This document shows positions 1 to 64,000 of a stretch of DNA of 64,000 bases, in pieces. Source of the stretch: Candidatus Doudnabacteria bacterium (GTDB lineage Bacteria > Patescibacteriota > Doudnabacteria > UBA920 > VMFF01); contig JAQBQP010000002.1 of the NCBI GenBank assembly GCA_028286905.1, positions 383,430 to 447,429 of the forward strand, in the 5' to 3' direction. A model generated the notes under the pieces. It was not told the origin of the DNA. It saw only the letters and a program-made list of their open reading frames with translations, and made no database searches. The position numbers were made by a program, and so were the translations under genes. How positions within the stretch are numbered: position 1 is the stretch's first letter; every line of letters begins with the position of its first letter.

Positions 1-830
1 AGGTTGTAATCATTTTTATTTTTGTACACTGCGGCTAGCGCTTTAAGGGTGTGATTAAAAACATTTCCTTCAGCATGATAATCGTTAGATTGCCCAATTT
101 TCCTTAAGTTATCCACTTCTGGAAAAAGCGCTTTTAAGATTTTTGTTTCGTTCAATAAAAGTATTCCGCTTAAAAAATTATCTGAAAGCAGTATTTTGTC
201 TAGTTCATTTTTTATACGCTGGCCCGATATTTTATTTATTTCTTTGAAGTGCTTTGAAATAAACTTTTGATCTTTAGCAACAATTTTAAAATCAAGCATT
301 GCCGCAAAGCGAATTGCACGAATCAATCTCAAAGGATCTTCTTTGATCCGTTCTTCGGCCTTGCCAACGAAACGCAAAGTTTTTGCCTTTAGATCCTTCA
401 GACCGCCGTGAAAATCCAGAACTTCGTCTGCTCCCGGGTTCCAATATAACGCATTAACCGTGAAGTCTCGCCGATTACTATCTTCCTTTGCTGTTTTTGC
501 ATAGATAACTTTATCGGGATGCCGGCTATCGCTGTAGCCGCTTTCTGCTCTGAAAGTCGTTATCTCAATATTGTCTTCAGCGGTTATCACACCAATCGTG
601 CCAAATTTTTCTCCAATCGTATAGATTTTGTATTTTTTTGCAACAACTTCTTTGATCTGCAGAGGTGTCGCATTAGTGGCTAAATCAATATCGGAGCTTA
701 CTTGTTGCAGCAACATGTCTCGAACAGCGCCACCAACCCAATAACAAACAAAACCTCGGCTTTGAAATTCAAGACAAATTTCATTTGCGAGGTTTTGGTA
801 AGCACTAAATTTATTTTTATGCTTAAGCAT
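1..830 (-). CDS. cca: CCA-adding tRNA nucleotidyltransferase (5' part; gene continues beyond window start)
   Basis: Reverse translation from the ATG at 828-830 gives MLKHKNKFSAYQNLANEICLEFQSRGFVCYWVGGAVRDMLLQQ...DIDLAT, with the GGxVRD and DxD nucleotidyltransferase motifs. It is absent from the ORF track because its stop lies outside the window. Confidence 0.7.
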   Translation of the reverse strand, partial: MLKHKNKFSAYQNLANEICLEFQSRGFVCYWVGGAVRDMLLQQVSSDIDLATNATPLQIKEVVAKKYKIYTIGEKFGTIGVITAEDNIEITTFRAESGYSDSRHPDKVIYAKTAKEDSNRRDFTVNALYWNPGADEVLDFHGGLKDLKAKTLRFVGKAEERIKEDPLRLIRAIRFAAMLDFKIVAKDQKFISKHFKEINKISGQRIKNELDKILLSDNFLSGILLLNETKILKALFPEVDNLRKIGQSNDYHAEGNVFNHTLKALAAVYKNKNDYN

Positions 831-841
831 TTTTATCAATA

Positions 842-1291
842 TTATTCTTTTTCGTTCAAACGAACTGGCGTGTGTCGAGCATTTTTTCTGACTCCTACTC
901 TAGTGCGAACCAGGTTCTTTTGAAAAACAGATGAAAAATTTGCATACTCCGGAGAGTTTTTGGCTTTAACACTTTTCATGTCTTCGGCTGCTTGTGCTTT
1001 TGCTTGTTCTGCCCGCTCCAGATCAATTTCATCTGAATGCTCGGCGGTATCCGCTAAAATAATAATTTCATTCCCCGGACGTACTTCTATAAAACCGCCG
1101 GACACTGCGAGGTATTCCGTTTTGCCGGCATTCTTTACAATTAGCTCCCCTGCTTGCAACGTTGAAATTAAAGGAACATGGTTTGGCAAAATTGTAATCT
1201 GGCCTTCTTGAGTTGGCACCGTTAAAGAATCCACATCGTCATGCAGAACAGTTCTTTCCGGACTAACTATTTGAAATTTAAGTTTTGCCAT
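842..1291 (-). CDS. atpC: F1Fo ATP synthase epsilon subunit
   Basis: 149 aa last gene of the atp operon; N-terminus MAKLKFQIVSPE...PTQEGQITILPNHVPL is typical of epsilon. Confidence 0.88.
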   Translation of the reverse strand: MAKLKFQIVSPERTVLHDDVDSLTVPTQEGQITILPNHVPLISTLQAGELIVKNAGKTEYLAVSGGFIEVRPGNEIIILADTAEHSDEIDLERAEQAKAQAAEDMKSVKAKNSPEYANFSSVFQKNLVRTRVGVRKNARHTPVRLNEKE

Positions 1292-1300
1292 AAAAAAATA

Positions 1301-3626
<2,326 letters not shown>

Positions 3627-3672
3627 AAATTTGTCTTTGTCCGAGGTCTGATCTCGTTAGCAGTTCGATGTT

Positions 3673-5175
3673 TTAATTGTTCTTATACCCTTGTTTAAAT
3701 TCAGCGACTGCGCGTTTCAAAACTTCTTCAGTATTATCGGTCCAATTGCCGGCGCCAATTTCTTCCAACAAGTATTTAGCTTGCGTATCGATAAACTGGT
3801 GGAATTTAGTTTCAAAATCTTTAACTTTTTCTACAGGAATGTCATTTAAGTGGCCGTTTGTTACTGCATAAATAATCGCGACCTGGTGTGCTACGGACAT
3901 TGGCTGATACTGCCCTTGCTTCAATACTTCAGAAGTTCTAGAACCTAAGTCCAAAGCTTGTTTGGTAGCGTCATCTAAATCGGAACCAAATTGCGCGAAA
4001 GCTGCTAATTCACGATATTGCGCCATGGTTAATCGGAGTTTGCCAGCAACTTTTTTCATTGCTTTAGTTTGTGCGGAAGACCCGACACGGGAAACGGAAA
4101 TACCAACGTTTAACGCCGGACGAGTTCCTTGATAGAACAAATCTGTTTCAAGGTAAATCTGTCCGTCAGTAATAGAAATAACATTTGTCGGAATGTAAGC
4201 AGATACATCGCCAGCCTGAGTTTCAATAATTGGCAAAGCAGTGATAGAACCACCGCCATTTTCTTTATTTAACTTTGCTGCTCTTTCTAACAAACGGGAG
4301 TGTAGATAGAAAACATCTCCTGGATATGCTTCACGGCCCGGTGGGCGGCGCAGCAACAAGGAAATTTGTCTGTAAGCAACCGCGTGCTTTGAAAGGTCAT
4401 CGTAAACAATTAAAACGTCTTTGCCTTGATCCATAAAGTATTCTGCCATAGCAACGCCAGCGTACGGCGCAATAAAGGACATTGCAGCTGGCTCAGAAGC
4501 TCCAGCAACTACTACGATAGTATTTTCCATCGCGCCACGTTCTTCTAAGTCCGCTACCATCTTTGCAATCTTTGATTCTTTTTGAGTAATCGCAACATAA
4601 ATAGAAATAACGTTCTGGCCTTTTTGGTTTACAATCGCATCCAACGCAATTGCGGTTTTGCCGGTTTGTCTATCACCGATAATTAATTGGCGCTGACCAC
4701 GTCCGATCGGAATCATTGAGTCGATCGCTTTTAATCCGGTTTGCAAAGGCTGGTTAACTGACTGTCTAGTAATAACTCCGGGTGCTACCTTTTCAATTGG
4801 GTAAAAACCATTGTTTTTAATTTCACCTTTACCATCTTTTGGTTCACCCAAAGCAGAAACTACGCGACCAATCATGCCTTCGCCGACTGGTACTGAAAGA
4901 ATCTTGCCAGTTGCGCGGACAACGCTGCCCTGTTGAACTTTGCTGCTTTCTCCAAAAAGAATCGCACCAATACTATTTTCTTCAAGGTTTAAGGCCACAC
5001 CCATAATTCCGCCTTCGAACTCCAACATTTCTGATGCCGCAACTTGAGACAAACCAGAAACGCGCGCGATACCATCGCCGACTTCTAAAACTGTTCCAAC
5101 TTTTTCAACTTTTACATCGTTGCTAAAGCTTGAAATCTTATCTTTTAAATTCTGAATAATTTGTTCGTTTTTCAT
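3673..5175 (-). CDS. atpA: F1Fo ATP synthase alpha subunit
   Basis: 500 aa with Walker A GDRQTGKT and the conserved alpha-subunit core. Confidence 0.97.
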
Positions 5176-5247
5176 ATGTTTATACCAAGGCCAGACCTTC
5201 TCTAATTAATATTGAGGAAGGTCAGACCTTCCGATGCTCTACAATTC

Positions 5248-5634
5248 TTAATCCTTTGCTATTAAATCTCTTAAGTTTTCTAAGCTATTCCGTACTGAAG
5301 CGTCTATAAGTGTGTCATCGACTCTGACCACTACCCCGCCGATTATATTCTGATCGATCTTTTCTTTAACCTCGGTTTTATCGCCGACAATTTTATTTAG
5401 ATCTTTAATCAATTCTTTAGTATTTAAATGATGCGCGCTAGTAACTTCCACTTCCTTAATACCATGCGCTTTCGAATCAAGCTTCTGATACTCTTCGGCA
5501 ACTTGATCAAACATCCCAAGGTCACCGCGCTGCGCCATTATCTTTGCCATATTATCCAGTACTTTATCTTGATCTTCGGGGCGCACCTCATGGATCGCTT
5601 CGTATAAAGCCTGGGCGTATTGCTGTGCTTTCAT
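5248..5634 (-). CDS. atpH: F1Fo ATP synthase delta (OSCP) subunit, short form
   Basis: 128 aa located between atpF and atpA with a delta-like C-terminal domain. Confidence 0.75.
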   Translation of the reverse strand: MKAQQYAQALYEAIHEVRPEDQDKVLDNMAKIMAQRGDLGMFDQVAEEYQKLDSKAHGIKEVEVTSAHHLNTKELIKDLNKIVGDKTEVKEKIDQNIIGGVVVRVDDTLIDASVRNSLENLRDLIAKD

Positions 5635-5635
5635 A

Positions 5636-6136
5636 TTAGATATCCTTAAGGCTTTCTTTAATTAGCTGCTCGTCTCTTTTGGGATCAAGTTTTTCTCTTA
5701 AAATCTTTTCAGTCGCGGATACAATTAAGTTCGCAGCCTCTGTTCGAATGTCAGCCATTGCACGGCTTTTTTCGCCTTCGATTTCTTTCTTTGCTTGTTC
5801 TAACATCTTATCCGAGCTTACTTTTGCCTCAGCTAAAATCTGCTGTTTTACCAATTCGGCATTTTTTTGGGCTTGAGCGATTGCGGTATTTGCTTCTGCT
5901 CGTACTTTTTCCATTTCTGCTTGACGATATTTTTCAGCCTCTTTAAGCTTCTGTTCCACTTCTTCTGAATGCTTAATTGATAGTTCGATTTTACTGGTTC
6001 GCTCTTCTAGCTTTTTACCCAAAGGCTTGAAAACCCAGCGCCATAATACAAACAAAACAATAACAAAGTTAAACAACTGTGCTAAGAACAGCTTCCAATC
6101 TAAACCTAATAATGCTGTAACTGATTGATTTTCCAT
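5636..6136 (-). CDS. atpF: F1Fo ATP synthase subunit b
   Basis: 166 aa with an N-terminal transmembrane helix followed by a long charged coiled coil, at the expected operon position. Confidence 0.85.
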   Translation of the reverse strand: MENQSVTALLGLDWKLFLAQLFNFVIVLFVLWRWVFKPLGKKLEERTSKIELSIKHSEEVEQKLKEAEKYRQAEMEKVRAEANTAIAQAQKNAELVKQQILAEAKVSSDKMLEQAKKEIEGEKSRAMADIRTEAANLIVSATEKILREKLDPKRDEQLIKESLKDI

Positions 6137-6201
6137 AGTTCTCTATTAAATATATTCAAGCTCCAGGGCACGAGTGCCCAAGAGTCTGAACACATTCCCA
6201 A

Positions 6202-6450
<249 letters not shown>

Positions 6451-6521
6451 TTATTTGGTTTTATAGTTGGTGAGCTAATTCTTAGACTCATTAGATGAGT
6501 GTAAGATCTAGACCATCAAAA

Positions 6522-7361
6522 CTAATTATGTGCCGGTTCTAGATCGTGCCCATGTTTCTTCTTATCATTGTGACCATGGTCTGGCAATGGCATTGTTGCC
6601 ACAGAAATATAAACCAAGACCAACAATGAGAACACTGTGGCTTGAATTAAACCTACTAATAATTCCAAAGCAATAAACGGCAATGGCACAGCGTATGCAA
6701 TAATGCTGCCCAAAACTGTTAACAATACTTCGCCGGCAAAAACGTTACCAAATAATCGCAATGATAAAGAAAATAGCTTAGCTATTTCAGAAACAATTTC
6801 GATTAAACCGACGCCGAATTCTATAAAAGCTGTGAAAACAATCATAAAGTTCTTGCTTTTGAATGATTTTACGATATCACCAGCTTTAATAAACTTGTTG
6901 AAATATCTCCAAAAGCCAATCGTGCCTATCCCAATAACATGCGAGGCGATAACGCCAAATACTGCCATCGCAAGAGTTAAGTTCAAGTCAGTGTTTGCGC
7001 CTCGAAACAAAGGAATAAACTCTGCGCCGCGATGAATTCCGACCGAGCCAACCCCTGGCAGCAAGCCAATCCAGTTAGAAACAACAATAAATAAGAACAG
7101 CGTTCCAATTAAAGGCAAAAACTTTAAAGACTTTTTACGGTCGCCGGTAACCTGATCAAAATATGTAAGTAAAGTTTCAATAATAAATTCAAAAAAATTC
7201 TGAATCCCTGTCGGCACTTCTTTAATACTACGCTTTACAAAAAAAGCTAGGATTACAAAGAGAATTACAGTCAATGTTGAATTAATGTAAGTGTTTGTAA
7301 CACTGAAAGTTCCGATATTAAAAATGGATTCAGCCGCTAACGGCGGTAGTGCGTATAACAT
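6522..7361 (-). CDS. atpB: F1Fo ATP synthase subunit a
   Basis: 279 aa polytopic membrane protein carrying the conserved Arg helix (LSLRLFGN...). Confidence 0.9.
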   Translation of the reverse strand: MLYALPPLAAESIFNIGTFSVTNTYINSTLTVILFVILAFFVKRSIKEVPTGIQNFFEFIIETLLTYFDQVTGDRKKSLKFLPLIGTLFLFIVVSNWIGLLPGVGSVGIHRGAEFIPLFRGANTDLNLTLAMAVFGVIASHVIGIGTIGFWRYFNKFIKAGDIVKSFKSKNFMIVFTAFIEFGVGLIEIVSEIAKLFSLSLRLFGNVFAGEVLLTVLGSIIAYAVPLPFIALELLVGLIQATVFSLLVLVYISVATMPLPDHGHNDKKKHGHDLEPAHN

Positions 7362-7669
7362 TATTTGATTTCTTTCGGTTCGTTCTGAGTTTCTTTTTTT
7401 AACTGCGCTGCTTCGCGAAGCTTGTCAGCTAACGCTGCAAACCTTCTATATATTACAACACTAGTTAAAAGCACTGCGGCAATAATGCCAATAAATAGAA
7501 AGTAATTTGTATGCTCTTTCTGATCCAACCACTTTCCGCCTAACGCAAAGGCCACAATTGGCAAAGCGATAATAAAACCTAATTCGAAAGCAACACTAAG
7601 CACTTGCGCACTTTCTTTAGTGTAGCTTTTGTTGGGTTTTTGTTGGAGGTTTGGTATATTTTCAGACAT
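7361..7669 (-). CDS. AtpI/AtpZ-like small membrane protein at the head of the atp operon
   Basis: 102 aa with two transmembrane helices, immediately upstream of atpB in the same orientation. Confidence 0.55.
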   Translation of the reverse strand: MSENIPNLQQKPNKSYTKESAQVLSVAFELGFIIALPIVAFALGGKWLDQKEHTNYFLFIGIIAAVLLTSVVIYRRFAALADKLREAAQLKKETQNEPKEIK

Positions 7670-7813
7670 AAAGTAGCTTTTTTGAACAGAAATATTATAA
7701 AGGAAATAAGGGCTTTCTGCAAGCTTGGCTTTTTTAACTAGCCAAAAAATTATCTTATTGCTACTATGTTACCGATCATGAAGCACAGTCGCTTCCCGTC
7801 CAACGGAGGACCA

Positions 7814-8182
7814 ATGACAGAAGTGAAACTGCAAGACATCAATCTGAAGGCTTTTACGGGCGGCCAGTTCATTCGGACGTTCCACGGCCAGTTGCAAGGT
7901 AACATTCGTGAAATCGAGCTGATCAAACCCAAACGCGAGGGCGGACCGTTCCAGATCGATATCGAGTATGATTGGATCTTCGCACACGGTGATGGTACTC
8001 GGCGAGTCCAGCACCAACCCGGGCTGATCAGCGCGCTCTTGAGCCAGAACACGACCGTAACGCACGAAGTTGACCAGTCGGTTCGCATTCCGATGGTCGG
8101 CAACGGCGAACTGCTGTTGCTGCCGATCGAACACATCCGCGAGATTGACCCCAGTAACCAGCCGAACAGATCAGCTGCTTGA
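7814..8182 (+). CDS. Hypothetical protein in an anomalously GC-rich patch
   Basis: The 7766-8182 ORF has an internal Met at 7814 (MTEVKLQDINLKAF...). Local GC is about 56% against about 38% in the flanks, and an intrinsic terminator follows. Several overlapping ORFs on both strands are expected from GC-rich DNA, so the choice of strand is uncertain. Confidence 0.35.
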   Translation: MTEVKLQDINLKAFTGGQFIRTFHGQLQGNIREIELIKPKREGGPFQIDIEYDWIFAHGDGTRRVQHQPGLISALLSQNTTVTHEVDQSVRIPMVGNGELLLLPIEHIREIDPSNQPNRSAA

Positions 8183-8206
8183 AGTATTCATTCTGTAATG
8201 ACGAAA

Positions 8207-8240
8207 AGAGCGTTCCGACCAAAATCGGAACGCTCTTTCT
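8207..8240. terminator. Intrinsic (bidirectional) terminator hairpin
   Basis: AGAGCGTTCCGACC-AAAA-TCGGAACGCTCT followed by TTCT. Confidence 0.6.
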
Positions 8241-8271
8241 CTTTAACACTACTAATTTGCATATTTATATA

Positions 8272-8347
8272 TGGAGCCGGCTGCCGGACTTGAACCGGCC
8301 ACCTGCGGTTTACGATACCGCTGCTCTACCAGATGAGCTAAGCCGGC
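8272..8347 (-). tRNA. tRNA-Thr (anticodon CGU)
   Basis: The reverse complement folds as a cloverleaf: acceptor GCCGGCT/AGCCGGC, T-arm GCCGG-TTCAAGT-CCGGC, anticodon loop AT-CGT-AA, 3' CCA encoded. Confidence 0.85.
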
Positions 8348-8351
8348 GAAT

Positions 8352-9413
8352 TTACTTATACATCGTTTCGGAAACACCCAGTTTTGCCAAAATTGCAGCT
8401 TGATCTTTTGAATCCGTTACAATTTGTGGCTGCGAGTAATCATAAATCATTACGGGAGTAAACTCAATTTTTTCTAAACCTTCTTTATTGAATGTTGTTT
8501 TTGTAATAACGCTTTGTCTTGTTTCTAATGAGAACATTTGATCAAAAACAAAATTACCTAAACTGTATAAAATATATTTACCGTGATACTTTTCAACGGT
8601 CTGTAAAACATGCGGGTGATGCCCTAAAACCATTTCAGCGCCAGCATCGATTGCAGCATGATCAAAATCAATCTGATGTTGGTCCGGAGTTTTATATTCG
8701 ATTCCGGAGTGCAAGGAAACAATTACAATGTCAGCGTTTTGTTTAGCAGCTTTGACAGCAGTCTGCATTTTCGGAATATCTAACCGATTTGTACCAGGTT
8801 TATTTACCGTAGCAAAATAATTATCAGGAACGACATCAGGATCATTGTAACCAAGGAAAGCAAATTTTATTCCATTTTTTTCGATGTATACAGGCGCAGA
8901 AGCTTCAGCGCTATCTTTCCCGGCTCCGACATAATTAATGCCGGCCATTTTTAATAAACTGACGGTGTCGAGCATTCCTTTATTACCAAAGTTCATAGTG
9001 TGATTATTTGCCAACGAAACAATGTTAAACCCAGCATGCTGTAAACCAAGTTCATCTCCAGGATTCGCATGGAAGATCATTGAACCGGTAGGCACTGGCG
9101 GGCCAGCAGTTATAGGGCACTCTAAGTTCGCAAAGACTATATCTGCTTGGAGGTAAGGCTTAACTTTTTCAAAAGGGTAATCTACTCCATTTTCTTTTAT
9201 TTTTACTCCAACGTTTCGAGCAAGCATTATATCCCCCACTGCAACCAAAGTCGCTTCAGGTGGTGCTGGCGGTTTATTAATAGAAGGATTAGAAGCTTTT
9301 TCAAATGGCACCGGGTTCTGTGCTAAAAAGTCTGAGGTTCGATATATTGAAAACAGTGCGAAGCCAAGCACTACGAAAAAGAAAATTAAAATTGGAGCTA
9401 TAATTTTTTTCAT
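8352..9413 (-). CDS. CapA/PgsA-family poly-gamma-glutamate synthesis-type metallophosphatase, signal-anchored
   Basis: 353 aa with an N-terminal transmembrane helix and the CapA-family (PGA_cap) motifs GDIMLAR, NLEC and GHHPHV. Confidence 0.8.
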   Translation of the reverse strand: MKKIIAPILIFFFVVLGFALFSIYRTSDFLAQNPVPFEKASNPSINKPPAPPEATLVAVGDIMLARNVGVKIKENGVDYPFEKVKPYLQADIVFANLECPITAGPPVPTGSMIFHANPGDELGLQHAGFNIVSLANNHTMNFGNKGMLDTVSLLKMAGINYVGAGKDSAEASAPVYIEKNGIKFAFLGYNDPDVVPDNYFATVNKPGTNRLDIPKMQTAVKAAKQNADIVIVSLHSGIEYKTPDQHQIDFDHAAIDAGAEMVLGHHPHVLQTVEKYHGKYILYSLGNFVFDQMFSLETRQSVITKTTFNKEGLEKIEFTPVMIYDYSQPQIVTDSKDQAAILAKLGVSETMYK

Positions 9414-9952
9414 TTTTCAAATACAGTTGGTTGGATAAAACGCGCTAAAGCACAAATTACGCCATCACGATAAGCGTCGGTGCGGGTAATATGGCCATTC
9501 GTAATTAAGCCAAAGAAGCCGCTAGCTTGTTTAGAGTTGTGAGTTTCAAAAACCTTATCAACGACATCTCCAAGCTCCATTCCTTCTAAAATCATTTGTT
9601 CAATCACTTTTGGTAATTCTATTTTCAAAGTTGAACCAATTCCTTGATTCATAAATTTATCTAGAACGACTATCCAGCCGCATTCGTAATACCGATCATC
9701 AACAAATTGCGAGCCGCCCTCCAAGCCAACATAGTAGTCGGCTTCACCTAGTTTCATCAAAGCTTTAGCGCGGTTTCGAGCCCCAAGCACTGCTTCATCA
9801 TCGCTCATTGGTTGCGCAGCAACTCCAGATGCAACATCAAAACCTTCAAAAGAAAATTCTTTTTCGTTTTTAATTTCCGGCCAAACCCTTTCAAAAGCCA
9901 GCCGAGTGGCTTCAATTTTAACGGGATTTTTTGAACCAATAAGTACTCTCAT
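9410..9952 (-). CDS. Inosine/xanthosine triphosphatase (YjjX family non-canonical NTP phosphatase)
   Basis: 180 aa; MRVLIGSKNPVKIEA...GARNRA...GLEGG matches the YjjX/Ham1-like pattern. Confidence 0.75.
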   Translation of the reverse strand: MRVLIGSKNPVKIEATRLAFERVWPEIKNEKEFSFEGFDVASGVAAQPMSDDEAVLGARNRAKALMKLGEADYYVGLEGGSQFVDDRYYECGWIVVLDKFMNQGIGSTLKIELPKVIEQMILEGMELGDVVDKVFETHNSKQASGFFGLITNGHITRTDAYRDGVICALARFIQPTVFEK

Positions 9953-9957
9953 AAAAT

Positions 9958-10031
9958 TGGAGCGGGTAGCGGGAATCGAACCCGCGTCTCAGCCTTGGGA
10001 AGGCCGCATTCTGCCACTGAACAATACCCGC
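9958..10031 (-). tRNA. tRNA-Gly (anticodon CCC)
   Basis: The reverse complement GCGGGTATTGTTCAGTGGCAGAATGCGGCCTTCCCAAGGCTGAGACGCGGGTTCGATTCCCGCTACCCGCTCCA forms a cloverleaf with anticodon loop TT-CCC-AA. Confidence 0.85.
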
Positions 10032-10043
10032 GTTGAGCTATTT

Positions 10044-10907
10044 CTAATGTTTCAGTTTTAAAACACTATAAAGAATTTTTTCTTTCTCAAACCACTTCGG
10101 ATAATCTGTAGTTTTTATAAAGACTTGTCGGACATGATAACGAGCTGAGTTGGCAGGGCCTTTTGAATCTTTATCCAAAACCTCTACAATATGAATTCCA
10201 AAGCGTGAAATAATAACATGCGGATTGTGATCTTGAATAGACTCAAGTTGATTAAAAATTTCCGGTACCAAATCGGTATTGGAAACATAGCCCAAATCAC
10301 CACCAATTTTTGCACTTAAAGCATCGTCACTATACTGGCTAGCGACAACATCAAAAGAATCCCCAGCGGCTAGTTGTTTTTTAGCCTGATCTAATGTTTT
10401 ATATTGAGCCGCATTAAGCTTTTGATTTGAAGCCAGCCAAATTTGAAGCTTAATCTTAAGCAAATCCGGTAGAATAATTTGCTTTTTAAAATCAGATTCG
10501 CTAACAGCATAATCGGCACCGAGCAATTGCTTGCCAGTTGCTTGCTTAAGCAATGTGTAGCTTTGCTCAATATCGGTGCTGGTGACTGAAAGATTTTTTG
10601 CCTTAGCACTTAGCTCTACTATTTTGTTATTAACCAACTGATCTAAAAGTGTACCATTTTGAAAATCCTGCACACCTGAAATTTTAGTTGCAATATCAAT
10701 GCGATTATAATAATTTCCCAATAACACAGCATCAGCATTAACAAAAGCAACAGGCAATGGTAAAAAGCTCAAGACTTTTTTGCCGAAAACATATTTAACC
10801 GGTAAAAGATATGCTTGAATTACAAACAAAACAACCAAAGCTAAAATTGTGTAGGCTGTCCTGCCAATCCATTTGCGATGCGCTTTTTTTTCTTTTGTAT
10901 TTGCCAT
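10044..10907 (-). CDS. Parvulin-type peptidyl-prolyl isomerase (PrsA/SurA-like foldase), membrane-anchored
   Basis: 287 aa with an N-terminal transmembrane helix and a C-terminal parvulin domain (GGDLGYV...FGIHIVEV). Confidence 0.8.
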   Translation of the reverse strand: MANTKEKKAHRKWIGRTAYTILALVVLFVIQAYLLPVKYVFGKKVLSFLPLPVAFVNADAVLLGNYYNRIDIATKISGVQDFQNGTLLDQLVNNKIVELSAKAKNLSVTSTDIEQSYTLLKQATGKQLLGADYAVSESDFKKQIILPDLLKIKLQIWLASNQKLNAAQYKTLDQAKKQLAAGDSFDVVASQYSDDALSAKIGGDLGYVSNTDLVPEIFNQLESIQDHNPHVIISRFGIHIVEVLDKDSKGPANSARYHVRQVFIKTTDYPKWFEKEKILYSVLKLKH

Positions 10908-10915
10908 AAAAATAA

Positions 10916-11320
10916 TTAATTAGAGCCAAAAAAATAATTCCACCATTTTGAAGGATTCGATTCATTTTTAACCTTTTCTGCCTGCGCAATTTGGGCTGGA
11001 GTTGGCGCTTGTGCAGCAGTACTCGAAAAGGAATAAACGGTCTCCCCTGCTTTGCGCATGCTTAGCTGCTCGCGCGCAGTCTTTTCTTTGTAAGAATCTG
11101 TTTTCAAATATGCAATCATGTTTTGCAAGTCTTGATTATTTTTTTGAGTTTGATCGGCTTGCTTCGAAAGGTCATTAATTTCTTTCTGAATTTCGCGCTT
11201 GCTTTGATATTGGCGGAATTGCACAATTAGCAAAAACAAAATGAAACCGGAGCCAAAAATAATAAACCATTTGTTTGTAACAAGTTTTTGTAAGTTAGAC
11301 ACTGCGTTTTTTCTTAACAA
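10916..11320 (-). CDS. Septum formation initiator (FtsB/DivIC family)
   Basis: 134 aa with a transmembrane helix and a coiled coil, plus the AREQLSMRKAGE motif typical of FtsB/DivIC. Confidence 0.7.
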   Translation of the reverse strand: MLRKNAVSNLQKLVTNKWFIIFGSGFILFLLIVQFRQYQSKREIQKEINDLSKQADQTQKNNQDLQNMIAYLKTDSYKEKTAREQLSMRKAGETVYSFSSTAAQAPTPAQIAQAEKVKNESNPSKWWNYFFGSN

Positions 11321-11894
11321 TTATTTTTGGTTCGATGTTTGGCGCGTAAGGAATGTGAGCGTCAGCTCGAGCAATTTCTGGTTTGGTGTAGGTAATTTTT
11401 TGATCACCGCCGTATTCCAAATGCATTTTCCAAATGAAATCTTTTACCCAAGAAGGATTCGGCACATCTTTTAAAATCAAGGGGTGATCTAATCCAACAA
11501 TTTGAACTAAAACATCGCCATAACGAAATAAAGTTGAAAATAATCCTGTAGTTCTAAAGCTGACGTTTAAAATACGGTCAAGCGGCGTCTCACTAACCAT
11601 TTTTTTAAACAAACCTGTGTGGGCAATATGCAATAACCGCTTAGATGTAACCATATAAACATTGATCGACCATACTAAGAAGACGTGTGCAGCAAAAAAA
11701 GCAACCAGTATTGTCCAAGCCAAAAACAATTGGGTGTGTAAGTGGCTAGAAAAAACAAATTGATATTTCAAGCCAAAAAACCAAGGAATAAAAACTAAGA
11801 TAAAAATCTGAAAAACCTTTGGCACAAGCGTTAGTTCGTGCTTTCGGTAAACCTGAAGCAGGTTTTCATCGTCATGAATTTGATGAGTAAACAT
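11295..11894 (-). CDS. Hypothetical membrane protein
   Basis: 199 aa with several transmembrane helices; no motif I recognise. Confidence 0.55.
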   Translation of the reverse strand: MFTHQIHDDENLLQVYRKHELTLVPKVFQIFILVFIPWFFGLKYQFVFSSHLHTQLFLAWTILVAFFAAHVFLVWSINVYMVTSKRLLHIAHTGLFKKMVSETPLDRILNVSFRTTGLFSTLFRYGDVLVQIVGLDHPLILKDVPNPSWVKDFIWKMHLEYGGDQKITYTKPEIARADAHIPYAPNIEPKIIVKKKRSV

Positions 11895-12034
11895 CTTTAT
11901 ATTTGGAAACCAGGCAAAACTAGGGCTAAAATCATCGCAATTGCGACAAGGCTAACCATAACTGCCATAATTTTGTTTAAAGTTTTTCTGTTGCGAATCA
12001 TGCTTTTATTATAACATAACTGGTTTGCAAGGTT

Positions 12035-13822
12035 TTATTTCTTTAGCACCGCCAAAAAGGCTTCTTGAGGAATTTCTACTTTGCCAATTTTCTTCATGCG
12101 TTTTTTGCCTTTTTTCTGTTTGTTCAAAACTTTCATTTTTCGAGTAACATCGCCGCCGTATAATCCGCCGGTTACATCTTTTCTAAAAGCTTTGATAGTT
12201 TCTCGAGCGACAACTTTCCCGCCAATCGTTGCTTGCAAAGGAATTTCGAACTGTTGTTTTGGAATAAGCTCCTTTAGACTAGCAACCAATTCCCGGCCTT
12301 CAACTTCTGCAACACTTCGATGCACAATTGTAGCCAAAGCTTCCACTTTTTCTCCGGAAACTATAATGTCTACCTTTTGTAAATCACCAACCCGTTCATC
12401 TAAGAAATCGTAGTTCAAGGAAGCGTATCCGGACGAAACGCTTTTTAGCTTATCGTAAAAATCAATAATTATGTTGGCAAGTGGCATTTCAAATTTCATC
12501 AAGACCCGGTCCTGACGAACGTAATTTATATCGACGCTAATACCACGACGTTGTGAGACTATTTCCATAATCGGTCCGATGTACTCTTGCGGTGTTAAAA
12601 TTTCTACCGACATCCAAGGCTCAGAAACGTTTTGAATTGTCGAAGGATCCGGCCATTCTGCAGGAGTATGGATAACTTTATCTACTCCGCTCATTAAATG
12701 CACTCTGTAAGCAACGCTTGGCGCGGTTAGCACTAAATCTAAATCATATTCTCTAGACAAACGTTCCTGAACGATATCCATATGTAGCAAGCCCAAAAAA
12801 CCGGTTCTGAAACCAAAACCGATTGAAGGAATGTTTTCTGGCTCAAATTGCAGTGCTGCATCGCTTAGCTTTAGCTTATCCATTGCTTCGCGAAGTTTTG
12901 GATAATCTTCGGCAGAGGTTGGAAAAATTGTTGCAAAGACCATCGGCTTTACCTGTTTATAGCCAGGTAATTGCTGGATGTCTTCTTTGTACTCTTTTAA
13001 TGTAACCGTATCGCCAACGCGCGCCTTGCTAACGTCGCGTAAGCCGGTAACGATATAACCCACTTCTCCGGTCATGATTTTTTCCTGGCCTTCAAACTTC
13101 GGCCTAAAGAATCCAACGTCTAAAGCTTGCGCTTCGGTATTTGTGCCAATCATTCGGATCGTTTGATTTTTTCTAATTTCACCGTCAAAAACTCTTATAA
13201 AAGAAATTACTCCACGGTGCGTGTCATAAACAGAATCAAAAATCAATCCGCGAAACGGCGCGTCTGGATTGCCTTGTGGCCTTGGTACTCGTTCAACCAC
13301 GGCTTTTAAAATTTCATCGACCCCTTCACCAGTCTTCCCAGAAGCGTATAAAATTTCTTCTTCATCAAAACCGAAGATATTCATAATTTCTTCTGCAGTT
13401 TTAACTCGATCCGAGTTTGGCAAATCAATTTTATTTACAACTGGAATTATTTTTAAATTGTGTTCCTGTGCTAAGTGCACATTTGCTAAGGTTTGCGCTT
13501 CGATTCCTTGAGTAGAATCAACAACTAGGATCGCCCCTTCGCAACACGCCAAAGAACGGGATACTTCATAAGTAAAATCAACGTGCCCGGGAGTATCAAT
13601 CAAATTCAAAACATAATCCTGTCCATCTAAAGAATAGTTCATTCGGACTGGTTGCAGTTTTATAGTAATACCGCGTTCGCGTTCTAAATCCATTTGATCG
13701 AGCAGCTGATCCTTCATATCCCTTTTTGCAACAGTATTAGTGGTCTGTAAAAGGCGGTCCGCTAAAGTGGACTTACCATGGTCGATATGCGCAATAATAC
13801 AAAAATTTCGAACGTTATTCAT
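12035..13822 (-). CDS. lepA: Elongation factor 4 (LepA)
   Basis: 595 aa; NFCIIAHIDHGKSTLADRLL G-domain and LepA-specific C-terminus. Confidence 0.97.
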   Translation of the reverse strand: MNNVRNFCIIAHIDHGKSTLADRLLQTTNTVAKRDMKDQLLDQMDLERERGITIKLQPVRMNYSLDGQDYVLNLIDTPGHVDFTYEVSRSLACCEGAILVVDSTQGIEAQTLANVHLAQEHNLKIIPVVNKIDLPNSDRVKTAEEIMNIFGFDEEEILYASGKTGEGVDEILKAVVERVPRPQGNPDAPFRGLIFDSVYDTHRGVISFIRVFDGEIRKNQTIRMIGTNTEAQALDVGFFRPKFEGQEKIMTGEVGYIVTGLRDVSKARVGDTVTLKEYKEDIQQLPGYKQVKPMVFATIFPTSAEDYPKLREAMDKLKLSDAALQFEPENIPSIGFGFRTGFLGLLHMDIVQERLSREYDLDLVLTAPSVAYRVHLMSGVDKVIHTPAEWPDPSTIQNVSEPWMSVEILTPQEYIGPIMEIVSQRRGISVDINYVRQDRVLMKFEMPLANIIIDFYDKLKSVSSGYASLNYDFLDERVGDLQKVDIIVSGEKVEALATIVHRSVAEVEGRELVASLKELIPKQQFEIPLQATIGGKVVARETIKAFRKDVTGGLYGGDVTRKMKVLNKQKKGKKRMKKIGKVEIPQEAFLAVLKK

Positions 13823-13848
13823 AAATTTATTACGGTGTAGAGCTAATT

Positions 13849-15432
13849 CTAACCGAGAATCTTTCTTTTTACAATGCTCACCGCCGTTCTTGCCTCTTCT
13901 ATTCCAAAGGCCAGCGCTGCTCCCAAGAAAACAACTAAACCAAATCCGCCTGCAACAACTGCTTGCGCAAGAACCTTTAAAGTACTATCCAAGTTAAAAA
14001 ATATGCTGAACAGATGCGCTGCGGCGTAAGTGCCTATTCCTAATAAAACAGAGGCCATAATTATTTTAGAAAGTACTTTAAACAAATATTTGTCATCAAA
14101 ATCAGATAAATGTTTGCGTAAGAATATAAAGAGCGCTGCGGCATTGACGATGTTGGAAATGCTAAATCCAATTACCAAACCCATCGCTCCATATGTTTTT
14201 GCAAAGAAAAAAGAAAGAACAGCGTTTAAAGCCAAGGTCGACAAGCCAATTAAAACCGGAGTGACGGTATTCTGTCGGGCATAAAATGCCCGCGAAAATA
14301 ACGGAGAGATACTTTGAGCAAAAATGCTAATTGCAAAAATACCTAAAGCGTTTGCCGTAAGCTTAGTTGCTTCCCAGTCAAAATGCCCGGCTCCCAATAC
14401 TAATCGAATTATTTGAGCGCGCAGCAATATAATTAAAATCGAAATTGGAATAACAAAAAATAAAATGTTTATTGCAGTTTTTAAGAAAATCTTGTTAAAG
14501 AGCAAATTATCACCTTTTGCAAAGCTCTCAGATAAATCTGGAAATGCCGCAATTGCAAAGGATATTCCAAACATTCCAATCGCTACTGCCTGAAGATTGT
14601 TCGCTAAGTTAAAAATTGCGACCGTGCCAGAGGCGAGCAACGACCCAATAATTCCCGCGATCAATAAGCTCATCTGAGCATTATCAATCCCAAAGATTCT
14701 TGGAATGAATAATTTAACAATTTTTTTAACGCCAACGTGATGAATGTTCCAACTAGGTTTTAAAACAAACCCAGCGCTTAGAGCGCCGAGCATTTGCACG
14801 ACCAAATGCAAAACTGCCCCGATTACAACGCCATAGCCTAACCCCATAATACCGTAGCGCGGATAAAAAAATACAATTCCTAAAATAATGCCGAAATTAT
14901 AAATAATTGGCGCCAATGAAACCAACACAAATCTTTTTAAAGAATTTAAAACGCTGCCAAAGACATTAGAAATGGTAAATAATATTGGTGAAATTAAAAA
15001 CAGTCGGGTTAACATTACCGTATTATCAAATTTGACCCCGCTAAAACCTGGCGCGGTTAAGCGCGTAATTTCCGGAACAATAAAAAATAGGACCGCACAA
15101 ATTATAGACATCCCTACAAAAGTCACACTTAAAACAGTATTTGCGATGTCGTTGGCTTCGTCTTGATCTTTAATAAAATATTCAGTAAAAACCGGAATAA
15201 AAGCCACGGACAGCGTGCCTAAAATTAACAAATTAAAAACCAAATCTGGAATTCTGAAAGCAACATAGTAAGAATCCAATACGTCCCCTGCTCCAAAAGT
15301 TGAAGCAAACAATCGATCTCGAAACAATCCTACTAAACGTGAAAGCAAAGTAAAGACTGCTAGAATTGTTGCGGCTTTATAAATTGAGCTTTTATTATTA
15401 ATTTGCATAAAGTTATTTCTGCTTATCATCAA
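13849..15432 (-). CDS. murJ: Lipid II flippase MurJ (MviN)
   Basis: 527 aa, about 14 transmembrane helices, MurJ-family N-terminus (LSRLVGLFRDRLFASTFGAG). Confidence 0.9.
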   Translation of the reverse strand: MMISRNNFMQINNKSSIYKAATILAVFTLLSRLVGLFRDRLFASTFGAGDVLDSYYVAFRIPDLVFNLLILGTLSVAFIPVFTEYFIKDQDEANDIANTVLSVTFVGMSIICAVLFFIVPEITRLTAPGFSGVKFDNTVMLTRLFLISPILFTISNVFGSVLNSLKRFVLVSLAPIIYNFGIILGIVFFYPRYGIMGLGYGVVIGAVLHLVVQMLGALSAGFVLKPSWNIHHVGVKKIVKLFIPRIFGIDNAQMSLLIAGIIGSLLASGTVAIFNLANNLQAVAIGMFGISFAIAAFPDLSESFAKGDNLLFNKIFLKTAINILFFVIPISILIILLRAQIIRLVLGAGHFDWEATKLTANALGIFAISIFAQSISPLFSRAFYARQNTVTPVLIGLSTLALNAVLSFFFAKTYGAMGLVIGFSISNIVNAAALFIFLRKHLSDFDDKYLFKVLSKIIMASVLLGIGTYAAAHLFSIFFNLDSTLKVLAQAVVAGGFGLVVFLGAALAFGIEEARTAVSIVKRKILG

Positions 15433-17479
15433 AGACTATTCCTAAAAAAGTATCTTCAGTTAAATCTTGAGAAAAATTAATCTGTCCGTTGTCAGCGCCT
15501 AAATTATTTGGCGTATACCAAGCAATTTTCTTGGGCTGGGATAGAATGTAGTCCAAACTGATCGGATTGTTTCCCGGCTGCTTTTGAAACAAAATGCTGA
15601 AATGCTTCATATTTCCATAATTGAACGGCAGTAAGTATTTTACTGTTACGGTAGTCTTTTGACCAGGATCAACTTCTATCCAGTTTCCAAAACTGGTTTT
15701 ACCAGCTTCTACACTGGTTACAGTAAGCGAATTTTGATCTACGGTTGATGAGTCATCAATTGCCATTAAATCAGGATCTAACTTGTAATTGGTAGGGTCA
15801 GGATTAGCGCTGCCATTTGCTAAATAATGCGGTTTTGGGGTAAAACCCTGGGCAGAAATTAATTTACTACCAACGGGCACTAAGAATCTGACATAATCAA
15901 TATTTTTATCGGGTTGGTTTAAATTAATTTGATGTTCTCTGGTATAAGTCAAAGTATTGATAATACTGCCGTCCGGCTGCACTTCACTTTTCAAATTTGC
16001 CGACTGGCTCACATCTAGGTCAGTTTTTTTGCCACCAATGTTCGCGTTATAAATTGCTAAATAGTCAGCATCGTTTTGCGCAATTAATCCAGCCCAATTA
16101 TATTTTTCAAACTGCGCTTGAACTGTTGGGTTGCGGTCGTAAAATAAAATATTTTTTTCAAAAATATTTGTGAAAAGCGTCGTAAGTAAAGCTGTTTTTG
16201 AGGTATCATTTGCAGCGCCTAATTTTTGCAGCAATAACGGCGCAAAATCGGCCAGCATTTGTTTTGGATTATTTGTGGTCTTATCATACAAAATTGAAGT
16301 ATTTAACTGAATCACATCGCGGAAGTTTTCAGCTGTTAAAGTTAAATTGTATTTTGGAAAATCGATCGGTCCAGTAATTTTTAAGAGATCTACAAACATA
16401 TCGGGGGTCACGGCTATCACCGCATCCGGCGTTTCTCCGGCTTCTTTTTCATAAAAACTGCTGGCTTTAATTGCCGATTGCTTAAAATCAACAAACCAAT
16501 TTGAATCCCTTAAAGCCCAGGCTTGAGTTGCGTCATGAAAAGGACCTGGAGGCGCAATCCGTTCTTTTAACTGACCATCAATATCATAAATGCTGCTGAT
16601 TTTTTGTGATACGATTTTACCATCGATTGTTTTAAAATAGCCGTAAGTTCCAATAAATCCTCCGGTTGGTCGAAGCTCATTATTATTTTCAAACAGCACT
16701 AAGAAGCTTTTCTGTCCTGGTCCGACAAACTGCTGAAATAAAGTAAATAGCTCAGTTAGCTGAGTTGCAGCATTGCTCGCAAAGTTTAACTGCTCTTTAT
16801 AATTAGAAAATTGATCTTTGTAATTTGCCGGCAAATCGTTTTGGCTAACCGAAGAAAGATTCTGGTCTGCTGCCACTAGATTGGTGTTAGCATTATCTAA
16901 ATATTTTTTTGCAGCATTCATGGTTTCGTAAAAACCATCGGGAGTTTCAAATCCAGCCGGACTTACTTTTATTTGCGAGCTTAAAACGTAAAAATTATCT
17001 AAATCAATCCCTGCTTCCGAAAGCTGCTGTCCAGCTTTTAAAAGCTGACTTGCGCTATTTCCTTGTGGAGTAAGCTTTAAAAGCGAGCTCACCGCCGCGC
17101 CTAAGTCAGAAATATTTTTTTGAGCTTCAATAAAATTTTGCTGAGCAAAAATAAACTGCTGCTCGGCGCCCAAGAAATCTTTTTGCTGGACTAAATTCTG
17201 CGCTTCTTTTAAATGCGACAAGGCTTCGTTTGTGGTGCCTAAAACTGTAGCCTTGGTACTCAAACCCGAAGCAATTATTTTTGCTGCTTGGAAACCAAAA
17301 ATAATTACAATCAAAATCATTGCAAAGGTTCGAATTTCTCTTAACTTAAAATTATTTTTCAGCATCGGCTGCCCAGGTTTCAGCTTTTGTTTTAGCTCGA
17401 ATTCGCTCAAATCTAAAACAATCGGCTGATAAGCGCGCTTAGGGCGAAAATCTTCAGTTGGATTATTTTTTTGGAGCAT
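15413..17479 (-). CDS. Large membrane-anchored extracytoplasmic hypothetical protein
   Basis: 688 aa with one N-terminal transmembrane helix and a large soluble domain; lies between murJ and ftsW. Confidence 0.65.
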   Translation of the reverse strand: MLQKNNPTEDFRPKRAYQPIVLDLSEFELKQKLKPGQPMLKNNFKLREIRTFAMILIVIIFGFQAAKIIASGLSTKATVLGTTNEALSHLKEAQNLVQQKDFLGAEQQFIFAQQNFIEAQKNISDLGAAVSSLLKLTPQGNSASQLLKAGQQLSEAGIDLDNFYVLSSQIKVSPAGFETPDGFYETMNAAKKYLDNANTNLVAADQNLSSVSQNDLPANYKDQFSNYKEQLNFASNAATQLTELFTLFQQFVGPGQKSFLVLFENNNELRPTGGFIGTYGYFKTIDGKIVSQKISSIYDIDGQLKERIAPPGPFHDATQAWALRDSNWFVDFKQSAIKASSFYEKEAGETPDAVIAVTPDMFVDLLKITGPIDFPKYNLTLTAENFRDVIQLNTSILYDKTTNNPKQMLADFAPLLLQKLGAANDTSKTALLTTLFTNIFEKNILFYDRNPTVQAQFEKYNWAGLIAQNDADYLAIYNANIGGKKTDLDVSQSANLKSEVQPDGSIINTLTYTREHQINLNQPDKNIDYVRFLVPVGSKLISAQGFTPKPHYLANGSANPDPTNYKLDPDLMAIDDSSTVDQNSLTVTSVEAGKTSFGNWIEVDPGQKTTVTVKYLLPFNYGNMKHFSILFQKQPGNNPISLDYILSQPKKIAWYTPNNLGADNGQINFSQDLTEDTFLGIVFDDKQK

Positions 17480-17482
17480 AAA

Positions 17483-18601
17483 TTAAAACTTTGCCTGCTT
17501 TGAAACGTTTAAGAGAATACCCATTGCAGCTAACGTTACAACCAAAGAAGAAGATCCATAGGAAATAAATGGCAATGGAATTCCAGTTAATGGCAACAAT
17601 CCAATAATTGCGCCGATATTGATTAATGCCTGGAACACTATCCAAGCAATAATTCCGCTCGCGAGCATTTTTCCGAAAGCATCTGGCGCATGGTCTGCAA
17701 TTTTCAAACCTCTAAAAGCAAAAAGAATATATAAGCCAACAATTAAACCGCTTCTTAAAAACCCAAGTTCTTCTACCGTAACCGCAAAAATCGAATCGCC
17801 CATAACCTCGGGAAGGAAATTATATTTTTGCCTGGAGTTGCCGTAACCTTGGCCCCAAAATCCAGCGGAACCAACAGCCACCAATGCTTGGTTTATTTGA
17901 TAACCAATCCCCTGCGGGTCGGCGCCTGGATTTAAAAAAGTAGTAAAGCGCGCTAAACGGTAGGGCTGCAATTTAACCAAGACAACTAATGTTAAAAACC
18001 CTCCGACCAAAATCCAACCCAAATGTTTAATTCTCGAACCGCCCACAAATAATAGCGTGAAGGAGGTTGCAATAACCACCAACATCGTCCCGATGTCCGG
18101 TTCTAAAATTATTAATCCGGCAACCAAGCTAATAATAATTAACGAAGGAATAATGCCGTAATAAAAATCTTTTATCTCATGGCTGCGTTTATCTATCCAA
18201 GAAGAGATGTAAAAAATTAAACTTAATTTGGCAAGTTCCGCTGGTTGAAAGGAAAATCCACCATGCGCAATCCAACGCCTAGAATTTCCCACTTTTAAAC
18301 CAATTCCCGGAACCAACACTGCCATTAATAAAGCGATACTGGCAAACATGAACAAAGGTGCGTATTTTTGCCAGAAGTGATAATCGATTTTGCTACAAAT
18401 GTACATTAAAACCAGACCCAGCAGCACTCCCTGCACTAGCTGATTGAAAAAGAAATGGGTGTTAGTATGGAATTTTGAAAAAGATAAAACTGTTGAAGCA
18501 GAATATAAAATTATTAAACCGAGTAAAAGCATGCTAAAAACAATCGCCAGCATTTTATAATCCATTGTTTGATTTTTGCTTTTAGGAGTGTTCTTATTCA
18601 T
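17483..18601 (-). CDS. ftsW: SEDS-family peptidoglycan glycosyltransferase (FtsW/RodA)
   Basis: 372 aa polytopic protein with SEDS motifs, immediately downstream of murD. Confidence 0.88.
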   Translation of the reverse strand: MNKNTPKSKNQTMDYKMLAIVFSMLLLGLIILYSASTVLSFSKFHTNTHFFFNQLVQGVLLGLVLMYICSKIDYHFWQKYAPLFMFASIALLMAVLVPGIGLKVGNSRRWIAHGGFSFQPAELAKLSLIFYISSWIDKRSHEIKDFYYGIIPSLIIISLVAGLIILEPDIGTMLVVIATSFTLLFVGGSRIKHLGWILVGGFLTLVVLVKLQPYRLARFTTFLNPGADPQGIGYQINQALVAVGSAGFWGQGYGNSRQKYNFLPEVMGDSIFAVTVEELGFLRSGLIVGLYILFAFRGLKIADHAPDAFGKMLASGIIAWIVFQALINIGAIIGLLPLTGIPLPFISYGSSSLVVTLAAMGILLNVSKQAKF

Positions 18602-19967
18602 ATTGCTCCGCGAACTTTTTAAATTGGTTGCCTCGATCTTTGTAGTCTTTAAACATGTCGAAGCTGGAAGTTCCTGGGGCTAACAAAACCACATCGCCAG
18701 CTTCGGCAATATTTTTCAGCTGTGAAAAAATTTCAGTCATGTTTTGTGCACCGGTCAAAATTTTTCCAGTAAAACCAAGCTCTTTTAGATCGGCATTAAT
18801 CCCAGCGGCAATCTCTCCGATTAAAACTAAGGCTTTTAAGTTTTTTTGGCGGCAAAGTTCTTCCGTGAATTCTCGATAATTTACCTTTTTGTCCACTCCG
18901 CCAATAATGACAATCTCCGGTTCATTAAAAGCTTTGATTGCAGCCAGTGCGCTCTGCGGAGTAGTGCCAATTGAATCGTTATAAAATTTAACTTTGTTTT
19001 TTTCCACCACAAACTCCAACCGATGCTCCAAGCCTTTGTAATTGTGAATCGTTTCTAAAACAATACTGTCTTTGATATTTAAAATTTTTGAAACCATTAA
19101 AGCTGCAGAAATATTTTCAATATTATGAAATCCTCTTAACGGAGAATCTTTTGTTTCTGCGATCTGGCTTAGCTGCCCTTTTTCTACCAAATAAATGGCG
19201 CCGTGCAACTGTTCTGCAAAAATTCCATTTTTTATCTTCAAAAATTCTTCCGGCTTATAAATATTAAAAGGATCAGTGCTTACTTTTTCTGCTGGTAAAG
19301 TTTGAATATAAAATTTCTGTCCACTCCCGTTTTTCCCAATTTTAACTGAAGGCTCGTAATCGACATTAATTACCGCAAAATCTGAATCTTTTTGATACTT
19401 AGTTATCGAACTTTTAGCTTCAATATATTCTTCCATACCTAAATGGTAATCAAAGTGTTCTGGAACCACCATTAAAACTACTGCGATATGCGGAGAAGTT
19501 TTTAAATCTTGCAATTGAAAACTGGAAAGCTCTAGCACCACATAGCTATCTTCCGTTATTGTTTCTAACAAATCAATCGCCGGGATACCAATGTTCCCTG
19601 CTAAATAAGCTTTTATTTTTGCGTTTTGTAAAATCTCAAAAATTAATTTACTAGTAGTCCCTTTTCCTTTTGAGCCGGTAACTCCAATAACTTTTGCTGG
19701 ACAATTTTCTAAAAAAAATTTTACTTGCGAGGTTATTTCAATTCCTTTTTTTTGAGCAGCAATCAACAACGGTTCATTAATTTTAACTCCCGGGGAGCGA
19801 AACAATATTTCGTATTGCGTTACTTTTTCTAAATATGCAGGGTCATCTTTTTTATCAAGAATATCAAAATCAATTTGATGTTTCTTCAAATAATTAGCGA
19901 CGGCTTGACCTTCAATCCCAAAGCCAAGAATTGCAATTTTCTTATTTTTTAAGTCTGCTAAAGTCAT
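18594..19967 (-). CDS. murD: UDP-N-acetylmuramoylalanine--D-glutamate ligase
   Basis: 457 aa; Rossmann N-terminus KIAILGFGIEGQA and Mur-ligase P-loop GVTGSKGKGTT. Confidence 0.92.
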   Translation of the reverse strand: MTLADLKNKKIAILGFGIEGQAVANYLKKHQIDFDILDKKDDPAYLEKVTQYEILFRSPGVKINEPLLIAAQKKGIEITSQVKFFLENCPAKVIGVTGSKGKGTTSKLIFEILQNAKIKAYLAGNIGIPAIDLLETITEDSYVVLELSSFQLQDLKTSPHIAVVLMVVPEHFDYHLGMEEYIEAKSSITKYQKDSDFAVINVDYEPSVKIGKNGSGQKFYIQTLPAEKVSTDPFNIYKPEEFLKIKNGIFAEQLHGAIYLVEKGQLSQIAETKDSPLRGFHNIENISAALMVSKILNIKDSIVLETIHNYKGLEHRLEFVVEKNKVKFYNDSIGTTPQSALAAIKAFNEPEIVIIGGVDKKVNYREFTEELCRQKNLKALVLIGEIAAGINADLKELGFTGKILTGAQNMTEIFSQLKNIAEAGDVVLLAPGTSSFDMFKDYKDRGNQFKKFAEQYE

Positions 19968-21532
19968 TATGATTTTCTTAAAACTCTGCCTTTACTTATG
20001 CCAAACAAACTGCCCTTTTGCGAGACGATTGTACCGTTCACGAAAACGTACTCAATTCCTTCCGGGGCCTGATAAGGATTTTTATAGTTTGCTTGAGAAT
20101 TTATTTTAGAATTAAAAACTACTAAGTCGGCATAGTTATCGATGGCAATCGTGCCCCGTTTATGCAAACCAACTTTCGTTGCAGGAATTGAAGTAATTTT
20201 TTGCACTGCCATTTCCAAGCTGCAAATATTATTTGCTACAGCCATATTCAAAAATTTCGGCATTGAACCAAAGCATCGCGGGTGCGCCAAGGATTGTTGA
20301 TTGCGGGCCAATGGAAAACCGGCGCCATCAGTTGCAATCATTGATAACGGGTGGCCAAGTAAAGTTTGAACTTGGCTGATATTTAAATTCTCTTCAAATA
20401 CCAAAATTTCGCTGCCACCGCGTTCAATCATATTTAACAAAGCATCTTCGGAATCGCATTCTTGTCCGGCAGCAAGCTCGCCCAAAGTTTTGCCAACCAC
20501 ATTTAATTGCATTGAGGTGCTAGCAATCATGATTGCGCTGTAATTGATATCTTTGCTCATCAAATATGCTTTGATTTTTTTACGTTGTTCCGGGTCTTTT
20601 AAATGTTTCAGCATTACATCGCGGCCGCCTTCATAAGCCCACTTCGGCAAATAGGTATAAAGCACTTGCCAAATAAAATCATACGGATACAAATCAAAAT
20701 GAATTGAACCTTTTTTTTGATAGTTCGCTTCAATTAAATTTAAAGCATGCGGCAAAAGATGCCAGTTTGATTTATTGCGAACTTTTAAATGAGAAATTTT
20801 TAAATTGACTCCGGTCTTGTTTACCAACTCTAGCGCTTCCGCCACGCTTTCGGTAAGTTCCGCGCCTTCTGAGCGCAAATGTACTGACATTAAAGCATTT
20901 TTGTTTTTTACTATTTTTGCCAGCTCTAATAATTCATCTTCCGAAATAATCGCTTCATGGGCATAGGAAAGACCGGATGATAAACCAAATGCTCCAGCGT
21001 CAATGCTTTCTTCCAGAGAACGTTTTAAAATTTTTCGTTCATCTTCGTTTAACGCTCGAATATCATCCTTCACTAAGCCACGACGAAGGGTGGAATACCC
21101 GACCAAGCTACCAATGTTCACCCCAAAAGAACGGGCCGACAAAACTTCCAAGTATTCTTTAAAAGTCAGCCAGTTAAGATTGACGCCTTCTAAATTGTGC
21201 CACTTTCGAATCGAAAGTAACGCGTCAGGCGAAAGCAACGGTGCTAAAGACGCGCCACAATTTCCAATAATTGCGGTTGTAATCCCTTGCGAAACTAAAC
21301 TGTCTAAAGTAGGATTGTCAAAAATGGTCCAATAAACATCAGAGTGGTTTTGGATATCAACGAAACCCGGCGCAACGTACATTCCTTCAACATCTATAAT
21401 TTCTTGGGCATTGGCTTTCTGCAGGTTTCCGATTTGAACAATTTTATCTTGTTCAATCGCAATATCTGCCTTGTAAGCTGGCTTGCCTGTGCCGTCAATT
21501 ATATTTGCGTTTTTTAAAATTTTTGAATACAT
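19967..21532 (-). CDS. Amidohydrolase-superfamily enzyme, N-acyl-D-amino-acid deacylase (D-aminoacylase)-like
   Basis: 521 aa; N-terminus ILKNANIIDGTGKPAYKADIAI...GFVDIQNHSD matches the metal-dependent D-aminoacylase family. Confidence 0.75.
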   Translation of the reverse strand: MYSKILKNANIIDGTGKPAYKADIAIEQDKIVQIGNLQKANAQEIIDVEGMYVAPGFVDIQNHSDVYWTIFDNPTLDSLVSQGITTAIIGNCGASLAPLLSPDALLSIRKWHNLEGVNLNWLTFKEYLEVLSARSFGVNIGSLVGYSTLRRGLVKDDIRALNEDERKILKRSLEESIDAGAFGLSSGLSYAHEAIISEDELLELAKIVKNKNALMSVHLRSEGAELTESVAEALELVNKTGVNLKISHLKVRNKSNWHLLPHALNLIEANYQKKGSIHFDLYPYDFIWQVLYTYLPKWAYEGGRDVMLKHLKDPEQRKKIKAYLMSKDINYSAIMIASTSMQLNVVGKTLGELAAGQECDSEDALLNMIERGGSEILVFEENLNISQVQTLLGHPLSMIATDGAGFPLARNQQSLAHPRCFGSMPKFLNMAVANNICSLEMAVQKITSIPATKVGLHKRGTIAIDNYADLVVFNSKINSQANYKNPYQAPEGIEYVFVNGTIVSQKGSLFGISKGRVLRKS

Positions 21533-21570
21533 TTTGTTTTTTAGTTACTAGCTTATCCGGTTTTAAATTT

Positions 21571-22614
21571 CTAAATAATGCTAACGAAGTGAATAATTAC
21601 TCCTAATATTCCAAACACTAGCGCGATGATCCAAAGCCGCATTGTAACTTTAGCTTCGGGCCATCCTGAAGCTTCCAAGTGATGATGCAGCGGCGATGAT
21701 AAAAATAATTTCTTATGAAAAACCTTTCGCCAGAAAAGCTGGCCAAAGTAAGACAAGGCTTCCAATAAAAAAACAATTCCGATTACAGGCAACAAAAGCG
21801 AACCATTAACCAAAAAAGCAATCACCGCAAGTACTGTGCCCAAACCCATTGAGCCAGTGTCACCCATAAAAAAGCTGGCCGGAAAAATATTAAACCACAA
21901 GAATGCTAACAGCGCCCCAATCAGCACGCCTATAAATGACGCTAAATCGTATCTCCCCTCTAAATAAGCAAGCAATCCATAAGCGAAAAACGCCATTAAT
22001 AAAGCGCCTCCAGCAAGGCCGTCTAAACCATCGGTTTGGTTCACGGAAAAACTAGTGCCAACCACAACCAAAATAAAAAACGGAATGTATAACCAACCCA
22101 GAGTTAAATTACCTGCAAAAGGAATGCCGACATAATTAAAGCCAAGCTTATAGTAAAACCAGTATGCTCCGATTGCGGCTACAAGCGTATATAAAATTAA
22201 TTTATACCGAAATCTAAATCCTCTACCCTTAAAACCTCGTCCGCGTAAATCAAGAATATCATCAAACAAACCGATCATCGCAGCGCCAAGCAAAGCTCCT
22301 AATGGCAAAAGTGTTTCTTTTCTGGTTAGGAAATTCAAAAGGTGAAAGTATTGAATCCCCAACAATCTGTCTAAAACCCAAAAGACTACGATCAAAACTG
22401 TGAGCGTTCCCCAAATTAAAACGCCGGCCATCGTGGGAGTCCCTTGTTTTGCGGCATGTAACTTGCTAAAAATCGGGGTTGAACCGTCGTTTCGAATATT
22501 TTTGCCAACTTTTAATCGAACCAGGAATTTAATTAAAAACGGCGTCATCAGTAACGCAAATGCGAATGAGATCGCCGTTAAAATAAGTACTTTTAAAAGA
22601 TGGTAACTGATCAT
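21571..22614 (-). CDS. mraY: Phospho-N-acetylmuramoyl-pentapeptide transferase
   Basis: 347 aa, 10 transmembrane helices, conserved DD and NxxNxxDGxDGL-type motifs (NQTDGLDGLAGG). Confidence 0.95.
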   Translation of the reverse strand: MISYHLLKVLILTAISFAFALLMTPFLIKFLVRLKVGKNIRNDGSTPIFSKLHAAKQGTPTMAGVLIWGTLTVLIVVFWVLDRLLGIQYFHLLNFLTRKETLLPLGALLGAAMIGLFDDILDLRGRGFKGRGFRFRYKLILYTLVAAIGAYWFYYKLGFNYVGIPFAGNLTLGWLYIPFFILVVVGTSFSVNQTDGLDGLAGGALLMAFFAYGLLAYLEGRYDLASFIGVLIGALLAFLWFNIFPASFFMGDTGSMGLGTVLAVIAFLVNGSLLLPVIGIVFLLEALSYFGQLFWRKVFHKKLFLSSPLHHHLEASGWPEAKVTMRLWIIALVFGILGVIIHFVSII

Positions 22615-22663
22615 AAAGTTGCCTTAATTATACCATATTTTGGCTTGTTTCTAAAATGCTCTG

Positions 22664-23743
22664 CTACTTCCAAACAAAACTCCCAAAAACGTAATTTACT
22701 GCCTGCAAGGTGCTGTTGTTTCGATCTAATGAACCTAAAACGATTGATATAATTTTATTGCCATCTGAATCTTCCGCTTGGACAATCATGTTTCCTAATG
22801 CAACTGGTGTCAGGCCAGTTTTGATTGATTTAATTGAAGAATGGTTTGCTACTAAAGCGTTACTATTTTTTATTGAATATTTATTGCCCTGTTCGCTCTT
22901 GAACGTCAGATTATTTTGCTGCCAAATTTGTTCGTAAGGCAAGGTTTTTAAGGCATAGTTCACAAGTTTTTGAAGATCCGCAGCGGTTGAATAATTATTT
23001 TCAGAATCAAAACCAACCGGATTATCATAATGGGTGTTAGTCATGCCTAATTCCTCTGCCTTGGCATTCATCTTTTTTACAAAATCTGCAGTGTTTCCAA
23101 AATGATTTGCTAAAGTTACGGCGGCATCGTTAGCAGAGCCAACCAACATTGCTTCTACTAAATTTTCGGGCAGAACGCTATCGCCAGTTTTAATATTTAA
23201 AACCGGACTAACGCCAACATGATCTACTGCGGTGATTTCTACCGGTTTTGAAAAATCCGACTGCTCGACAGCAACAACAGCAGCCATCAGCTTTGTTAGT
23301 GAAGCAATCTCTAGTTTTTTATCAATGTTTCTTGAAATCAGCTCTTTTCCGGTTTTTGAATCGTAAACTAATTCGGCTTTAGCATTATCAGAAAGAGCCT
23401 TATCAAAACTTACTTGATAAGGCTCAATATTAGAGTCAGCTGCTGCTGGCTTATTCTCAGAAAACGCGCCTAAAACCGCTGCCGGCTCTGGAGTATTGAC
23501 TGTTTGCGCTTCAATAGTATTTTCTACTGATGGCAAAAAAACTGTAAATACAAAAACTGGAATCAGGACTGAAAAAACTTTTGCTAATTTTTCGGCTTTA
23601 GTATTTTTCTGCAAAGTTTTTTGGAAATTTATTTTGGTTTTAAGATCTGCGCAGATCGTTTTATTTTGCTTTTGTGCTTTAAATATATACCTCCTAAAAT
23701 TCGTTGACAACAAGGAAGATTGTGGATAAAATTCTATTACCAA
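22664..23743 (-). CDS. Serine-type D-Ala-D-Ala carboxypeptidase (PBP5/DacA-like, peptidase S11)
   Basis: 359 aa with a signal anchor, SxxK (SLTKLMAA), SxN-like and KTG (KTGLT) motifs. Confidence 0.8.
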   Translation of the reverse strand: MVIEFYPQSSLLSTNFRRYIFKAQKQNKTICADLKTKINFQKTLQKNTKAEKLAKVFSVLIPVFVFTVFLPSVENTIEAQTVNTPEPAAVLGAFSENKPAAADSNIEPYQVSFDKALSDNAKAELVYDSKTGKELISRNIDKKLEIASLTKLMAAVVAVEQSDFSKPVEITAVDHVGVSPVLNIKTGDSVLPENLVEAMLVGSANDAAVTLANHFGNTADFVKKMNAKAEELGMTNTHYDNPVGFDSENNYSTAADLQKLVNYALKTLPYEQIWQQNNLTFKSEQGNKYSIKNSNALVANHSSIKSIKTGLTPVALGNMIVQAEDSDGNKIISIVLGSLDRNNSTLQAVNYVFGSFVWK

Positions 23744-23764
23744 TTAAATTTGTTAGGAACCAAA

Positions 23765-24076
23765 ATGGATTTGAAAAAAGAAAATTTTGATCAAGAGGTT
23801 TTGCACTCTGAACAGCCAGTAATAGTGGATTTTTGGGCTGAGTGGTGCGTGCCTTGCAAAGCGTTAAGCCCTACTGTTGAAGAAATTGGTACTGAATTCG
23901 CTGGAAAAGCAAAAGTTTTTAAAGTTAATGTTGATGACGAAACAGAACTACAAATGAAATATGGGATTATGAGCATTCCAACTTTGAAATTCTTTAAAAA
24001 TGGCCAAATTGTTGGGGAAATTGTAGGCGCATATCCAAAAGCTACTATTGTTGCGGAACTTAACAAACACCTTTAA
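23765..24076 (+). CDS. trxA: Thioredoxin
   Basis: Thioredoxin fold with active site WAEWCVPCK, a CVPC variant of WCGPC; the most plausible start is the Met at 23765, inside ORF 23720-24076. Confidence 0.9.
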   Translation: MDLKKENFDQEVLHSEQPVIVDFWAEWCVPCKALSPTVEEIGTEFAGKAKVFKVNVDDETELQMKYGIMSIPTLKFFKNGQIVGEIVGAYPKATIVAELNKHL

Positions 24077-24078
24077 AT

Positions 24079-24468
24079 ATGACTAATAAAAAACTACACT
24101 TATCGCACGAACATCGAGTGATTGCTGGAGTATGTGGCGGCTTAGCGGAATATTTTGAAACAGATCCAGTGTTAATTAGGTTAATATTCCTGTTTTTTGC
24201 CTTTGTAGGCGGTGGCGGAATCCTTGTCTATCTTGCGCTCTGGCTAATGTTGGCAAACAAAAACGAATTGCACGATATGGAAAATGAAATTTTAGCTAAA
24301 GGCCATCATGATCATCACGGCTTTGGAATAATGGGTTTCTTTTTCATAATAGTCGGGGCTTTATTCTTGGCAGATAATTTTTTTCCAGGATATGGCATTA
24401 AAACTTTTTGGCCGCTTCTATTAATATTCTTTGGCTTAGCATTGATGCTCCGAAAACATCGAGCATAA
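24079..24468 (+). CDS. PspC-domain membrane protein
   Basis: HRVIAGVCGGLAEYFETDPVLIRLIF is the PspC domain; two transmembrane segments follow. Confidence 0.8.
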   Translation: MTNKKLHLSHEHRVIAGVCGGLAEYFETDPVLIRLIFLFFAFVGGGGILVYLALWLMLANKNELHDMENEILAKGHHDHHGFGIMGFFFIIVGALFLADNFFPGYGIKTFWPLLLIFFGLALMLRKHRA

Positions 24469-24477
24469 TATAAATTA

Positions 24478-24512
24478 AAACGACCCTGCTTTAAAAGCTG
24501 GGTCGTTTTTTA
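24478..24512. terminator. Bidirectional intrinsic terminator between the convergent pspC-like gene and the 24526-25380 gene
   Basis: AAACGACCCTGC-TTTAAAA-GCTGGGTCGTTTTTT, with A and T tracts on both sides. Confidence 0.75.
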
Positions 24513-24525
24513 TTGTCTAAATAAA

Positions 24526-25380
24526 TTATTGGCCGTTTTTGATACCTCTCCAGATATAAGGACTTTCCCAAACACAGTAGTCGTACTGGCTCGCTGCGTA
24601 ATCAGGACAGTTATTTACAACCTTTCCAGCTGTTGTTGTGGATGGCACCATAAGATTAGGGTTGTAACTTGAAGGTACATAGCTCGGAGCACTATAAGTC
24701 GGAGGCGTGTAACCTGGGTATGACGGAGTATAAGCCGGGGTGCTCAAACTTAGATTTTGGCTCGCAGCGGGGTGTTGCGCTCGGGATTGGATGTCCGCAT
24801 CGTATTCCGCTTTTGTTTTATACGGACGGAATATATATGGACTAGTCCATTCGCAATAATAATATTGATTGCCTAAATAATCCGGACAATTGTTGGAAGA
24901 AATCGAAGCACCTAAAACTTGGCCGTTAGAATTAACATTCGACATTCCACCGGAATAATTAGGAGTAGTGCTTGAAGTTGCACCGGTGCCAACCGGAACG
25001 ATATTATAGCTTGAAACAACAGGTTCAGTCGGATGCGAACTAAATGGATCAGCGTTTGATTTTAATATTGGTGAAATTATTGGCGACTGTGCCTGAGCGG
25101 TTCCAGAAACTTTGTGAATTGCAGCGTTTACTCCTTTACCAACAAAATAAAAAACACCAATAGCAATCGCTATGATTAGTACTCCCAACGTTACGCGCCA
25201 AGCCAGAATTGATTTCTTCTGCTGATTATGCGTTTGCGCTGGGCTTTCTATTTTATTGGAACTATAAGGACCGTCTTCCGGGTTCTCCAAGTGTGAAGCG
25301 TTTCCGGTCATAGAATAAACTTCCGTTTCCGAATTTCCGGCTAGATCCTTATCAGTTCTTTTTTCTAAATTTTCTGCCAT
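24526..25380 (-). CDS. Membrane-anchored Ser/Pro/Tyr-rich protein with two copies of a Cys-containing module
   Basis: 284 aa with one transmembrane helix; contains duplicated motifs NNCPDYLGNQYYYCEWTSPYIFR and NNCPDYAASQYDYCVWESPYIWR. Confidence 0.6.
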   Translation of the reverse strand: MAENLEKRTDKDLAGNSETEVYSMTGNASHLENPEDGPYSSNKIESPAQTHNQQKKSILAWRVTLGVLIIAIAIGVFYFVGKGVNAAIHKVSGTAQAQSPIISPILKSNADPFSSHPTEPVVSSYNIVPVGTGATSSTTPNYSGGMSNVNSNGQVLGASISSNNCPDYLGNQYYYCEWTSPYIFRPYKTKAEYDADIQSRAQHPAASQNLSLSTPAYTPSYPGYTPPTYSAPSYVPSSYNPNLMVPSTTTAGKVVNNCPDYAASQYDYCVWESPYIWRGIKNGQ

Positions 25381-25505
25381 GTAAGTATATTAACAACAAA
25401 AATCAAGCAAATATATGGATAAACCATACAAATTAAACTCAAAAGGACGATTATTACTTGGCATTTAAGTAAAATCGTCCCCAATTGTATAGAACTGGAA
25501 TCCTT

Positions 25506-25793
25506 TTATTCCTGGAGCATATGCCCAAATTTGCTCTGCATCAGCTTTTTATACTTCTCATTTACATCAGTTAAAGCTTCTCTAATATCCTGAGCAATCT
25601 TTTTTCGGTCCCCTACTACTCCGTCTAAAACTTCGACGCTTTTAATTTCTTGATTACCATCAATAATCAATTTAATTTGATTATCTTTAGAGTGACCTTC
25701 AATTTGTTCTTGGGCAAGCAGCATTTGCATTTGCTTCGCTTGCTGACGCATTTTGTTTAAGTCTTTGATTTGATCTAGAAAACCCATTTGCAA
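25506..25793 (-). CDS. YbaB/EbfC-family nucleoid-associated protein
   Basis: 95 aa; MQMGFLDQIKDLNKMRQQAKQMQ and the helical dimer pattern fit YbaB. Confidence 0.65.
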   Translation of the reverse strand: MQMGFLDQIKDLNKMRQQAKQMQMLLAQEQIEGHSKDNQIKLIIDGNQEIKSVEVLDGVVGDRKKIAQDIREALTDVNEKYKKLMQSKFGHMLQE

Positions 25794-25812
25794 TCCTTTC
25801 GTCTAAATTATT

Positions 25813-26958
25813 TTATGCAGTTTTTCGATAGTGTCTAAAAAATATGCCTAAGCCTGCAAGTGCTAAAACAATTCCAAACAGAAAACCAATTAAAGGAATT
25901 GTTGTCAGCAGTGCTGCCAGGATTATACCAATGATTACAGTAAGCCAATCAACCCGCATTTCTTTTTTGTCTAGTTTAGAAACTAGCCATGATCCGAAGT
26001 ATGCCGCGCTGGCTAACCAGGCGAACATCAGCATCAAAACGTACATTAACAACAAAGCTACTCCAACATACCAGCCAATTATTGTTACAAAGAAAATTCC
26101 AGCAACGATCGGCACCAGAATTAAAGTAAGTGCACCAATTCCCACATTATGCCAAAATCCATAACCAACTTTACGCACAGCGTTTCTAAAGTGATCTTTG
26201 AAAATCCAAAGCAACAACAATGCTGCTAATAACTCGCCGGCTAATTTAACCAAGAAACCGAAAGTTAGCAAAGTTAGCGCATAATTTCGATGGTTTTCTT
26301 TAATTGTATAATTTACTGCGCCACCAACTTTAGCGTTAGCATCACGCTGGTAGACATATGCCGAAGTGTAATTAACATTCCCTTTTATATTAGCGCTTGA
26401 GCCAAGAACTAAGCCCTTGTTGGTCTTGGCATCAACGTTACCATCTACGGCTCCATTTAAACTAATTGTACCTGCAGTAGCCTTAATATTACCGCGTACT
26501 GCCCCATCAACATATACATTTCCGCCGGCAACCAAAAGATCGCCATAAATTATAGTGTCCGAGCTTACATACACAGTTCCGCCAGCGACAACTAAATCTT
26601 GACCGATTACTTTGCTATCGATATGAATATTTCCGCCGATGATCCGAGCTGAGCCACTAACATCTCCTTTTACATTCACTGTGCCGCCTGCTGCTAAAAG
26701 GTCATCGCCCACTGTTCCATCTATATCCAAATTCGCACCAGCGATAACTAAGTCCTTAGCAGTTTTTGCTTTTACAATTACCTGCGATCCCGCTGTATAC
26801 AAATTTGTTACTGATTCATTTGAACCGATTTCCAATGCAGAATTGTTATTGTTATTAAATCTTAGATCGGCGGCCAAAGTGGTGCCGGCGAAAGCTAAGG
26901 TTAAAGCGCTGGCTAACATAGCGACTGCGACAGCTCTTTTGTTGATTGACTTTAACAT
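25813..26958 (-). CDS. Secreted beta-helical-repeat (bactofilin-like) protein with a C-terminal polytopic membrane domain
   Basis: 381 aa: signal peptide, repeated GG(N/T)V.V.G.V motifs, then about 5 transmembrane helices. Confidence 0.6.
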   Translation of the reverse strand: MLKSINKRAVAVAMLASALTLAFAGTTLAADLRFNNNNNSALEIGSNESVTNLYTAGSQVIVKAKTAKDLVIAGANLDIDGTVGDDLLAAGGTVNVKGDVSGSARIIGGNIHIDSKVIGQDLVVAGGTVYVSSDTIIYGDLLVAGGNVYVDGAVRGNIKATAGTISLNGAVDGNVDAKTNKGLVLGSSANIKGNVNYTSAYVYQRDANAKVGGAVNYTIKENHRNYALTLLTFGFLVKLAGELLAALLLLWIFKDHFRNAVRKVGYGFWHNVGIGALTLILVPIVAGIFFVTIIGWYVGVALLLMYVLMLMFAWLASAAYFGSWLVSKLDKKEMRVDWLTVIIGIILAALLTTIPLIGFLFGIVLALAGLGIFFRHYRKTA

Positions 26959-27026
26959 TTATTTATTCCTTAATAATTCGAGTTTAGATATAAAAATCTT
27001 ATATTTTATTAGCATTTACGTCAAAT

Positions 27027-27055
27027 TTGACATCTTTTTTTCGATCGTGTATAAT
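27027..27055 (+). promoter_or_regulatory. Near-consensus sigma70 promoter (TTGACA-17-TATAAT)
   Basis: TTGACA at 27027-27032, a 17-nt spacer, then TATAAT at 27050-27055, preceded by TG. Confidence 0.5.
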
Positions 27056-27080
27056 ATCTTTATAAGTTAATAAAAGAGCA

Positions 27081-27107
27081 GCGAACGCCGCAAGGCGATT
27101 TTTTTAT
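27081..27107 (+). terminator. Intrinsic terminator about 20-45 nt downstream of the consensus promoter
   Basis: GCGAACGCCGCAAGGCGATTTTTTT: a CGCC/GGCG stem followed by a T7 tract. Confidence 0.5.
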
Positions 27108-27134
27108 GTCTAATTTAGTCGACCCTATTCAATC

Positions 27135-27827
27135 TTAAGAGAAAAGTTCCAGCTTTATTTCTCTAGCTTCTTTGCCTTTTGCCATTAACAAGGCGCGTAC
27201 TTCTTTGACCATCACTGGCGATCCACAAATATAAGGGCGGTGGTCCTTATAAGCTTCGTAGTTTTCTTCGATGAAATTTGTTACCCGTCCTTTAGCGCCG
27301 TTCCAAACTCCTTTTGGTTGCGAGAAAGTTGGGATGAAAAAAAAGTTATGATTTTCTTGAGAAAGTTTTTCAAAAAAATCAAAATAAATTTTATCTTCTT
27401 CGCTGCGCACTCCAAACAATAATGTAATATCCTTCGGATAATTTTTACTTAGCAGCTGCGCAATGATAGATTTGAATGGCGCAATCCCCGCTCCTGTGGC
27501 TATGAACAAAAGGTCGTGGCTTTCATCGTTTACTGTAAACGCTCCGTAAGGTCCTTCAATAGTAAACCGCTCGCCAATATTTAAAGCCAAAATAAATTGA
27601 GAACCAACGCCCATATGTGAGACATCGACGCAGAAACTAAGTTCGTTCGGTCTTTCTGGGACTGATGCGATTGAATACAAACGCTTTTCTTTTTCAGCAA
27701 TTTGAAAACCAACACACTGTCCGGCCTTAAAAACCATGGTGTTGGGTTCAATCAAACGCACTTTTAGATCATAGAGCTTCGACGTCACTTGTTTCCGAGA
27801 TAGGAGCTCAACGCTATATAAGTTCAT
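27135..27827 (-). CDS. FAD/NAD(P)-binding oxidoreductase (ferredoxin-NADP reductase / electron-transfer-subunit family)
   Basis: 230 aa with RxYS-type FAD site (RLYSIAS), GxGxAP NAD site (ATGAGIAPF) and C-terminal CGSPVMV. Confidence 0.75.
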   Translation of the reverse strand: MNLYSVELLSRKQVTSKLYDLKVRLIEPNTMVFKAGQCVGFQIAEKEKRLYSIASVPERPNELSFCVDVSHMGVGSQFILALNIGERFTIEGPYGAFTVNDESHDLLFIATGAGIAPFKSIIAQLLSKNYPKDITLLFGVRSEEDKIYFDFFEKLSQENHNFFFIPTFSQPKGVWNGAKGRVTNFIEENYEAYKDHRPYICGSPVMVKEVRALLMAKGKEAREIKLELFS

Positions 27828-27913
27828 GAAGGTTGATTAATCAGCCCAAACATTATATACTTTTATGGCTTTTCCCACTAGAGACGTATTCTACGCACTC
27901 GACCAACCGATAT

Positions 27914-27988
27914 TGCCCGGTAGCCAAGTGGTAAGGCAGGGGCCTTTGAAGCCTCCATTCGCAGGTTCGATCCCTGCCCGGGCAGCCA
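27914..27988 (+). tRNA. tRNA-Gln (anticodon UUG)
   Basis: Cloverleaf TGCCCGG/CCGGGCA acceptor, anticodon arm GGGGC-CTTTGAA-GCCTC, T-arm GCAGG-TTCGATC-CCTGC, discriminator G, encoded CCA. Confidence 0.85.
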
Positions 27989-28021
27989 GACCAAACACGT
28001 TTCCCCGCTGACCTAGCGGGG
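27983..28021 (+). repeat. att-like direct repeat, copy 1, overlapping the last 6 nt of tRNA-Gln
   Basis: CAGCCAGACCAAACACGTTTCCCCGCTGACCTAGCGGGG; matches 50272-50309 with one indel. Confidence 0.8.
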
Positions 28022-28066
28022 TGAGTAAAAACAGTTAATAATATTTTAATAATGGAAAGTTATAAT

Positions 28067-28099
28067 AAAATCGCTTCATAGGCGATTTTTTGCTAAGAT
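28067..28099 (+). promoter_or_regulatory. Conserved terminator-hairpin / extended -10 module (AAAATCGC-loop-GCGATTTTTTGCTAAGAT) upstream of the methyltransferase gene
   Basis: Same ATCGCC/GGCGAT-T-tract-TGnTA module as at 50320, 53328 and 61523. Confidence 0.5.
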
Positions 28100-28126
28100 A
28101 AAGGGGTATATTAAGACAAAAAATAA

Positions 28127-29173
28127 ATGTCTCAAAAAATAAAAGCAGTAGATTTTTTTTGTTCTGGCGGAGGTATGACTTGTGGCCTAACCCAAGCAGG
28201 AATCGACGTCATTGCAGGAATCGATAATGACGCTACATGCGAAGAAACCTATAGTAAAAATAACCCGAACTCAAAATTCATTTTAGCGGATGTTTTTACA
28301 TTAAAGGAAAAAGAATTAGCTAAAAGATTGGGTCTTAAGAAGAACGATAAAAATTTAGTTCTCATAGGGTGTAGCCCTTGCCAATATTGGTCTATTATCC
28401 AAACAAATAAAACAAAATCCCAAAAATCCAAAAACTTGTTAATGGAATTTAAAAGATTTGTTGACTATTTCAATCCAGGTTATGTCTTAGTCGAAAATGT
28501 TCCTGGAATACTAGCAAAAAAAGAACAAAGCGGTTTAGCTAACTTTATCAAAGATCTTGAATCTAAGGGATATAAAGTTCATTTCGAAATTGTAAACATG
28601 AATGATTACGCTGTCCCTCAATCTCGCAAACGTTTTTCTTTAATCGCCAATAGGGTTTCAAAAAAGGCAATTTTCCCAAAACCCACTAAAGACAAGCGTC
28701 CTACGGTCGCAGATTTTATTGGTCAAAATAATGGATTTAAAAAGGTTAAGGTGGGTTTCAAAGATACAACACCCTTTAACCATAGTGTGGCAGGATTAAC
28801 CAAAAAAAATCTTTTGCGTTTGAGAAAAACGGAGAAAAACGGAGGTTCATGGTTAAGCTGGTCTAATGACAAAGAACTAAAACGAAAACTTTACCGCGGT
28901 AACGGTTTTATAGATAACTATGGTAGAATGTCTTGGGAAAAACCAGCTCCAACTATTACAACAAAATTTTTCAGCATCTCAAATGGCAGATTTGCTCATC
29001 CTGAAGAAGACAGAGCTCTTTCGATACGTGAAGGAGCTACTCTGCAAACCTTTCCTAAAACATATAATTTCTATTCAACTAGCATGACAAGCATCGCGCG
29101 AATGATAGGCAACGCGGTGCCTCCTGAATTTGCAAAAAAACTCGGAAGAACAATAATCGAAAATCATGAATAA
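28127..29173 (+). CDS. DNA (cytosine-5)-methyltransferase
   Basis: 348 aa with m5C methyltransferase motif I FCSGGGMTCGL, motif IV GCSPCQYWS (catalytic PC) and motif VI ENVPGI. Confidence 0.93.
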   Translation: MSQKIKAVDFFCSGGGMTCGLTQAGIDVIAGIDNDATCEETYSKNNPNSKFILADVFTLKEKELAKRLGLKKNDKNLVLIGCSPCQYWSIIQTNKTKSQKSKNLLMEFKRFVDYFNPGYVLVENVPGILAKKEQSGLANFIKDLESKGYKVHFEIVNMNDYAVPQSRKRFSLIANRVSKKAIFPKPTKDKRPTVADFIGQNNGFKKVKVGFKDTTPFNHSVAGLTKKNLLRLRKTEKNGGSWLSWSNDKELKRKLYRGNGFIDNYGRMSWEKPAPTITTKFFSISNGRFAHPEEDRALSIREGATLQTFPKTYNFYSTSMTSIARMIGNAVPPEFAKKLGRTIIENHE

Positions 29174-30851
29174 AACAGAAAAACTTAAGATGACTTTTAC
29201 ACCCAATACCATTGAGCATTTGGGTGTACGGATGTACTCTACGCTACCTCCTGTTATAGCTGAGCTTATCGCTAATGCTCAGGATGCTGACGCTACTGGA
29301 GTTAAAATACACCTGAGCGATACTGCAGATAAAGAAATCGTCATCTCAGACGATGGTCACGGAATGTCGTTTGAAGATATAAATAGCAAATTTTTACGTA
29401 TTGGACGTAATCGCCGCAATGAAGAAGGTGGACAGACCTCACCAGGCGGTAGAAAAGTTATTGGTAAAAAAGGATTGGGTAAACTATCCTTTTTTGGTAT
29501 TGCTCATGAAATAGAGGTCCGCACCACACAAGATCACAAAAGGAACTCCTTTGTTATGCGATGGGAAGACATTCTTTCTGACGATGACCAAAGTAAACAA
29601 AAAGATTACTCTCCAGAGATTTTGGAAAAGGATGTAAAATCTTCCGATAAAGCTGGTACGACTATAATTTTAAGAAAAATAGAACGCGTTAGCGACTTTG
29701 ATGCGAATTCTCTTGCAGACAAGCTATCAAAGTTTTTTATTATAGACCCTGATTTTAATATTTACGTAAAACATAATAATGAGAAAACAATTTTAATAGA
29801 AAACGACCGTAAATATTCCAATCTTACCAAAGAAGTTGAATGGCAAGTACCTGCAGATATTGATTTAGAGTCAGATTACGAAAAACAATCAGAAATTAGA
29901 GGACACCTAATTGCTGCTGAAAAGCCAATTCCTCCTGCAACCAATATGAAAGGCATTACATTATTTTCACGCAAAAAACTAGTAAATAGTCCAGAATACT
30001 TCTCAGACAGTACTTCAAGCCATTTTTTTACGTACTTAACTGGTTGGCTTGAAGTAGATTTTATAGATGATCTTGGGGAAGATGTGATCGGCACCAACCG
30101 TCAATCTCTAAATTGGGAACATCCTGATATGGTGGCATTACGAGAATATTTACAAAAAATGTTACGTTGGCTAGAAACCGACTGGCGTAAAAAAAGAGCA
30201 AAAATAAAAGAAAAGAAATTTGATGAAGGAACAGGTTTAAAAATTGGTGAATGGAGGGAGCATATCCCAAAAAATATAAACGATAATTTGGATCCTATCA
30301 TAAACGCCTTAACACAAGATGCAGAGTTACCCGATAATGAAGCCATCGCGAGCTTGAAAGGTTTGCAAAATATAATTAAACCTTATCCTTATTTTCATTG
30401 GCAAAACCTACATCCCACTCTTCATAACTTAGTCTTTCCTTTTTACAAAAGTGAAGATTATTACAGAGCTGTCTCGGAAGGTGTAATCAAATATGTGAGA
30501 GAAATACAAAAAAAATCTACCAGCGGATTAAATGACTCCGCGTTAATTAAATTTGCCTTTGCCCCTGACCAGCCTCCACCTCCTGCCCCACAAGCTAATC
30601 CCGAATTATCTGTTACCAAAAAGTTTAAAAGACCTAACGGAACCAACTTCGAAAATGATACAATCTCAAACATTCGTAGGGGCCATGGTCTTCTTGCACA
30701 TGCCATGTGGTTAGCTTTTAGAAATCCTATCCACCATGAACTAACTTCTGATTTAAAAGATTCTGGGCTTTATACAGAACAAGATTGTTTAGATGCTTTA
30801 GGACTTCTTTCTCATCTTTTTAGACGTTTGGAAAACTCTGAGCTGACCTAA
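29166..30851 (+). CDS. GHKL (HATPase_c / MORC-like) ATPase with a C-terminal HEPN-like domain
   Basis: 561 aa. Bergerat-fold motifs are ELIANAQDA (N box), DDGHGM (G1) and GKKGLGKLS (G2). The C-terminal roughly 120 aa is all-alpha and carries RGHGLLAH and FRNPIHHE (Rx4-6H) motifs. The ATG at 29166 overlaps the methyltransferase stop (ATGAATAA), so the two genes are translationally coupled. Confidence 0.8.
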   Translation: MNKTEKLKMTFTPNTIEHLGVRMYSTLPPVIAELIANAQDADATGVKIHLSDTADKEIVISDDGHGMSFEDINSKFLRIGRNRRNEEGGQTSPGGRKVIGKKGLGKLSFFGIAHEIEVRTTQDHKRNSFVMRWEDILSDDDQSKQKDYSPEILEKDVKSSDKAGTTIILRKIERVSDFDANSLADKLSKFFIIDPDFNIYVKHNNEKTILIENDRKYSNLTKEVEWQVPADIDLESDYEKQSEIRGHLIAAEKPIPPATNMKGITLFSRKKLVNSPEYFSDSTSSHFFTYLTGWLEVDFIDDLGEDVIGTNRQSLNWEHPDMVALREYLQKMLRWLETDWRKKRAKIKEKKFDEGTGLKIGEWREHIPKNINDNLDPIINALTQDAELPDNEAIASLKGLQNIIKPYPYFHWQNLHPTLHNLVFPFYKSEDYYRAVSEGVIKYVREIQKKSTSGLNDSALIKFAFAPDQPPPPAPQANPELSVTKKFKRPNGTNFENDTISNIRRGHGLLAHAMWLAFRNPIHHELTSDLKDSGLYTEQDCLDALGLLSHLFRRLENSELT

Positions 30852-30862
30852 CCTATTCAAAG

Positions 30863-31513
30863 CTAGCGGGCAAACTCCCCCGCCCAAGTTCCCAAGTAAG
30901 GGCCATGACAGGTCACGCTAAAGTTTAAAGGTTTTTGAAACAAAGGATTAAAAGCAGTGCCGTCGGATTTATAGAAATTTCTTTGGGTGACCACCATTGT
31001 GTCATGCGTATCTTTTGGATTGGATTGCAACTCACTTGGGATATCAATGAAATCTAGATGTGACTTGTAGGAATCATTCAATGTTAAGTCGCAGTTAGCC
31101 CAGTCAAGAGAGTTTAAATTCTTTATAGTAAATACTGGCTGGTCATCAAATTCTGAACCCATAGCTTCCATTGCGGTAGTTCGAAGAACCTTTAGGTTCA
31201 TTATTTCTTGAGGCTGGGTCGTAGCTGAGTTTTCGCTAGGAGTATTTAGGAAATGGTCTTTGAGCATTGCATAAGTCATGAATGCAAAAGTTAGAATGAA
31301 AAATCCTACCAAGATTTTATTTTTTGTTTTACTTAAATCTATTGATTGCACCGGCTTATTCTCAGGCATTTTTTTGAGTCTTTCTGCCAGCGTAGAAACA
31401 CAAAGCCCCACGCTAGCTGGGCCGTGAAGCCCCATACCAGTTTCCCGGTATGGCTCGTAAAAGCGCTGAACGTGGGGTTCAGTATCTTTTACGAGTCTTT
31501 GTGCCATGCTCAT
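30863..31513 (-). CDS. Hypothetical single-pass membrane protein
   Basis: 216 aa: cytoplasmic N-terminus, one transmembrane helix (ILVGFFILTFAFMTYAML) and an extracytoplasmic domain; convergent with the GHKL gene. Confidence 0.5.
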   Translation of the reverse strand: MSMAQRLVKDTEPHVQRFYEPYRETGMGLHGPASVGLCVSTLAERLKKMPENKPVQSIDLSKTKNKILVGFFILTFAFMTYAMLKDHFLNTPSENSATTQPQEIMNLKVLRTTAMEAMGSEFDDQPVFTIKNLNSLDWANCDLTLNDSYKSHLDFIDIPSELQSNPKDTHDTMVVTQRNFYKSDGTAFNPLFQKPLNFSVTCHGPYLGTWAGEFAR

Positions 31514-31559
31514 ATTCCTATAAGTTTAGGCTTATTATTAAGTTGTTAATGTAATTATA

Positions 31560-32882
31560 CTACAAATTTTCCGCTATTGTAACACTGTTGTTTTCTACCT
31601 TTATTCGACCTTTTAACAAAGTTAGCAAGCTGCGCTTTTCATCATTGCTCCCATCCCTCAATATGTATTTTGCATAAGCTCTGGTATCTATACTATCTTG
31701 ATCTAAAGGTTTGTCAGTTAACTTTAGAATGTCCTTTCTAAATTTATTGTATCTAGCAATCTCTTCTTGAAATTTATGCCGTACTCCAAGTTCGTTAATA
31801 TCTATAATGTCTATTATCTTTAACAGACCGATAATAAGATTATCTTCTCTTATATATTTGTTATGGCATATAGCGCGTTTTCCTCTGGTGCAGCCATAGT
31901 AGATATAATGCGAAACGTTACCGTCTTTTAATTGTTTAAATTTTTCTTCCGCGGTAATTCCAGATCCACAAAGACCACAGATCATAAGTCTAGTAAATGC
32001 GAACTCTCTAGTTTGCCTTGGGGCATTATCTCTCTTCATCTGTTCTTGGGTAGCAAAAAACAGATCTTTAGATATTAAAGGTTCCTGTCTTCCAGAATAA
32101 AAATTACCACTCCCCTTTGGATACTCTAAAGTTCCGTAGTAGAAATGGTTTTGTAATATATTGTATACGTTTGAAAGAGATAAGTGCTTTCCATGGATTG
32201 ACCTAAAGTTTAATTCATCTTTTAACCAATGGTGAATTCTTCTGCCGCTTAATCCTTGGTTTGCATACCTTTCAAATATTTGTTTTATAACTCCTGCCCT
32301 ATCTGGGTCGATATTAACCTCGCATTTGTGATCTATTCTTTTTTCGTTTAAGTATCCGGTTGGCGCAGTTGCTGGCCACAATCCCATTTCAACTCTTGCT
32401 CTCATCCCTCTTTTTACATTTACACTCTTATTATCGTTTTCAAGCTTTGCTTGAGAACCCAGAATCATTAACAAAAATTTTTCATTCGGGTTATTTGTAA
32501 ACCTTTGGCTAAAAGTTCTAATTTCAACTAGCTTCTTTTGATCTAACAAATCTACAAGTGCTCCAAGGTCACCAGCATTTCTACTTAGTCTATCTGGGTG
32601 CCAGACAAGAATGCCACTGAACTTACCGCTTCTAATGTTTGTGAGAAGCTGGTTATATACCGGTCTTTGACCACAATCTTTGGCTGAGTGGGATTCCCTA
32701 TAAACCTCTGCCACAGTAAGGCCATTTCGGTCCGCTACGGCAAGCATTTCCTTTACCTGGGATTCTATTGAAAGTGCTTGCTTCTCCTCAGCTTCGCTCG
32801 ATTTTCGCGCATACAGGCAATACTGGATGGTATCAGCGACCAGTTCGGTTTGTGGGCTAATATATAAAGTCTTTTCTTGCAT
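31560..32882 (-). CDS. Large serine recombinase (resolvase/invertase catalytic domain, recombinase domain and zinc ribbon)
   Basis: N-terminal YARKSSEAEE catalytic-serine motif, recombinase domain, and zinc ribbon CGLCGS...YYGCTRGKRAICHN. The likely start is the Met at 32882 (MQEKTLYIS...) inside ORF 31560-33023. Confidence 0.88.
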   Translation of the reverse strand: MQEKTLYISPQTELVADTIQYCLYARKSSEAEEKQALSIESQVKEMLAVADRNGLTVAEVYRESHSAKDCGQRPVYNQLLTNIRSGKFSGILVWHPDRLSRNAGDLGALVDLLDQKKLVEIRTFSQRFTNNPNEKFLLMILGSQAKLENDNKSVNVKRGMRARVEMGLWPATAPTGYLNEKRIDHKCEVNIDPDRAGVIKQIFERYANQGLSGRRIHHWLKDELNFRSIHGKHLSLSNVYNILQNHFYYGTLEYPKGSGNFYSGRQEPLISKDLFFATQEQMKRDNAPRQTREFAFTRLMICGLCGSGITAEEKFKQLKDGNVSHYIYYGCTRGKRAICHNKYIREDNLIIGLLKIIDIIDINELGVRHKFQEEIARYNKFRKDILKLTDKPLDQDSIDTRAYAKYILRDGSNDEKRSLLTLLKGRIKVENNSVTIAENL

Positions 32883-32904
32883 ACACACATTAAGCCGCAC
32901 ACAA

Positions 32905-32944
32905 GGATATATAGCAAGCGGGGCTATAGTGGATAAATATAGAC
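32905..32944 (+). repeat. About 31 bp conserved site, copy 1 (TATATAGCAAGCGGGGCTATAGTGGATAAATAT), between the divergent recombinase and HEPN-like genes
   Basis: 29 of 31 positions identical to 41335-41370 on the same strand. Confidence 0.7.
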
Positions 32945-32986
32945 AAAAAACTCTCTGTTTTTGCTTATATTTGTTAAAATACTGCC

Positions 32987-33754
32987 ATGAAGATAAATCC
33001 ATATTTTCGGACAACGCTAGCAAAACCTTTCCAGGGTAAATTTTTACACGAAGCAGGTGCTGAGGTAATTCTAAATATTCCTATTAATTCAAAAACAATT
33101 GGAAACTTTATCATAATGCTTCCAGATCCAGTTTCTCTAAACTTAAATAATGCCCAAGCTTTTATAGATAAGTGGGTAAAACTAAAAGAACGCATCAATA
33201 AATCAAAAAACTTCACCGTTTACAGCAGCGCTCTTTCTGAGGATGACATATCGGGTAAAAGCCAAGAACAAATAAAACACTTGGATCCTAATGCAAATTT
33301 TTATAGAACCTTAGATGAGGAAAAAGTGTTTGAGTGTATACAAAGTAGTATAGGCGTGGTTATCTCCTTAATCACTGCTATGGAAGCCTTCGTTAATGTT
33401 GTCATTCCTCATGATTACATTTTGCAGAGGACTAATAAACGAAGTGAAAAAGAAAATCTAAATAAAGATTCTATTGTAAAAAAACTATCTATTTCGGAAA
33501 AGATAATTTTAATTGCAGATATAAAAGGCAAGGCGGACTTGAAAGAACAAGTATTCTGGTCAACTTTTCACGAAGTAAAAAAATTGAGAAATGATATTAT
33601 TCATTTCAAAAAAACTGACGCTAACATAAATAATATGTGGGCTCCTATAATTATCGGTTTCCTAGATTCCGATTTACAGAAATTTTTTGATCACTTCGTA
33701 ATTATGATTGATTATCTTCACTCTGGTTATTTAGATACTAAAACTAATATCTAG
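32987..33754 (+). CDS. HEPN-like (Abi-type) hypothetical protein
   Basis: 255 aa, predicted all-alpha, with an Rx4H motif KKLRNDIIHFK near the C-terminus; divergent from the recombinase. The start may instead be the internal Met at about 33114. Confidence 0.5.
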   Translation: MKINPYFRTTLAKPFQGKFLHEAGAEVILNIPINSKTIGNFIIMLPDPVSLNLNNAQAFIDKWVKLKERINKSKNFTVYSSALSEDDISGKSQEQIKHLDPNANFYRTLDEEKVFECIQSSIGVVISLITAMEAFVNVVIPHDYILQRTNKRSEKENLNKDSIVKKLSISEKIILIADIKGKADLKEQVFWSTFHEVKKLRNDIIHFKKTDANINNMWAPIIIGFLDSDLQKFFDHFVIMIDYLHSGYLDTKTNI

Positions 33755-33759
33755 GGTTT

Positions 33760-34230
33760 CTAATCTAAATAACCCCCGTGCTTATCTCTAAAATCTTTGG
33801 GAATTAATTTATCAGCGCTTCTTAAAGACCTGTAGTGATAGACTACACCCATCACTATAACCACTGTGGTTATAGTGATGGTGAGCATCAAACTTATCTT
33901 CAATGGATAAACTACAGCCAAAGCTTGTCCTATAAAACCTAAGATTAAAAAAGTAAAACCAAAGTAACTACTTAGACGTGTTTCATGTTCGGAAGCTTTT
34001 GCGTACGGGTTTTCATCAAAAAAAGTATCTGCTTTTAACTTACTTACTCTTGAAGAAGTAATAATGATGCTTTTTACCAACCAAAAAGATCCATACACGT
34101 CTAATATTAAGCCTAGGAATGATATAGAATATTGTTTAGATATAATTTGAACTAAAGTACTCATAGCGAATCGTCGATTATACGGGCCGTTCTTCTTCAC
34201 TGAGATCTTATATTTTTTTCTGATGTTCAA
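33760..34230 (-). CDS. Hypothetical membrane protein (3-4 transmembrane helices)
   Basis: 156 aa hydrophobic ORF with no recognisable motif. Confidence 0.45.
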   Translation of the reverse strand: MNIRKKYKISVKKNGPYNRRFAMSTLVQIISKQYSISFLGLILDVYGSFWLVKSIIITSSRVSKLKADTFFDENPYAKASEHETRLSSYFGFTFLILGFIGQALAVVYPLKISLMLTITITTVVIVMGVVYHYRSLRSADKLIPKDFRDKHGGYLD

Positions 34231-34479
34231 TCAGTTGATTGTTTAGCATAGTTTTTGTTAATCACCCTTGGATTGTTCGAAATCTAGCACAAAACCAGCG
34301 TGACCAACTATTTGGACAGCTTTCTCGTAAAATTCTATAGCTTTTGTGTTAAGAGCATATTTTATTCTGATGGCTAATTTCAAAGAATTCTCAAAGGTAA
34401 AATAAATACCAAATATTTTAGTTTGTATTTATTTTCTGTGCCTTGATCTTAGGACCCGCAACTGTTTCTACCAACACCA

Positions 34480-34794
34480 TTAATCAAGAGTATTTTTCTT
34501 CACAAATACACCTTCTATCCCATCGTACAACATGTGTAATTTGCCGTCATTAGTTAGTTTTATTTTGGTTCGCTCTTCTCTCGGAGCCGAAGGTTGATTG
34601 GTTACCAAATAATCTCCTTCTATTTGATAAGTTAGAAAAATATACTGATTTTTATCACCTTCTGACGTGGAGTAGGTCAATTTGCCATCTGCTTGAAAGT
34701 TCATTGTCACATCACCAAATTTATTATAGGCTTTCTTATTATCGCCATCCGGTGCTAGTACCCATATACCAATAATTTGTGTTTGTGTATCCAT
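34480..34794 (-). CDS. Small protein immediately downstream of RHS-1; candidate cognate immunity protein
   Basis: 104 aa; its ATG lies 1 nt after the RHS-1 stop; predicted soluble beta-rich protein. Confidence 0.55.
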   Translation of the reverse strand: MDTQTQIIGIWVLAPDGDNKKAYNKFGDVTMNFQADGKLTYSTSEGDKNQYIFLTYQIEGDYLVTNQPSAPREERTKIKLTNDGKLHMLYDGIEGVFVKKNTLD

Positions 34795-34795
34795 A

Positions 34796-37700
34796 TTATT
34801 TATCCTTATCTCTTATAACATTTACTATGTAATTTTGAAAAGTTTTTAAGTAGTAATCCTTAGCTCTTTGAGAGGGGGTATAGCGCGAATTTCCGGTTTT
34901 AGTTTCTACTCCACCTAAAAGATTTCCTTTTTGATCCTTAACTTCTATATCTATCACTCTCTTACCTAAGAAAGTATCTTTTGTAACTTCTTTTTGAACT
35001 AACCTACCATCATTTTGCAATTGATTAGCGACGGTATCTCTAAATGCATCTCCCTTTGCCTTGTTTAATAATACATTAGCCTGTGGTACTTCGCTAACTG
35101 TATTGCTTTCAGATTGTAAACGTTGCCACGCTGATATTCCTGCTACGGTAGGAATTGCTGCTAATATATCCACTACCGCCAATGGTGCATCACCCACAAT
35201 AGCCGGAGCTAGCGGATGATCCATTAACCAATGCGCGCTAGAACTAGAACTATACCAATTATTTGCGTTGTTTCCAACATTTATAACAGCACCGTTCCAA
35301 GCGGCAGCGATTGACCACCTACCTGTGGGGTCTCTAAATAACAATGGGTTATTCCTACCATAACTATAACTATTCAAGCTCTGGGGGTCAGCTAAATAAC
35401 TTTGAGTGTCACTTCCGATCATCGCCATGAGAAGGCTTGTATTTCCCAAGGCCAAAAATGCAGAATCTTCGCTTACAAATCTCCCTATGATCGAATCGTA
35501 ATATCTTGCATTCATATAGTTCAAACCACTATCAGTATCCAACTCAGATCCTGCGTACTGACGTTGATCGCCATACGAACCAGCCTTTTGGTCTATCCTT
35601 ACTGACCCGAACGGTAAATAGTCTAGTAGTTCTTCCTGAACATCAGATGAGTTGGTGGTTATATTAGACCCTGTTAGATTATCCGTAGCTGTGGAATGAA
35701 CAACAGCACTTACTCCTGTACCAGTTACAGTTGCGATCTCAACTCCATTGGCGAAAATATGTTTAGTTTTAATAGTACCATCTGTGTTATAGGAACTCGA
35801 CGGGTAAACAGTGGTTGAGGAGCCTTTTGTGTAAGTTACTCGCTGACCCGTTGGGTCATATTTAAAGGTAACTGTATTTGACCCAGCGACTGTTTGGGTA
35901 ATCCGATTATTATAATCCCAAGTATTTGTATAAGAGGTACCTTTGGTTAACATGTTCCCATTATTATCATAGGTCAATGTCGCAGAACCAATAGTTGTCG
36001 CGGCGTTAGGGTTTGCATAGTTGCTGCCAGTATTTCCTGCATATGTGTAAGAGCCCGGTCCCGTTTTGCTAGTAATATTCCCTATCGCATCATACGCATA
36101 ATTTTCTGTGTATGTTGATTGCCCAGATGCTACGCCAGTTGCCGTAGCTGAGGTTAAGCGATTTAAATCGTCATAGACATACGCAACAGTTTTACTAGAG
36201 TTGGTTCCGGAAGCATCTACGATCTGAGTAATGTTTCCATTATTATCATAAGTATAAGCCAAATCCTGTCCATGCACAGAACTTGCGATCGTCGTAACTT
36301 TATTAGTTAACCGGTAAAGCTTTGTAGCATCGTATGTGTTAGTTGTACTCATACCATTTGCATACGTTGCCGTAGTAACTTGCTCTACCGGGGAATAATC
36401 ATAATTTGAAACCACATTGATAAAACTGGCATCTGTAGATTCTTTTCTTTGCACAGAATTAAGCAGTCCTCCTGTATTAAAGACGTACTGTATCTGTGAA
36501 GAATCAGGATTTGTAATTGTCAGTTGGTTACCCTGGCGATCATAGGTATCGCTAGTAAGATAGGTTGTCGAATTAATAACTTTACTTTCACTCTTTAATC
36601 CCCCGTTCGGGTTATATGTATTTGTTTGGGTAACACTTGCACTCGTAGTACCAGTTAGATGACCCTTACCATCTGTTCCTGAGTCATATGTATTAGTTAC
36701 TTCTGTTCCCGCAGCTCCTGTATAGTCCTCTGTTAGCTGACGGTTGATGTCATCATAGGTATAGTTAACGGTCTGACTCTTCGGATCTACAACCTGGGTT
36801 ATATTTCCCGTATCGTCGTAGGTATACGCCCAACTTCCGTAGGTCGAATCAGCTGACGCGTGTAGGTCTTGCGCAGTTAATCGCCTACCTAAACCATCAT
36901 AAGTAAAGTTTCTCACATTGCTCAATGCATCGGTAATGTTTGTAAGATTATTATTAAGATTCCAAGTGTACGTAGTTGTATAGGTTGAAGCAGAATTGTT
37001 TTCTTCTACCTTTATCAAATTACCATAAGCGTCCTTGTATAGATTTTTTGTCTTACTACGTGGGTCGGTAATAGTAACTTTAAAGCCAAAATAACTATTA
37101 CTTGTTGTTCCAACATTATTTTGCTGAGTTAAGATTCGATCTAAAGGATCGTAAGTATAAGTTATAAATAGACTCGTAGTACTAGTTGGCGAGGTCTTAC
37201 TTGAACCGCTGCTTGCATATGGCAAGGATTCTTGCGACAAGCGACCCGCTGTATCATATACATAATCCTTGGTCGTAAATGATCCTGATGTTTCAGTTTC
37301 TTTGCGCGTCTGTAACAATCGACCTCGACCATCGAAATACTGGTATGTATCGACTCCGTTACTACCGTCTAGATAATCTGTGCGTTGAACAGAAAGAGCT
37401 CCAGAAGTATCCGTATAAACATAAGTAGTCTTAGTCACGGAAGAACCACTAGAAGGATCGGGCATCTTCTCTTCAATCAAGCGACCAAATCCATCATAAT
37501 TTGTTGTCCAAACTCTGCTATTTGGATCCGTCATTGTTGCAACCTTGCCATTCAAGTAATTGTAAGTGTAAGTAGTTGCTTGAGTTAATGGGTTTGTAAC
37601 AGTTGCTGGATAAAGATTATTAATGTCATAAGCATAGGTCGTCACTTTACCTCGTGGATCTGTGGAGGTAGCGACGGTACCATTTGAGTTGTATGTTTTT

Positions 37701-40700
37701 TGAGAATTTATATAAGTAGCGCCTGTTTTCCACTGTTCAATTTTTGTTAGATTACCAACACTAACAGAGCCATAGGCAAGGGTATCAAAGTAATATTTAG
37801 ATTCGTTAACTTTTGCTGCAGATGTATCTGTAACGGTAATATCCTTTGGCACAGTTACGTTAGTTGTGCTATTTGTTGCATAGGCATAAGTTGTAACCTT
37901 TTTATCAGAACCCATGTCTGTAAATGTCCCATCCGTAGCGCCTGTGACCTGACCCCAATCCGTTTGAGTAGCTAAAGTACCATCTGCATTATTATAGGTG
38001 TACTCTGTGGCAGTATCAGTATGGGTAGAGGTTCCATCGTATTGCTCTACAACATCTTTTAATTTTCTTACGAAATCTCTGCCTGTAGCAATATTGTATT
38101 TATCCCATATATCAATCGAACGATTATACAGATTATTAGATAAATCAAAGCGTTCCGATCGATACGCTAAACCAATTTTAGAAACATCATCGTTAGCTTC
38201 GTAGCTTGCTGAGTCATTTGAATCGCCTTGATGATAATAAGTAACTGTTTTACCTGAGGGGTCTGTTGCGGTTACAGTTTGAAAACCGGCAAATTTCTTT
38301 CCTGTATCCAAAGAGTAATAATTTCTGCCATTTACATAATCGTATTGAGTTACTTCATTTGAACCTACGTCAGGAACTACGGTCATTTGCTGAACAACAA
38401 GTTTGGTTTCTCCAATGGTATTGGGTTCATCTTGTTTGCCAATAATAGCAACTTGCTTATAATCGACATTCGTAGTTACACCTCTATTTGAGATAGAACT
38501 AATTAGATCGCTTTTTTTGCCTTGAGTAATATAACCCTTGCTATCTAAAGAACCATAGTTATATATATAATCTATAGCTATGCCGTCAGCATATAAATAA
38601 TCAATTACACCATCGCCATTCAAATCGTATGGCCTAGCGCGATCACCATAGCGAGCCGAAAATTTATCAGATGGAATAATGTAAGTTGACGCTGTATCTT
38701 GTATTAAATTAGTTCCAGTATTTTTATATACATTGGAGTCAATGATGTCGGGTAAATTATCAGCATTAGCATCTATAATTCTTGAAGGGCCGTCAGTTGT
38801 TTCATTGCTTGCCAAAGTATTAGCTACAAAAGCAAATGTTCTATGATCACCGTTTGGACCTGTATATAAATCAGGCATCGCCCAATCAGTTGAAGGTGTA
38901 TTACGATACCATCCATGCCCATTATTAATGTAAACAGCAGTGTCTGTATTCGTAGCTGGAACTCCGCCCGAACCCCTAATTGCATCTGCCAAAACAATAT
39001 CAACTAATCCGTCGTTATTTATATCGCTATACTGAAAATCATTAGAACCATTATCTATATTAGGTATCTCAAAACAAGGGTCATAGACCCAACCACTTCC
39101 TGTATTTCTGAAGTAACCTCCGCGAGCTTGCCCAGAACAGACACTAGCTGCCTCTATATTAGGATCAATAATATCTGGTAGACCATCGCCGTTAACATCT
39201 ATTAAATCAGCGTGAAAATTAATTGGCGCTACATTAGATACATTGTTCGGAGCTGAGTAACTAGTAAAAGAACTAGGATATGTTGGTAAACGCCATCCCG
39301 TGGGAGTACTCCAACCTGTCCCTGTATTTATAAATACAGTAGCATTTTTCTCATAACAGCTGGTTCCAGAATTATCCATACATCCCGTTGCGTATACCAC
39401 GTCCATCAAACCATCCCCATTAACATCAGAAAAACGTACAGGATTACCAGTAACACCACCAGAAGCCACAATTTGCTCAAATCTAATAGTAGACGCTGGA
39501 CCCGAACTTGGAGTATATACATTAGGAAGTTGCCAAGCTGAATCATAAGCCCAGCCATGGGTATTATTAATAAATACAGCCGCAGTATTCCAATAACAAC
39601 TGGTAACGGCTCCAATACAACCCCCTCCGGTCACGACATCTTGTAACCCATCGCCATTTAAATCCACAAACTTAGTAGAAGCCGGTTGGATTATAAAGGT
39701 ATAATCACTTCCATTATTACTGTAGAGGGTAGGAAAGTCTGTAGAAGAAGCGTAAGACCACCCAGAGCCACTATTGTTCTGAAGTTGCGGTGGAATATCC
39801 GAAGGGCCACCTTTCCAAGCTAAATATTTACTTCCGTCGCTATTGATTATGTCCGGCAAACCATCATCATTGGCATCTAAGACATCCGTGTATGTATTAG
39901 TTCCGTAACTAGGAAAATTTAAAGTAGGAGGGGTACGTGATGCCCCAGACCATGTATTTTGAAAAGTTGGAAGCTGCCAATTTGCAAGACTATTGGTTCC
40001 TTGCGCCGCTGCTTGATATGAGAAAGTAATCGCCGGCTGCGATACTTCTGATCCTGAAGTTGGATCTTTTGCTTTTTGGGTTATAGAAGAAAGTAGCGAT
40101 CTGTATCCGTTTACTCCCGTAGTGTAAGCAAGCGCAACGCGACTCTGCCATACTGAGCTTATCTTTGTTTCAATCAAATTTATTCGGTAATTAGTTGAGA
40201 CAGCAAATCCAGCGAAGTACTTGTTAAACCCACCTGTAGAAGATTCTCTTGAAAAATCTATTTCATAAATAGATCCATATGTTATTGCACTAGGATATAT
40301 CTGCCCCGCGTCTTTGTAATACGTATAATTGATGGTGTTTCCATTTGCATCAGTAACACTAGTTAAATACCATCTGAAAATATGAGTGCTGTCACTTGGG
40401 TCATCTTGACGAGTTGCTGCACTGCTCCCAAAAACATAAACAGTCCCTGACTTATCTGTTACTGTCCACGCACTGCTTGAGAAATCGTATTTTCTAAAAT
40501 CTCCTCGCTCTACTTTGGCAGCATAGGAATTACCAGAAATAAAGGTTAAATCATCATCAAGGGAAGAATAATAATCTTTATAGGTACTGTTATATAAATC
40601 TCCGCTTCCATGTTTATTTTCTCTCTCAATGTAAGGTATGTCTAAGCTCCAACCATAGCCAACAATCGAATCATCTCGTAAGTTTTGACTATTATAAGAA

Positions 40701-41245
40701 ATGTTAATACTTGGTGTGAGATTATTCCTGCCTGGAGGAACAACTACCGGATAAGAATAATGCAGAGCTCCCGTGTTACCTAAAACAGATGCCTTTTGAT
40801 TTGATAAGGCCTGCTGTGAATAAACAAGTTTTTGGTCTCCTGTTTCCCCTCCTGTGCTACCTACTCCAGAAGCGTTAGAAACTATTCCACCGGAAGTAGT
40901 TTTAGGAGTTTTCGTTTTAACCTTAGTGCCATTTTTAGCTTCTTCTTTTTCAATTTCTTTTTCTTGTCTCGCGGACACTTCCTGTTCATAAGGAGATTTA
41001 ATCGCGCCTCCCTGAGTAGGGTCATCGTACCCAGAGCTAGTAGACGTATCAGGTGGAATAGATGTAGGGGTAGTAGATAAAGAAGTACTACTGGTGGAGG
41101 AATCCGCTGTGGGCGTAGCAGAACTATCCACAGTGCTAGCTGCTGGTTCATCAGCAAAAACTGGAGCTAGTGGAGTTAAAACAAATAAAAAAGCTAACAG
41201 CACACCTGTTAACTTGCGAACAAAAGCTCCACGAAAAATTTTCAT
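34796..41245 (-). CDS. Giant RHS/YD-repeat polymorphic toxin-like secreted protein (RHS-1)
   Basis: 2149 aa with a signal peptide, a Thr/Ser/Pro-rich linker, FG-GAP/VCBS-like DxNGDGxxD repeats, long YD repeats and the RHS core ending at DPTGRW (DPxG autoproteolysis motif). A divergent roughly 190 aa C-terminal tip containing ...GKRVIDIEVKD... follows. Confidence 0.9.
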   Translation of the reverse strand: MKIFRGAFVRKLTGVLLAFLFVLTPLAPVFADEPAASTVDSSATPTADSSTSSTSLSTTPTSIPPDTSTSSGYDDPTQGGAIKSPYEQEVSARQEKEIEKEEAKNGTKVKTKTPKTTSGGIVSNASGVGSTGGETGDQKLVYSQQALSNQKASVLGNTGALHYSYPVVVPPGRNNLTPSINISYNSQNLRDDSIVGYGWSLDIPYIERENKHGSGDLYNSTYKDYYSSLDDDLTFISGNSYAAKVERGDFRKYDFSSSAWTVTDKSGTVYVFGSSAATRQDDPSDSTHIFRWYLTSVTDANGNTINYTYYKDAGQIYPSAITYGSIYEIDFSRESSTGGFNKYFAGFAVSTNYRINLIETKISSVWQSRVALAYTTGVNGYRSLLSSITQKAKDPTSGSEVSQPAITFSYQAAAQGTNSLANWQLPTFQNTWSGASRTPPTLNFPSYGTNTYTDVLDANDDGLPDIINSDGSKYLAWKGGPSDIPPQLQNNSGSGWSYASSTDFPTLYSNNGSDYTFIIQPASTKFVDLNGDGLQDVVTGGGCIGAVTSCYWNTAAVFINNTHGWAYDSAWQLPNVYTPSSGPASTIRFEQIVASGGVTGNPVRFSDVNGDGLMDVVYATGCMDNSGTSCYEKNATVFINTGTGWSTPTGWRLPTYPSSFTSYSAPNNVSNVAPINFHADLIDVNGDGLPDIIDPNIEAASVCSGQARGGYFRNTGSGWVYDPCFEIPNIDNGSNDFQYSDINNDGLVDIVLADAIRGSGGVPATNTDTAVYINNGHGWYRNTPSTDWAMPDLYTGPNGDHRTFAFVANTLASNETTDGPSRIIDANADNLPDIIDSNVYKNTGTNLIQDTASTYIIPSDKFSARYGDRARPYDLNGDGVIDYLYADGIAIDYIYNYGSLDSKGYITQGKKSDLISSISNRGVTTNVDYKQVAIIGKQDEPNTIGETKLVVQQMTVVPDVGSNEVTQYDYVNGRNYYSLDTGKKFAGFQTVTATDPSGKTVTYYHQGDSNDSASYEANDDVSKIGLAYRSERFDLSNNLYNRSIDIWDKYNIATGRDFVRKLKDVVEQYDGTSTHTDTATEYTYNNADGTLATQTDWGQVTGATDGTFTDMGSDKKVTTYAYATNSTTNVTVPKDITVTDTSAAKVNESKYYFDTLAYGSVSVGNLTKIEQWKTGATYINSQKTYNSNGTVATSTDPRGKVTTYAYDINNLYPATVTNPLTQATTYTYNYLNGKVATMTDPNSRVWTTNYDGFGRLIEEKMPDPSSGSSVTKTTYVYTDTSGALSVQRTDYLDGSNGVDTYQYFDGRGRLLQTRKETETSGSFTTKDYVYDTAGRLSQESLPYASSGSSKTSPTSTTSLFITYTYDPLDRILTQQNNVGTTSNSYFGFKVTITDPRSKTKNLYKDAYGNLIKVEENNSASTYTTTYTWNLNNNLTNITDALSNVRNFTYDGLGRRLTAQDLHASADSTYGSWAYTYDDTGNITQVVDPKSQTVNYTYDDINRQLTEDYTGAAGTEVTNTYDSGTDGKGHLTGTTSASVTQTNTYNPNGGLKSESKVINSTTYLTSDTYDRQGNQLTITNPDSSQIQYVFNTGGLLNSVQRKESTDASFINVVSNYDYSPVEQVTTATYANGMSTTNTYDATKLYRLTNKVTTIASSVHGQDLAYTYDNNGNITQIVDASGTNSSKTVAYVYDDLNRLTSATATGVASGQSTYTENYAYDAIGNITSKTGPGSYTYAGNTGSNYANPNAATTIGSATLTYDNNGNMLTKGTSYTNTWDYNNRITQTVAGSNTVTFKYDPTGQRVTYTKGSSTTVYPSSSYNTDGTIKTKHIFANGVEIATVTGTGVSAVVHSTATDNLTGSNITTNSSDVQEELLDYLPFGSVRIDQKAGSYGDQRQYAGSELDTDSGLNYMNARYYDSIIGRFVSEDSAFLALGNTSLLMAMIGSDTQSYLADPQSLNSYSYGRNNPLLFRDPTGRWSIAAAWNGAVINVGNNANNWYSSSSSAHWLMDHPLAPAIVGDAPLAVVDILAAIPTVAGISAWQRLQSESNTVSEVPQANVLLNKAKGDAFRDTVANQLQNDGRLVQKEVTKDTFLGKRVIDIEVKDQKGNLLGGVETKTGNSRYTPSQRAKDYYLKTFQNYIVNVIRDKDK

Positions 41246-41334
41246 GTAAATTTATTTAATTGCTATTTCTTTAAAAATATACTCTTCGTAATTGCTTGTC
41301 AAAGAATTTAATAAATATTTAACAATTTCTTAAT

Positions 41335-41370
41335 ATCTATATAGCAAGTGGGTCTATAGTGGATAACTAT
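41335..41370 (+). repeat. About 31 bp conserved site, copy 2 (TATATAGCAAGTGGGTCTATAGTGGATAACTAT)
   Basis: Direct-orientation near-identical copy of 32905-32944, upstream of RHS-1 and of ORF 41400. Confidence 0.7.
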
Positions 41371-41399
41371 TAGGTTGAACAAAAGAATCCAATCAAAAC

Positions 41400-41741
41400 T
41401 TGGAAATCGGCAAAGAAGAAAAGGATGAAAATTTATTTTCACCCGACCCAACAGATGCCAATCTTGCATTGGCTTGGCTGAGGATTGAAGTTGAAAAAAG
41501 AATCCGTAAAATTGCTGAAATAAATGATGTAAAAGATACAAACCGAGGTGTTTCGCTTTTATTACACCAATTAGTTTTAAAAGGGTTTTTTGATGAAAGT
41601 ACGACTAGTGGCTTGGCTAATCTATTAAGTATTTTAAACGGTGTTCAGGCCATAACAAAAGGCAATCAATTGATAGGTATTCTGAATGCTAAAATACGTT
41701 TTGAAAGCAAGAAAAAGATTGCTGCAATAATTTCTGCTTGA
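41400..41741 (+). CDS. Hypothetical small ORF (TTG start, no in-frame ATG)
   Basis: 113 aa ORF between the two RHS genes on the opposite strand. It depends on a TTG start, and its upstream region carries copy 2 of the 31 bp site. Confidence 0.2.
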   Translation: MEIGKEEKDENLFSPDPTDANLALAWLRIEVEKRIRKIAEINDVKDTNRGVSLLLHQLVLKGFFDESTTSGLANLLSILNGVQAITKGNQLIGILNAKIRFESKKKIAAIISA

Positions 41742-41761
41742 TTGTTTTACCCTAGTTGGTG

Positions 41762-42202
41762 TTAGATACCAGAAACAGTTGGGTATTCGTAAAGACTTTT
41801 AGCTATTCCATCATAATACTTTTTAAAGTATTTATTATCCCGTTCGATGTCCCATTCTTTTAAGTACGTGAAAAAACCAAATTCTCCTTGCTCACAAAGT
41901 TCCTTTACAGCACTCAACATGTTTTCCAGTGTTACCTTTTCCAAAACAATCATTCCAGGAGCAGCCTCAAATGGGTGATGGATATCGGCGTTGCGTTTTA
42001 AGGATAGCTCTAAATTATTAATATCATAAAATGTAACCTGGTAACACTTACCGTTTTGAAGCTCTACCAAAACAAACTGAATCCAACCGTTCTCTTTTAC
42101 CTCAGCGGCCATTCTATCATCAAAACCGCCATAAAATTTTAATTTTGGCCAAACGTCATTTTGATTTAAGGTCAGAGGATGGGGTAAATTTAAGTCCTTC
42201 AT
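41762..42202 (-). CDS. Small protein downstream of RHS-2; candidate cognate immunity protein
   Basis: 146 aa whose start overlaps the 3' end of RHS-2 by about 47 nt, the overlap typical of toxin-immunity pairs. Confidence 0.55.
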   Translation of the reverse strand: MKDLNLPHPLTLNQNDVWPKLKFYGGFDDRMAAEVKENGWIQFVLVELQNGKCYQVTFYDINNLELSLKRNADIHHPFEAAPGMIVLEKVTLENMLSAVKELCEQGEFGFFTYLKEWDIERDNKYFKKYYDGIAKSLYEYPTVSGI

Positions 42203-45200
42203 ATGGTTTGGTTTGTATCTTATTTAATGATTCTTGAAACTGTTTTGGGGTAAGGTTTACTCCCTTTTTTGGAACTATTGAGCCATGCCCATTACTACCC
42301 TGTAGAATTTCCAGTTGATCAGGAATACTAATTATTTGATTTGCTCCTCCATATTTTACAACATTTGCATTAGCTGGATCAATATTTACTGAAGGGCCTT
42401 GTGTTCTTCCTACATATCCTGTCTTTGGATCAACTGTAAAGTCTGCGCCCGCCCTACCAGTGAGATCAAAACTTCCACCTCCGCGGTAAAAGCCACCTTC
42501 AACAGATACATTACCTTCAGGAATTGGAATGCCATCAACTGAAATCATATCACCCATAAATATAAACTGCGGTTGATATTTCTTTGTCTGCGCATATTGT
42601 TGAGGCTCATAAACAGGATCGGCTTGCAATATTTTGGGTTGTAATAATCCGATAACTATAAGTGTAATAAGATCGTCAATACCGAAAAATTTTCCTGTTG
42701 GGTCTGTATATTTTAGAGGATTATTTCGAGCATAGCTATAACTATTTAGAGCTTGAGGGTCTGTTAGAAACACTAGCCCATCTTTATCCGTGTCTTTCTT
42801 GATGAGGCTTGGAGAGCCTACTTCCAGAAAGGCAGGATCTTCACTTTGAAATCTCCCGGTTGCTTGATCATAATATCTTGCATCCATATAAGTAAGCCCA
42901 GTGTCGGCATCAAATTCATGTCCGGCAAACTTACGTTGTTCACTAAATGTGCCTGCTTTTTCGTCTAATCTGGATGTACCAAATGGGTAATAATCCAACA
43001 ACTCGTCTTGCGCTCCAACAGCATTAAGCACAATATTACTACCCGTTAAATTATCAGTAACGGTATTGCGAGCGACTGCTGTAGTCCCAGTTCCTGAAAT
43101 TGTCGCCACATCCATACCGTTTGCAAAAATGTGTTTAGTTATATTTGTGCCGTCCGTATTATATAACTTGGTTGGGTAAGCTACAACAGTTGAACCATTT
43201 ACGTATTTTGCTCTTTCTCCATTTGCATCATAGGCATAAGCTATGGTTGTAGATCCAGCAACAGTTTGAGTGAGACGATTATTATAGTCCCAAGTATTTG
43301 TATAGGATGTTCCTTTAGTTAAGACATTTCCATTTCTGTCGTAAGTGAGTCCGACAGAACCTATTGCAGTTACTGCATGAGGATTCGCATACAAGGTTCC
43401 TGTATTACCTGAGTACGCATATGTTCCGGTGATATCAGATTTGGTTAGTAAATTACCGATCGCATCATAAGTGTAAGTTTCTGAATGGTTGTTACTGTTT
43501 ACTGCACTTGTGGTAGTCATCGAGGCCAAGCGATACAAGTCGTCATAGCCATAAGCTACATTCTTCTTTGTGTTAGTCGTAGAATTATCTACAATTGCAG
43601 TTATATTTCCAACGTTATCATAGGTATAAGAAACATCTTGGAATTTAGGATTAAAGTTTACTGTTGCGGTTCTGGTTGTAGAACCTGAACTATTACTTGC
43701 AGTTAACGTATAAGTAGTTGTCGTTGTTGGGCTTACAGATGTGGAGCCATGCCCAAACATGCCCCCAACGCCATTATCAATACTAAAGGTTGTCGGCGTA
43801 CCTCCTGAGACCGTCCAAGTTAACGTCGAACTATGCCCTGAACTAATATTTGCGGGCGTTGCTTGAAAAGTATTAATTACTGGTGCGATACTTGTGTTTC
43901 CTATAATCCAAGAGTAAATAGTGCCCCACCAATTGGTGGCAAAGAGCGTTGCAGTATTGGGATCAAATAATAATGCGTAGACTGAATTTCCGAAACTGGA
44001 ACCTGGAAGACCGGTACTCATTTCTGACCAATTTGTACCGCCGTCAGTTGAAGTTTGCACCCTAGCACCATTGAATACCGAATATAAAGTTGTGTGGCTT
44101 TGTGGACTTATTATCATTCCATCATGGGCAACAAAACCATTTAGATCGGTAATTTTGGTCCAAGTGCTTCCCGAGTTAGTAGTTTTATAAAGATGATTTT
44201 GATTTGACCAGGAATCCACTGATGCCACATATATTGTACTAGTACTGGTAGGGTCTATTACTAATGCTGTCATCTTTGTGGTGGAGTTCAAAGTGTAGGT
44301 AAACACACGAGACCAAGAAGTTCCAGAGTTCGTCGTCTTGATCACTCCAGTATTTACTGAAGCATATAATGTACTTGGAGTCGTGGGGTCTATAACTAAG
44401 TCGTAGGGCAAGTCATTTGTGACACCGCTTGGATCATACACTTTAGACCAAGAAGTTCCAGAGTTCGTCGTCTTATAAATTCCAGTAGTATCGTTAACAA
44501 CGTAAACCGTTCCGGATGTTGCAGGATCAACTACCAAGTCAATATAATTTTGACAACTACTAATTGTCAGTCCACTATTTATTTCAGACCATGTTGTTCC
44601 CGCATCTGTAGATTTATAGACACTGCCATGCGCCCAGCATGAAGAGTCCCAATCTGTAGCGGCATATACTGTATTGTGATTCAGTGGATCCACAGCGATT
44701 GAATTTACTAACCAACTTGAGGTGGAAGTAATTTGTGTCCACGTTGTGCCGCTGTCCGTCGACTTATAAATTCCATTCCATGTGCCAGAATATTCTATTG
44801 TTGAATTAGTTGGATCCATCACCAAGGCTTTTGCAACTTGAGGAGAACCCGAAACCCCAGACCAGCTTGTAGAGATAGTATTGACTGCAGGTGTCGTTGG
44901 TGGAGTACCTGCTGATGAAGTAGGTGTTGTCAATTTATTACTTAACCGGTATAGATGGGCGGCATCATAAGTATTTGCTGTTATGATACCGTTCGCGTAA
45001 TCTGTTTCAGAAATTTGTCCAGTTGGAGAATAATCAAAGTTTGTGACAACGTCCGAATAACTTGAATCCGTAGATTCTTTTCTTTGAACTTGATTTAATA
45101 GACCCGCAGAATTATAAATATATTTTACCTGTGAACTATCAGGGTTGGTAATAATTAACTGGTTACCTTGTCTGTCATATGTGTAATCAGTTTCGTAGCT

Positions 45201-48200
45201 ATTTCCACCAATTACTTTTATCTCAGATTTTAATCCACCTAAGGGATTATACGTATTCGTTTGAGTCACTGCACTTGTTGTCGAAGAATAGAGATGACCT
45301 TTGCCGTCTGTCCCCGTGTCATACACGTAGGTGTTTTCTGTTCCGGTTGCTCCGGTGTAATCTTCAGTGAGTACTCTATTTATATTATCAAAGGTGTAAT
45401 TTGTAGTCTGACTTAAAGCGTCTACCTTCTGAGTTAAATTACCTGCGTCATCATAAACGTAAGCCCAGGTGCCATAAGTAGCATCGGCAGAAGCGTGAAG
45501 ATCTTGAGCAGTTAGATTTCTACCTAAACCATCGTAGGTAAAATTACGAACATTTCCAGAAGCATCGGTAATCTTTAATAGATCACCTAAGAAATCATAA
45601 ACATAATACGTACTATAGGTGCTACCGCTATTATGCTCATCGACCTGAATTAGGTTTCCATAAGCATTTTTATAGAAATCTTTGACTTTAGAATTTGCAT
45701 CATTTACAGTCAGTTTCCAGTCGTTATATGTGTTTGTGGTGGTACCTGCAGCATTTACAGAAGTTGTGATTCTATTCATTGGATCGTATGAGTAGACAGT
45801 ATAAAGTGCTGTGGTAATGGTTGGAGAAGTTTTAGTTGTTCCTATTGAGAAATATGGCAGAGATTCTTTATACAAGTTTCCCCTGCTGTCATATACATAA
45901 TCTTTTACCGAGAAATTACTGCCCTCTGCTTCTGTTCTTTCCTGTAATTTTCTACCTAGACCATCAAAATAGGTATAAACATCAACTGTTGTTGAAGAAT
46001 CTAGATAATTTGAAATCAAAGTCTTCACAGCACCAGAAGTATCTGTATAGATAGTAGTGTTTTTTGTAACCAACGTCGAAGGAGTAATTAAGTCCGGTTG
46101 ATCTTGTTCAACCAAACGATCTAGCCCATCATAAACGTTTTTAAACACTCTAGTATTAGGATCGGTTGTTTGTAAAACCTGTCCTGATGAATAATCATAC
46201 GTATTCGTTGTGACTTGAGAAAGTGGATTTGTTACCGTTGTTGGATACAGATGATAGGTATCATAAGAATACGATGTTGTTTTTCCTCTTGGGTCTGTAT
46301 CTACTGTAACGATTCCATAGGTACCATCATAAGTTTTTTGAGTATTAACAAATGTCGTACTCACTTTCCACATTTCGTGTTTAGTCTGATTTCCTTTTGT
46401 AACTGCTCCAAAAGATTGGGTATCATAATAATACTTATCCTCTTTTACTTTTGTAGCACTATGATCTGTTACAGAAATGTCATCGGGTAAACCAATAACA
46501 TTAGCTCCGTCTGTGGCATAGGTGTACGCGGTTGTAAAATCGTCAGTTCCAATATCAACGTAAGAACCATCGTCACTGCCAGTAACTTCACCTAGTTCAG
46601 TTTTCTGAGACACGTTTCCTGTTGAATTGTTATATAGGTAAGTTCTTGCAACATCTCGGTGTGTACTATCTCCGTCGTATGTTGAAGTGACAGTGCGGGT
46701 CACCCTTACAAATTTCTTTCCGCCTGTTAGATTGTAGCTATCCCATCTATTAATAACCTTTGAGAACAAACTGCCACTAGAATTAGCGACGGTCATGCGA
46801 TACATTTTTCCAATTTTCCAGTACTCATCGCTATACTCACCATGTGTGGAGTCACTTCCATTGCCTTGGTGAAAATATGAAGTCATTACATTTCCTGACG
46901 GATCTGTTTTAGTGATTACTCCAAAGCCTGCAAATTTACGGGTAGTAAAATCTCCACTGTCGAAATAAAAAGACCCTAAAGAATTCGAATATGTGTCGGT
47001 ACCGGTTGTTCCTAAACCATCGTTAGAAGTAACTTGATAAACTGTTTGGATTACATAAGGAAGTTTTGGGTTCAATCCGTTATAGCCAGACAGTGCTGAA
47101 GACTTGTAAGTAAACGTACTAGACCCACCAAAAGGAAAAGTTGTACTAGATAGTAGGTCTGTTGCTGCACTGTTGTTTATATAAATAGAAGTATACCCAT
47201 CCGTAATATCTGCCATCCCATCCCCATTCAAGTCTAAAATATCCGCGCTTGAACCATACCCGTTTGTAAAAGAGAATGTTCCAGGAGTATTCCAGCTAGT
47301 AGTATTCGAGGTCCAACCGTTACCAGTATTCAAATATGTTGTTCTATAAATTGCTCCGTACCAATTTATAGATTGGATCAAATCTGGTAAACCATCCCCG
47401 TTGACGTCCGCAAATCTAACCCCCAGATCTGAAGGATAGTACCCACTCAGATAAGAAGTTGTTAGTGCGGGTGTATAATCGGTGCTTGAAGTCCAGGTTC
47501 CTTTACCATCACCTAGATATGCGCTTGTATTAAACGTTGTACCTGTCCAAGCCAATCTTATAATGTCTTCCAAGCCATCACCGTTTAAATCTAAGAATGT
47601 AGCGTTATCGCCGCTTATAACAGGGAAAGTCCAGCTAGAACCCACGTCGCTGGTCCATCCAGAACCTGTGTTTAAATAAACATGTGCTGCGATTGAACCT
47701 CCCGAAATTGTATTTGATTGAAATATATCTGGAAGACCGTCTCCGTTTAAATCCACTATTCTCGTGCCAAAATCTGACCATAAATACGTAAAATTAATTG
47801 GAGAAGTCCAAGCCGTAGTTACTGTCCACCCACTGCCATTATTTATGTATGTGGCAGCTGTAATCGTACCAGAACTGTCTTTGTTCGAATATATTAAATC
47901 AGCCAAGCCATCGCCGTTTACATCAATAGCGTGAACATTAAAATCAATGTTACTTCCGGCATTAAATGATTTAAACGGGGTAGGAGCGTTGTATGCGGAA
48001 GACGCCGTCCAAGTGCCACTACTATTATTTAAATATGTAGCACGATAGTCAGTTCCGTTTGAAGCGGTGAAAGAAGTGATAATATCAGGCAAACCATCAC
48101 CATTTATGTCTGCAAATAAAGATCTTCCATCGAACGAGGTGTCTGATGGAAAAGACCAACTAGAATTCTGTGTCCAACCAGACGAAGTTGTGGACGTGTA

Positions 48201-49424
48201 CGCATTTGTTGTTGCTGGTAATGTAACGGTTGAGGTGGTAATTTCATCTGTTCCCGCTTCTGTTATAGATGTCAGTATAGAACGTGTACCGTTATCCCCT
48301 GTTGAGTACGCAAAGGTGTACTTACGAGTTATAGTACCATTTGTTTTTATGTCTATTTCGTAGATTCGATAATTCGTAGTTGTGAGAAAACCGCCTTGAT
48401 AAGATTTGGTTACATCACCCCTGGTTTGACGAAGGAAATCTATTTCAAAAATACCGGTCGTTACACCATTCCCCGTATAAATTATTGTATTTGGATAAAT
48501 TTGTCCACTGTCTTTGTAATATGTGTAGGTAATGTAGTTGCTGTTTGTGTCTCTTACTTCATCTAGCATCCACTTAACCACTTTAGAAGAATCCCCCGGA
48601 TTATCCTGTCTTGAACCAGACGCTGTACCAAATTTATAAATAGTTCCTTTTTTATCTGTCACTGTCCATGCAGTTCCATCAAAATTGTATTTAAGGAAAT
48701 CTCCATTTTCTACAGTAGACGCGTAAGTAGTTCCAGAAACAAAAGATAAATCTCCAGAAAGACTGGAGTTAAAATAATTATCAGTAAATAGAGTGCTTAC
48801 ACCTTTTTTATTTACTCTGGAAATATAAGGAACAGTGGTTGTCCATCCATACCCAACGGGACTATCACCAGAAACAGATTGGCTATTGTAAGCAAGTTTT
48901 AAATCCGGTTGCATTCCGTTTCGGCCAGGTGGAATTGTGATCGGATAACTTGAAACCAATGCTCCTGTTGTTTGATCAGGTTGTGGAATTATTTGCTTAG
49001 TTACGGTAGGCTGTGGCAATCCGGTTGCTACATCCTGTTGGATTAGTGCACTTGATTGTGGCGCAACTTTGACCTTTGAAGACTTAGCCGTTGCTGACAA
49101 AGGGTCAGAGCTCAAAGAATCAGTGGTAGGGTCAAGACCAGCAACATCAGGACCTGCTACTGTTGGATCAGTCACAGGCGCGGGAACGGCAGCATTAGGA
49201 GTGTTTACTACAGGATCGGTAAGGGGCGCAGTTGGAGTATCCACCACTACAGGGGAGCTAAGAGCATTACTAGGAGTATCTGATACGGGCGCAGAAATAA
49301 CAGTATTAGAAGTATCTGCGAAAACAGGAGCTAAAGGAGCTATAACAAATAAAAAAGCTAACAGAAAAACTGTTAACCGAGTTACTAGACGCCTCTTAAA
49401 TAGAGTTGCCATTATTTTGTTCAA
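42156..49424 (-). CDS. Giant RHS/YD-repeat polymorphic toxin-like secreted protein (RHS-2) with an embedded BNR/Asp-box beta-propeller
   Basis: 2422 aa with a signal peptide near-identical to RHS-1 (LLAFLFV..PLAPVFAD), FG-GAP-like repeats, YD repeats, six SxDxGxTW Asp-box repeats and a Thr-rich Ig-like segment. The RHS core ends at DPTGKF, followed by a roughly 190 aa C-terminal tip unrelated to that of RHS-1. Confidence 0.9.
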   Translation of the reverse strand: MNKIMATLFKRRLVTRLTVFLLAFLFVIAPLAPVFADTSNTVISAPVSDTPSNALSSPVVVDTPTAPLTDPVVNTPNAAVPAPVTDPTVAGPDVAGLDPTTDSLSSDPLSATAKSSKVKVAPQSSALIQQDVATGLPQPTVTKQIIPQPDQTTGALVSSYPITIPPGRNGMQPDLKLAYNSQSVSGDSPVGYGWTTTVPYISRVNKKGVSTLFTDNYFNSSLSGDLSFVSGTTYASTVENGDFLKYNFDGTAWTVTDKKGTIYKFGTASGSRQDNPGDSSKVVKWMLDEVRDTNSNYITYTYYKDSGQIYPNTIIYTGNGVTTGIFEIDFLRQTRGDVTKSYQGGFLTTTNYRIYEIDIKTNGTITRKYTFAYSTGDNGTRSILTSITEAGTDEITTSTVTLPATTNAYTSTTSSGWTQNSSWSFPSDTSFDGRSLFADINGDGLPDIITSFTASNGTDYRATYLNNSSGTWTASSAYNAPTPFKSFNAGSNIDFNVHAIDVNGDGLADLIYSNKDSSGTITAATYINNGSGWTVTTAWTSPINFTYLWSDFGTRIVDLNGDGLPDIFQSNTISGGSIAAHVYLNTGSGWTSDVGSSWTFPVISGDNATFLDLNGDGLEDIIRLAWTGTTFNTSAYLGDGKGTWTSSTDYTPALTTSYLSGYYPSDLGVRFADVNGDGLPDLIQSINWYGAIYRTTYLNTGNGWTSNTTSWNTPGTFSFTNGYGSSADILDLNGDGMADITDGYTSIYINNSAATDLLSSTTFPFGGSSTFTYKSSALSGYNGLNPKLPYVIQTVYQVTSNDGLGTTGTDTYSNSLGSFYFDSGDFTTRKFAGFGVITKTDPSGNVMTSYFHQGNGSDSTHGEYSDEYWKIGKMYRMTVANSSGSLFSKVINRWDSYNLTGGKKFVRVTRTVTSTYDGDSTHRDVARTYLYNNSTGNVSQKTELGEVTGSDDGSYVDIGTDDFTTAYTYATDGANVIGLPDDISVTDHSATKVKEDKYYYDTQSFGAVTKGNQTKHEMWKVSTTFVNTQKTYDGTYGIVTVDTDPRGKTTSYSYDTYHLYPTTVTNPLSQVTTNTYDYSSGQVLQTTDPNTRVFKNVYDGLDRLVEQDQPDLITPSTLVTKNTTIYTDTSGAVKTLISNYLDSSTTVDVYTYFDGLGRKLQERTEAEGSNFSVKDYVYDSRGNLYKESLPYFSIGTTKTSPTITTALYTVYSYDPMNRITTSVNAAGTTTNTYNDWKLTVNDANSKVKDFYKNAYGNLIQVDEHNSGSTYSTYYVYDFLGDLLKITDASGNVRNFTYDGLGRNLTAQDLHASADATYGTWAYVYDDAGNLTQKVDALSQTTNYTFDNINRVLTEDYTGATGTENTYVYDTGTDGKGHLYSSTTSAVTQTNTYNPLGGLKSEIKVIGGNSYETDYTYDRQGNQLIITNPDSSQVKYIYNSAGLLNQVQRKESTDSSYSDVVTNFDYSPTGQISETDYANGIITANTYDAAHLYRLSNKLTTPTSSAGTPPTTPAVNTISTSWSGVSGSPQVAKALVMDPTNSTIEYSGTWNGIYKSTDSGTTWTQITSTSSWLVNSIAVDPLNHNTVYAATDWDSSCWAHGSVYKSTDAGTTWSEINSGLTISSCQNYIDLVVDPATSGTVYVVNDTTGIYKTTNSGTSWSKVYDPSGVTNDLPYDLVIDPTTPSTLYASVNTGVIKTTNSGTSWSRVFTYTLNSTTKMTALVIDPTSTSTIYVASVDSWSNQNHLYKTTNSGSTWTKITDLNGFVAHDGMIISPQSHTTLYSVFNGARVQTSTDGGTNWSEMSTGLPGSSFGNSVYALLFDPNTATLFATNWWGTIYSWIIGNTSIAPVINTFQATPANISSGHSSTLTWTVSGGTPTTFSIDNGVGGMFGHGSTSVSPTTTTTYTLTASNSSGSTTRTATVNFNPKFQDVSYTYDNVGNITAIVDNSTTNTKKNVAYGYDDLYRLASMTTTSAVNSNNHSETYTYDAIGNLLTKSDITGTYAYSGNTGTLYANPHAVTAIGSVGLTYDRNGNVLTKGTSYTNTWDYNNRLTQTVAGSTTIAYAYDANGERAKYVNGSTVVAYPTKLYNTDGTNITKHIFANGMDVATISGTGTTAVARNTVTDNLTGSNIVLNAVGAQDELLDYYPFGTSRLDEKAGTFSEQRKFAGHEFDADTGLTYMDARYYDQATGRFQSEDPAFLEVGSPSLIKKDTDKDGLVFLTDPQALNSYSYARNNPLKYTDPTGKFFGIDDLITLIVIGLLQPKILQADPVYEPQQYAQTKKYQPQFIFMGDMISVDGIPIPEGNVSVEGGFYRGGGSFDLTGRAGADFTVDPKTGYVGRTQGPSVNIDPANANVVKYGGANQIISIPDQLEILQGSNGHGSIVPKKGVNLTPKQFQESLNKIQTKPYEGLKFTPSSDLKSK

Positions 49425-49492
49425 TTAAGATTTAATCTATTTTCAATATATTCTTTATTTGAATTGCTTGTCAAATCGATGTAAGTATGGCT

Positions 49493-50020
49493 TTATAAAG
49501 GATTGTCTTTATTATATTGCTCATATTCAGCTTCGCTCATATCATTCTCCAGATTAGAAAAGAATCGAGAATCTGTGAGCAGATCCATTAGCAAACTATT
49601 GTATTTATTTTGCAACCATTCTGGAAGTTTGTCGATTAAGGTACGCATATCATCTTCACTAAAATAACTCTTCTGATTTTCATTTTTAAGTATCTTTGGA
49701 TCAAAGCCTTCAATATAGGCCATCCAGAATCTCTGACTTTTTGCATTCCCTTTTATAGCGGCGTTGTACATCGCCTGAAGCATAGCTGGCAGCCTATCCC
49801 TACCCCACTGTTTTAAAATTGCATCAACCTGAGGCTTAAAGTCCGCCCGATTCTTCCAGTGTGTTAGAGTATTCTGGTTTATGTTATAATGCTCCGCAAA
49901 TTCGCCTTGATCGCTTAGGTGAAGCCTTGCTCTTTCAAAAGGAGGAAGCGCTGACCAGCGAATGAACTCCCGGTAAACATCCACTTTATAAACCCCCTTC
50001 TTTTCTACATTTGTCTGCAT
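49493..50020 (-). CDS. HTH DNA-binding protein, phage small-terminase-like
   Basis: The likely start is the Met at 50020 (MQTNVEKKG...) inside ORF 49493-50224. It has an HTH-like segment EFAEHYNINQNTLTHWKN and a ...AIKGNAKSQRFWMAYIEGF motif reminiscent of TerS. Palindromic operators lie upstream. Confidence 0.5.
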   Translation of the reverse strand: MQTNVEKKGVYKVDVYREFIRWSALPPFERARLHLSDQGEFAEHYNINQNTLTHWKNRADFKPQVDAILKQWGRDRLPAMLQAMYNAAIKGNAKSQRFWMAYIEGFDPKILKNENQKSYFSEDDMRTLIDKLPEWLQNKYNSLLMDLLTDSRFFSNLENDMSEAEYEQYNKDNPL

Positions 50021-50113
50021 TTTGATTTCTGCTGATTGAGTCGATAATGTCTTTATTATGGGCCAAATGAGCAAAAAAGTTAAATCTTTTAGATGCAACT
50101 TGCAATAGGGATT

Positions 50114-50128
50114 GTGATTGGCAATCAC
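50114..50128. promoter_or_regulatory. Perfect 15 bp palindrome GTGATTGGCAATCAC (candidate operator) with additional TTCAAT/ATTGAA half-sites nearby
   Basis: Located in the 5' region of the HTH gene. The annotated 243 aa ORF probably over-extends through this regulatory region. Confidence 0.5.
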
Positions 50129-50271
50129 TGTTGCTTTCGCTTTCAATCCGCTTTGAATCACTATTGAAAATCCGCATAGAAAGCGACCTATCCGGGTCAT
50201 TTCCCTATTTGGAAATATCCCCAAATACCCCTTATAATCCGTCTATATTCCTGGGACTGGACCGGCCCCTC

Positions 50272-50309
50272 CAGCCAGACCAAACACGTTCCCCGCTGAC
50301 CTAGCGGGG
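50272..50309 (+). repeat. att-like direct repeat, copy 2
   Basis: CAGCCAGACCAAACACGTTCCCCGCTGACCTAGCGGGG, followed directly by the ATCGCC hairpin module. Confidence 0.8.
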
Positions 50310-50319
50310 TTAAAAAAAT

Positions 50320-50352
50320 AAAATCGCCGAAGAGGCGATTTTTTGTTATGCT
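50320..50352 (+). promoter_or_regulatory. Terminator hairpin / extended -10 module (AAAATCGCCGAAGAGGCGATTTTTTGTTATGCT)
   Basis: Conserved module also at 28067, 53328, 61523, and weaker at 51703, 52414 and 63878. Confidence 0.55.
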
Positions 50353-50409
50353 AGATATGTATTAATGTCAACTTTAAAACCTGCAGATCAGCGGCTCTTC
50401 TGAAAATGA

Positions 50410-50943
50410 ATGAACAATATGGATGTGCTTCAAATCTTAAATACAATTTTTACCGGTTTTACTGTAATAGTGGCTATTATTGCAGTTATTTTGGCGTTTA
50501 AAATAGGGCAAAAACAAAATGAAATAAATAACCGGCTCTTATCCCTTCAAGATTACGTTGCGATATCTTTTATCCCTGATTCCCGCAACGGTGTTATAAA
50601 ATTACTCAACACTGGAAAATCAAATTTGTATTTGTGGGGGTTTGATTGGAGTTTTAATTCCGCTAATAACAACTATCACTATGAAAAAGCAAGGCTCATA
50701 AGCGCAGGCACAAACGACTCTTCGTACTATTGGATTCCTCTTCCAAAAAATATTGATAAAATTTCTACCACAACCAATTTTGATATCAAACTTTATTTAG
50801 AAGATGACTATGGAAATAAATGGGTTTCGGAGGGGGGAGGTGAGGCAAATCCAATAAAAATTATGAGCGATGAAAAAGAAGTTCCCGCCGCTGCAATTAC
50901 CATATGGTCTTATAAAACTTATAAAGATAAGTGGTCATTTTAA
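50410..50943 (+). CDS. Hypothetical membrane-anchored protein (cassette 1)
   Basis: 177 aa with one N-terminal transmembrane helix; AT-rich. Confidence 0.55.
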   Translation: MNNMDVLQILNTIFTGFTVIVAIIAVILAFKIGQKQNEINNRLLSLQDYVAISFIPDSRNGVIKLLNTGKSNLYLWGFDWSFNSANNNYHYEKARLISAGTNDSSYYWIPLPKNIDKISTTTNFDIKLYLEDDYGNKWVSEGGGEANPIKIMSDEKEVPAAAITIWSYKTYKDKWSF

Positions 50944-50980
50944 AACGGTATGGCGGACAAGCTGCCTCACTCTAATCAAA

Positions 50981-51012
50981 GTTCCAACTTCGTCCCATGT
51001 CCGCGGCCAATT
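50981..51012 (+). repeat. Cassette-junction motif copy M1 (GTTCCAACTTCGTCCCATGTCCGCGGCCAATTGA)
   Basis: One of nine same-orientation copies of a roughly 33 bp intergenic motif. Confidence 0.75.
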
Positions 51013-51093
51013 GACAAATACCATTAAATATGGTATTTTTTTATATTCAAGTTAAATTGGAGGATAACCCTTTCATCACAATGGAGTTTCGAC

Positions 51094-51588
51094 ATGCGTA
51101 TCTCTCGGAACAGTCTTGCCTACCGCATAGCCTTCGCCTTTGAGGACGAGAAACCCTCCCAGGTCGGGCTCTGCGAGCTTTGCTGGAGCGTCATTCTTAG
51201 CCCTATGGCACTCTTGTTCCACGGCGCGAAGATGGCGTGGCTGTACTTCTGGGGCCTTTTCATCGCTTGCAAACCAATCGGTACTGAAACGCGTTACGTC
51301 GGGCGATCATATGCGTCCCCCGATGGGTACGCCAAGATGACCCTCTGGGAGACCTACCCCCGGTGGCCGAAGATCCACGGAATCGTGACTCGTCCGGTGT
51401 ACCTGATCGGCGCGCTCGGCGGACTGGTCTTCCTCTACGTCACCTGGAAGATCCTCATCGGCATCGGCGCCTTCATGCTTCTGCTATTCTCGATTACCGC
51501 AGGAGTCGAAGGTTTGGAGAAACTCTACAACGGTCTCTACAACGCAGCCAACAGGAAAGGGCTGTGCCCGGTGGTGGAAGTGAAATGA
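51094..51588 (+). CDS. Hypothetical polytopic membrane protein in a GC-rich cassette
   Basis: 164 aa with about 4 transmembrane helices; local GC is about 58%, against about 38% in adjacent units. Confidence 0.5.
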   Translation: MRISRNSLAYRIAFAFEDEKPSQVGLCELCWSVILSPMALLFHGAKMAWLYFWGLFIACKPIGTETRYVGRSYASPDGYAKMTLWETYPRWPKIHGIVTRPVYLIGALGGLVFLYVTWKILIGIGAFMLLLFSITAGVEGLEKLYNGLYNAANRKGLCPVVEVK

Positions 51589-51611
51589 AGCAACGCTTCA
51601 ATGCGTGCAGA

Positions 51612-51645
51612 AAGCGCGGTGCCCCAAGGTGCCGCGCTTTTCTGA
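51612..51645 (+). terminator. Intrinsic terminator
   Basis: AAAGCGCGGTGCC-CCAA-GGTGCCGCGCTTTTCTG. Confidence 0.65.
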
Positions 51646-51664
51646 TAAATTTTTTACAATTGTC

Positions 51665-51698
51665 CTTCCAACTTCGTCCCATGTCCGCAGCCAATACT
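51665..51698 (+). repeat. Cassette-junction motif copy M2
   Basis: CTTCCAACTTCGTCCCATGTCCGCAGCCAATAC, followed by a weak hairpin and TGTTATACT. Confidence 0.75.
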
Positions 51699-51753
51699 TT
51701 TAATCGCCTAATAAGCGGTTTTTTGTTATACTTAGAACAATTAAATGACAATA

Positions 51754-52307
51754 TGAAAAAACTATTTTTATCAATCTTTGCCTTAGGATTAATCGGAGCG
51801 GGTTGCAACCAACAAACTGCTACGCCCACAACAAATAATCAACCTGAAAAAACCGTCTCCATCCCGGCTAGCAACACAACCACTTATGACGCTAAAGATT
51901 TTCAATTTCAAATATCTTACCCTAAAGACTGGACCGTTACACCCGCATCGGAAGCAGACCATGTAAAAGTAGGTTATCAATTTTCAAACTTCAAAAACAA
52001 CGAAACAGACTTTTACACGCTTGTAGTGACCAAAGAGCCAAACACTTTTACTCAACTTACCGGGTCTACAAAAGTTAAGTTACCTAACGGAATGGATGCA
52101 ACAGAGTATGACAATAAGTACGATAACCGGGTTACCGAACAAGTATTCCATATTCAACAAACTGGCTACTATTACACCCTAAGCTTTCAAGTACACCACG
52201 CTATTCCTAGCGATGGTACGGTAAATCCACCAGCTTTAAGCGCAGAAGACCTAACTGTTAGAGATTCACTTATCGCTTCATTTAAAATGACAGCTTCTTC
52301 AAGGTAA
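51754..52307 (+). CDS. Lipoprotein
   Basis: MKKLFLSIFALGLIGAGC signal peptide with a lipobox. The long 51363-52307 ORF in the track is a read-through artefact crossing the junction motif. Confidence 0.65.
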
Positions 52308-52321
52308 CCTCGTTAACTTCT

Positions 52322-52355
52322 GTTCCAACTTCGTCCCACAATTGCAGCAATGACC
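52322..52355 (+). repeat. Cassette-junction motif copy M3 (variant 3' half)
   Basis: GTTCCAACTTCGTCCCACAATTGCAGCAATGACC. Confidence 0.7.
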
Positions 52356-52454
52356 TTCATCTGGGATGTTTGTGCGGGAGCGTCAGCGAAGGCAAAAATA
52401 CTTTTTCGAAACTAAAAAATCGTCTCCATGACGATTTTTTGATATACTCAGCTC

Positions 52455-53267
52455 ATGTCAGAAATTCCACATCTTGATAGAGCCATTGGCCTTCCTTCTT
52501 CTGAAAGTCATGCCCAGGAAGAGTACGAATCCCATATTAGAGAAATTTATGAAACCAGGGGCGTAAATCCTTATGAAAATTTTGAATTGCCTAAAACAGA
52601 ACGCGACAAAGAGATCATTGATTTTGTTCAACAATCTTTGGATCAGTATCTTGCTATTTATAATCGTGAAAAAATAGTGAGCGTACCTGTTTCTAAAATT
52701 CATATTTTTTCAGAGAATGGAGTCAAGGACTTCACGAATGGTAATGTAGAAAAAGGATCTGCAGCTATAAAATTTGGGAGTATGCTAGTAGAGAGGCCTG
52801 CTTCAGATATACAGTTTGCGCTTAACGTTTTTCATGAGATGGTTCATTTAAAGTCGTACTCAGCGGTTCAAATAGTCAACCAACCAGAGGGACTGGAAAT
52901 AATTAACTATCGTTCAGGTTTTTCAGTTACAAGTCGCGAGGGTAAAAATTTATATTTTCAAGATTTAGAAGAAGGAGTGATTGGATTTCTCGTAAGAAGA
53001 TTTTACCAAGAACATGTTCAAAATAATACGATATTCTCCGAAAAGAGAGCCATGTACAACTATTCCAGAGATGAGGAGTATGGGAAATTGGAAGCTCTGA
53101 TCCAGGATCTTTGGGAAAAGAATCAAGATAAATTCGAAAATATAAAATCAATTTGGGATATTTTTATTAATACACAGTTGAATGGGAATTTATTACCAAT
53201 TGGTCGCTTAATTGAATCTACCTATGGTAAAGGATCATTTCGCAAACTAGGTGAAAATAATTTATAA
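52455..53267 (+). CDS. Hypothetical protein with HExxH motif (putative zinc metallopeptidase)
   Basis: 270 aa with the VFHEMVHLKSY motif. It is preceded by the AAAAAATCGTCTCCATGACGATTTTTTGATATACT module; the -10 ends about 7 nt before the ATG, so the mRNA may be leaderless. Confidence 0.5.
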   Translation: MSEIPHLDRAIGLPSSESHAQEEYESHIREIYETRGVNPYENFELPKTERDKEIIDFVQQSLDQYLAIYNREKIVSVPVSKIHIFSENGVKDFTNGNVEKGSAAIKFGSMLVERPASDIQFALNVFHEMVHLKSYSAVQIVNQPEGLEIINYRSGFSVTSREGKNLYFQDLEEGVIGFLVRRFYQEHVQNNTIFSEKRAMYNYSRDEEYGKLEALIQDLWEKNQDKFENIKSIWDIFINTQLNGNLLPIGRLIESTYGKGSFRKLGENNL

Positions 53268-53291
53268 TTATTTATTAATTGATCTATTTCA

Positions 53292-53327
53292 GTTTCCGAC
53301 TTCGTCCCCCAATCGCAGCCAGAAATT
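53292..53327 (+). repeat. Cassette-junction motif copy M4
   Basis: GTTTCCGACTTCGTCCCCCAATCGCAGCCAGAAATT, followed by the ATCGCC hairpin and TGTTAAACT (53328-53358). Confidence 0.75.
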
Positions 53328-53384
53328 AAATCGCCGAGCAGGCGATTTTTTGTTAAACTTAATATGTAATTAAGCAGAGCATTT

Positions 53385-53870
53385 ATGAAAAACATCAAAA
53401 CCAATCCCGCACTAAAGGATCTTGAATTACTTATTGGACATTGGACAACAGAGCTATCGAACGCTTCGTTTCTCAATGACCGATCAGCTGTCCTACAAGG
53501 CAATGCCTCTTTCGAATGGTTTGGGGACGGAGATTTTCTGGTTTTATACCAAGGGACAAAAAATGTCGATGCGGCGTGGGCGACATGGATTATCGGCCGA
53601 GATCAAGACACATCGGACTACACTATTCTTTATTTTGACGATCGACGTTTTTCTCGTGTCTACGAAATGAGCTTTAAAAAAGGCGTTTGGAAAATATGGC
53701 GTAATTCTCCAAAATTTATACAAAGCTTTAAGGGCGTAATAAGTAAGGATAAAAAAACAATCACGGGGCGCTGGAGAAAATCATCTGACGGAAAGCGTTG
53801 GGAACACGATTTTGATTTAGTCTATAAAAGAGTTAGCACAAAAAAGAAATTAACGTCAAAAAAGAGATAG
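53385..53870 (+). CDS. Hypothetical protein
   Basis: 161 aa soluble protein with a Lys-rich C-terminal tail. Confidence 0.55.
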   Translation: MKNIKTNPALKDLELLIGHWTTELSNASFLNDRSAVLQGNASFEWFGDGDFLVLYQGTKNVDAAWATWIIGRDQDTSDYTILYFDDRRFSRVYEMSFKKGVWKIWRNSPKFIQSFKGVISKDKKTITGRWRKSSDGKRWEHDFDLVYKRVSTKKKLTSKKR

Positions 53871-53911
53871 TCTTTTTTACCTCCATGTGCTTTATTAGAT
53901 CCGAGCTAACC

Positions 53912-53945
53912 GTTCCAACTTCGTCCCATCTCCGCAGCCAATACC
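53912..53945 (+). repeat. Cassette-junction motif copy M5
   Basis: GTTCCAACTTCGTCCCATCTCCGCAGCCAATACC. Confidence 0.75.
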
Positions 53946-54067
53946 GCTAGATCTAAGCCAAGCCGCTTGATTGTCGTAAAGATAGGTCTGTGCTAAAATT
54001 CTCGCAGTATTAGAAGGAGGAGTTCAAGCAGACAATATCCCCTCCTTAGCCCTTAACTAAGACCACA

Positions 54068-55156
54068 ATGCCTGAGAGATTTTTCGGAGATTTTCACGAT
54101 CAAAAGAACCCCATCAATCCAGAGAAAGTTGAGACTCACCATCGAATGGTTGTAGAATCCGCTCTAGAAGGACCTGAGGGCGAACATGCTCAATTGAGTA
54201 TCGCCTTAGATCAAGATGGCGTAGCCCGTAGGGTCAACTTCTGGGATCTGGATAAGACCTTGCTCCGAGCTGAACCGATACACGCTGTGGCTGTTACGGA
54301 GATCTTCCCGCACGTTCAGGATGTTGATGAACTGCGAAAGATCTACTTTGCAGGTTTCAAACTCGGCAATTCATTTCGAGAATGGGACCGGATGCACCGT
54401 ATTTACACTGAGGGTCAAAACCGCTTCAAGGACCCACAAGTGTACTTCGACGAAGTGATCGCAGCGGACAGCGAACGCCGCAAGGTAGACGAAGAAGGAA
54501 ACCCAACGCACGAGCGAGCTAACGACACGCTTCAGCGTTATGGCAAGATCGCCTATCAGCTCATGGCTGATCGACGGACTCAGGAAACCGAGGAAGGAAC
54601 ACCAAGCTTTTTCGAGAGCAACGGATTCCAACTGGAAGCCGCAGTACATCTGCTCCGCGCAAAATCGCGTATGGGCGAGGTTCATGTTTTTATGACCGCG
54701 AACCAGCAAGATTTCGCTCGGGCGTTAGTAGCGTTCTCTGGCTTATACAAGCATGGAATGTTCTTGGCCACAGATGAAACAATGGTTGGAGGCGGTAAAG
54801 ATATCGCGATCTTGAAGCTCATCGCGCAAATCGAGGCTCAAGGGATAAAGGTTCCTCGACACGACAAGCGTAGACTCGTAGTCTACGGCGACTCAGCTAC
54901 TGGAGATATCGGTAGCAGCAGCAAGATTACCGCTGCACATCCTGAGTTTCAATTCTCGGGCGGGCTGGTCACCGATGATCTTGCAGGAGTAGAAGACTGG
55001 AAACGCAAGATCAAGGAAGAAGAAGGTCTTCCCGAAGCCAAGCAACAGTTGACCGGAATATTTCGCACTGTCGACACCATCACACTTCCCAACGAAGACA
55101 TCGCTCGAAGCGAACGCGGAGTGCACAAGCTCGGTAAGAAACGTTCCCAGGTTTAG
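54068..55156 (+). CDS. HAD-superfamily hydrolase-like protein (GC-rich cassette)
   Basis: 362 aa with HAD motif I FWDLDKTLL and motif IV VYGDSATGD. The segment 54.0-58.6 kb has about 55% GC. Confidence 0.5.
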   Translation: MPERFFGDFHDQKNPINPEKVETHHRMVVESALEGPEGEHAQLSIALDQDGVARRVNFWDLDKTLLRAEPIHAVAVTEIFPHVQDVDELRKIYFAGFKLGNSFREWDRMHRIYTEGQNRFKDPQVYFDEVIAADSERRKVDEEGNPTHERANDTLQRYGKIAYQLMADRRTQETEEGTPSFFESNGFQLEAAVHLLRAKSRMGEVHVFMTANQQDFARALVAFSGLYKHGMFLATDETMVGGGKDIAILKLIAQIEAQGIKVPRHDKRRLVVYGDSATGDIGSSSKITAAHPEFQFSGGLVTDDLAGVEDWKRKIKEEEGLPEAKQQLTGIFRTVDTITLPNEDIARSERGVHKLGKKRSQV

Positions 55157-55241
55157 GTATTGAACTGTATAAGAACAACTTTACAACCGGCGGTCTCCAT
55201 TAGGAAACTGCCGGTTGTTGTTTTTCATGTTCTCTAATAAT

Positions 55242-55275
55242 AGTTCCAACTTCGCCCATGTCCGCAGCCAATACC
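55242..55275 (+). repeat. Cassette-junction motif copy M6 (inside the GC-rich segment)
   Basis: GTTCCAACTTCGCCCATGTCCGCAGCCAATACCA. Confidence 0.75.
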
Positions 55276-55339
55276 AGAACTCAAATGTCGCCGAAGCACG
55301 CAGCAATGACCATAATTGGATTCACAAAAAATATGTTAA

Positions 55340-55527
55340 GATTTTGAAGATGAAATAACTTTAGGCCAGCTTGGTGCTTTACCCTATCCTGAATTGCATC
55401 AATTTACAAAAGAATATTCTAAACGTGTCAGCGAAGAAGCTCATATCTGGCTACGTGAAAAGGGAATGAAAATACAGATCTTTACAGTCAAATATCCTAC
55501 TGCTATACTCAGGCATAACTTGAATGA
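55340..55527 (+). pseudogene. Possible gene remnant (ORF fragment lacking a start codon)
   Basis: A 62-codon open frame ...LGQLGALPYPELHQFTKEYSKRVSEEAHIWLREKGMKIQIFTVKYPTAILRHNLNEDE* that begins right after a stop, with no ATG/GTG/TTG near its start; AT-rich DNA embedded in the GC-rich segment. Confidence 0.2.
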
Positions 55528-55563
55528 GGACGAATAAAAACCACCTTCTCAGAGAGGCGTAAA

Positions 55564-57558
55564 ATGAAGAAACGCTCTCCGAACGGTGGAGCGCTTAGTA
55601 TTAGAGAGGTGTTGGCCACCCAGACGGAGTTGGAACTGATAAATCGTTTCCTAGGCGGCGAAGAACGCGCCTTTCAGGAACTTGTTGAGCGTTATCAGAC
55701 TAGACTTCTGAACTTCATCTATCGCACAATCGGCGACAGAGAGAAGGCGGAAGACCTTGTCCAAGAAACGTTCATACGAATTTACCGCCATCTGCATCGC
55801 TTTGACCGCGACAAGAAGTTTTCGACTTGGGCCTACACGATCGCATCGAACCTGGCGAAGAACGAACTCCGAAATCGTTCGCGGAATCCGCTCGTCCTAT
55901 TTCAGACAATCCAAGGAAATTGGGAAGATGAGGATCGGCCTCTGCAATTCGAAGATACCCAAGCACGCCCAGACGACATGTTCAACAAACGTCATCTTCG
56001 CGAGTTGGTTGACGATGCAGTAGCCTTACTCCCCGTGCATCACCGCTCTGTGTTCATAATGCGAGAGTTGGAGGGCAAGAGCTATGAAGAGATTGCCGAC
56101 GAAACCGACACAAACCTTGGGACAGTGAAGTCCAGGTTGAACCGGGCTAGGAACGCTTTCGCAGAACTGATCGAAGATCATATCGAGCAAGAGGAATTTT
56201 CACAGTCCAAACCCCTCCCTCCCAACGGAGCGCTGACAATGCCCATAGAAACGGCTATCAGACCTACTCAGCCCTCCGCAAACGGAACGGCTCCGGATGG
56301 TCTTAGGGACACACTGCGAGGTGTGTTCATGTGGTGGCTGGATTTGGAGAACGCGCATATCGTTTTTCAGATTCTGAAACCGCCGAAGAAGTTCGACGAT
56401 TTCGCAAACATTTTTTCGCAAATCCGCGCCGAAATTTGGCAAAGAAATGCGAAAAGAGCTTTGCCGCCAACGTCCCTGATGACGAAGGCGCTGCCCGTGA
56501 TAAAGCAGATTGCGGAGCGAGCCAAGCAGATGCGACTCCCGAATGTTCCCGCCGTACCCGGAAGCGAGCCTGAAACACTCCAACCCCCCGACAACGATAT
56601 GAGCGGTAAATATTCCGGAAGCAACAACCGTCGGCGCGTCGAGAGTGAGTCAGCCGTCGTCAAGCGGCCCCAGACCAAGGACGAACTGGAACACGAAAAA
56701 GCGCGGATCCGCGCTAAGCTCGTCGAATACCTGGGCAGACCGGCGAACTGGGAAGTTCTTCAGAGCACCACCTACTCGCATTTCTGCAAATCAGCCGGAA
56801 TGAGTCTGGCGCGCAATGAATTCAACATCATGTTCTCCGAAGTCAACGCCGAGCTCAAGCAGCTAAGAAGAACGGTGCGCGCGGCATCGACGAACGGTTC
56901 TGCGCCGCACGTTGAGCCCGCTAGTTCTGTCGTTGGCATAATCGCGCCGGCGACACCAGCTGTACCAATCGCGCTCGTAACACCACCATCGCCGGCAAAC
57001 ACTTCAGCCAACACGACAATGCCAGCAAAGATCGTCTGGCTAGCTGAGAATGGTAAGCATGGTCAGATGTACGCCGCCGACAGAATTCAGTTGGAATCCA
57101 TGCTCAGCAAGTTGCTAGTCGCCGAGCCTACGATCACCGTGCAAAAGGCCTACTCTCACCTGAAACCTCCGGTGAGTGAGGTTACTTTCAAGAAGCACTT
57201 CGCGGCTGCACAGTCACGTCTTGCCCCTTCGGCGGATGCCGAAGAAGTTGTAGCAACGGAAGCGCTTCCGGTCTTCGAACCCGAAGCAGCGGCCGAGACA
57301 ACAAAGGCAGAAGTGCCGACAATTGCCGAAGTCACTTCGGCCACGACGATCGAAGCCGCAGAGCCAGCAACGACGGTCGAAGATGCGCCAGCAAAGCAGG
57401 CTCGCAAGAGCATTCGGCTTCGTAGCGATGAAGTGTTCTTCCGAGCCGTACCGAACGATGATGGTACTTGGGCAGTAGAACAGCACTACCGGAGCCTGGA
57501 CGCCCTGACCATGCTAAAGATGTTGGAGCTGGCCGCCCAGCTTATGACCCAGGCGTAA
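55564..57558 (+). CDS. ECF-type sigma-70 family factor with a roughly 460 aa Ala/Pro/Thr-rich C-terminal extension
   Basis: N-terminal sigma region 2 (LVERYQTRLLNFIYRTIGDREKAEDLVQETFIRIY) and region 4 (RELEGKSYEEIADETDTNLGTVKSRLNRAR); about 58% GC. Confidence 0.8.
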   Translation: MKKRSPNGGALSIREVLATQTELELINRFLGGEERAFQELVERYQTRLLNFIYRTIGDREKAEDLVQETFIRIYRHLHRFDRDKKFSTWAYTIASNLAKNELRNRSRNPLVLFQTIQGNWEDEDRPLQFEDTQARPDDMFNKRHLRELVDDAVALLPVHHRSVFIMRELEGKSYEEIADETDTNLGTVKSRLNRARNAFAELIEDHIEQEEFSQSKPLPPNGALTMPIETAIRPTQPSANGTAPDGLRDTLRGVFMWWLDLENAHIVFQILKPPKKFDDFANIFSQIRAEIWQRNAKRALPPTSLMTKALPVIKQIAERAKQMRLPNVPAVPGSEPETLQPPDNDMSGKYSGSNNRRRVESESAVVKRPQTKDELEHEKARIRAKLVEYLGRPANWEVLQSTTYSHFCKSAGMSLARNEFNIMFSEVNAELKQLRRTVRAASTNGSAPHVEPASSVVGIIAPATPAVPIALVTPPSPANTSANTTMPAKIVWLAENGKHGQMYAADRIQLESMLSKLLVAEPTITVQKAYSHLKPPVSEVTFKKHFAAAQSRLAPSADAEEVVATEALPVFEPEAAAETTKAEVPTIAEVTSATTIEAAEPATTVEDAPAKQARKSIRLRSDEVFFRAVPNDDGTWAVEQHYRSLDALTMLKMLELAAQLMTQA

Positions 57559-57596
57559 ACAAACAACCCAAAGGAGAAACAGGAGAAAAACGAAAA

Positions 57597-57633
57597 CTCC
57601 GGCACCGATCTAATCGATGTCGGAGTTTTTTTC
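57597..57633 (+). terminator. Intrinsic terminator after the sigma-factor gene
   Basis: CTCCGGCACCGATCTAATCGATGTCGGAG followed by TTTTTTTC. Confidence 0.65.
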
Positions 57634-57708
57634 TTAATAACGCTTTGGCGTGCATGGACTCAACTGCACTAAAGAAGCTTAAAAAAATATTCAGTAAAAA
57701 AACAAAGC

Positions 57709-57749
57709 ACCGCGGTATACTTCGACAATTTGTCGAAGTATACCGCGGT
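57709..57749. terminator. Perfect 41 bp palindrome (20 bp arms) between convergent genes
   Basis: ACCGCGGTATACTTCGACAA-T-TTGTCGAAGTATACCGCGGT, with a T-tract on the minus-strand side. Confidence 0.6.
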
Positions 57750-57754
57750 AGCGC

Positions 57755-58618
57755 TTAGCAGGACGCCCTGGCCCTTTGGTGGGATGAGCGTTTTCTTCTT
57801 TCCTCCGTTCTTTTGATTTCCCCTTTCGTCGCCGGACGCGGGAAGCTTGGCACTTCCTGCTGGAACGACCAGATCGTTTCCGCGAATCCGGTCAGATTGT
57901 ACACTCGCGAGGCGACCGAGCGAGCCTGCCCTTTGAATGCACCAACAACGGCATGAACCATACCGGCCGTCAGCTCTTCACAGGACGCCTTCATAAGCGA
58001 CCCACTGAAGCTCTGCTGAACGACATAGCGAACTTCACGTTCGTTCAGAAAGTCACGCCCTGGGACATACAGAACGTCCAGATCGCCTTCGAACGAACCG
58101 TCATAGCCGCCGCAGATCGCATCGTCAACGAGCTGAGCGTTGACGGAAAGCCGCTTCAGCGAAATGACACGCGAGCCCTGCTTCGGCCTGAACTGCGCTG
58201 GCAGCGTACCCCACTGACCAACAGCACGACCCTGATCGTGAGGCGTGCGAACTTCCGCGTGCACGCCGACCAGCCGATCGCCAATCTCCCCCCTGGAGAG
58301 GCGGACGATGGACTTGGCCAGCCGATCATTGGTATCGTCAGGCCTTACCATCTGAACGAAGCTGATGAAGCTCCGGTTGTCGACAACGAAGCCAGAGGAG
58401 TCTGGCCAGGCCGTCAGAGAGACGTTGACCATGTACTGGTCGTCCTCGACGTCTGAACCAATACGCCCCCTCGTATCTCGAGAGACTGGAAAGTCCTTCA
58501 AGTACAAGGTCACCGGCGCAGAACCTTTTGGTTGCACTGCAACCTCCAGTTGAAAGTGATCGCCTAAGCTTTGGCGATATAGAAGAGTAGCATATAACTG
58601 CCCTTTTTTCAAGTTCAA
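57755..58618 (-). CDS. Hypothetical protein (GC-rich cassette)
   Basis: 287 aa ORF at about 58% GC, convergent with the sigma-factor gene. Many overlapping ORFs in this region are GC-driven artefacts. Confidence 0.5.
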   Translation of the reverse strand: MNLKKGQLYATLLYRQSLGDHFQLEVAVQPKGSAPVTLYLKDFPVSRDTRGRIGSDVEDDQYMVNVSLTAWPDSSGFVVDNRSFISFVQMVRPDDTNDRLAKSIVRLSRGEIGDRLVGVHAEVRTPHDQGRAVGQWGTLPAQFRPKQGSRVISLKRLSVNAQLVDDAICGGYDGSFEGDLDVLYVPGRDFLNEREVRYVVQQSFSGSLMKASCEELTAGMVHAVVGAFKGQARSVASRVYNLTGFAETIWSFQQEVPSFPRPATKGEIKRTEERRKRSSHQRARASC

Positions 58619-58635
58619 GTGTGTTGGTAAAAACA

Positions 58636-58660
58636 GTTCGATTTTTTGTTATACTTTATA
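58636..58660 (+). promoter_or_regulatory. Right half of the hairpin/extended -10 module (CAGTTCGATTTTTTGTTATACTTTATAT) followed by an orphan ATG and junction motif M7
   Basis: Module order is inverted relative to the other junctions: module, then ATG, then motif. Confidence 0.4.
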
Positions 58661-58680
58661 TATGAAACCGACACTAAACT

Positions 58681-58707
58681 TGTTCCAACTTCGCCCATGT
58701 CCGCAGC
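58681..58707 (+). repeat. Cassette-junction motif copy M7 (3'-truncated)
   Basis: GTTCCAACTTCGCCCATGTCCGCAGCA, after which similarity ends. Confidence 0.7.
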
Positions 58708-58777
58708 ATAAAAAAAGTACACCGCTATCATGATGTACTTTTTATTTCACTTACTTTTTGTAAAAGTTAATCAATAC

Positions 58778-59545
58778 CTAACCTAATTTTGTAATAGCTG
58801 TTTCCATTTCATCTAACATATATTGTCCCTCTGTCGGGTATTCTGCCAACGCTTTTTGAAATAGCGGAAAGTAGATTTCTCTTGTTTCAGCAACAATTCT
58901 TCGCTGCTTTTCAGGGGTTGTTCCAGCCAAACTTCTTAAATTGTGCAGCCTGTCAGCCATTTTAGCTAATATAGTTTTTGCAGGAGCGTTGCTCAAGTTT
59001 TCAATATAAAAATGATGGGCTTCTGCTTTAGTCTTTAATTCTTGTCCATCAACTTTTGGCTTTGTCAAAGTGATAACTATGTCAGCAACCTGTGAATTGA
59101 AAACCTTCCTCAAGCGAAACTCAGCAACCTCTTTCCATTTAGAGTAAGCTTGGGTTGCATTTCCAAACATAGCTGAATCTTCAACTGAATCATGTAAAAG
59201 ACATGCGATAATTAAATCTGGATCTTTAATTTTGCACTCATCAATTAAAATTAAGGCTACCGCTCTTAAGTGTTCAAAGTAACGCTCACCGGTATCACGC
59301 TCATGCGGGCGATGAGCTTCTTTACCCAAATCGTAAGCAAAATCAATTGTATTGATGACTTCTATTGGCAAGCCTTCTAATCTTTTGAGAAAGCTAGCTC
59401 GATTTTCCAATTCTACTTTTTCGTATTCTGCTTCAACCGGATTACTAATGCGCGCGGCCTCCTCATCTTCTATAAAAGGATGGTTTATTTCCTTGCCCTC
59501 CCCCGCTGATTGAGCCGCGAGTCTTGCCTCAATATTTTGATCCAT
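58778..59545 (-). CDS. HD-domain (p)ppGpp hydrolase-like protein (RelA/SpoT hydrolase-domain-only, small alarmone hydrolase type)
   Basis: 255 aa with HD motifs RYFEHLRAVALIL, LLHDSVEDS and MADRLHNLRSL as in the SpoT hydrolase domain; no synthetase domain. Confidence 0.7.
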   Translation of the reverse strand: MDQNIEARLAAQSAGEGKEINHPFIEDEEAARISNPVEAEYEKVELENRASFLKRLEGLPIEVINTIDFAYDLGKEAHRPHERDTGERYFEHLRAVALILIDECKIKDPDLIIACLLHDSVEDSAMFGNATQAYSKWKEVAEFRLRKVFNSQVADIVITLTKPKVDGQELKTKAEAHHFYIENLSNAPAKTILAKMADRLHNLRSLAGTTPEKQRRIVAETREIYFPLFQKALAEYPTEGQYMLDEMETAITKLG

Positions 59546-59667
59546 ACTTGTAAGTTAATTTATACAATTATTATAGCTTTTTTTGAATCTACGTGCTAAC
59601 CTTCGCCTTTATAACCTCAAGCAGTATTTTAATCGCCTCTAAGGCTATTTTTTGATATAGTTTAGAC

Positions 59668-60138
59668 ATGAATGAAAATAGAGAAAATCAGCGAGAAATA
59701 GGGACCAATCCTTTCTGGGTTCGGCCAAACCCAGAAAAGGAGCAAGGAGAAATTCAAAGGGCTGTTCAAGAATTTCTGAAAGTACAGCCCAGTGGAGAGG
59801 TACTCCAACAAGTTATCGATCAGATTAATATATCTCCAATTGTTGATCTTGCCGATGATACCTGGAGCCTTTTGGAAAACACAGACTCTTACGACATCAG
59901 ACCAGGATTTCTAGAAGATGCTGAAAACCTAACTGAAGAATATAATTCCCAATTATCTGTAGAAAATAAGCGTAACTTTAAAGCATTGGTTCAAGGCTTT
60001 AAAAGAAACCAACCGATGGAAGTCCCTATAATCATAAAAAGTAATGATCGACTTCATTTACTGAGCGGTAATACTCGCCTTATGATTTCGAGAGCGTTAT
60101 CCATTAAACCGAAGGTTATTATTGCAGAGCTTCCATAA
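59668..60138 (+). CDS. Hypothetical protein
   Basis: 156 aa acidic soluble protein. Confidence 0.5.
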   Translation: MNENRENQREIGTNPFWVRPNPEKEQGEIQRAVQEFLKVQPSGEVLQQVIDQINISPIVDLADDTWSLLENTDSYDIRPGFLEDAENLTEEYNSQLSVENKRNFKALVQGFKRNQPMEVPIIIKSNDRLHLLSGNTRLMISRALSIKPKVIIAELP

Positions 60139-60230
60139 TTTCCGCTCTAGCGCAGTTTTCTGTTTCATCTATATGATTTGGATATGAATGAAAGCCCTCT
60201 CATGAGGTTCCTTGCGTTAAATTTATAAGC

Positions 60231-60686
60231 TTATGAGTACGTACTGATAAGTAATAAAAAGAATATTAGTCCATTCAATGTAATCAAGGCTGTCCTAATC
60301 CAATGAGTTTCTCTCAATCGTTTCATTAATGGACTGGTTGAACTTTGATGCTCAGCACTTATTTTTCTCTCCCAGCGTCCCCACATACTCCCTGTAAGCA
60401 CAAGGATCATATATTGAATTAATACAGCGAGCAAAAGTAATGGGAAGAGAATTTTTGCAGGATGCACCCAAAGCAGTATGGTACTACAAAGTACCAATAT
60501 TCCCGTTGGAATAAATACCAAATACGGTAGTACCCTCCAATGAACGCCCCGGACCTTATGGAATAACTCAGTATCGTCAACCACCATCCATGAGCGCAAT
60601 GTTATTAACTCCATGGACCAGATCAGGCCAATCCCGTAAAACGAGAGCGCTCCGCAAAGCAAAAATAAGATATTAGGGAAATGCAT
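60231..60686 (-). CDS. Hypothetical membrane protein (4 transmembrane helices)
   Basis: 151 aa hydrophobic ORF. Confidence 0.5.
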   Translation of the reverse strand: MHFPNILFLLCGALSFYGIGLIWSMELITLRSWMVVDDTELFHKVRGVHWRVLPYLVFIPTGILVLCSTILLWVHPAKILFPLLLLAVLIQYMILVLTGSMWGRWERKISAEHQSSTSPLMKRLRETHWIRTALITLNGLIFFLLLISTYS

Positions 60687-60715
60687 AATATTTTTTTATT
60701 ATTTCTTTAGATTTC

Positions 60716-61180
60716 TTATACTACTAGCGCAACAAGAAGCGAAAAACCTCCGACCAGTAATACCACTTCGCGTATCCAGGAGAAGATGAGCCACAATCTT
60801 GTACCCGTAATGATTTCTGTGGACGAAGGAACGAATGTTCCGGCCTTACCCCATTCAATAATCTTTGGAGCCAGGTATGCTCCGCTTAAAATTGCTGTAA
60901 CTATATAGCAGATTCCGGCAAGAAGAATGAGCATACGTCGCTCAGGATTGTTCCAATTGAGCACTAACGCCGTCACCATTACAAGAACTGTCGCAACTTG
61001 CAGGGCAATCCAGAAGTTTTTTTCCATCGTACCATTTTGATTTATCTTCCCAAACGACACAGGAGGATTCGCAAACCACGTGGGCATGACAACAATGCTT
61101 TGGTACATTCCTATACCGACAACCGTTACCAAAAGAAAGCTAGCAATAATTAGAACCAAACTTGCAGGTGTAAAATTCAT
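60716..61180 (-). CDS. Hypothetical membrane protein (DUF1772-like, 4 transmembrane helices)
   Basis: 154 aa; adjacent to and co-oriented with the 60231-60686 gene. Confidence 0.5.
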   Translation of the reverse strand: MNFTPASLVLIIASFLLVTVVGIGMYQSIVVMPTWFANPPVSFGKINQNGTMEKNFWIALQVATVLVMVTALVLNWNNPERRMLILLAGICYIVTAILSGAYLAPKIIEWGKAGTFVPSSTEIITGTRLWLIFSWIREVVLLVGGFSLLVALVV

Positions 61181-61488
61181 ATTCGTGTCATATTAAGATT
61201 AAAATTTGACACTTGTCGAGAGAAAAGCAAAAGAGCAGACTCTCTATCAAGCATCTTTCAAACACAAAAATATCTCTAGAGTATATCCAGTGTTTGAAAG
61301 AACTGCGATTCGGAGTTTTGCTCCTAGATAGAGAATCTACTCTTAAAACGTAAGTGAGTATATTCTTTTCAGAAATTTCCTAAAAGGGAATTTCCTAGAT
61401 CAGTTCTTATTTATATAATACGCTGATAATGGTAAAAACTCAAGTAACCACAATACTGTGGCTACTTATAGTACTCGTCAAATAAAAA

Positions 61489-61522
61489 GTTCTAACATTG
61501 TCCTATGTTTGCAGCCATACTC
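61489..61522 (+). repeat. Cassette-junction motif copy M8 (degenerate)
   Basis: GTTCTAACATTGTCCTATGTTTGCAGCCATACTC, followed by hairpin TACTCGCCCCTTAGGCGGTTTTTT and TGTTATGCT (61523-61553). Confidence 0.6.
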
Positions 61523-61560
61523 TACTCGCCCCTTAGGCGGTTTTTTGTTATGCTTTAAAT

Positions 61561-62124
61561 ATGTTTTACGATATAGGCATAGGAATTTTATTGTCGTTGG
61601 GTTTAGCAAATCTTTTCGATACACACTTAACTGCAAGTTGGATTATTTTAGGAGTGGTCTTCTCTCTTATTCCGGACTTGGATTATTTGTTTCATCTCCA
61701 AAAAGGAGGCTCAACAAAAAATGCTCACGAACATAGGGACTACTGGCACTACCCAGTGGTATTTATTCCATTTGGCATGTTGCTTATTGCTCTACTTGCC
61801 AATTGGCATTACGCTGTTCTTTTTCTTTTTGCCACCCTGCTTCATTTTATCCACGATAGCATCGGGATCGGATGGGGTGTACAATGGCTCTATCCTTTTA
61901 ACTCAAACCATTATTCTTTTTTCTACCACTACGAACCTAGCGACAGAAGACTAGCTCGAAAAAATCTTTACATTTGGAACCATGATGAAATAAATACGTT
62001 ATCAAAGAAACATGGAGACGACGAATGGGTAAAAAATATTTATTTTAAATTACATCCTTATGGACTAATTGAATACGCTGTTTTTATAATAGCGCTTGTG
62101 ATACTAATTTTTGTTATTGGCTAA
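61561..62124 (+). CDS. Membrane-bound metal-dependent hydrolase (YdjM/DUF457-like)
   Basis: 187 aa with several transmembrane helices and His-rich motifs (HEHRDYWHYP, HFIHDSIGIGWGVQW). Confidence 0.55.
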   Translation: MFYDIGIGILLSLGLANLFDTHLTASWIILGVVFSLIPDLDYLFHLQKGGSTKNAHEHRDYWHYPVVFIPFGMLLIALLANWHYAVLFLFATLLHFIHDSIGIGWGVQWLYPFNSNHYSFFYHYEPSDRRLARKNLYIWNHDEINTLSKKHGDDEWVKNIYFKLHPYGLIEYAVFIIALVILIFVIG

Positions 62125-62127
62125 AAT

Positions 62128-62160
62128 CGTTCCCGCTTCGTCCGATGTGGCCAGTCTAAA
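62128..62160 (+). repeat. Cassette-junction motif copy M9 (degenerate)
   Basis: CGTTCCCGCTTCGTCCGATGTGGCCAGTCTAAA. Confidence 0.55.
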
Positions 62161-62237
62161 AACGAAAGAATACCGAACCCAAACAAATTTGAAATCTTTG
62201 TCAAAGTACTTCAACAGGAAATTAACGGCCTTAACTT

Positions 62238-62834
62238 ATGCCCAGTATATATACCCAAATTGCATATTTGTCTTGGAACGCAATACTCTTGGTTTGGCTG
62301 CCCGGTTATTTTACGGGTAAACGCACCATACAAAGACCAAATCCAATTCGCCGAGCCTTTGCATTCGCATTGATAATTGCCGGATTTATGTTTTTGTTTT
62401 CCAATTCTGGACCTGGAAATTCTTTTGCAGAACGCTTTCTAGCTGTCCCCCATCTTTTTATTACTCCCTCTACGGTACCTTTCGGCATAATCGGCCTCAT
62501 CATTGACCTCACAGCCATAGTCTTTGCGATATGGGCACGTATAGCCTTAGGCAGAAATTGGTCTAATGCCATCGCACTAAAAGAAAACCATGAACTAGTA
62601 CAGACCGGACCATATGCTATAGTTAGACATCCAATTTATACTGGCTTGGTATTCGCAGCATTTGGTACCGCCTTGACCATAGGCAGACTTACTGACTACA
62701 TTGGTGTCATACTACTGTTAGTAGCAATTCTTATTCGGATTCAAGATGAAGATGCGCTTATGGCCGAACAGTTTTCAGAATCGCATCCTGCATATAGACA
62801 ACGGACTAAAAAATTGGTTCCGTTTGTTTGGTAA
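62238..62834 (+). CDS. Isoprenylcysteine carboxyl methyltransferase (ICMT/PEMT) family membrane methyltransferase
   Basis: 198 aa with the GPYAIVRHPIYTG signature and about 5 transmembrane helices. Confidence 0.8.
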   Translation: MPSIYTQIAYLSWNAILLVWLPGYFTGKRTIQRPNPIRRAFAFALIIAGFMFLFSNSGPGNSFAERFLAVPHLFITPSTVPFGIIGLIIDLTAIVFAIWARIALGRNWSNAIALKENHELVQTGPYAIVRHPIYTGLVFAAFGTALTIGRLTDYIGVILLLVAILIRIQDEDALMAEQFSESHPAYRQRTKKLVPFVW

Positions 62835-62913
62835 ACATGAATTCCAGGAACCCTGCTTGGCTTTGGAGTTGGAACCTACACGTAGGAAGAATTTTATCTG
62901 TAATAACAAAACG

Positions 62914-63219
62914 ATGAATAAATCAATTTCCAGTGGTACGGTACATACATTACCCAATGATATACGCACAGCTTTAGCTTCGGACAAGGCTGCACTAGAA
63001 GCATGGGAGGATATCAGCCCACTTGCTCGCAATGAATGGATTTGCTGGGTCACATTCGTTAAAAAAGATGCAACTAGAAAAGAGCATCTCAAAAGATTAA
63101 TAAGCGAACTCAAGGAAGGGATGCGAAGGCCTTGTTGCTGGCTAGGTTGTATCCATCGTAAAGATAAGCCTATGAGCGCTTCTGTGCAGTATGTGCTCAA
63201 CAGACAATCAAAAAATTAA
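62914..63219 (+). CDS. YdeI/OmpD-associated family protein
   Basis: MNKSISSGTVHTLPNDIRTALASDKAALEAWEDISPLARNEWICWVTFVKKDATRKEHLKRLISELKEG matches the YdeI family. The ORF-track start at 62746 overlaps the upstream gene, so the Met at 62914 is preferred. Confidence 0.65.
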   Translation: MNKSISSGTVHTLPNDIRTALASDKAALEAWEDISPLARNEWICWVTFVKKDATRKEHLKRLISELKEGMRRPCCWLGCIHRKDKPMSASVQYVLNRQSKN

Positions 63220-63234
63220 AATAATATTATACAT

Positions 63235-63396
63235 ATGATAAAAGGAAATTTTCTTGGTGCAGCAATTATTGCGATAATATACACGGTTTATATTTTAATG
63301 AATCCTAGTGTGGCGACATCAAAACCAACATTCGTTGCAATATTAGTAATTCTCAATGCCTTAACTATAGTGTTGATGTATTATGCGTTTAAATAA
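63235..63396 (+). CDS. Possible small membrane protein (53 aa)
   Basis: ATG at 63235 to TAA at 63396 with two hydrophobic helices; below the ORF-track size cutoff. Confidence 0.3.
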   Translation: MIKGNFLGAAIIAIIYTVYILMNPSVATSKPTFVAILVILNALTIVLMYYAFK

Positions 63397-63418
63397 AAGC
63401 GATTGTTAAAATATTTGT

Positions 63419-63868
63419 ATGGATATAAATACATCTTTAATTACCGCTACGAAATGTCCTGAATGTGGTGCTGTTTCTAATTTAAGCTGTTGGGAAATGC
63501 TCGGTGTAATTTGTTCTTGGGAATGGGCGGATCGTGATCTACAAAAAGAACATTTTCTTATTGTTGCGTCTTACAACCTTCAACACCCCGCCAAATTTGT
63601 CGACGAAGCGATTAAGGGTCTACAAATAGCCTTAATTGATTATTTAGATCACGGCATCTCTCCCGAAGAAATACGCCGCAGAACGTCGAGAGCGTACGAA
63701 GGAAATAAGAAAGTTTTGAAAAACGATCAGAACGTTACCTTACGATTAAGAAACTGGCCGGTGACAATAGATAATATCTACGCAAACGGAGATCTAATTG
63801 ATGCTGCCACTCGTGTAAAAAAATGGGGACAATCCATCAAAGAAGAACTTCTCAAAGATGCCCAGTAA
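63419..63868 (+). CDS. Hypothetical protein
   Basis: 149 aa soluble ORF with an N-terminal CxxC. Confidence 0.5.
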   Translation: MDINTSLITATKCPECGAVSNLSCWEMLGVICSWEWADRDLQKEHFLIVASYNLQHPAKFVDEAIKGLQIALIDYLDHGISPEEIRRRTSRAYEGNKKVLKNDQNVTLRLRNWPVTIDNIYANGDLIDAATRVKKWGQSIKEELLKDAQ

Positions 63869-63877
63869 TAATATCAA

Positions 63878-63905
63878 CCGATCGCCTCTCAGGCAATTTT
63901 TTGTT
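63878..63905 (+). promoter_or_regulatory. Weak copy of the hairpin/extended -10 module (CCGATCGCCTCTCAGGCAATTTTTTGTTATAGT)
   Basis: Same organisation as the other junction modules. Confidence 0.4.
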
Positions 63906-63953
63906 ATAGTTTAAGTACACACAACATATATAATTAGAGGTAAAGAAAACACC

Positions 63954-64000
63954 ATGAAAACAATCACACCTAATCTATGGTTTGATGGAAATGCTAAAGA
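63954..64000 (+). CDS. PhnB/VOC-like protein, N-terminal fragment (continues beyond window)
   Basis: MKTITPNLWFDGNAK... is the characteristic N-terminus of the PhnB-like (3-demethylubiquinone-9 methyltransferase-like) family. Confidence 0.45.
   Translation, partial: MKTITPNLWFDGNAK

Follow-up and report, generated by a model that had tools for sequence, protein, structure and literature searches.

Tyrosine integrases typically leave long identical repeats that span tRNA 3' ends. Large serine recombinases (LSRs) normally leave 2 bp (to about 12 bp) of identity, and the serine integrases characterized so far are, to our knowledge, directed to protein-coding genes or intergenic sites. A mention of tRNA is absent from a large LSR survey (PMC10083194). 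The locus described here, in a 64,000-nucleotide stretch of DNA (the window) from an uncultured member of Candidatus Doudnabacteria (CPR/Patescibacteria), combines features of several known systems. Like tRNA islands and prophages with tyrosine integrases (P4-like), it lies at a tRNA 3' end between repeats that include the tRNA end, carries defense and toxin cargo, and appears to reflect serial accretion at one tRNA. However, searches of Pfam, PHROGs, and NCBIfam gave no tyrosine recombinase match for its scanned open reading frames (ORFs), and the unscanned gaps do not exceed 250 nt. The recombinase chemistry differs, and the recombinase gene lies away from the tRNA-proximal edge.

The recombinase that is present shares the three-domain architecture of phage serine integrases (SPbeta SprA/YokA, A118, TP901-1, Bxb1, and phiC31) and has a similar inferred site, about 50 bp with inverted distal motifs. 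In contrast to those enzymes, its clade is consistently found at tRNA 3' ends, and the identity at the window locus is 38 nt rather than a 2-bp core. SCC elements (SCCmec) offer another parallel, in that LSRs insert them at the 3' terminus of a conserved gene and that they show flanking direct repeats longer than a dinucleotide, tandem or composite arrays at one site, and restriction-modification (R-M) and other accessory cargo. However, SCC elements target rlmH rather than a tRNA gene and encode a CcrAB pair rather than a single recombinase, whereas the window host is a CPR bacterium in which a LOOT RNA accompanies the recombinase. The top NCBIfam match of the recombinase was CcrB (5.5e-33), but its score of 114 bits against a 900-bit cutoff led us to reject its assignment as a Ccr protein.

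The tRNA-Gln(UUG) gene (27914 to 27988, plus strand) is intact, with CCA encoded (ARAGORN; Rfam tRNA, 63.8 bits), and the comparisons below support it as the integration target. One other assembly of this organism exists, and it ends within the 5' half of the gene. As originally predicted, a 38- to 39-bp repeat begins in the last 6 nt of the tRNA and recurs at positions 50272 to 50309, and exactly two copies were found. The proximal, attL-type copy (27983 to 28021, plus strand) consists of CAGCCA, the final 6 nt of the tRNA, followed by a spacer and the hairpin CCCCGC-TGACCTA-GCGGGG. The distal copy (plus strand) matches it over CAGCCA and a further 32 nt, but with one T fewer. The repeat, CAGCCAGACCAAACACGTT(T)CCCCGCTGACCTAGCGGGG, is thus 38 or 39 nt long (CAGCCA plus 32 to 33 nt including the hairpin), and one T in the T run is the sole difference between the copies, whose identity stops abruptly at both sides. 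Even when up to 3 mismatches were tolerated, the initial 19 nt and the 19-nt half with the hairpin were each present exactly twice in the 64 kb, which argues against a widespread intergenic element. No shuffle of 100 reached two occurrences, and blastn-short found no third, degenerate copy.

Other parts of the predicted junction fared less well. A G+C-rich arm precedes the distal copy, but the resemblance to a tRNA end is weak; the supposed degenerate tRNA 3'-end-like stretch has 11/30 ungapped identity, a value also reached by 7.7% of random 30-mers from the window and not significant by itself. Modules with an ATCGCC hairpin and a T run do follow both repeat copies (76% identity over 46 nt). 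However, this terminator/promoter-like module (28064 to 28109, plus strand, AATCGC-loop-GCGATTTTTTG..TA..) has at least 8 copies on the plus strand of the window, with similar modules also present at other CPR loci. Judged by this recurrence it is a generic intergenic element outside att, and it carries no information on att.

The span between the repeat copies (28022 to 50271, 22.3 kb) was distinct in tetranucleotide usage but showed no step in GC content. Tetranucleotide distance to the flank reference was 0.22 to 0.375 in all 18 five-kilobase island segments versus at most 0.19 in 24 flank segments. It was lower at 28 to 34 kb (0.22 to 0.26) than in the RHS part (0.27 to 0.375), and the shift may partly be a gene-type effect of RHS repeats.

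The right-flank gene (50410 to 50943, plus strand) encodes a membrane-anchored protein of 177 amino acids (aa) without a family match and was taken as a host gene; homologues were never found among the LSR loci. In relatives a homologue lies directly downstream of tRNA-Gln, with 0.1 to 1.5 kb between the two (L003/L004, L005, L006, L012, L014, and L021). Occupancy of the tRNA varies among relatives. The closest syntenic relative, L252, has the same left flank as the window (MraY..YbaB-bactofilin) and a tRNA-Gln with 74 of 75 nt in common, but this tRNA holds a different island of 4.5 kb with a 118-aa ORF, DUF4145, a DpnII R-M system, and an LSR, followed by NDK. The LSR, 66% identical to that of the window, is at the far end of the element by the host-like NDK. 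The ancestral adjacency of tRNA-Gln and the right-flank gene, as seen in relatives, the L252 island, and the tetranucleotide shift together support insertion at tRNA-Gln.

The window LSR (31560 to 32882, minus strand) is a 440-aa protein from the ATG at 32882, with Resolvase, Recombinase, and Zn_ribbon_recom domains; the listed ORF from the TTG at 33023 is probably too long, and an exact full-length database entry has 440 aa. The protein matches the integrase family phrog_95 (7e-68), and the nearest solved structures are those of SPbeta YokA/SprA and TP901-1. The 3' end of the gene faces the tRNA-Gln 3' end at a distance of 3.57 kb, and the gene lies 4.9 kb from one end of the island and 17.4 kb from the other. 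The original prediction considered it odd that an LSR, with no tyrosine integrase, should be associated with a tRNA. A tyrosine integrase is indeed lacking among the matches, but the association is systematic in this LSR clade, which is CPR centered and comprises at least 7998 proteins of about 440 aa (E < 1e-60). Of the 58 related loci whose sequence extended 1.5 kb or more past the LSR on its downstream side, 33 had a minus-strand tRNA facing the LSR 3' end within 5.5 kb, whereas no tRNA was found upstream of the LSR in 506 kb from 100 loci. The tRNA was 94 to 189 nt from the LSR stop codon in nine loci. The linked tRNA (Gln, Ser, Trp, Asp, or Arg, depending on the subclade) tracks the LSR tree, in which the window LSR clusters with tRNA-Gln-linked L050.

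Whatever the tRNA type, it is followed by a conserved motif, TTTAGTATCG-N3-4-GACC. GACC was at least 90% conserved in 47 sequences, both window copies included, and is at +22 to +25 from the tRNA end in the proximal copy. The window sequence GACCTAGCGGGGT also matches GACCGAGCGGGGT in the element arm of L254 and L255. The related elements share a core of about 6 nt plus motif-level similarity, and searches with exact 13-mers in 46 tRNA-linked loci yielded no distal att copy in the 10 kb upstream of the LSR. In relatives the slot between LSR and tRNA (0.1 to 7 kb) holds defense or toxin cargo, including Dcm methyltransferases, RHS proteins, and a HEPN-like ORF, and many LSRs of the clade directly follow TerS-TerL in phage-like contigs. 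The window LSR is likely the integrase of the island, as judged from these genomic comparisons.

The LSR gene is followed directly on its 3' side by a LOOT RNA encoded on the same strand (Rfam RF03000; 31419 to 31532, minus strand). LOOT was found by Weinberg et al. in 2017, whose main text describes neither a function nor a context for it (PMC5737381). The window copy matches the published motif over the full length of the model at 75.7 bits, above the gathering score of 46.4; the difference from the published description is that LOOT is here tied to one LSR clade. It was present in 28 of 100 LSR loci versus none in about 1.03 Mb of controls, and the arrangement with the LSR is identical in L249, the closest relative.

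Two comparisons bear on mobility. Over 10.5 kb, the elements of L254 and L255 show 99.97% identity, yet the 5' parts of tRNA-Gln to which they are attached differ, which supports recent mobility in the LSR family. The tRNA of L254 is a chimera whose acceptor stem is mismatched, pointing to a crossover within the tRNA body; the window, c154, and L252 instead suggest a 3'-end crossover, and the two indications conflict. The viral contig c154 contains a tandem array, in which a second LSR element is joined via a degenerate tRNA-like arm + CCGCAC + TTATCGG..GACCC.

The predicted cargo was recovered throughout the island, from a methyltransferase-GHKL pair, the LSR, and HEPN-like ORFs to two RHS loci with small downstream ORFs. 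Nearest the tRNA is a type II R-M C5 cytosine DNA methyltransferase (28127 to 29173, plus strand; Pfam DNA_methylase, 1.4e-58; PADLOC MTase_II, 1.7e-93; TIGR00675 dcm). The next gene (29166 to 30851, plus strand) encodes a GHKL ATPase with a HEPN-like Hypoth_Ymh C terminus (Pfam HATPase_c_3 and Hypoth_Ymh) that is related to the BbrUII/HgiDII restriction enzyme family (PADLOC REase_II, 5.4e-38; NF050001, 234 bits, under its 550-bit cutoff). The product of orf216 (30863 to 31513, minus strand; 216 aa) has a predicted transmembrane segment and no family match. Its N-terminal similarity to L249 and L108 falls in the LOOT region, and because the listed N terminus overlaps the LOOT RNA, the true start is probably further downstream. 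A 33-nt block (32908 to 32940), separated by 26 nt from the LSR start on its upstream side, overlaps the region ahead of the LSR that is conserved in the family (TTATCCAC...) and is likely a promoter or operator. A 91% identical copy (41338 to 41370) lies 93 nt upstream of the RHS1 start, and the flanks of the two blocks are unrelated.

Beyond the LSR are a weakly HEPN/DUF3644-like 255-aa ORF (32987 to 33754, plus strand), a homologue of which (48% identical) adjoins the LSR in L098, and a membrane-like 156-aa ORF without a family match (33760 to 34230, minus strand). The polymorphic toxin RHS1 (34796 to 41245, minus strand; 2149 aa) has a signal peptide, SpvB, FG-GAP, and RHS repeats, and ends, after DPTGRW, in a unique tip of about 160 aa. 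Its paralogue RHS2 (42156 to 49424, minus strand; 2422 aa) is 45 to 58% identical in the core but has a different tip after DPTGKF. The 104-aa ORF directly after RHS1 (34480 to 34794, minus strand) and the 146-aa ORF directly after RHS2 (41762 to 42202, minus strand) are, from their positions, candidate immunity proteins. A 113-aa ORF (41400 to 41741, plus strand) has no family match and no homology to the 255-aa ORF. At the distal end, orf243 (49493 to 50224, minus strand; 243 aa, probably starting at M69, about 50020) encodes a terminase-small-subunit-like helix-turn-helix protein (phrog_2538, 5.5e-7); in c154 its homologue is upstream of TerL and the LSR.

We consider it probable that positions 28022 to 50271 are foreign DNA put at the tRNA-Gln 3' end by the island's own LSR and that the long repeat stems from the arm of an older element. 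The LSR would recognize a site of about 50 bp centered near the tRNA 3' end, with the T-arm and acceptor of the tRNA as the left half (GGTTC at -25 to -21) and the conserved GACC at +21 to +25 in the right half. We infer that this LSR catalyzed strand exchange in or close to CAGCCA, the 6 nt that end the tRNA. Site-specific insertion, as originally predicted from a classic tRNA 3'-end signature, agrees with the relatives and the tetranucleotides, but the 38-nt repeat is not a classic LSR product. Because elements of the family share only the core of about 6 nt, the 38-nt identity needs its own explanation. Newcomer elements may insert at the tRNA and displace older ones outward, building islands by tandem accretion. 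If an earlier sibling element was in place when the island inserted, and its tRNA-proximal arm formed the DNA downstream of the tRNA, the distal copy would be a P(new)-core-P'(old) junction, as in c154.

The extent of the mobile unit is less certain. The LSR of L252 is at the far end of its 4.5-kb element, and thus the distal 17 kb of the window island may be a separate unit outside that of the LSR. It is possible, though rather unlikely, that the whole island is composite: the current LSR element would extend from 28022 to about 33000 (R-M genes, orf216, LOOT, and LSR), the distal 17 kb or so (HEPN-like ORF, two RHS loci, and TerS-like ORF) would be a trapped remnant of one or more older elements whose recombinase was lost, and the distal repeat would mark the outer edge of the pile rather than the end of a single mobilizable unit. 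The L252 layout, tandem accretion in c154, the lower tetranucleotide distance at 28 to 34 kb, and the recurrence at 41338 of the discrete block by the LSR start all fit this arrangement. However, neither an att core nor the family motif was found internally between the parts, and the sole sequence identical to attL is the copy at 50272. In c154 the LSR is 12.5 kb from the far end of its element and the orf243 homologue is inside, so the family does include large single elements in which the LSR is internal.

The length of the identity invites explanations in which the LSR did not make the junction. A circle with a copy of the 38-nt tRNA-downstream segment might have inserted by homologous (Campbell-type) recombination, or attL and attR might have undergone gene conversion, since 38 nt exceeds every LSR core seen in the family and the identity ends abruptly. 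We regard this as improbable because 38 nt is close to the minimum length for RecA-dependent exchange, and location, LSR orientation, and motif are exactly those of LSR elements. An identical repeat of this length over a tRNA 3' end would also fit a tyrosine-integrase island whose integrase gene was later deleted, leaving the LSR as a passenger or part of a nested element. That history is very doubtful, given the lack of a tyrosine recombinase match in the scanned ORFs with their short gaps, the linkage of the LSR clade itself to tRNAs in the same orientation as in the window, and the LSR-family motif at family spacing in the repeat. It is hardly credible that the repeat is a common intergenic element and the 22 kb ordinary chromosome. 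The neighboring ATCGCC-hairpin module is indeed generic, and the repeat count covers 64 of at least 540 kb, but the repeat halves occur only twice there even with mismatches, relatives have tRNA-Gln by the right-flank gene, and tetranucleotide usage changes inside the island.

Insertion by the resident LSR thus remains the reading that we prefer, and it places the island within a serine-integrase clade that adjoins tRNA genes across CPR bacteria, which is unusual.

An intact tRNA-Gln(UUG) gene was located by both ARAGORN and Rfam at 27914-27988 on the + strand, and its 3' end forms the beginning of a direct repeat, CAGCCAGACCAAACACGTTTCCCCGCTGACCTAGCGGGG, at 27983-28021, that recurs with one T fewer at 50272-50309. 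The repeat is composed of the last 6 nt of tRNA-Gln, a 13/14-nt spacer, and a perfect 6-bp hairpin. The original prediction of 38-39 bp direct repeats that include the 3' end of tRNA-Gln was borne out. With up to 3 mismatches allowed, each half of the repeat was present in exactly two copies in the 64-kb window, a number reached in 0 of 100 shuffles, and a short-word BLAST of the window found no third, degenerate copy. At 62289-62305, 17 nt match the tRNA end, but they lie inside an ORF and were taken as chance. The first gene of the island starts at 28127, close to the tRNA end at 27988. In 5-kb windows, the tetranucleotide distance to the flank reference was 0.22 to 0.375 inside the island versus 0.19 or less outside, with every island window beyond every flank window. 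GC content did not change between the island and its flanks. Thus, the compositional or k-mer discontinuity that had been proposed as a check is found in tetranucleotide usage and not in GC content. The RHS repeats may contribute to the shift. The repeat and the island are real.

Two further features had been put forward as part of the integration signature. The stretch before the distal repeat copy that was described as degenerate tRNA matches in 11 of 30 positions, an identity also reached by 7.7% of random 30-mers, and the resemblance does not stand out from chance. The ATCGCC-hairpin module is indeed present after both repeat copies, but it is a generic intergenic element with 8 near-identical + strand copies in the window (28069, 50322, 51702, 52418, 53329, 59631, 61524, and 63880), which lie behind + strand genes. 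The module reads AATCGCC-loop-GGCGATTTTTTG(T)TAT.CT, a hairpin and T-run followed by a -10-like TATnCT, and from this arrangement it looks like a fused terminator-promoter cassette. Similar modules follow genes in other CPR contigs, such as comparison loci L032 and L107. Elsewhere in the window, a 4.6 kb patch at 54068-58618 has a GC content of 0.48 to 0.54 in a genome of 0.39 GC. It encodes a 362-aa ORF, a 664-aa sigma-70 (r2/r4) protein whose C terminus is extended by a long Ala/Pro-rich stretch, and, on the opposite strand, a 287-aa ORF. The patch is probably foreign, acquired from a donor of higher GC content.

The large serine recombinase (LSR) gene at 31560-32882 (-) is intact and encodes a 440-aa protein with all three expected domains (PF00239, 9e-25; PF07508, 2e-13; PF13408, 1e-6). 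No scanned ORF in the island matched a tyrosine recombinase and the unscanned gaps are too small for one, in agreement with the earlier statement that no tyrosine integrase is present. The domain content fits an island that carries its own integrase, of the serine rather than the tyrosine type. Finding a serine recombinase as the sole recombinase at a tRNA gene had been considered an oddity. Its status as the sole recombinase was confirmed, but the oddity disappears when its relatives are considered. At least 7998 relatives were found at E<1e-60, typically with 55 to 72% identity and mostly in CPR MAGs and metagenomes. Among 100 LSR loci that were compared (20 viral and 80 metagenomic), 58 had at least 1.5 kb of sequence downstream of the LSR gene, and in 33 of these a tRNA gene was within 5.5 kb, on the opposite strand with its 3' end facing the 3' end of the LSR gene. 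No tRNA was found upstream of the LSR genes in 506 kb from the 100 loci. On our own estimate of about one tRNA per 20 to 25 kb, chance would give a downstream tRNA on one strand in ca. 12% of loci and ca. 20 tRNAs upstream. The 33 tRNAs were Gln (15), Ser (11), Trp (3), Asp (2), and Arg (2), and in nine loci the tRNA was only 94 to 189 nt from the LSR stop codon. In a neighbor-joining tree, subclades of the LSR were matched by tRNA type, with the window LSR grouping with the tRNA-Gln-linked L049 and L050. The window has the layout of the family, with tRNA-Gln followed by 3.57 kb of cargo and the 3' end of the LSR gene. The same slot in relatives holds Dcm methyltransferases, RHS genes, and a homologue of the 255-aa island protein. 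In about 30 loci, a phage-like MTase-MTase-TerS-TerL block precedes the LSR; in others, type I R-M genes do.

Several short sequences near the LSR genes were also observed. A conserved motif of ca. 40 nt with a hairpin (TATTCCG..GCATACCTGCTGAGnGCAGTATTCAGA) lies between the tRNA and the LSR gene only in tRNA-Gln-linked loci (L032 7382, L059 3663, L073 15101, L097 4178, L102 9999, L107 2633, L117 7565, and L127 12467) and has no Rfam match. In L252, the closest syntenic relative of the window, the sequence that immediately precedes the LSR start (2262-2300) resembles the tRNA-proximal arm of the same element, and in L254, two palindromes, GTCCAGA(T/A)TCTGGAC, are just upstream of the LSR start (2484-2515). 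The LSR may regulate its own expression via such att-like operators. In the window, a 33-nt block at 32908-32940, 26 nt upstream of the LSR start, overlaps an LSR-upstream region that is conserved in the family (TTATCCAC..). The block recurs with 91% identity and unrelated flanks at 41338-41370, 93 nt upstream of the RHS1 start, and may serve as an operator or as a secondary site of recombination.

The LSR loci share a sequence signature at the tRNA end. Whatever the tRNA type, N8-10-TTTAGTATCG-N3-4-GACC comes directly after the tRNA, and across 47 aligned sequences, both window copies (CTGACCTAGCGG) among them, conservation of GACC is at least 90%. The window sequence GACCTAGCGGGGT is close to GACCGAGCGGGGT of the element shared by loci L254 and L255. 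Read directly from the sequences, the T-loop GGTTC is at -25 to -21 and GACC at +21 to +25 from the tRNA end, from which we infer that the two would be inverted relative to each other at a distance of ca. 50 bp, a span that matches an LSR site and has the tRNA 3' end at its center. Three loci (L081, L098, and L120) have the same right arm with a left arm that is only degenerate tRNA-like, and these sites look like attP-type sites. L052 was considered as an attP with a tRNA fragment and rejected when Rfam identified a tRNA-Asp gene containing a group I intron (54 bits; 5104-5304, -). A scan of viral contigs for TTTAGTATCG-N3-4-GACC gave 120 matches, essentially all chance, with an LSR only on the already known viral contig IMGVR_UViG_3300000970_000154 (c154). 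When 46 tRNA-linked loci were searched with exact 13-mers over 10 kb upstream of the LSR, no distal copy of att was found.

The position of the crossover is less consistent. Exchange at the 3' end is suggested by the window, c154, and L252, and conflicts with L254 and L255. These loci share a 10.5 kb LSR element that is 99.97% identical (L254 823-11368; L255 1-10545) and encodes a 435-aa ORF, the LSR, an HTH protein, a 1591-aa helicase, a WYL protein, and DUF2779, and yet the 5' parts of their tRNA-Gln differ. The acceptor stem of L254 contains mismatches, and no tRNA is called there by ARAGORN. This pair favors an exchange within the body of the tRNA or, alternatively, recombination between tRNA paralogues.

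An RNA motif accompanies many of these recombinases. The window contains a LOOT RNA (RF03000) at 31419-31532 (-), which scores 75.7 bits against a gathering threshold of 46.4 and covers the full model (positions 1-121). LOOT is directly 3' of the LSR gene both in the window and in L249 (2164-2280), the closest relative (72% identical). A model built from seven copies, which served for detection only and whose RNAalifold consensus recovered just 16 base pairs, found LOOT in 28 of the 100 LSR loci; it found none in ca. 1.03 Mb of controls consisting of CPR genome loci that lack the LSR and of arbitrarily chosen viral contigs. LOOT is specifically associated with this LSR clade. Most copies are either 170 to 270 nt upstream of the LSR gene, in divergent orientation, or in front of the MTase-TerS-TerL-LSR block, and ORFs for small membrane proteins come after LOOT on its strand. 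The main text of the paper that described LOOT gives no context for it (PMC5737381).

The other cargo of the 22.3 kb between the repeat copies is of kinds expected in defense and competition. A Dcm methyltransferase gene overlaps the gene for a GHKL ATPase related to the BbrUII/HgiDII restriction enzymes. The GHKL protein scores 234 bits against the NF050001 equivalog (curated cut-off, 550), matches it over residues 8-382 only, and has Hypoth_Ymh as its C terminus instead. A 216-aa ORF, a weakly HEPN-like 255-aa ORF, and a 243-aa ORF with an HTH resembling a terminase small subunit complete this group. The 255-aa ORF and a 113-aa ORF are not homologous, and duplication of a HEPN gene was discarded as an explanation for them. 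RHS1 and RHS2 are paralogues, both with a signal peptide, SpvB, and FG-GAP (RHS_repeat, 2.9e-28 and 5.1e-19). Their RHS cores end in DPTGRW and DPTGKF, after which unrelated C-terminal tips of ca. 160 aa follow, and small ORFs of 104 and 146 aa lie directly downstream of the RHS genes. These features fit the pattern of RHS/YD polymorphic toxins with candidate immunity genes.

Comparison with relatives was used to evaluate occupancy of the tRNA-Gln site. Exact-protein look-ups with the flank genes found only the same organism, whose other assembly (Logan contigs) ends inside the 5' half of the tRNA and is uninformative on att, and a scan with the left-flank protein of a collection of genome contigs that does not include the source genome found no relatives. 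L252 has the same left-flank order as the window (MraY, S11 peptidase, thioredoxin, PspC, YbaB, and bactofilin) and a tRNA-Gln identical at 74 of 75 positions. The island of L252 differs, being 4.5 kb long and composed of a 118-aa ORF, DUF4145, a DpnII R-M system, and an LSR 66% identical to that of the window, followed by NDK. Therefore, insertion at this tRNA-Gln probably varies between members of the lineage. L252 also contains a truncated tRNA-Gln 5' fragment (7003-7057) and a GIY-YIG gene (6736-6987, -), both directly upstream of its intact tRNA-Gln. In more distant relatives (L003/L004, L005, L006, L012, L014, and L021), homologues of the 177-aa gene on the right flank of the island (50-63% identical) are 0.1 to 1.5 kb downstream of tRNA-Gln. 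Several of the short spacers between the two (L003, L012, and L008) hold extra partial copies of the tRNA end, which look like scars of repeated events. A 285-aa ORF between the repeat copies of L003 is not homologous to the 243-aa island ORF. The 177-aa protein, annotated on a 540-kb contig of a Candidatus Doudnabacteria (CPR) MAG, belongs to a membrane-anchored family with no Pfam match. In various CPR lineages (L008/L016, L011, L013, L028, and the window at 50410-50943), its gene is repeatedly the first one after a tRNA (Gln, Ser, Glu, or Cys) and has the orientation of that tRNA, often with R-M or other defense genes adjoining. No LSR locus contained a homologue, and the idea that it is LSR-element cargo was set aside.

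Contig c154, merged from loci L251 and L029, carries two LSR elements in tandem at a tRNA-Ser. Its order is a type ISP R-M system, LSR2, Shedu SduA, DUF305, and a 133-aa ORF; a junction consisting of GGGTACTTAACCCGAGTGGCCCGCAC, TGGATACCGGTTATCGGTAGACCC, and a T-arm-like hairpin; a 257-aa ORF, two N6/N4 MTases, a TerS-like homologue of the 243-aa window ORF, TerL, a reverse transcriptase, and further genes; and finally LSR1, 4.6 kb of cargo, attL, and tRNA-Ser. The junction and attL have only CCGCAC and the motif in common. This is the anatomy that would be expected if the insertion of a new element had separated the tRNA from an older one, giving P(new)-core-P'(old), and the distal repeat copy of the window has the same anatomy. 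For the window, the reconstructed candidate attB is 27940-27982 plus CAGCCAGACC..GCGGGG plus 50310-50409, and the candidate attP is 50225-50271 plus the same core plus 28022-28063.

The length of the repeat has to be accommodated. Identity within sites of the family is ca. 6 nt (c154; in L252 it is probably AGCCA) versus 38 nt, with one indel, in the window; attL and attR of an LSR would be expected to share a short central core only. We propose that accretion accounts for the difference, in that the target would already have borne the tRNA-proximal arm of a sibling element, an arm kept because it includes the hairpin downstream of the tRNA. The 38-nt identity may instead come from capture of host sequence, gene conversion, or homologous (Campbell-type) insertion. 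It is also possible that the island is a composite. The LSR of L252 occupies the far edge of a small element, and therefore the distal 17 kb of the window island may be an older, trapped layer. Recurrence at 41338 of the 33-nt block found beside the LSR start would be consistent with this possibility; however, there is no internal att copy.

The block is best read as an LSR-family integrative island at tRNA-Gln, possibly accreted, and the main idea of an island integrated at the 3' end of tRNA-Gln stands. In the textbook division, tyrosine integrases use tRNA genes and serine integrases use protein-coding or other sites. An island of the tyrosine-integrase type would be defined by a tyrosine recombinase gene, which is absent from the scanned ORFs of this island. 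The nearest functional analogues are the Ccr LSRs of SCCmec, an element that also integrates at the 3' end of a gene, has direct repeats on either side, forms tandem arrays, and carries R-M genes. The window LSR, however, scores only 114 bits against CcrB (equivalog cut-off, 900) and 60 bits against CcrA and CcrC (700 and 900), and the target of Ccr is rlmH rather than a tRNA. Phage serine integrases share the architecture of the window LSR, for which the closest solved structure is SPbeta YokA. A large LSR survey analyzed protein-coding targets only and never mentioned tRNA (PMC10083194). A study of genomic islands in Patescibacteria reported islands without stating a mechanism and mentioned neither integrases nor tRNA (PMC12455944). 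Searches for a published tRNA-targeting LSR clade or for CPR prophage integrases found nothing relevant in an incomplete coverage of the literature, which is not proof of novelty.

We tentatively propose, as a model that falls somewhat short of probable, that a CPR-wide clade of thousands of LSRs has come to occupy the niche, integration at tRNA 3' ends, that elsewhere belongs to tyrosine integrases. One half-site would be the universal T-arm (GGTTC) and acceptor end and the other the mirrored GACC motif. Subclades would be specialized for tRNA-Gln, -Ser, -Trp, -Asp, and -Arg, and LOOT would be a dedicated noncoding component of the elements. Repeated insertion at the same tRNA would assemble the defense and toxin islands of minimal CPR genomes. 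The window would be one such pile, its distal "att" being a new-P/old-P' junction.

The island itself is ordinary in kind; of greater interest is the recombinase family behind it, which is linked to tRNA genes and has a conserved site and a LOOT RNA. If confirmed, this LSR clade would break the division of targets between tyrosine and serine integrases on a large scale, and the orphan LOOT RNA would gain a testable genomic context. The family would also provide natural serine integrases with related yet distinct, highly conserved tRNA targets, of use for studies of specificity and as tools. Confirmation would further account for the mobility of genomic islands, R-M systems, and RHS toxins among CPR/Patescibacteria.

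Follow-up and report, generated by a model that had tools for sequence, protein, structure and literature searches.

A predicted HEPN-family gene next to a putative tRNA-targeting serine recombinase cassette in a Doudnabacteria genome

INTRODUCTION

Canonical HEPN domains, as surveyed by Anantharaman et al. [quoted passage not shown] At tRNA genes, tycheposons show that successive integration at one tRNA pushes older elements and their remnants outward (10.1101/2020.12.28.424599). HEPN genes are an established theme, as are R-M operons with GHKL-Ymh fusions and defence islands brought to tRNAs by integrases, and the observations described below do not overturn any current idea. Our literature search found nothing relevant on HEPN genes associated with serine recombinases or integrases, or on serine-recombinase defence cassettes of Patescibacteria.

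Here we consider a locus situated in a 64 000-nt stretch of a Candidatus Doudnabacteria contig (the window). A first-pass annotation made from the sequence alone described a large serine recombinase divergently paired with a 255-aa HEPN-like protein, whose gene we designate hep.

RESULTS

Gene content of the locus

Both open reading frames of the pair are real (Table 1). The recombinase frame appears in the ORF list as 31560-33023 (-); since homologues have ∼20-50 residues ahead of YCLYARKS, its true start is most likely M48 of the listed frame, at 32882. With this start the recombinase does not overlap hep, and a spacer separates the two genes.

Table 1. Coordinates of features in the window
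Feature	Position	Strand	Evidence or remark
tRNA-Gln	27914..27988	+	ARAGORN, Rfam
GGGTATATTAAGACAAAAAA, left copy of 20-nt imperfect direct repeat, candidate att	28104..28123	+
C-5 cytosine DNA methyltransferase, cassette cargo	28127..29173	+	PF00145 1.4e-58; PADLOC MTase_II 1.7e-93
GHKL ATPase fused to C-terminal Ymh-family HEPN	29166..30851	+	HATPase_c_3 3e-22; Hypoth_Ymh 6e-12
168-aa protein, no family match	30863..31369	-	N-terminal hydrophobic stretch, possible membrane segment (read by eye)
LOOT RNA (RF03000), structured small RNA	31419..31532	-	75.7 bits versus gathering score 46.4
Large serine recombinase, 440 aa	31560..32882	-	Resolvase, Recombinase, Zn_ribbon_recom domains; phrog_95; CcrB/XisF-like
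Recombinase-hep spacer, 104 bp	32883..32986	.	conserved recombinase-upstream block, right repeat copy, hairpin
Recombinase-upstream block GTGGATAA (TTATCCAC on the recombinase strand)	32929-32936		kept in homologous loci
Right copy of 20-nt repeat	32931-32950		in the 104-bp spacer
TAGACAA of the recombinase-upstream block	32940-32946		kept in homologous loci
TGTTAAAAT, with a weak hairpin, just ahead of the hep ATG	32972-32980 (for TGTTAAAAT)
hep, 255-aa protein, predicted undescribed HEPN-superfamily family	32987..33754	+	beta-rich N-terminal part (1-45), helical HEPN-like core
hep E133-x3-N137 (ESFVN), nearly invariant	33383..33397	+	homologue alignments; HEPN feature definition from PMC3710099
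hep R201-N-D-I-I-H206 (R-x4-H), both residues invariant	33587..33604	+	homologue alignments

The set of domains of a large serine recombinase is complete, as Resolvase (PF00239, 7e-25), Recombinase (PF07508, 2e-13) and Zn_ribbon_recom (PF13408, 9e-7) all exceeded their cut-offs; the protein also matched the phrog_95 integrase (7e-68) and is CcrB/XisF-like, but below the NCBIfam cut-offs. The YARKSS serine and the zinc-ribbon recombinase domain named in the first-pass annotation were thus both recovered: YCLYARKSSE aligns with YCLYARKS[ST]E of the homologues, its serine is conserved, and the nucleophile is predicted to be S28 (codon 32799-32801). This recombinase clade is abundant: at E <= 1e-60 it numbers at least 8000 proteins.

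The neighbourhood is of a defence type, as had been claimed, with a C5 methylase and, 2 kb from hep, a GHKL-Ymh fusion whose start overlaps the methylase stop codon. The N-terminal 380 aa of the fusion protein are BbrUII/HgiDII-like (NF050001, 2.4e-69, residues 8-382); it also matches PADLOC REase_II and phrog_6203. The next gene, coding for a protein with no matches in Pfam, NCBIfam and PHROG profile searches, probably starts at M49 of a listed 216-aa ORF, because the first 48 codons of that ORF overlap the LOOT RNA. The LOOT RNA follows the recombinase gene at a distance of 27 nt from the stop codon, and a promoter-like GTTACA-18-TATAAT is present nearby, at 31583-31554. We considered LOOT as a recombinase-linked RNA and rejected this idea: LOOT is absent from all four other recombinase loci scanned, and in locus L002 it occurs without a recombinase. 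On the whole, we see in the locus a fairly ordinary, if uncharacterised, part of a defence island.

The hep protein as a predicted HEPN

The AlphaFold2 model of hep (pLDDT 88.6, pTM 0.83) contains an alpha-helical bundle superposable on solved HEPN domains, so that model and structure comparison agree with the HEPN-like fold proposed earlier. Contrary to the earlier description, the protein is not all-alpha: beta strands are modelled within residues 1-44, and further short strands at 76-79, 104-107, 146-149 and 155-158. The closest structural matches were HepT toxins of HEPN-MNT toxin-antitoxin pairs; in the Foldseek search against the PDB these best matches were non-significant (E >= 0.06), and a Foldseek comparison with viral structures (BFVD) gave nothing meaningful.

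The KKLRNDIIHFK segment does not end the protein, contrary to the first-pass annotation; it occupies residues 198-208 of 255, 47 residues ahead of the C-terminus. The conservation of its Arg and His is strict. Close homologues of hep found among 5.8 billion clusters were 27 Patescibacteria proteins with 43-63% identity; R201 and H206 are invariant in all 27 as well as in 70 distant representatives with ∼20% identity. Across these 70 relatives only K172, R201, H206 and K208 are invariant, with E133 and N137 nearly so. Neither of the observations that the first-pass annotation named as refuting, a missing HEPN fold prediction or an unconserved Arg/His, was thus made. The residue after the arginine is N202 in hep; all 27 close homologues have N or D there, as do the 13 more distant relatives read, and LRN is the consensus of the 70; at the +4 position after E133 stands N137, neither K nor R. 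An RxxxxH string is expected by chance at an estimated ∼0.2 per protein of this size; it counts as more than chance here because it is invariant across homologues.

At the level of family models, hep reached no Pfam, NCBIfam or PADLOC threshold. It matched none of the Abi, Swt1 and LsoA-like families suggested for comparison, and had no match at E <= 0.1 to RiboL-PSP (PF18735), DUF3644 (PF12358), AbiV (PF18728), HepT-like (PF01934) or Cthe_2314 (PF18730). Still, most sub-threshold sequence matches of the family, and every one common to more than one relative, were to HEPN models, DUF3644, CARF-HEPN and Cas13a among them. The 70 relatives gave sub-threshold matches to RT-associated HEPN (12/70), RiboL-PSP (6/70), CARF-HEPN (5/70) and DUF3644 (3/70), also to Cthe_2314 and AbiV; the best match to a named Pfam HEPN family had E 3.5e-4 and ∼20 bits, with cut-offs being 27-28 bits. 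A search of the hep sequence profile against all PDB chains returned chance matches only (Prp31, BiP; E >= 0.08). Alignment of the family profile by hhalign with the Ymh HEPN domain of the window covered a 12-residue motif only (probability 0.15), and we discounted it as evidence.

A stronger match was the one to phrog_17113, which has no functional annotation: E 2.3e-16 for hep (residues 113-217), 2e-41 and 8e-29 for distant relatives. Direct phage origin of hep is unsupported despite this match, since tblastn with hep and three distant relatives found no match in 50 697 phage records, and neither did a scan of IMG/VR. The whole family comprises ∼757 clusters at 50% identity; cluster look-ups returned ‘hypothetical protein’ alone, and a repeated search with the 70-sequence alignment (limited by the word index) added zero new relatives. 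Some relatives reside on plasmids: an 8-kb plasmid of Acinetobacter and a plasmid of Priestia, the latter next to PIN-like and DUF3800 genes.

Given the model and the alignments, we predict that hep is a member of the HEPN superfamily. It would then add to the superfamily a well-supported unannotated family, one with no Pfam model and represented only by a PHROG without function; its predicted catalytic residues are clear and directly mutable.

One could suggest instead a catalytically inert or ligand-binding HEPN-like bundle with a regulatory or housekeeping role, its position on mobile DNA being incidental. Fold scores are moderate, no family threshold was reached, and in several loci (L007, L010) hep has housekeeping surroundings. 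However, non-catalytic HEPN domains are those losing the Rx4-6H motif (PMC3710099), and the Rx4H of hep is invariant even at 20% identity; even in the housekeeping loci a tRNA immediately precedes hep and the conserved cassette-end sequence is present; and the patchy spread of the gene, just 27 close homologues in the billions of clusters searched, is unlike that of a housekeeping gene. We consider an inert bundle very unlikely. For hep we predict RNase activity, and an effector, toxic or defence role is likewise putative.

Linkage of hep to recombinases and tRNA genes

A recombinase of the same clade, or its remnant, accompanies hep in 8 of 14 informative contexts (the window and seven others). 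In the seven it is convergent with hep, directly downstream, or 1.9 kb away (L001), and the full-length copies show 54-59% identity. In six contexts hep is immediately preceded by a tRNA. Three loci, L005, L014 and L021, are minimal two-gene units in which the stop codons of hep and recombinase overlap. The divergent pairing reported earlier is a true feature of the window and of the window only; as a conserved unit it does not hold, the genes elsewhere being convergent or the recombinase being absent. Furthermore, hep is full length beside a truncated recombinase in L013 and L015 and without any recombinase in six contexts (L007, L010, L012 and L016 among them), which argues for selection independent of recombination. 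A 183-aa convergent ORF in L018 was examined as a possible recombinase and ruled out.

The very tight linkage in the two-gene units could be taken to mean that hep is an accessory of the recombinase (a directionality factor, a regulator of att sites or of expression) rather than a nuclease. The directionality factors known for serine integrases share no relationship with each other, hence the fold of hep does not exclude such a role. This interpretation is nonetheless extremely improbable: hep stays intact in the eight contexts with a missing or truncated recombinase; the thousands of clade recombinases face 27 close hep proteins; around the distant plasmid relatives no serine recombinase was present among annotated genes; and the invariant residues of hep are the catalytic signature of HEPN RNases.

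The six closest homologues of the window recombinase (63-72% identity, loci L025-L030) also come without hep, which was tested for in L025-L029 and judged in L030 by called genes only. In five of these six loci the recombinase is followed by cargo of OLD-like, R-M, DUF4145 or helicase type, other HEPN genes included; for the sixth, L029, the contig is short and no cargo could be recognised on it. The cassette of L027 is flanked at its cargo end by a tRNA-Gln near-identical to that of the window (74/75, one mismatch), thus the two share a common tRNA-Gln site, and its other end lies right upstream of the recombinase, adjoining the host NDK gene. Such arrangements suggest that the clade moves small defence-gene cassettes into tRNA genes.

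Another interpretation is that hep is an addiction (post-segregational killing) toxin which stabilises the cassette and has no anti-phage function; its antitoxin could be a host factor, a small RNA or the N-terminal region of hep itself. The HepT toxins found as nearest structures favour this idea, as do an MNT-like nucleotidyltransferase gene that follows hep in L012 and a HepT-like gene that follows it in L001; also, hep outlasts loss of the recombinase, as expected of a gene that is hard to lose. On the other hand, NTP_transf_2/Polbeta domains occurred beside hep in L012 only and were not seen in the other 13 contexts (neighbours in L016 and L018 were scanned in part); in the window the neighbours, the recombinase and a 156-aa ORF, had no nucleotidyltransferase match. 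In the 14 contexts hep has no conserved neighbour, be it an antitoxin, an immunity gene or a sensor partner, which we counted also against a constitutively promoted RNase; stop codons overlapping those of convergent recombinases leave no room downstream, and the upstream side is taken by a tRNA. We regard the addiction toxin as quite unlikely.

Spacer, repeats and junctions

The two copies of the 20-nt direct repeat (Table 1) are identical at 16 of 20 positions and sit in exactly the two junction spacers. A match as good was reached by 3 of 300 shuffles of these spacers; the repeat is short and was found post hoc, so that its role as a junction (att) sequence is suggestive only. Similar patterns were seen elsewhere: in L027 an analogous 9-mer, TCTCGGTCT, is present at both cassette ends, and in L013 the tRNA-Ser 3′ end is repeated (∼17 nt by reading; a 16-nt pattern with one mismatch). 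Generic repeat searches in five related loci revealed no convincing att repeats; in the window, a duplicated tRNA-Gln 3′ end was sought and not found, and neither was a remnant of a recombinase downstream of hep.

Could hep and the recombinase of the window belong to one element, with the spacer being an attP-type junction of a circular form or hep being upstream cargo? A circle of the minimal unit seen in L014, L021 and L005 would join the 5′ ends of the two genes just as in the window; the spacer holds both the conserved recombinase-upstream block and a conserved hep promoter block; and the frequent co-occurrence of hep with this clade points the same way. Nevertheless, canonical loci have a tRNA-3′-end fragment and a AAGACAATTTAGTATCGG motif as marks of the hep-side end, and both are absent from the spacer; the homologous L027 cassette stops right upstream of its recombinase; in L029, where the recombinase is the closest homologue (72%), the divergent gene in the position of hep was checked for being hep-like and is unrelated; and the repeat brackets the genes from methylase to recombinase, leaving hep outside. 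A single element is thus unlikely.

DISCUSSION

The interpretation we prefer, tentatively and at a little less than an even chance, is that hep encodes an HEPN RNase of an undescribed family, a conflict gene carried as cargo of a tRNA cassette, and that the R-M cassette of the window was inserted beside an older hep. In this case hep would be a stand-alone, metal-independent endoribonuclease, active as a dimer by analogy to solved HEPN RNases and having R201 and H206 as its active site; the variable N-terminal part, beta-rich in the clade of the window, may sense or restrain the activity. As a conflict gene it could act in an abortive-infection-type defence or help to retain its carrier DNA.

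The family would then be a recurrent cargo of small tRNA-targeting cassettes moved by one abundant recombinase clade of Patescibacteria, in the canonical order: tRNA, hep, recombinase convergent with hep, distal junction. The recombinase of the window would belong to a different cassette than hep, one running from the tRNA-Gln through the C5 methylase, GHKL-Ymh, 168-aa and LOOT RNA genes to the recombinase. Most likely, this cassette was inserted next to the tRNA-Gln and thereby separated it from a hep gene that was older at this tRNA and had lost its own recombinase, an insertion that would yield the unusual divergent adjacency; we infer both where the junctions lie and which insertion came first.

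One could speculate further that a single recombinase clade constitutes an undescribed system of minimal cassettes (2-6 kb, each with one recombinase and its cargo) which stack at tRNAs and shuttle defence genes among Patescibacteria, the smallest being a 2.3-kb unit of recombinase and HEPN gene. We see this as possible and rather doubtful. If true, an HEPN RNase would be the sole cargo of the 2.3-kb unit, where it may keep the element from being lost or give protection to the host. The loci also point to a simple means by which defence genes may be carried in bacteria of the candidate phyla radiation: cassettes aimed at tRNAs by a serine recombinase.

Comparison with known systems

Among described families, hep most resembles the stand-alone HEPN proteins of biological conflicts (DUF3644/EC042_2821-like, RiboL-PSP, AbiV, RT- and CARF-associated). 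It shares with them a bundle of helices bearing an invariant R-[ND]-x3-H, a conserved acidic residue in an earlier helix, a variable N-terminus with a conserved C-terminal core, and location on mobile DNA and beside R-M genes. Unlike them, it has E-x3-N in place of E-x3-[KR] and misses the curated cut-offs (best E ∼3e-4); moreover, the beta-rich N-terminal 45 residues and the conserved P-[DN]-x-V-S-L of the hep clade matched no described HEPN family in the comparisons made. HepT (DUF86; SO_3166, PDB 5yep) is more remote, with 13% identity, ∼130 aa versus 255 aa and PF01934 unmatched; its partner is an MNT antitoxin, by which it is AMPylated, whereas hep has no adjacent MNT in the window, nor in 13 of 14 contexts overall.

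With respect to the carrier, the HEPN genes of integron cassettes and of prophage and R-M loci (Anantharaman et al. 2013, PMC3710099) are likewise single genes carried as cargo of site-specific recombination; an integron, however, employs a tyrosine integrase and attC sites, while hep is carried by large serine recombinase cassettes at tRNAs. The recombinase of the window shares the Y-x-R-x-S-[ST] resolvase domain, the recombinase domain and the zinc ribbon with large serine recombinases of phages and islands (phrog_95, SCCmec CcrB, XisF), and scores 114 against the cut-off of 900 of the CcrB NCBIfam equivalog.

Tycheposons (10.1101/2020.12.28.424599) are also small cargo elements located 3′ of specific tRNAs, with related integrases and differing cargo at the same tRNA, and their stacking and decay likewise leave fragments of cargo and integrase beside the tRNA. 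In contrast, 474 of 501 tycheposons have a tyrosine recombinase, with primases and helicases illustrated (10.1101/2020.12.28.424599); the Patescibacteria cassettes have a large serine recombinase and, in the loci examined, no replication module.

HEPN signature of the hep protein

The 255-aa product of hep gave no meaningful match to Pfam, and its sole clear family match was to phrog_17113 (2e-16), whose function is not annotated. The protein is 100% identical to JWO40_671, encoded on a 540-kb contig of a Candidatus Doudnabacteria MAG, and has 27 homologues of similar length (43–63% identity), all from Patescibacteria or unnamed metagenome contigs. R201 and H206, within LR[DN]xIIHFK, are invariant in the alignment of the 27 homologues, as are E133, N137 and the PDPVSLN stretch at residues 46–52. 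A HMMER search with the hep-family profile against 1.84 billion representatives returned 757 proteins at E ≤ 1e-3, of which 190 reached E ≤ 1e-10; the region common to these relatives was mostly residues 100–250. Among 70 relatives with ~20% identity to hep only K172, R201, H206 and K208 were invariant, P46, E133, N137, I140, P141 and the start Met being nearly so. The Arg/His pair on which the first-pass annotation had built its HEPN reading is thus conserved in close and distant homologues alike.

Three hallmarks of HEPN domains have been described: an Rx4-6H motif, a polar residue after the Arg and a second conserved acidic residue (Anantharaman et al., PMC3710099). The hep protein has the first two, the residue after the Arg being N or D in the 27 close homologues, in 13 distant relatives whose sequences were read and in the consensus of the 70 relatives; the third is matched only loosely (E-x3-N vs E-x3-[KR]). 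Most of the weak sequence matches of the family were to HEPN models, including all those common to more than one relative. The hep protein itself matched DUF3644 (4e-4), CARF-HEPN (6e-4) and Cas13a; matches of the relatives were to RT-associated HEPN (12/70), RiboL-PSP (6/70), CARF-HEPN (5/70), DUF3644 (3/70), as well as Cthe_2314 and AbiV. The AlphaFold2 model, built on the 27-sequence alignment, was confident (pLDDT 88.6, pTM 0.83), with long helices at residues 48–72, 111–139, 160–179, 189–205 and 214–244. The earlier description of an all-alpha protein has to be dropped, as the model has strands within residues 1–44 and short ones at 76–79, 104–107, 146–149 and 155–158. We consider it highly probable that hep encodes a HEPN-superfamily domain whose catalytic signature is intact, and we conclude that its family is not named in any curated library.

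Distant family members, annotated as hypothetical proteins, were present on only 2 of 72,556 plasmids: Acinetobacter pittii pA2584, an 8.2-kb OXA-72 carbapenemase plasmid (5542–6372, profile E 2e-70), and the 133-kb Priestia megaterium pBP01R2b, near PIN-like and DUF3800 genes (E 6e-62).

Genomic contexts of hep

The neighbour of hep is indeed a large serine recombinase: Resolvase, Recombinase and Zn_ribbon_recom domains were all found, along with a match to phage integrase phrog_95 (7e-68). The listed ORF begins with a TTG codon at 33023. In homologues the conserved YCLYARKS is preceded by only about 20–50 residues, which makes M48 (32882) the probable start; a 104-bp spacer would then separate the divergent genes.

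The 22 loci with close hep homologues were reduced to 14 informative distinct contexts, window included. Several contexts have a recombinase of the window clade downstream of hep, in convergent orientation; full-length copies are 54–59% identical to the window recombinase. It directly adjoins hep in L005/6, L014 and L021, where stop codons overlap or abut; in L001 the two are separated by four genes, including a HepT-like one (8774–9298, +; the one locus with such a gene after hep). L020 has a recombinase fragment after hep, where the contig ends, and in L013 and L015 the recombinase is reduced to a truncated C-terminal remnant next to an intact hep. No recombinase was found in six hep contexts (L002 group, L007 group, L010, L012, L016 and L018); the convergent 183-aa ORF of L018 proved on inspection to be something else.

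In six contexts a tRNA gene immediately precedes hep in the same orientation (tRNA-Ser in L001, L007, L010, L013 and L014; tRNA-Glu in L012). In L005, L016 and L021 a degenerate 3′ fragment of a tRNA remains, and after it comes one and the same conserved sequence, CTCTCCGCCAAGACAATTTAGTATCGG. The tRNA-Ser 3′-end of L013 is repeated 3.3 kb away (~17 nt by eye; a 16-nt pattern with one mismatch), enclosing hep, the recombinase remnant and five small ORFs. The canonical unit is tRNA, hep and convergent recombinase, ~2.3 kb at its smallest (L014: tRNA-Ser, hep, recombinase, then a host glycosyltransferase). Among the contexts examined, the divergent layout occurs in the window only; of the pairing proposed in the first-pass annotation, the association holds, in convergent form, and the divergent arrangement as a unit does not.

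Most loci have, 5′ of hep, a terminator-like hairpin with compensatory stem changes and then TGnTAWAAT, a few nucleotides short of the start codon; the window retains TGTTAAAAT, but the hairpin there is no more than weak. The hairpin and the element just before the ATG suggest that hep may be transcribed from a promoter of its own into a nearly leaderless mRNA.

Several loci had further peculiarities. L001 contains two back-to-back tRNA-Ser genes, 7630–7715 (−) and 7795–7882 (+); the one directly upstream of hep was called with the unusual anticodon ACT and may be a hybrid or mutated copy from an integration junction. In L012 alone hep is followed by a 271-aa Pol-beta/NTP_transf_2 nucleotidyltransferase (6139–6954, +), of the protein class that neutralises HepT toxins. 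In L002/L003/L017, ~16 kb around a mid-region hep on a Patescibacteria contig resembles a prophage-type region, with no recombinase within 8 kb; its genes include LexA/S24 repressor-like, SLFN/AlbA_2, N6/N4 methylase and reverse transcriptase genes, and an HTH_Tnp_1_2 gene adjoining a 500-aa, putatively terminase-like ORF. Fragments of these gene families recur in L001 and L005.

Cargo of the recombinase clade

Homologues of the window recombinase number at least 8000 at E ≤ 1e-60, dozens of them at ~60% identity. Six of the closest (L025–L030, 63–72% identity) were examined: a hep relative was absent from L025–L029 by hep-family profile or BLAST, and from the called genes of L030. Downstream of the recombinase we saw an OLD-like ATPase/TOPRIM nuclease (L025); an HTH_17 gene and a 1591-aa AAA_11/12 helicase (L026); an N6/N4 methylase, a DpnII endonuclease and a DUF4145 protein (L027); HTH_17, methylase, ResIII helicase and OLD-like genes (L028); a PLD-SNF2 helicase and an MmeI-like enzyme (L030). 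On L029, a short contig, no cargo could be recognised downstream, and the divergent gene upstream of the recombinase is unrelated. DUF4145 is another HEPN family (PMC3710099).

Origin of the divergent layout

Features of the window around hep and beyond
Feature	Position	Strand
tRNA-Gln(TTG)	27914-27988	+
20-nt direct repeat, first copy	28104-28123	
C5 DNA methylase	28127-29173	+
GHKL ATPase fused to Ymh-type HEPN domain	29166-30851	+
168-aa ORF with N-terminal hydrophobic stretch, between GHKL-Ymh and LOOT		-
LOOT RNA (RF03000, 75.7 bits)	31419-31532	-
Promoter-like -35/-10 of LOOT RNA	31583-31554	
Large serine recombinase, between LOOT RNA and hep	31560-32882	-
TTATCCAC	32929-32936	
20-nt direct repeat, second copy	32931-32950	
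hep, 255-aa ORF	32987-33754	+
156-aa ORF, next after hep		-
16-nt inverted repeat	33849-33881	
104-aa ORF	34480-34794	-
2149-aa ORF	34796-41245	-
2422-aa ORF	42156-49424	-
G+C-rich segment	54000-58000	

The window has the architecture of L027: tRNA-Gln, cargo (here methylase, GHKL-Ymh, 168-aa ORF and LOOT), and recombinase at the distal end. The L027 cargo ends at a tRNA-Gln(TTG) differing from that of the window at one position, the two flanks diverging right past the tRNA 3′-end; at the opposite end, the recombinase has a host NDK gene directly upstream. The block upstream of the window recombinase is homologous to that of the other loci and reads TTATCCAC ... CTTGCTAT ... ATGTGTGTATG on the recombinase strand; a TTGTCTA element upstream of the recombinase is common to the window, L021 and L027. 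Both copies of a 20-nt imperfect direct repeat, GG[GA]TA[TA]AT..AGACAAAAAA, sit exactly in the two predicted junction spacers, a 16/20 match reached by 3/300 shuffles restricted to these spacers; in L027 an analogous 9-mer, TCTCGGTCT, is common to both junctions. As junction marks the repeat and the 9-mer are suggestive, not proof.

TTATCCAC, ~50 nt upstream of the recombinase start, is conserved in the window, L025, L026, L028 and L029, and may be where the recombinase binds (att arm) or else a regulatory site; its L026 version, TTATCCACA, is what we take to be the DnaA-box consensus.

The simplest model covering these observations, to which we give about even chances or slightly better, is tandem insertion. 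Formerly hep would have adjoined tRNA-Gln, as it adjoins a tRNA in the canonical unit; later a related cassette, with R-M-like genes and its own recombinase, would have integrated at the same tRNA-side site and displaced hep outward, bringing the incoming recombinase head-to-head with hep. The main structural rival, rather improbable in our judgement, is a single element holding both hep and recombinase, with the 104-bp spacer as an attP-like junction.

Other features of the window

There is an 8-nt overlap between the methylase gene and the GHKL-HEPN gene. Over its first 380 residues, the GHKL protein has matches to the BbrUII/HgiDII family of restriction enzymes (NF050001; 234 bits, which is below cut-off) and to phrog_6203; the Ymh HEPN domain replaces the C-terminal 260 residues usual in this family. 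The pair looks like an R-M-like system with its effector domain swapped for a predicted RNase domain.

The LOOT RNA, 27 nt past the recombinase stop codon, has its own promoter-like element and, by eye, a possible hairpin and U-rich tract 3′ of the RNA; it overlaps the first 48 codons of a listed 216-aa ORF. A second copy is present in the prophage-like locus L002 (554–668, +), just past a reverse transcriptase of the diversity-generating-retroelement type; in both loci LOOT lies among mobile-element genes. It was not found in the four other recombinase loci scanned (L001, L005/6, L014 and L021).

The 156-aa ORF, convergent with hep, contains a perfect 16-nt inverted repeat, CCATCACTATAACCAC / GTGGTTATAGTGATGG, with a 1-nt spacer. 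Of the two giant ORFs, the 2149-aa one resembles, by eye only, an RHS/YD-repeat toxin; the 104-aa ORF directly after it has a lipocalin-like match, weak and sub-threshold, and may be the corresponding immunity gene. The G+C-rich segment (0.48–0.54 vs about 0.39 elsewhere) contains no rRNA; it encodes a 664-aa protein, whose first 200 residues include sigma-70 regions 2 and 4 and which has a long unannotated extension, and a 362-aa ORF without match.

Function of hep

We infer that hep is a predicted HEPN endoribonuclease acting as a conflict gene, and we commit to this reading because the catalytic signature is invariant; because a conserved C-terminal core is combined with variable N-terminal regions; because hep rides cassettes, with distant relatives on plasmids; because its slot is also used by R-M, OLD-like, HepT-like and DUF4145 cargo; and because hep stays intact after recombinase decay. 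The chief weakness is that no control element for hep (antitoxin or sensor) is evident. One could also think of hep as a recombination directionality factor; this is unlikely, as hep persists once the recombinase has decayed and as the numbers are asymmetric (at least 8000 recombinases vs 27 close hep proteins).

Comparison with known systems

Integrase-borne islands at tRNA genes are classical. HEPN genes in defence islands and as integron cassettes, and Ymh domains fused to pMORC-type GHKL ATPases in R-M operons, were catalogued in 2013 (PMC3710099). Our literature search found no paper linking HEPN genes to serine recombinases and none on serine-recombinase defence cassettes in Patescibacteria. 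What this analysis adds is a particular HEPN family that had no annotation, together with the finding that a single serine recombinase clade in Patescibacteria repeatedly brings defence-type cargo into tRNA genes. In the tRNA-targeting tycheposons, successive integration with decay of older elements has been documented (10.1101/2020.12.28.424599); the stacked integration that we propose for the window cassette would be an event of the same kind.

Follow-up and report, generated by a model that had tools for sequence, protein, structure and literature searches.

A 33-bp sequence, present twice in direct orientation in a 64-kb stretch of a Candidatus Doudnabacteria genome (the window, the whole stretch of 64,000 nucleotides that was analysed), appears on balance to be the upstream half of the region controlling a large serine recombinase (LSR) gene, with its second copy a duplicate stranded at a rearrangement junction. 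Copy 1 (32908-32940) lies between the LSR gene (ATG at 32882, minus strand) and the gene of a 255-aa protein (ATG at 32987, plus strand). Copy 2 (41338-41370) lies between the start of RHS-1 (41245, minus strand) and an open reading frame at 41400. This is the placement given by the initial annotation, which had described a near-identical direct repeat of 31 nt with 29 of 31 identities, at 32905-32944 and 41335-41370. The location and the common strand stand, with corrected limits: each copy starts 3 nt later, and the repeat is 33 nt long with 30 identical positions (91%).

On the plus strand, copy 1 reads TATATAGCAAGCGGGGCTATAGTGGATAAATAT and copy 2 reads TATATAGCAAGTGGGTCTATAGTGGATAACTAT. 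Their likeness ends abruptly on each side (alignment A1) and is confined to the 33 bp, no extension into the flanks being found. The consensus proposed by the initial annotation occurred in none of 100 dinucleotide shuffles of the window, compared to the two copies seen. The search space for further copies in this genome was the 64-kb window, on a source contig of at least 540 kb; it held no third or degenerate copy, the next-best ungapped match (21/33) equalling the maxima obtained with shuffled sequences (20-22). No match to GCAAGNGGGNCTATAGTGGATAA was found in species genomes or viral contigs, and none to AAGNGGGNCTATAGTGGATAA in metagenome contigs. All three public collections thus lack the motif. 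The 33-mer was likewise not found in 80 LSR loci or in the loci of homologues of the 255-aa gene, with up to 9-10 mismatches allowed. An Rfam covariance-model search around both copies returned noise only (E of 5 or more), as did a search for a CRISPR repeat over the 33-bp repeat; ARAGORN detected no tRNA at either copy, and there is no step in base composition at the repeats. A likeness of the 33-mer to the D-arm of tRNA-Gln, noticed by eye, was discarded as unsupported, and so was complementarity of the site to LOOT RNA, which by eye did not exceed 6 nt.

Read on the minus strand, copy 1 is ATATTTATCCACTATAGCCCCGCTTGCTATATA and occupies positions -58 to -26 from the LSR ATG. It consists of 4 nt, the octamer TTATCCAC (box 1; 32929-32936, -54 to -47), an 11-nt gap, the hexamer TTGCTA (32912-32917, -35 to -30) and a final 4 nt. 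TTGCTA would act as the -35 element. A putative -10 element, CTTAAT (32889-32894), is located beyond the end of the repeat, with 17 nt separating it from TTGCTA and 6 nt from the ATG; it was placed by positional analogy with the LSR family pattern TAGACT-N16-TATGTT-N7-ATG. Both hexamers are weak, TTGCTA matching at 4/6 positions and CTTAAT lacking an A at position 2. A scan for consensus sigma-70-type promoters between 32700 and 33100, requiring at least 9/12 hexamer matches, a spacing of 16-18 nt and a -10 with A2 and T6, called none; inside the repeat no consensus promoter was called on either strand, TGCTATATA on the minus strand lacking the final T. The sole dyad in the 33-mer, TATAGC-N7-GCTATA, pairs 6 bp across a 7-nt spacer and is not perfect in copy 2. 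None of the three positions that differ between the copies falls within box 1 or TTGCTA. According to a combinatorial calculation, three mismatches would miss these 14 of the 33 positions by chance in about 18% of cases.

The assignment of copy 1 to the LSR control region is based on the upstream regions of LSR homologues. In species genomes, box 1 (TTAYCNAC-type), which was defined only after looking at the data, is present in 52 of 80 upstream regions, a second element, box 2 (T[AG]GACT), in 67, and both in 46; in background 120-nt windows the frequencies are 7.4%, 2.4% and 0.3%, respectively. The result was replicated in a second, metagenome set, with box 1 in 51/67, box 2 in 59/67 and both in 43/67 upstream regions. 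Box 1 typically lies 53-58 or 65-70 nt before the ATG and box 2 34-39 nt before it, with a gap of 8-11 or 19-21 nt between them. The window, with box 1 at -54 and a gap of 11 nt, falls inside these ranges. In a MAFFT alignment (A6), TTATCCACT forms an invariant block and TTGCTA of the window lines up with family box 2 (TAGACT/TGGACT), yet it fails the box 2 pattern; the lack of a canonical box 2 upstream of the window LSR weighs against the duplicated-promoter reading. The two-box module is essentially restricted to the LSR gene, as counted in 81 genome loci, and in the LSR clade, where it is conserved, LOOT RNA is often co-resident. At 26 nt from the LSR ATG, copy 1 would be in its original position, where box 1 would most likely bind a regulator one helical turn upstream of the -35 element of a promoter whose leader would be short or absent.

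The surroundings of copy 2 are different in kind. On the minus strand it reads ATAGTTATCCACTATAGACCCACTTGCTATATA, at -125 to -93 from the RHS-1 ATG, with 36 nt between it and the RHS-1 -35 element downstream. It carries box 1 with the same sequence as in copy 1 (41359-41366) and, as read off the sequence, TTGCTA (41342-41347), with no matching -10-like hexamer 16-18 nt past the latter. There is no LSR gene behind it, and neither relics of a second LSR gene nor an internal att copy were found. Directly past copy 2 starts the open frame of the ORF at 41400 (41379-41741, plus strand), which has no ATG. It aligns solely to the C-terminal ~120 residues of a protein family of ~205 aa, and a 12-residue internal deletion covers the conserved A.HG motif; judged from its sequence, it is a 5′-truncated, decayed pseudogene. 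Copy 2 would be an extra copy of the promoter fragment, stranded at this rearrangement junction. Its origin is probably one of two: a second, closely related LSR module that lost its recombinase gene, in tandem or recombined elements, or a duplication of the promoter fragment during insertion of the RHS-1 segment. No homology indicative of a larger duplication was found between the 255-aa gene and the 41400 ORF. Among about 148 loci, a duplicated LSR upstream region is seen in two, the window and locus L039. In L039, 72 bp of the LSR upstream region are repeated in direct orientation around a 3.4-kb ABC-transporter/TrmB block; the two upstream genes of this locus share no homology. The rarity of such duplications is more easily reconciled with an idiosyncratic rearrangement than with a built-in mechanism.

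The initial annotation had also offered a shared operator-promoter co-regulating the two plus-strand genes. The kind of element was well chosen, although it would belong to the LSR gene on the minus strand. The 255-aa gene (32987-33754, plus strand; first described as HEPN-like, with an RNDIIH motif, no Pfam hit and membership of the function-unknown family phrog_17113) has an extended -10 element, TGTTAAAAT, at 32972-32980, 6 nt before its ATG and 31 nt downstream of the repeat. This TGnTAnnnT motif at -15 is shared with six other genes in the window. Since the 255-aa gene has a local promoter and the 41400 ORF is truncated, neither plus-strand gene needs the 33-bp site.

Copy 2 might nevertheless still bind the same regulator as copy 1. 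We consider it possible, but rather unlikely, that both copies form a working shared operator, bound by one regulator via box 1 and coupling RHS-1, or a transcript towards RHS-1, to integrase expression. The two copies are oriented alike relative to the downstream minus-strand gene (LSR or RHS-1), and box 1 and TTGCTA have been spared by the mismatches. Together with its 5′ neighbours, box 1 of copy 2 reads AGTTATCCACT, a form found in homologues L035, L041, L059 and L060 and nearer to the family than its copy 1 equivalent, ATTTATCCACT. Moreover, RHS-1 (34796-41245, minus strand, 2149 aa, followed by an immunity-like ORF at 34480-34794) and its paralogue RHS-2 (42156-49424, minus strand, 2422 aa) are just 45-58% identical at the amino-acid level. 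A functionless copy as old as this divergence of about 50% should have decayed, so that copy 2, still 91% identical to copy 1, must either be young or be constrained. This weighs against the duplicated-promoter reading, as copy 2 may have a function. However, box 1 of copy 2 lies 56 nt from the RHS-1 -35 element, outside the gaps of the family given above, and its TTGCTA is without a -10 at the required distance. RHS-1 has its own promoter, TTGACA-17-TATTTT (41302-41274), the sole consensus promoter called near copy 2, and RHS-2 has the same promoter core with no 33-bp site upstream. The avoidance of box 1 and TTGCTA by the mismatches is within reach of chance, as calculated above, and the LSR-only distribution of the module and the rarity of its duplication also speak against a shared operator.

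The LSR itself (31560-32882, minus strand, 440 aa; Resolvase, Recombinase and Zn_ribbon_recom domains) is best read, from its genomic context, as the integrase of a 22.3-kb island, with 40-bp repeats at the 3′ end of a tRNA gene as its att sites. The presumed integration target, tRNA-Gln(ttg) (27914-27988, plus strand), and the LSR gene point towards each other, with 3.6 kb between the tRNA gene and the LSR stop. A 40-nt direct repeat on the attL side (27983-28022, plus strand), comprising the last nucleotides of the tRNA gene and a downstream hairpin, is 97.5% identical to the attR-side repeat at the far end of the island (50272-50310, plus strand). LOOT RNA (Rfam RF03000; 31415-31532, minus strand) follows the LSR stop by 28 nt on the same strand. 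Between the repeats, the island (27983-50310) carries the LSR gene, a C5 methyltransferase, a GHKL ATPase with a Hypoth_Ymh domain and both RHS loci. No other recombinase domain or LSR fragment was found on the island, which leaves the LSR as its sole recombinase.

The tRNA linkage is a property of the whole family. In about 160 loci of LSR homologues, most of them from Patescibacteria, the recombinase gene converges with a tRNA gene, generally one for Gln or Ser. Within 4 kb of 81 homologues in species genomes, 52 tRNA genes are convergent downstream, two are on the same strand and none is upstream; in an independent set of 80 metagenome loci the numbers are 39, zero and zero. Of the first convergent tRNAs in the 81-LSR set, 24 are Gln and 14 are Ser; ten are only 115-185 nt from the LSR stop. 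Direct repeats of 18-40 bp occur at the tRNA sites of the family, and in loci L032, L055 and L067 a further copy of the tRNA 3′ end lies kilobases upstream. The att sites of the family being known independently as tRNA 3′-end repeats, the 33-mer is not seen as a cut site of the LSR. Its resemblance to the att repeat is limited to a 7-nt match (AGCGGGG/CCCCGCT), which is at chance level.

These observations bear on the other proposal of the initial annotation, that the 33-bp repeats are crossover sites through which the LSR excises the 8.4 kb between them, with the 255-aa gene, the immunity genes and RHS-1. Such a reading, which could be widened to an earlier capture of the segment, now seems quite improbable. 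A cargo block is indeed bracketed by direct repeats right at the 5′ end of the LSR gene, the outer edge of copy 2 coincides with the truncation point of a gene, the L039 repeat brackets a block in the same way, and this LSR family does form long direct repeats at its tRNA sites. However, the LSR has sites of its own at tRNA-Gln, unrelated in sequence, and its gene (31560-32882) lies outside the bracketed segment (32941-41337). Near-identical direct repeats are not expected for attL and attR of a large serine integrase, and a dyad with an odd spacer, imperfect in copy 2, is a poor fit to a 2-bp staggered cut on the dyad axis. The edges of the repeat also differ within the promoter region, at -26 in the window and at about -48 in L039, and such repeats are confined to the two loci named above. 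Exact-protein look-ups with the LSR and both flanking genes gave matches solely in contigs of sample SRR13312974, with no empty-site or deletion variant among them; the closest LSR relatives in both collections are at most 64% identical. An assembly lacking 32.9-41.3 kb was accordingly not seen: the single independent assembly, a Logan contig, is continuous across both copies. The absence of the motif from the three public collections goes together with the absence of an empty or circular junction on record.

A related proposal, by analogy with the attI of integrons, is that the promoter-proximal stretch before the LSR gene also serves as a second site of capture or excision, so that the 8.4-kb RHS toxin-immunity cassette could move independently of the 22-kb island. 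Repeats flanking a discrete cargo beside an LSR gene, with the same topology in L039, would be the expected appearance of such a site and weigh against the duplicated-promoter reading; the 72-bp repeat of L039 would then be a second example. We regard this as quite improbable.

It is very improbable that TTATCCAC in both copies is a DnaA box that would couple the host initiator protein to expression of the integrase or to replication of the element. The classical box, TTATCCACA, has conserved and essential positions T4, C6, A7, C8 and A9. The match at 8/9 positions and the tandem arrangement of box 1 with an 11-nt period in some homologues, such as L046 and L061, are in favour of a DnaA box; against it, the commonest family variants, TTACCAAC (25 times) and TTATCAAC (9 times), deviate at essential positions, most variants differing at 4 and 6, TTATCCAC occurs five times in the window against about two expected, with no clear excess, and no origin-like features are close by. 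Finally, the 33-bp extent, the single 6-bp dyad and the large-recombinase domains do not agree with a resolvase res-type site.

The duplicated-promoter reading can be compared with several known systems. As in Tn3-family elements, where res is located between divergent tnpA and tnpR and serves as both recombination site and operator, copy 1 lies in a short divergent region before a serine recombinase gene, over the presumed promoter. However, res is about 100-120 bp long, with three dyad-symmetric subsites, acts with a small resolvase and is present as two identical copies within a cointegrate, whereas the repeat described here has 33 bp and one weak dyad, and the enzyme is a large serine integrase, with Recombinase and Zn-ribbon domains, whose sites are elsewhere. 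In SCCmec cassettes, too, short direct repeats bracket a cargo and the recombinase (Ccr) is a large serine recombinase. Those repeats, of the 15-30 bp class, originate in the target on the chromosome (the 3′ end of rlmH), with the ccr genes inside the element; here the repeat comes from the promoter region of the recombinase gene itself, and the recombinase is outside the bracketed block. Duplicated or 'propagated' promoter segments are known upstream of non-homologous genes, and resemble the present case in being short, sharply bounded noncoding segments of promoter type upstream of two unrelated genes of one genome. The case described here differs in that only the upstream half (box 1 and the -35-like hexamer) is involved, in two copies only, and in that copy 2, at the junction with a truncated gene, may be a relic instead of a recruited promoter.

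The island is similar to Islander/TIGER-type tRNA islands, as it extends from the 3′ end of tRNA-Gln to a 40-bp repetition of this sequence and contains one integrase plus cargo, but its integrase is a large serine recombinase and not a tyrosine integrase. Serine integrases were, according to Mageeney et al. (2020, PMC7192596), 'not known for targeting tRNA genes'; tRNA use was found in only 14 of 297 of their elements, and experimental proof was called for (PMC7192596). In contrast, the whole clade considered here is linked to tRNA-Gln or tRNA-Ser.

The excisable RHS cassette thus gives way to a plainer explanation, a probable duplication of a piece of the recombinase promoter region with copy 2 at a scar. 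That the RHS loci reside on recombinase-mobilisable DNA holds, with the whole 22-kb tRNA-Gln island instead of the 8.4-kb segment as the unit: in this Candidatus Doudnabacteria genome it carries both RHS toxin loci. If the two copies were a shared operator after all, toxin production would be tied to the state of the island. The only recombinase of the island is a member of a large and coherent serine integrase clade, found beside tRNA-Gln or tRNA-Ser across Patescibacteria, and this clade supplies many natural cases of the use of tRNA genes by serine integrases.

The direct repeat described in the initial annotation is real: its consensus matches twice on the + strand, at 32908-32940 (copy 1) and 41338-41370 (copy 2), with no match expected by chance. 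The copies are near-identical, as had been described, but their size and identity are revised from 31 bp and 29/31 to 33 nt and 30 identical positions. Alignment of 240 nt around each copy showed no similarity beyond this 33-mer. A relaxed scan of the whole 64-kb window revealed no third copy, the next-best ungapped match (21/33) equalling the maxima obtained with shuffled sequences, and the motif was not found in any of the collections scanned (species genomes, viral contigs and metagenome contigs). Copy 1 lies 26 nt upstream of the ATG (32882, minus strand) of the large serine recombinase (LSR) gene (31560-32882) and, on its other side, 46 nt upstream of the ATG at 32987 of the + strand gene for a 255-aa protein (32987-33754). 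Copy 2 is located 93 nt upstream of the ATG (41245, minus strand) of RHS-1 (34796-41245), immediately ahead of the 41400 ORF (41379-41741).

The upstream regions of LSR homologues are conserved. Box 1 (TTAYCNAC type) is present in 52/80 of them, compared to 7.4% of background 120-nt windows, and box 2 (T[AG]GACT) in 67/80, compared to 2.4%; both occur together in 46/80 regions and in 0.3% of the background windows. In a second data set the corresponding counts were 51/67, 59/67 and 43/67. Family members have box 1 either at -53 to -58 or at -65 to -70; box 2 lies at -34 to -39, with a gap of 8-11 or 19-21 nt, the two gap classes differing by one helical turn. Many homologues show the order box 2, 16 nt, TATGTT, 7 nt, ATG, from which we infer that box 2 and TATGTT form a -35/-10 pair and that the leader is very short or missing. 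Copy 1, which reads ATAT-TTATCCAC-TATAGCCCCGC-TTGCTA-TATA on the minus strand, carries box 1 (TTATCCAC) at -54 to -47, followed by the 11-nt gap TATAGCCCCGC and by TTGCTA at -35 to -30; beyond it, towards the LSR gene, come 13 more spacer nt, CTTAAT, 6 nt and the ATG. In a MAFFT alignment, TTATCCACT forms an invariant block across the window and the homologous loci L035, L036, L041, L059 and L060, and TTGCTA is aligned opposite TAGACT/TGGACT. Given this layout and alignment, the 33-mer would thus span box 1 and a -35-like element, with 4 nt on each side, the -35/-10 hexamer assignments of the window being weak by consensus rules. None of the three mismatches between the copies falls within box 1 or TTGCTA, an arrangement with a chance probability of about 18%.

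The proposal that the repeat is an operator-promoter common to the two + strand genes is borne out in kind but not in detail: the 255-aa gene has an extended -10 promoter of its own and the 41400 ORF is decayed. The promoter of the 255-aa gene (TGnTAnnnT) lies 15 nt before the ATG and 31 nt downstream of copy 1; it has the form typical of the window and common to six other window genes. TGnTAnnnT exactly 15 nt before an ATG, often after a T run, is found at 24526-25380 (minus strand), at 32972-32980 and upstream of 52455, 59668, 61561 and 63419, among other genes, a sequence pattern which points to extended -10 promoters and to mRNAs without leaders in the Candidatus Doudnabacteria genome. A Candidatus Doudnabacteria MAG (Patescibacteria) encodes a protein identical to the 255-aa one. 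Homologues are located directly after tRNA-Ser in L084 (8651-8830) and L087 (9795-10000) and directly after a degenerate tRNA 3' end in L082 (~9800-10000), and TTGACAACCTGTTAGTAAC is common to these three loci, after the tRNA. An LSR gene is near the homologue in L082/L083 and L087, where the homologue occupies the tRNA-LSR slot; the 255-aa gene of the window is on the other side of the LSR gene.

The 41400 ORF contains no methionine, and in-frame stop codons lie inside and just after copy 2. A word-based search for relatives returned only the ORF itself; a full HMMER search identified 31 (P0029-P0059) of ~190-220 aa, to which the ORF matches in their C-terminal part only. In the alignment it lacks ~95 residues at the N-terminus and 12 residues across the conserved A.HG motif. 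It is a decayed gene, cut off at the outer edge of copy 2. The family is unannotated, with members of ~205 aa, a hydrophobic N-terminal half, a conserved C-terminal half (LRIEIEKRLRKLA...LN.A.HG) and no Pfam match in any member.

On the best explanation, of moderate confidence, copy 1 is the upstream half of the LSR control region in its original place, and copy 2 is a second copy of this control fragment without its gene, between a truncated gene and the RHS-1 promoter. A second, closely related LSR module may have arrived by tandem integration or by recombination between related elements, and would later have lost its recombinase gene and core promoter; alternatively, the fragment may have been duplicated as the RHS-1 block entered beside the LSR gene. 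The two halves of the island are alike in layout (site, + strand ORF, immunity ORFs, RHS gene), which is compatible with two related units side by side. RHS-1 and RHS-2 (42156-49424, minus strand) are paralogues with 45-58% amino-acid identity, and both have TTGACA-type promoters with a common core, that of RHS-1 at 41302-41274. A copy dating back to the RHS duplication would, if it had no function, have decayed, so copy 2 is presumably either recent or still bound by a regulator. A working operator, still occupied by a putative regulator, is possible but unlikely: box 1 of copy 2 is 56 nt from the RHS-1 -35, outside the usual family spacing, no -10-like hexamer follows its TTGCTA at 16-18 nt, and the window scan found no 33-bp site upstream of RHS-2.

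It is very improbable that the 33-mers are recombination sites through which the adjacent LSR excises the 8.4-kb RHS-1 segment, as first suggested: the repeats do bracket a discrete block adjoining the LSR gene, and L039 has a 72-bp direct repeat (6418-6490 and 9837-9910, ~92% identity) of the conserved region upstream of its own tRNA-Gln-linked LSR gene around a 3.4-kb block, but attachment sites were identified independently at tRNA-Gln, the LSR gene of the window lies outside the block, the 33-mer dyad is poor and odd-spaced, the repeat end-points differ between the window and L039, such repeats are rare (2 in ~148 loci), and an independent contig is continuous through both copies. The L039 block encodes an ABC transporter (ATPase, permease and binding protein) and a TrmB-type regulator; its distal repeat copy is preceded by an AbiEii gene, and the topology matches that of the window.

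The last bases of tRNA-Gln (27914-27988) and the following hairpin form a 40-nt direct repeat with 97.5% identity, at 27983-28022 and 50272-50310, 22 kb apart. Between these repeats, the island begins with a C5 methyltransferase and a GHKL ATPase carrying a Hypoth_Ymh domain, followed by a LOOT RNA and the LSR gene (440 aa; Resolvase, Recombinase and Zn-ribbon domains). Next come copy 1, the 255-aa gene with two small ORFs after it, RHS-1, copy 2, the 41400 ORF, an immunity-like ORF, RHS-2 and, last, a 243-aa protein whose HTH is terminase-small-like. Apart from this LSR the island contains no recombinase, and neither LSR fragments nor an internal att copy were found on it. The LSR-tRNA slot holds defence-type cargo, here the methyltransferase and the ATPase fused to Hypoth_Ymh (28127-30851), and in L039 (11289-12936) an Abi_alpha-like protein and a Hypoth_Ymh protein; methyltransferase homologues occur in 9/80 LSR loci. 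The Logan assembly of SRR13312974 breaks within tRNA-Gln, one contig ending near 27960 and the next beginning near 27931, which could reflect tRNA sequence common to other organisms or a mixed population at the site.

The full-length LOOT RNA (Rfam RF03000; 31415-31532, minus strand) scores 75.7 bits, the gathering score being 46.4; it lies 28 nt past the LSR stop and overlaps the start of a 216-aa ORF. With a model built from six hits, LOOT was found in 25/84 related loci (L003, L004, L005, L008, L010, L011, L016, L020, L025, L030-L032, L041, L043, L045, L054, L055, L057, L060, L066, L069-L071, L079 and L088), in most cases no more than a few kb upstream of the LSR gene; in four of the loci it is divergent from that gene at a distance of only ~150-350 nt. 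These serine-integrase elements appear to carry LOOT with them. Elsewhere in the window, at 50982-62161, a 32-nt repeat, TTCCAACTTCGTCCCATGTCCGCAGCCAATAC, occurs eight times (69-100% identity), each time after a small gene; in several cases it is followed by a hairpin terminator and a TTTTTTGTTAnnnT promoter (families D1 and D3-D5). The region looks like an array of small-gene units with a conserved intergenic element between them. At 57709-57749, ACCGCGGTATACTTCGACAA / TTGTCGAAGTATACCGCGGT form a perfect inverted repeat of 20 nt around a 1-nt centre.

The species-genome scan yielded 451 LSR relatives, the best 80 of 451 at 56-64% identity (64% for the closest) and mostly from Patescibacteria. 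Within 4 kb downstream of 81 LSR genes, 52 tRNA genes are convergent and 2 on the same strand; none lies within 4 kb upstream. The first convergent tRNA is tRNA-Gln in 24 cases and tRNA-Ser in 14, merely 115-185 nt from the LSR stop in ten loci. In a second, independent set, of 80 metagenome loci, 39 tRNAs were convergent and none was on the same strand or upstream. This Patescibacteria clade of LSRs is systematically tied to tRNA-Gln and tRNA-Ser. The far end of some elements is marked by tRNA 3'-end repeats, which in L032, L055 and L067 lie 7-11 kb upstream, resembling the window. Because of this family linkage, the tRNA 3'-end repeats and the lack of any other recombinase on the island, the LSR most plausibly serves as integrase of the entire 22.3-kb island and has its attachment sites at tRNA-Gln. 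Mageeney et al. 2020 (PMC7192596) describe tRNA targeting by serine integrases as previously unreported and their own 14/297 cases as in need of proof; against this background, systematic tRNA targeting across an LSR clade is noteworthy.
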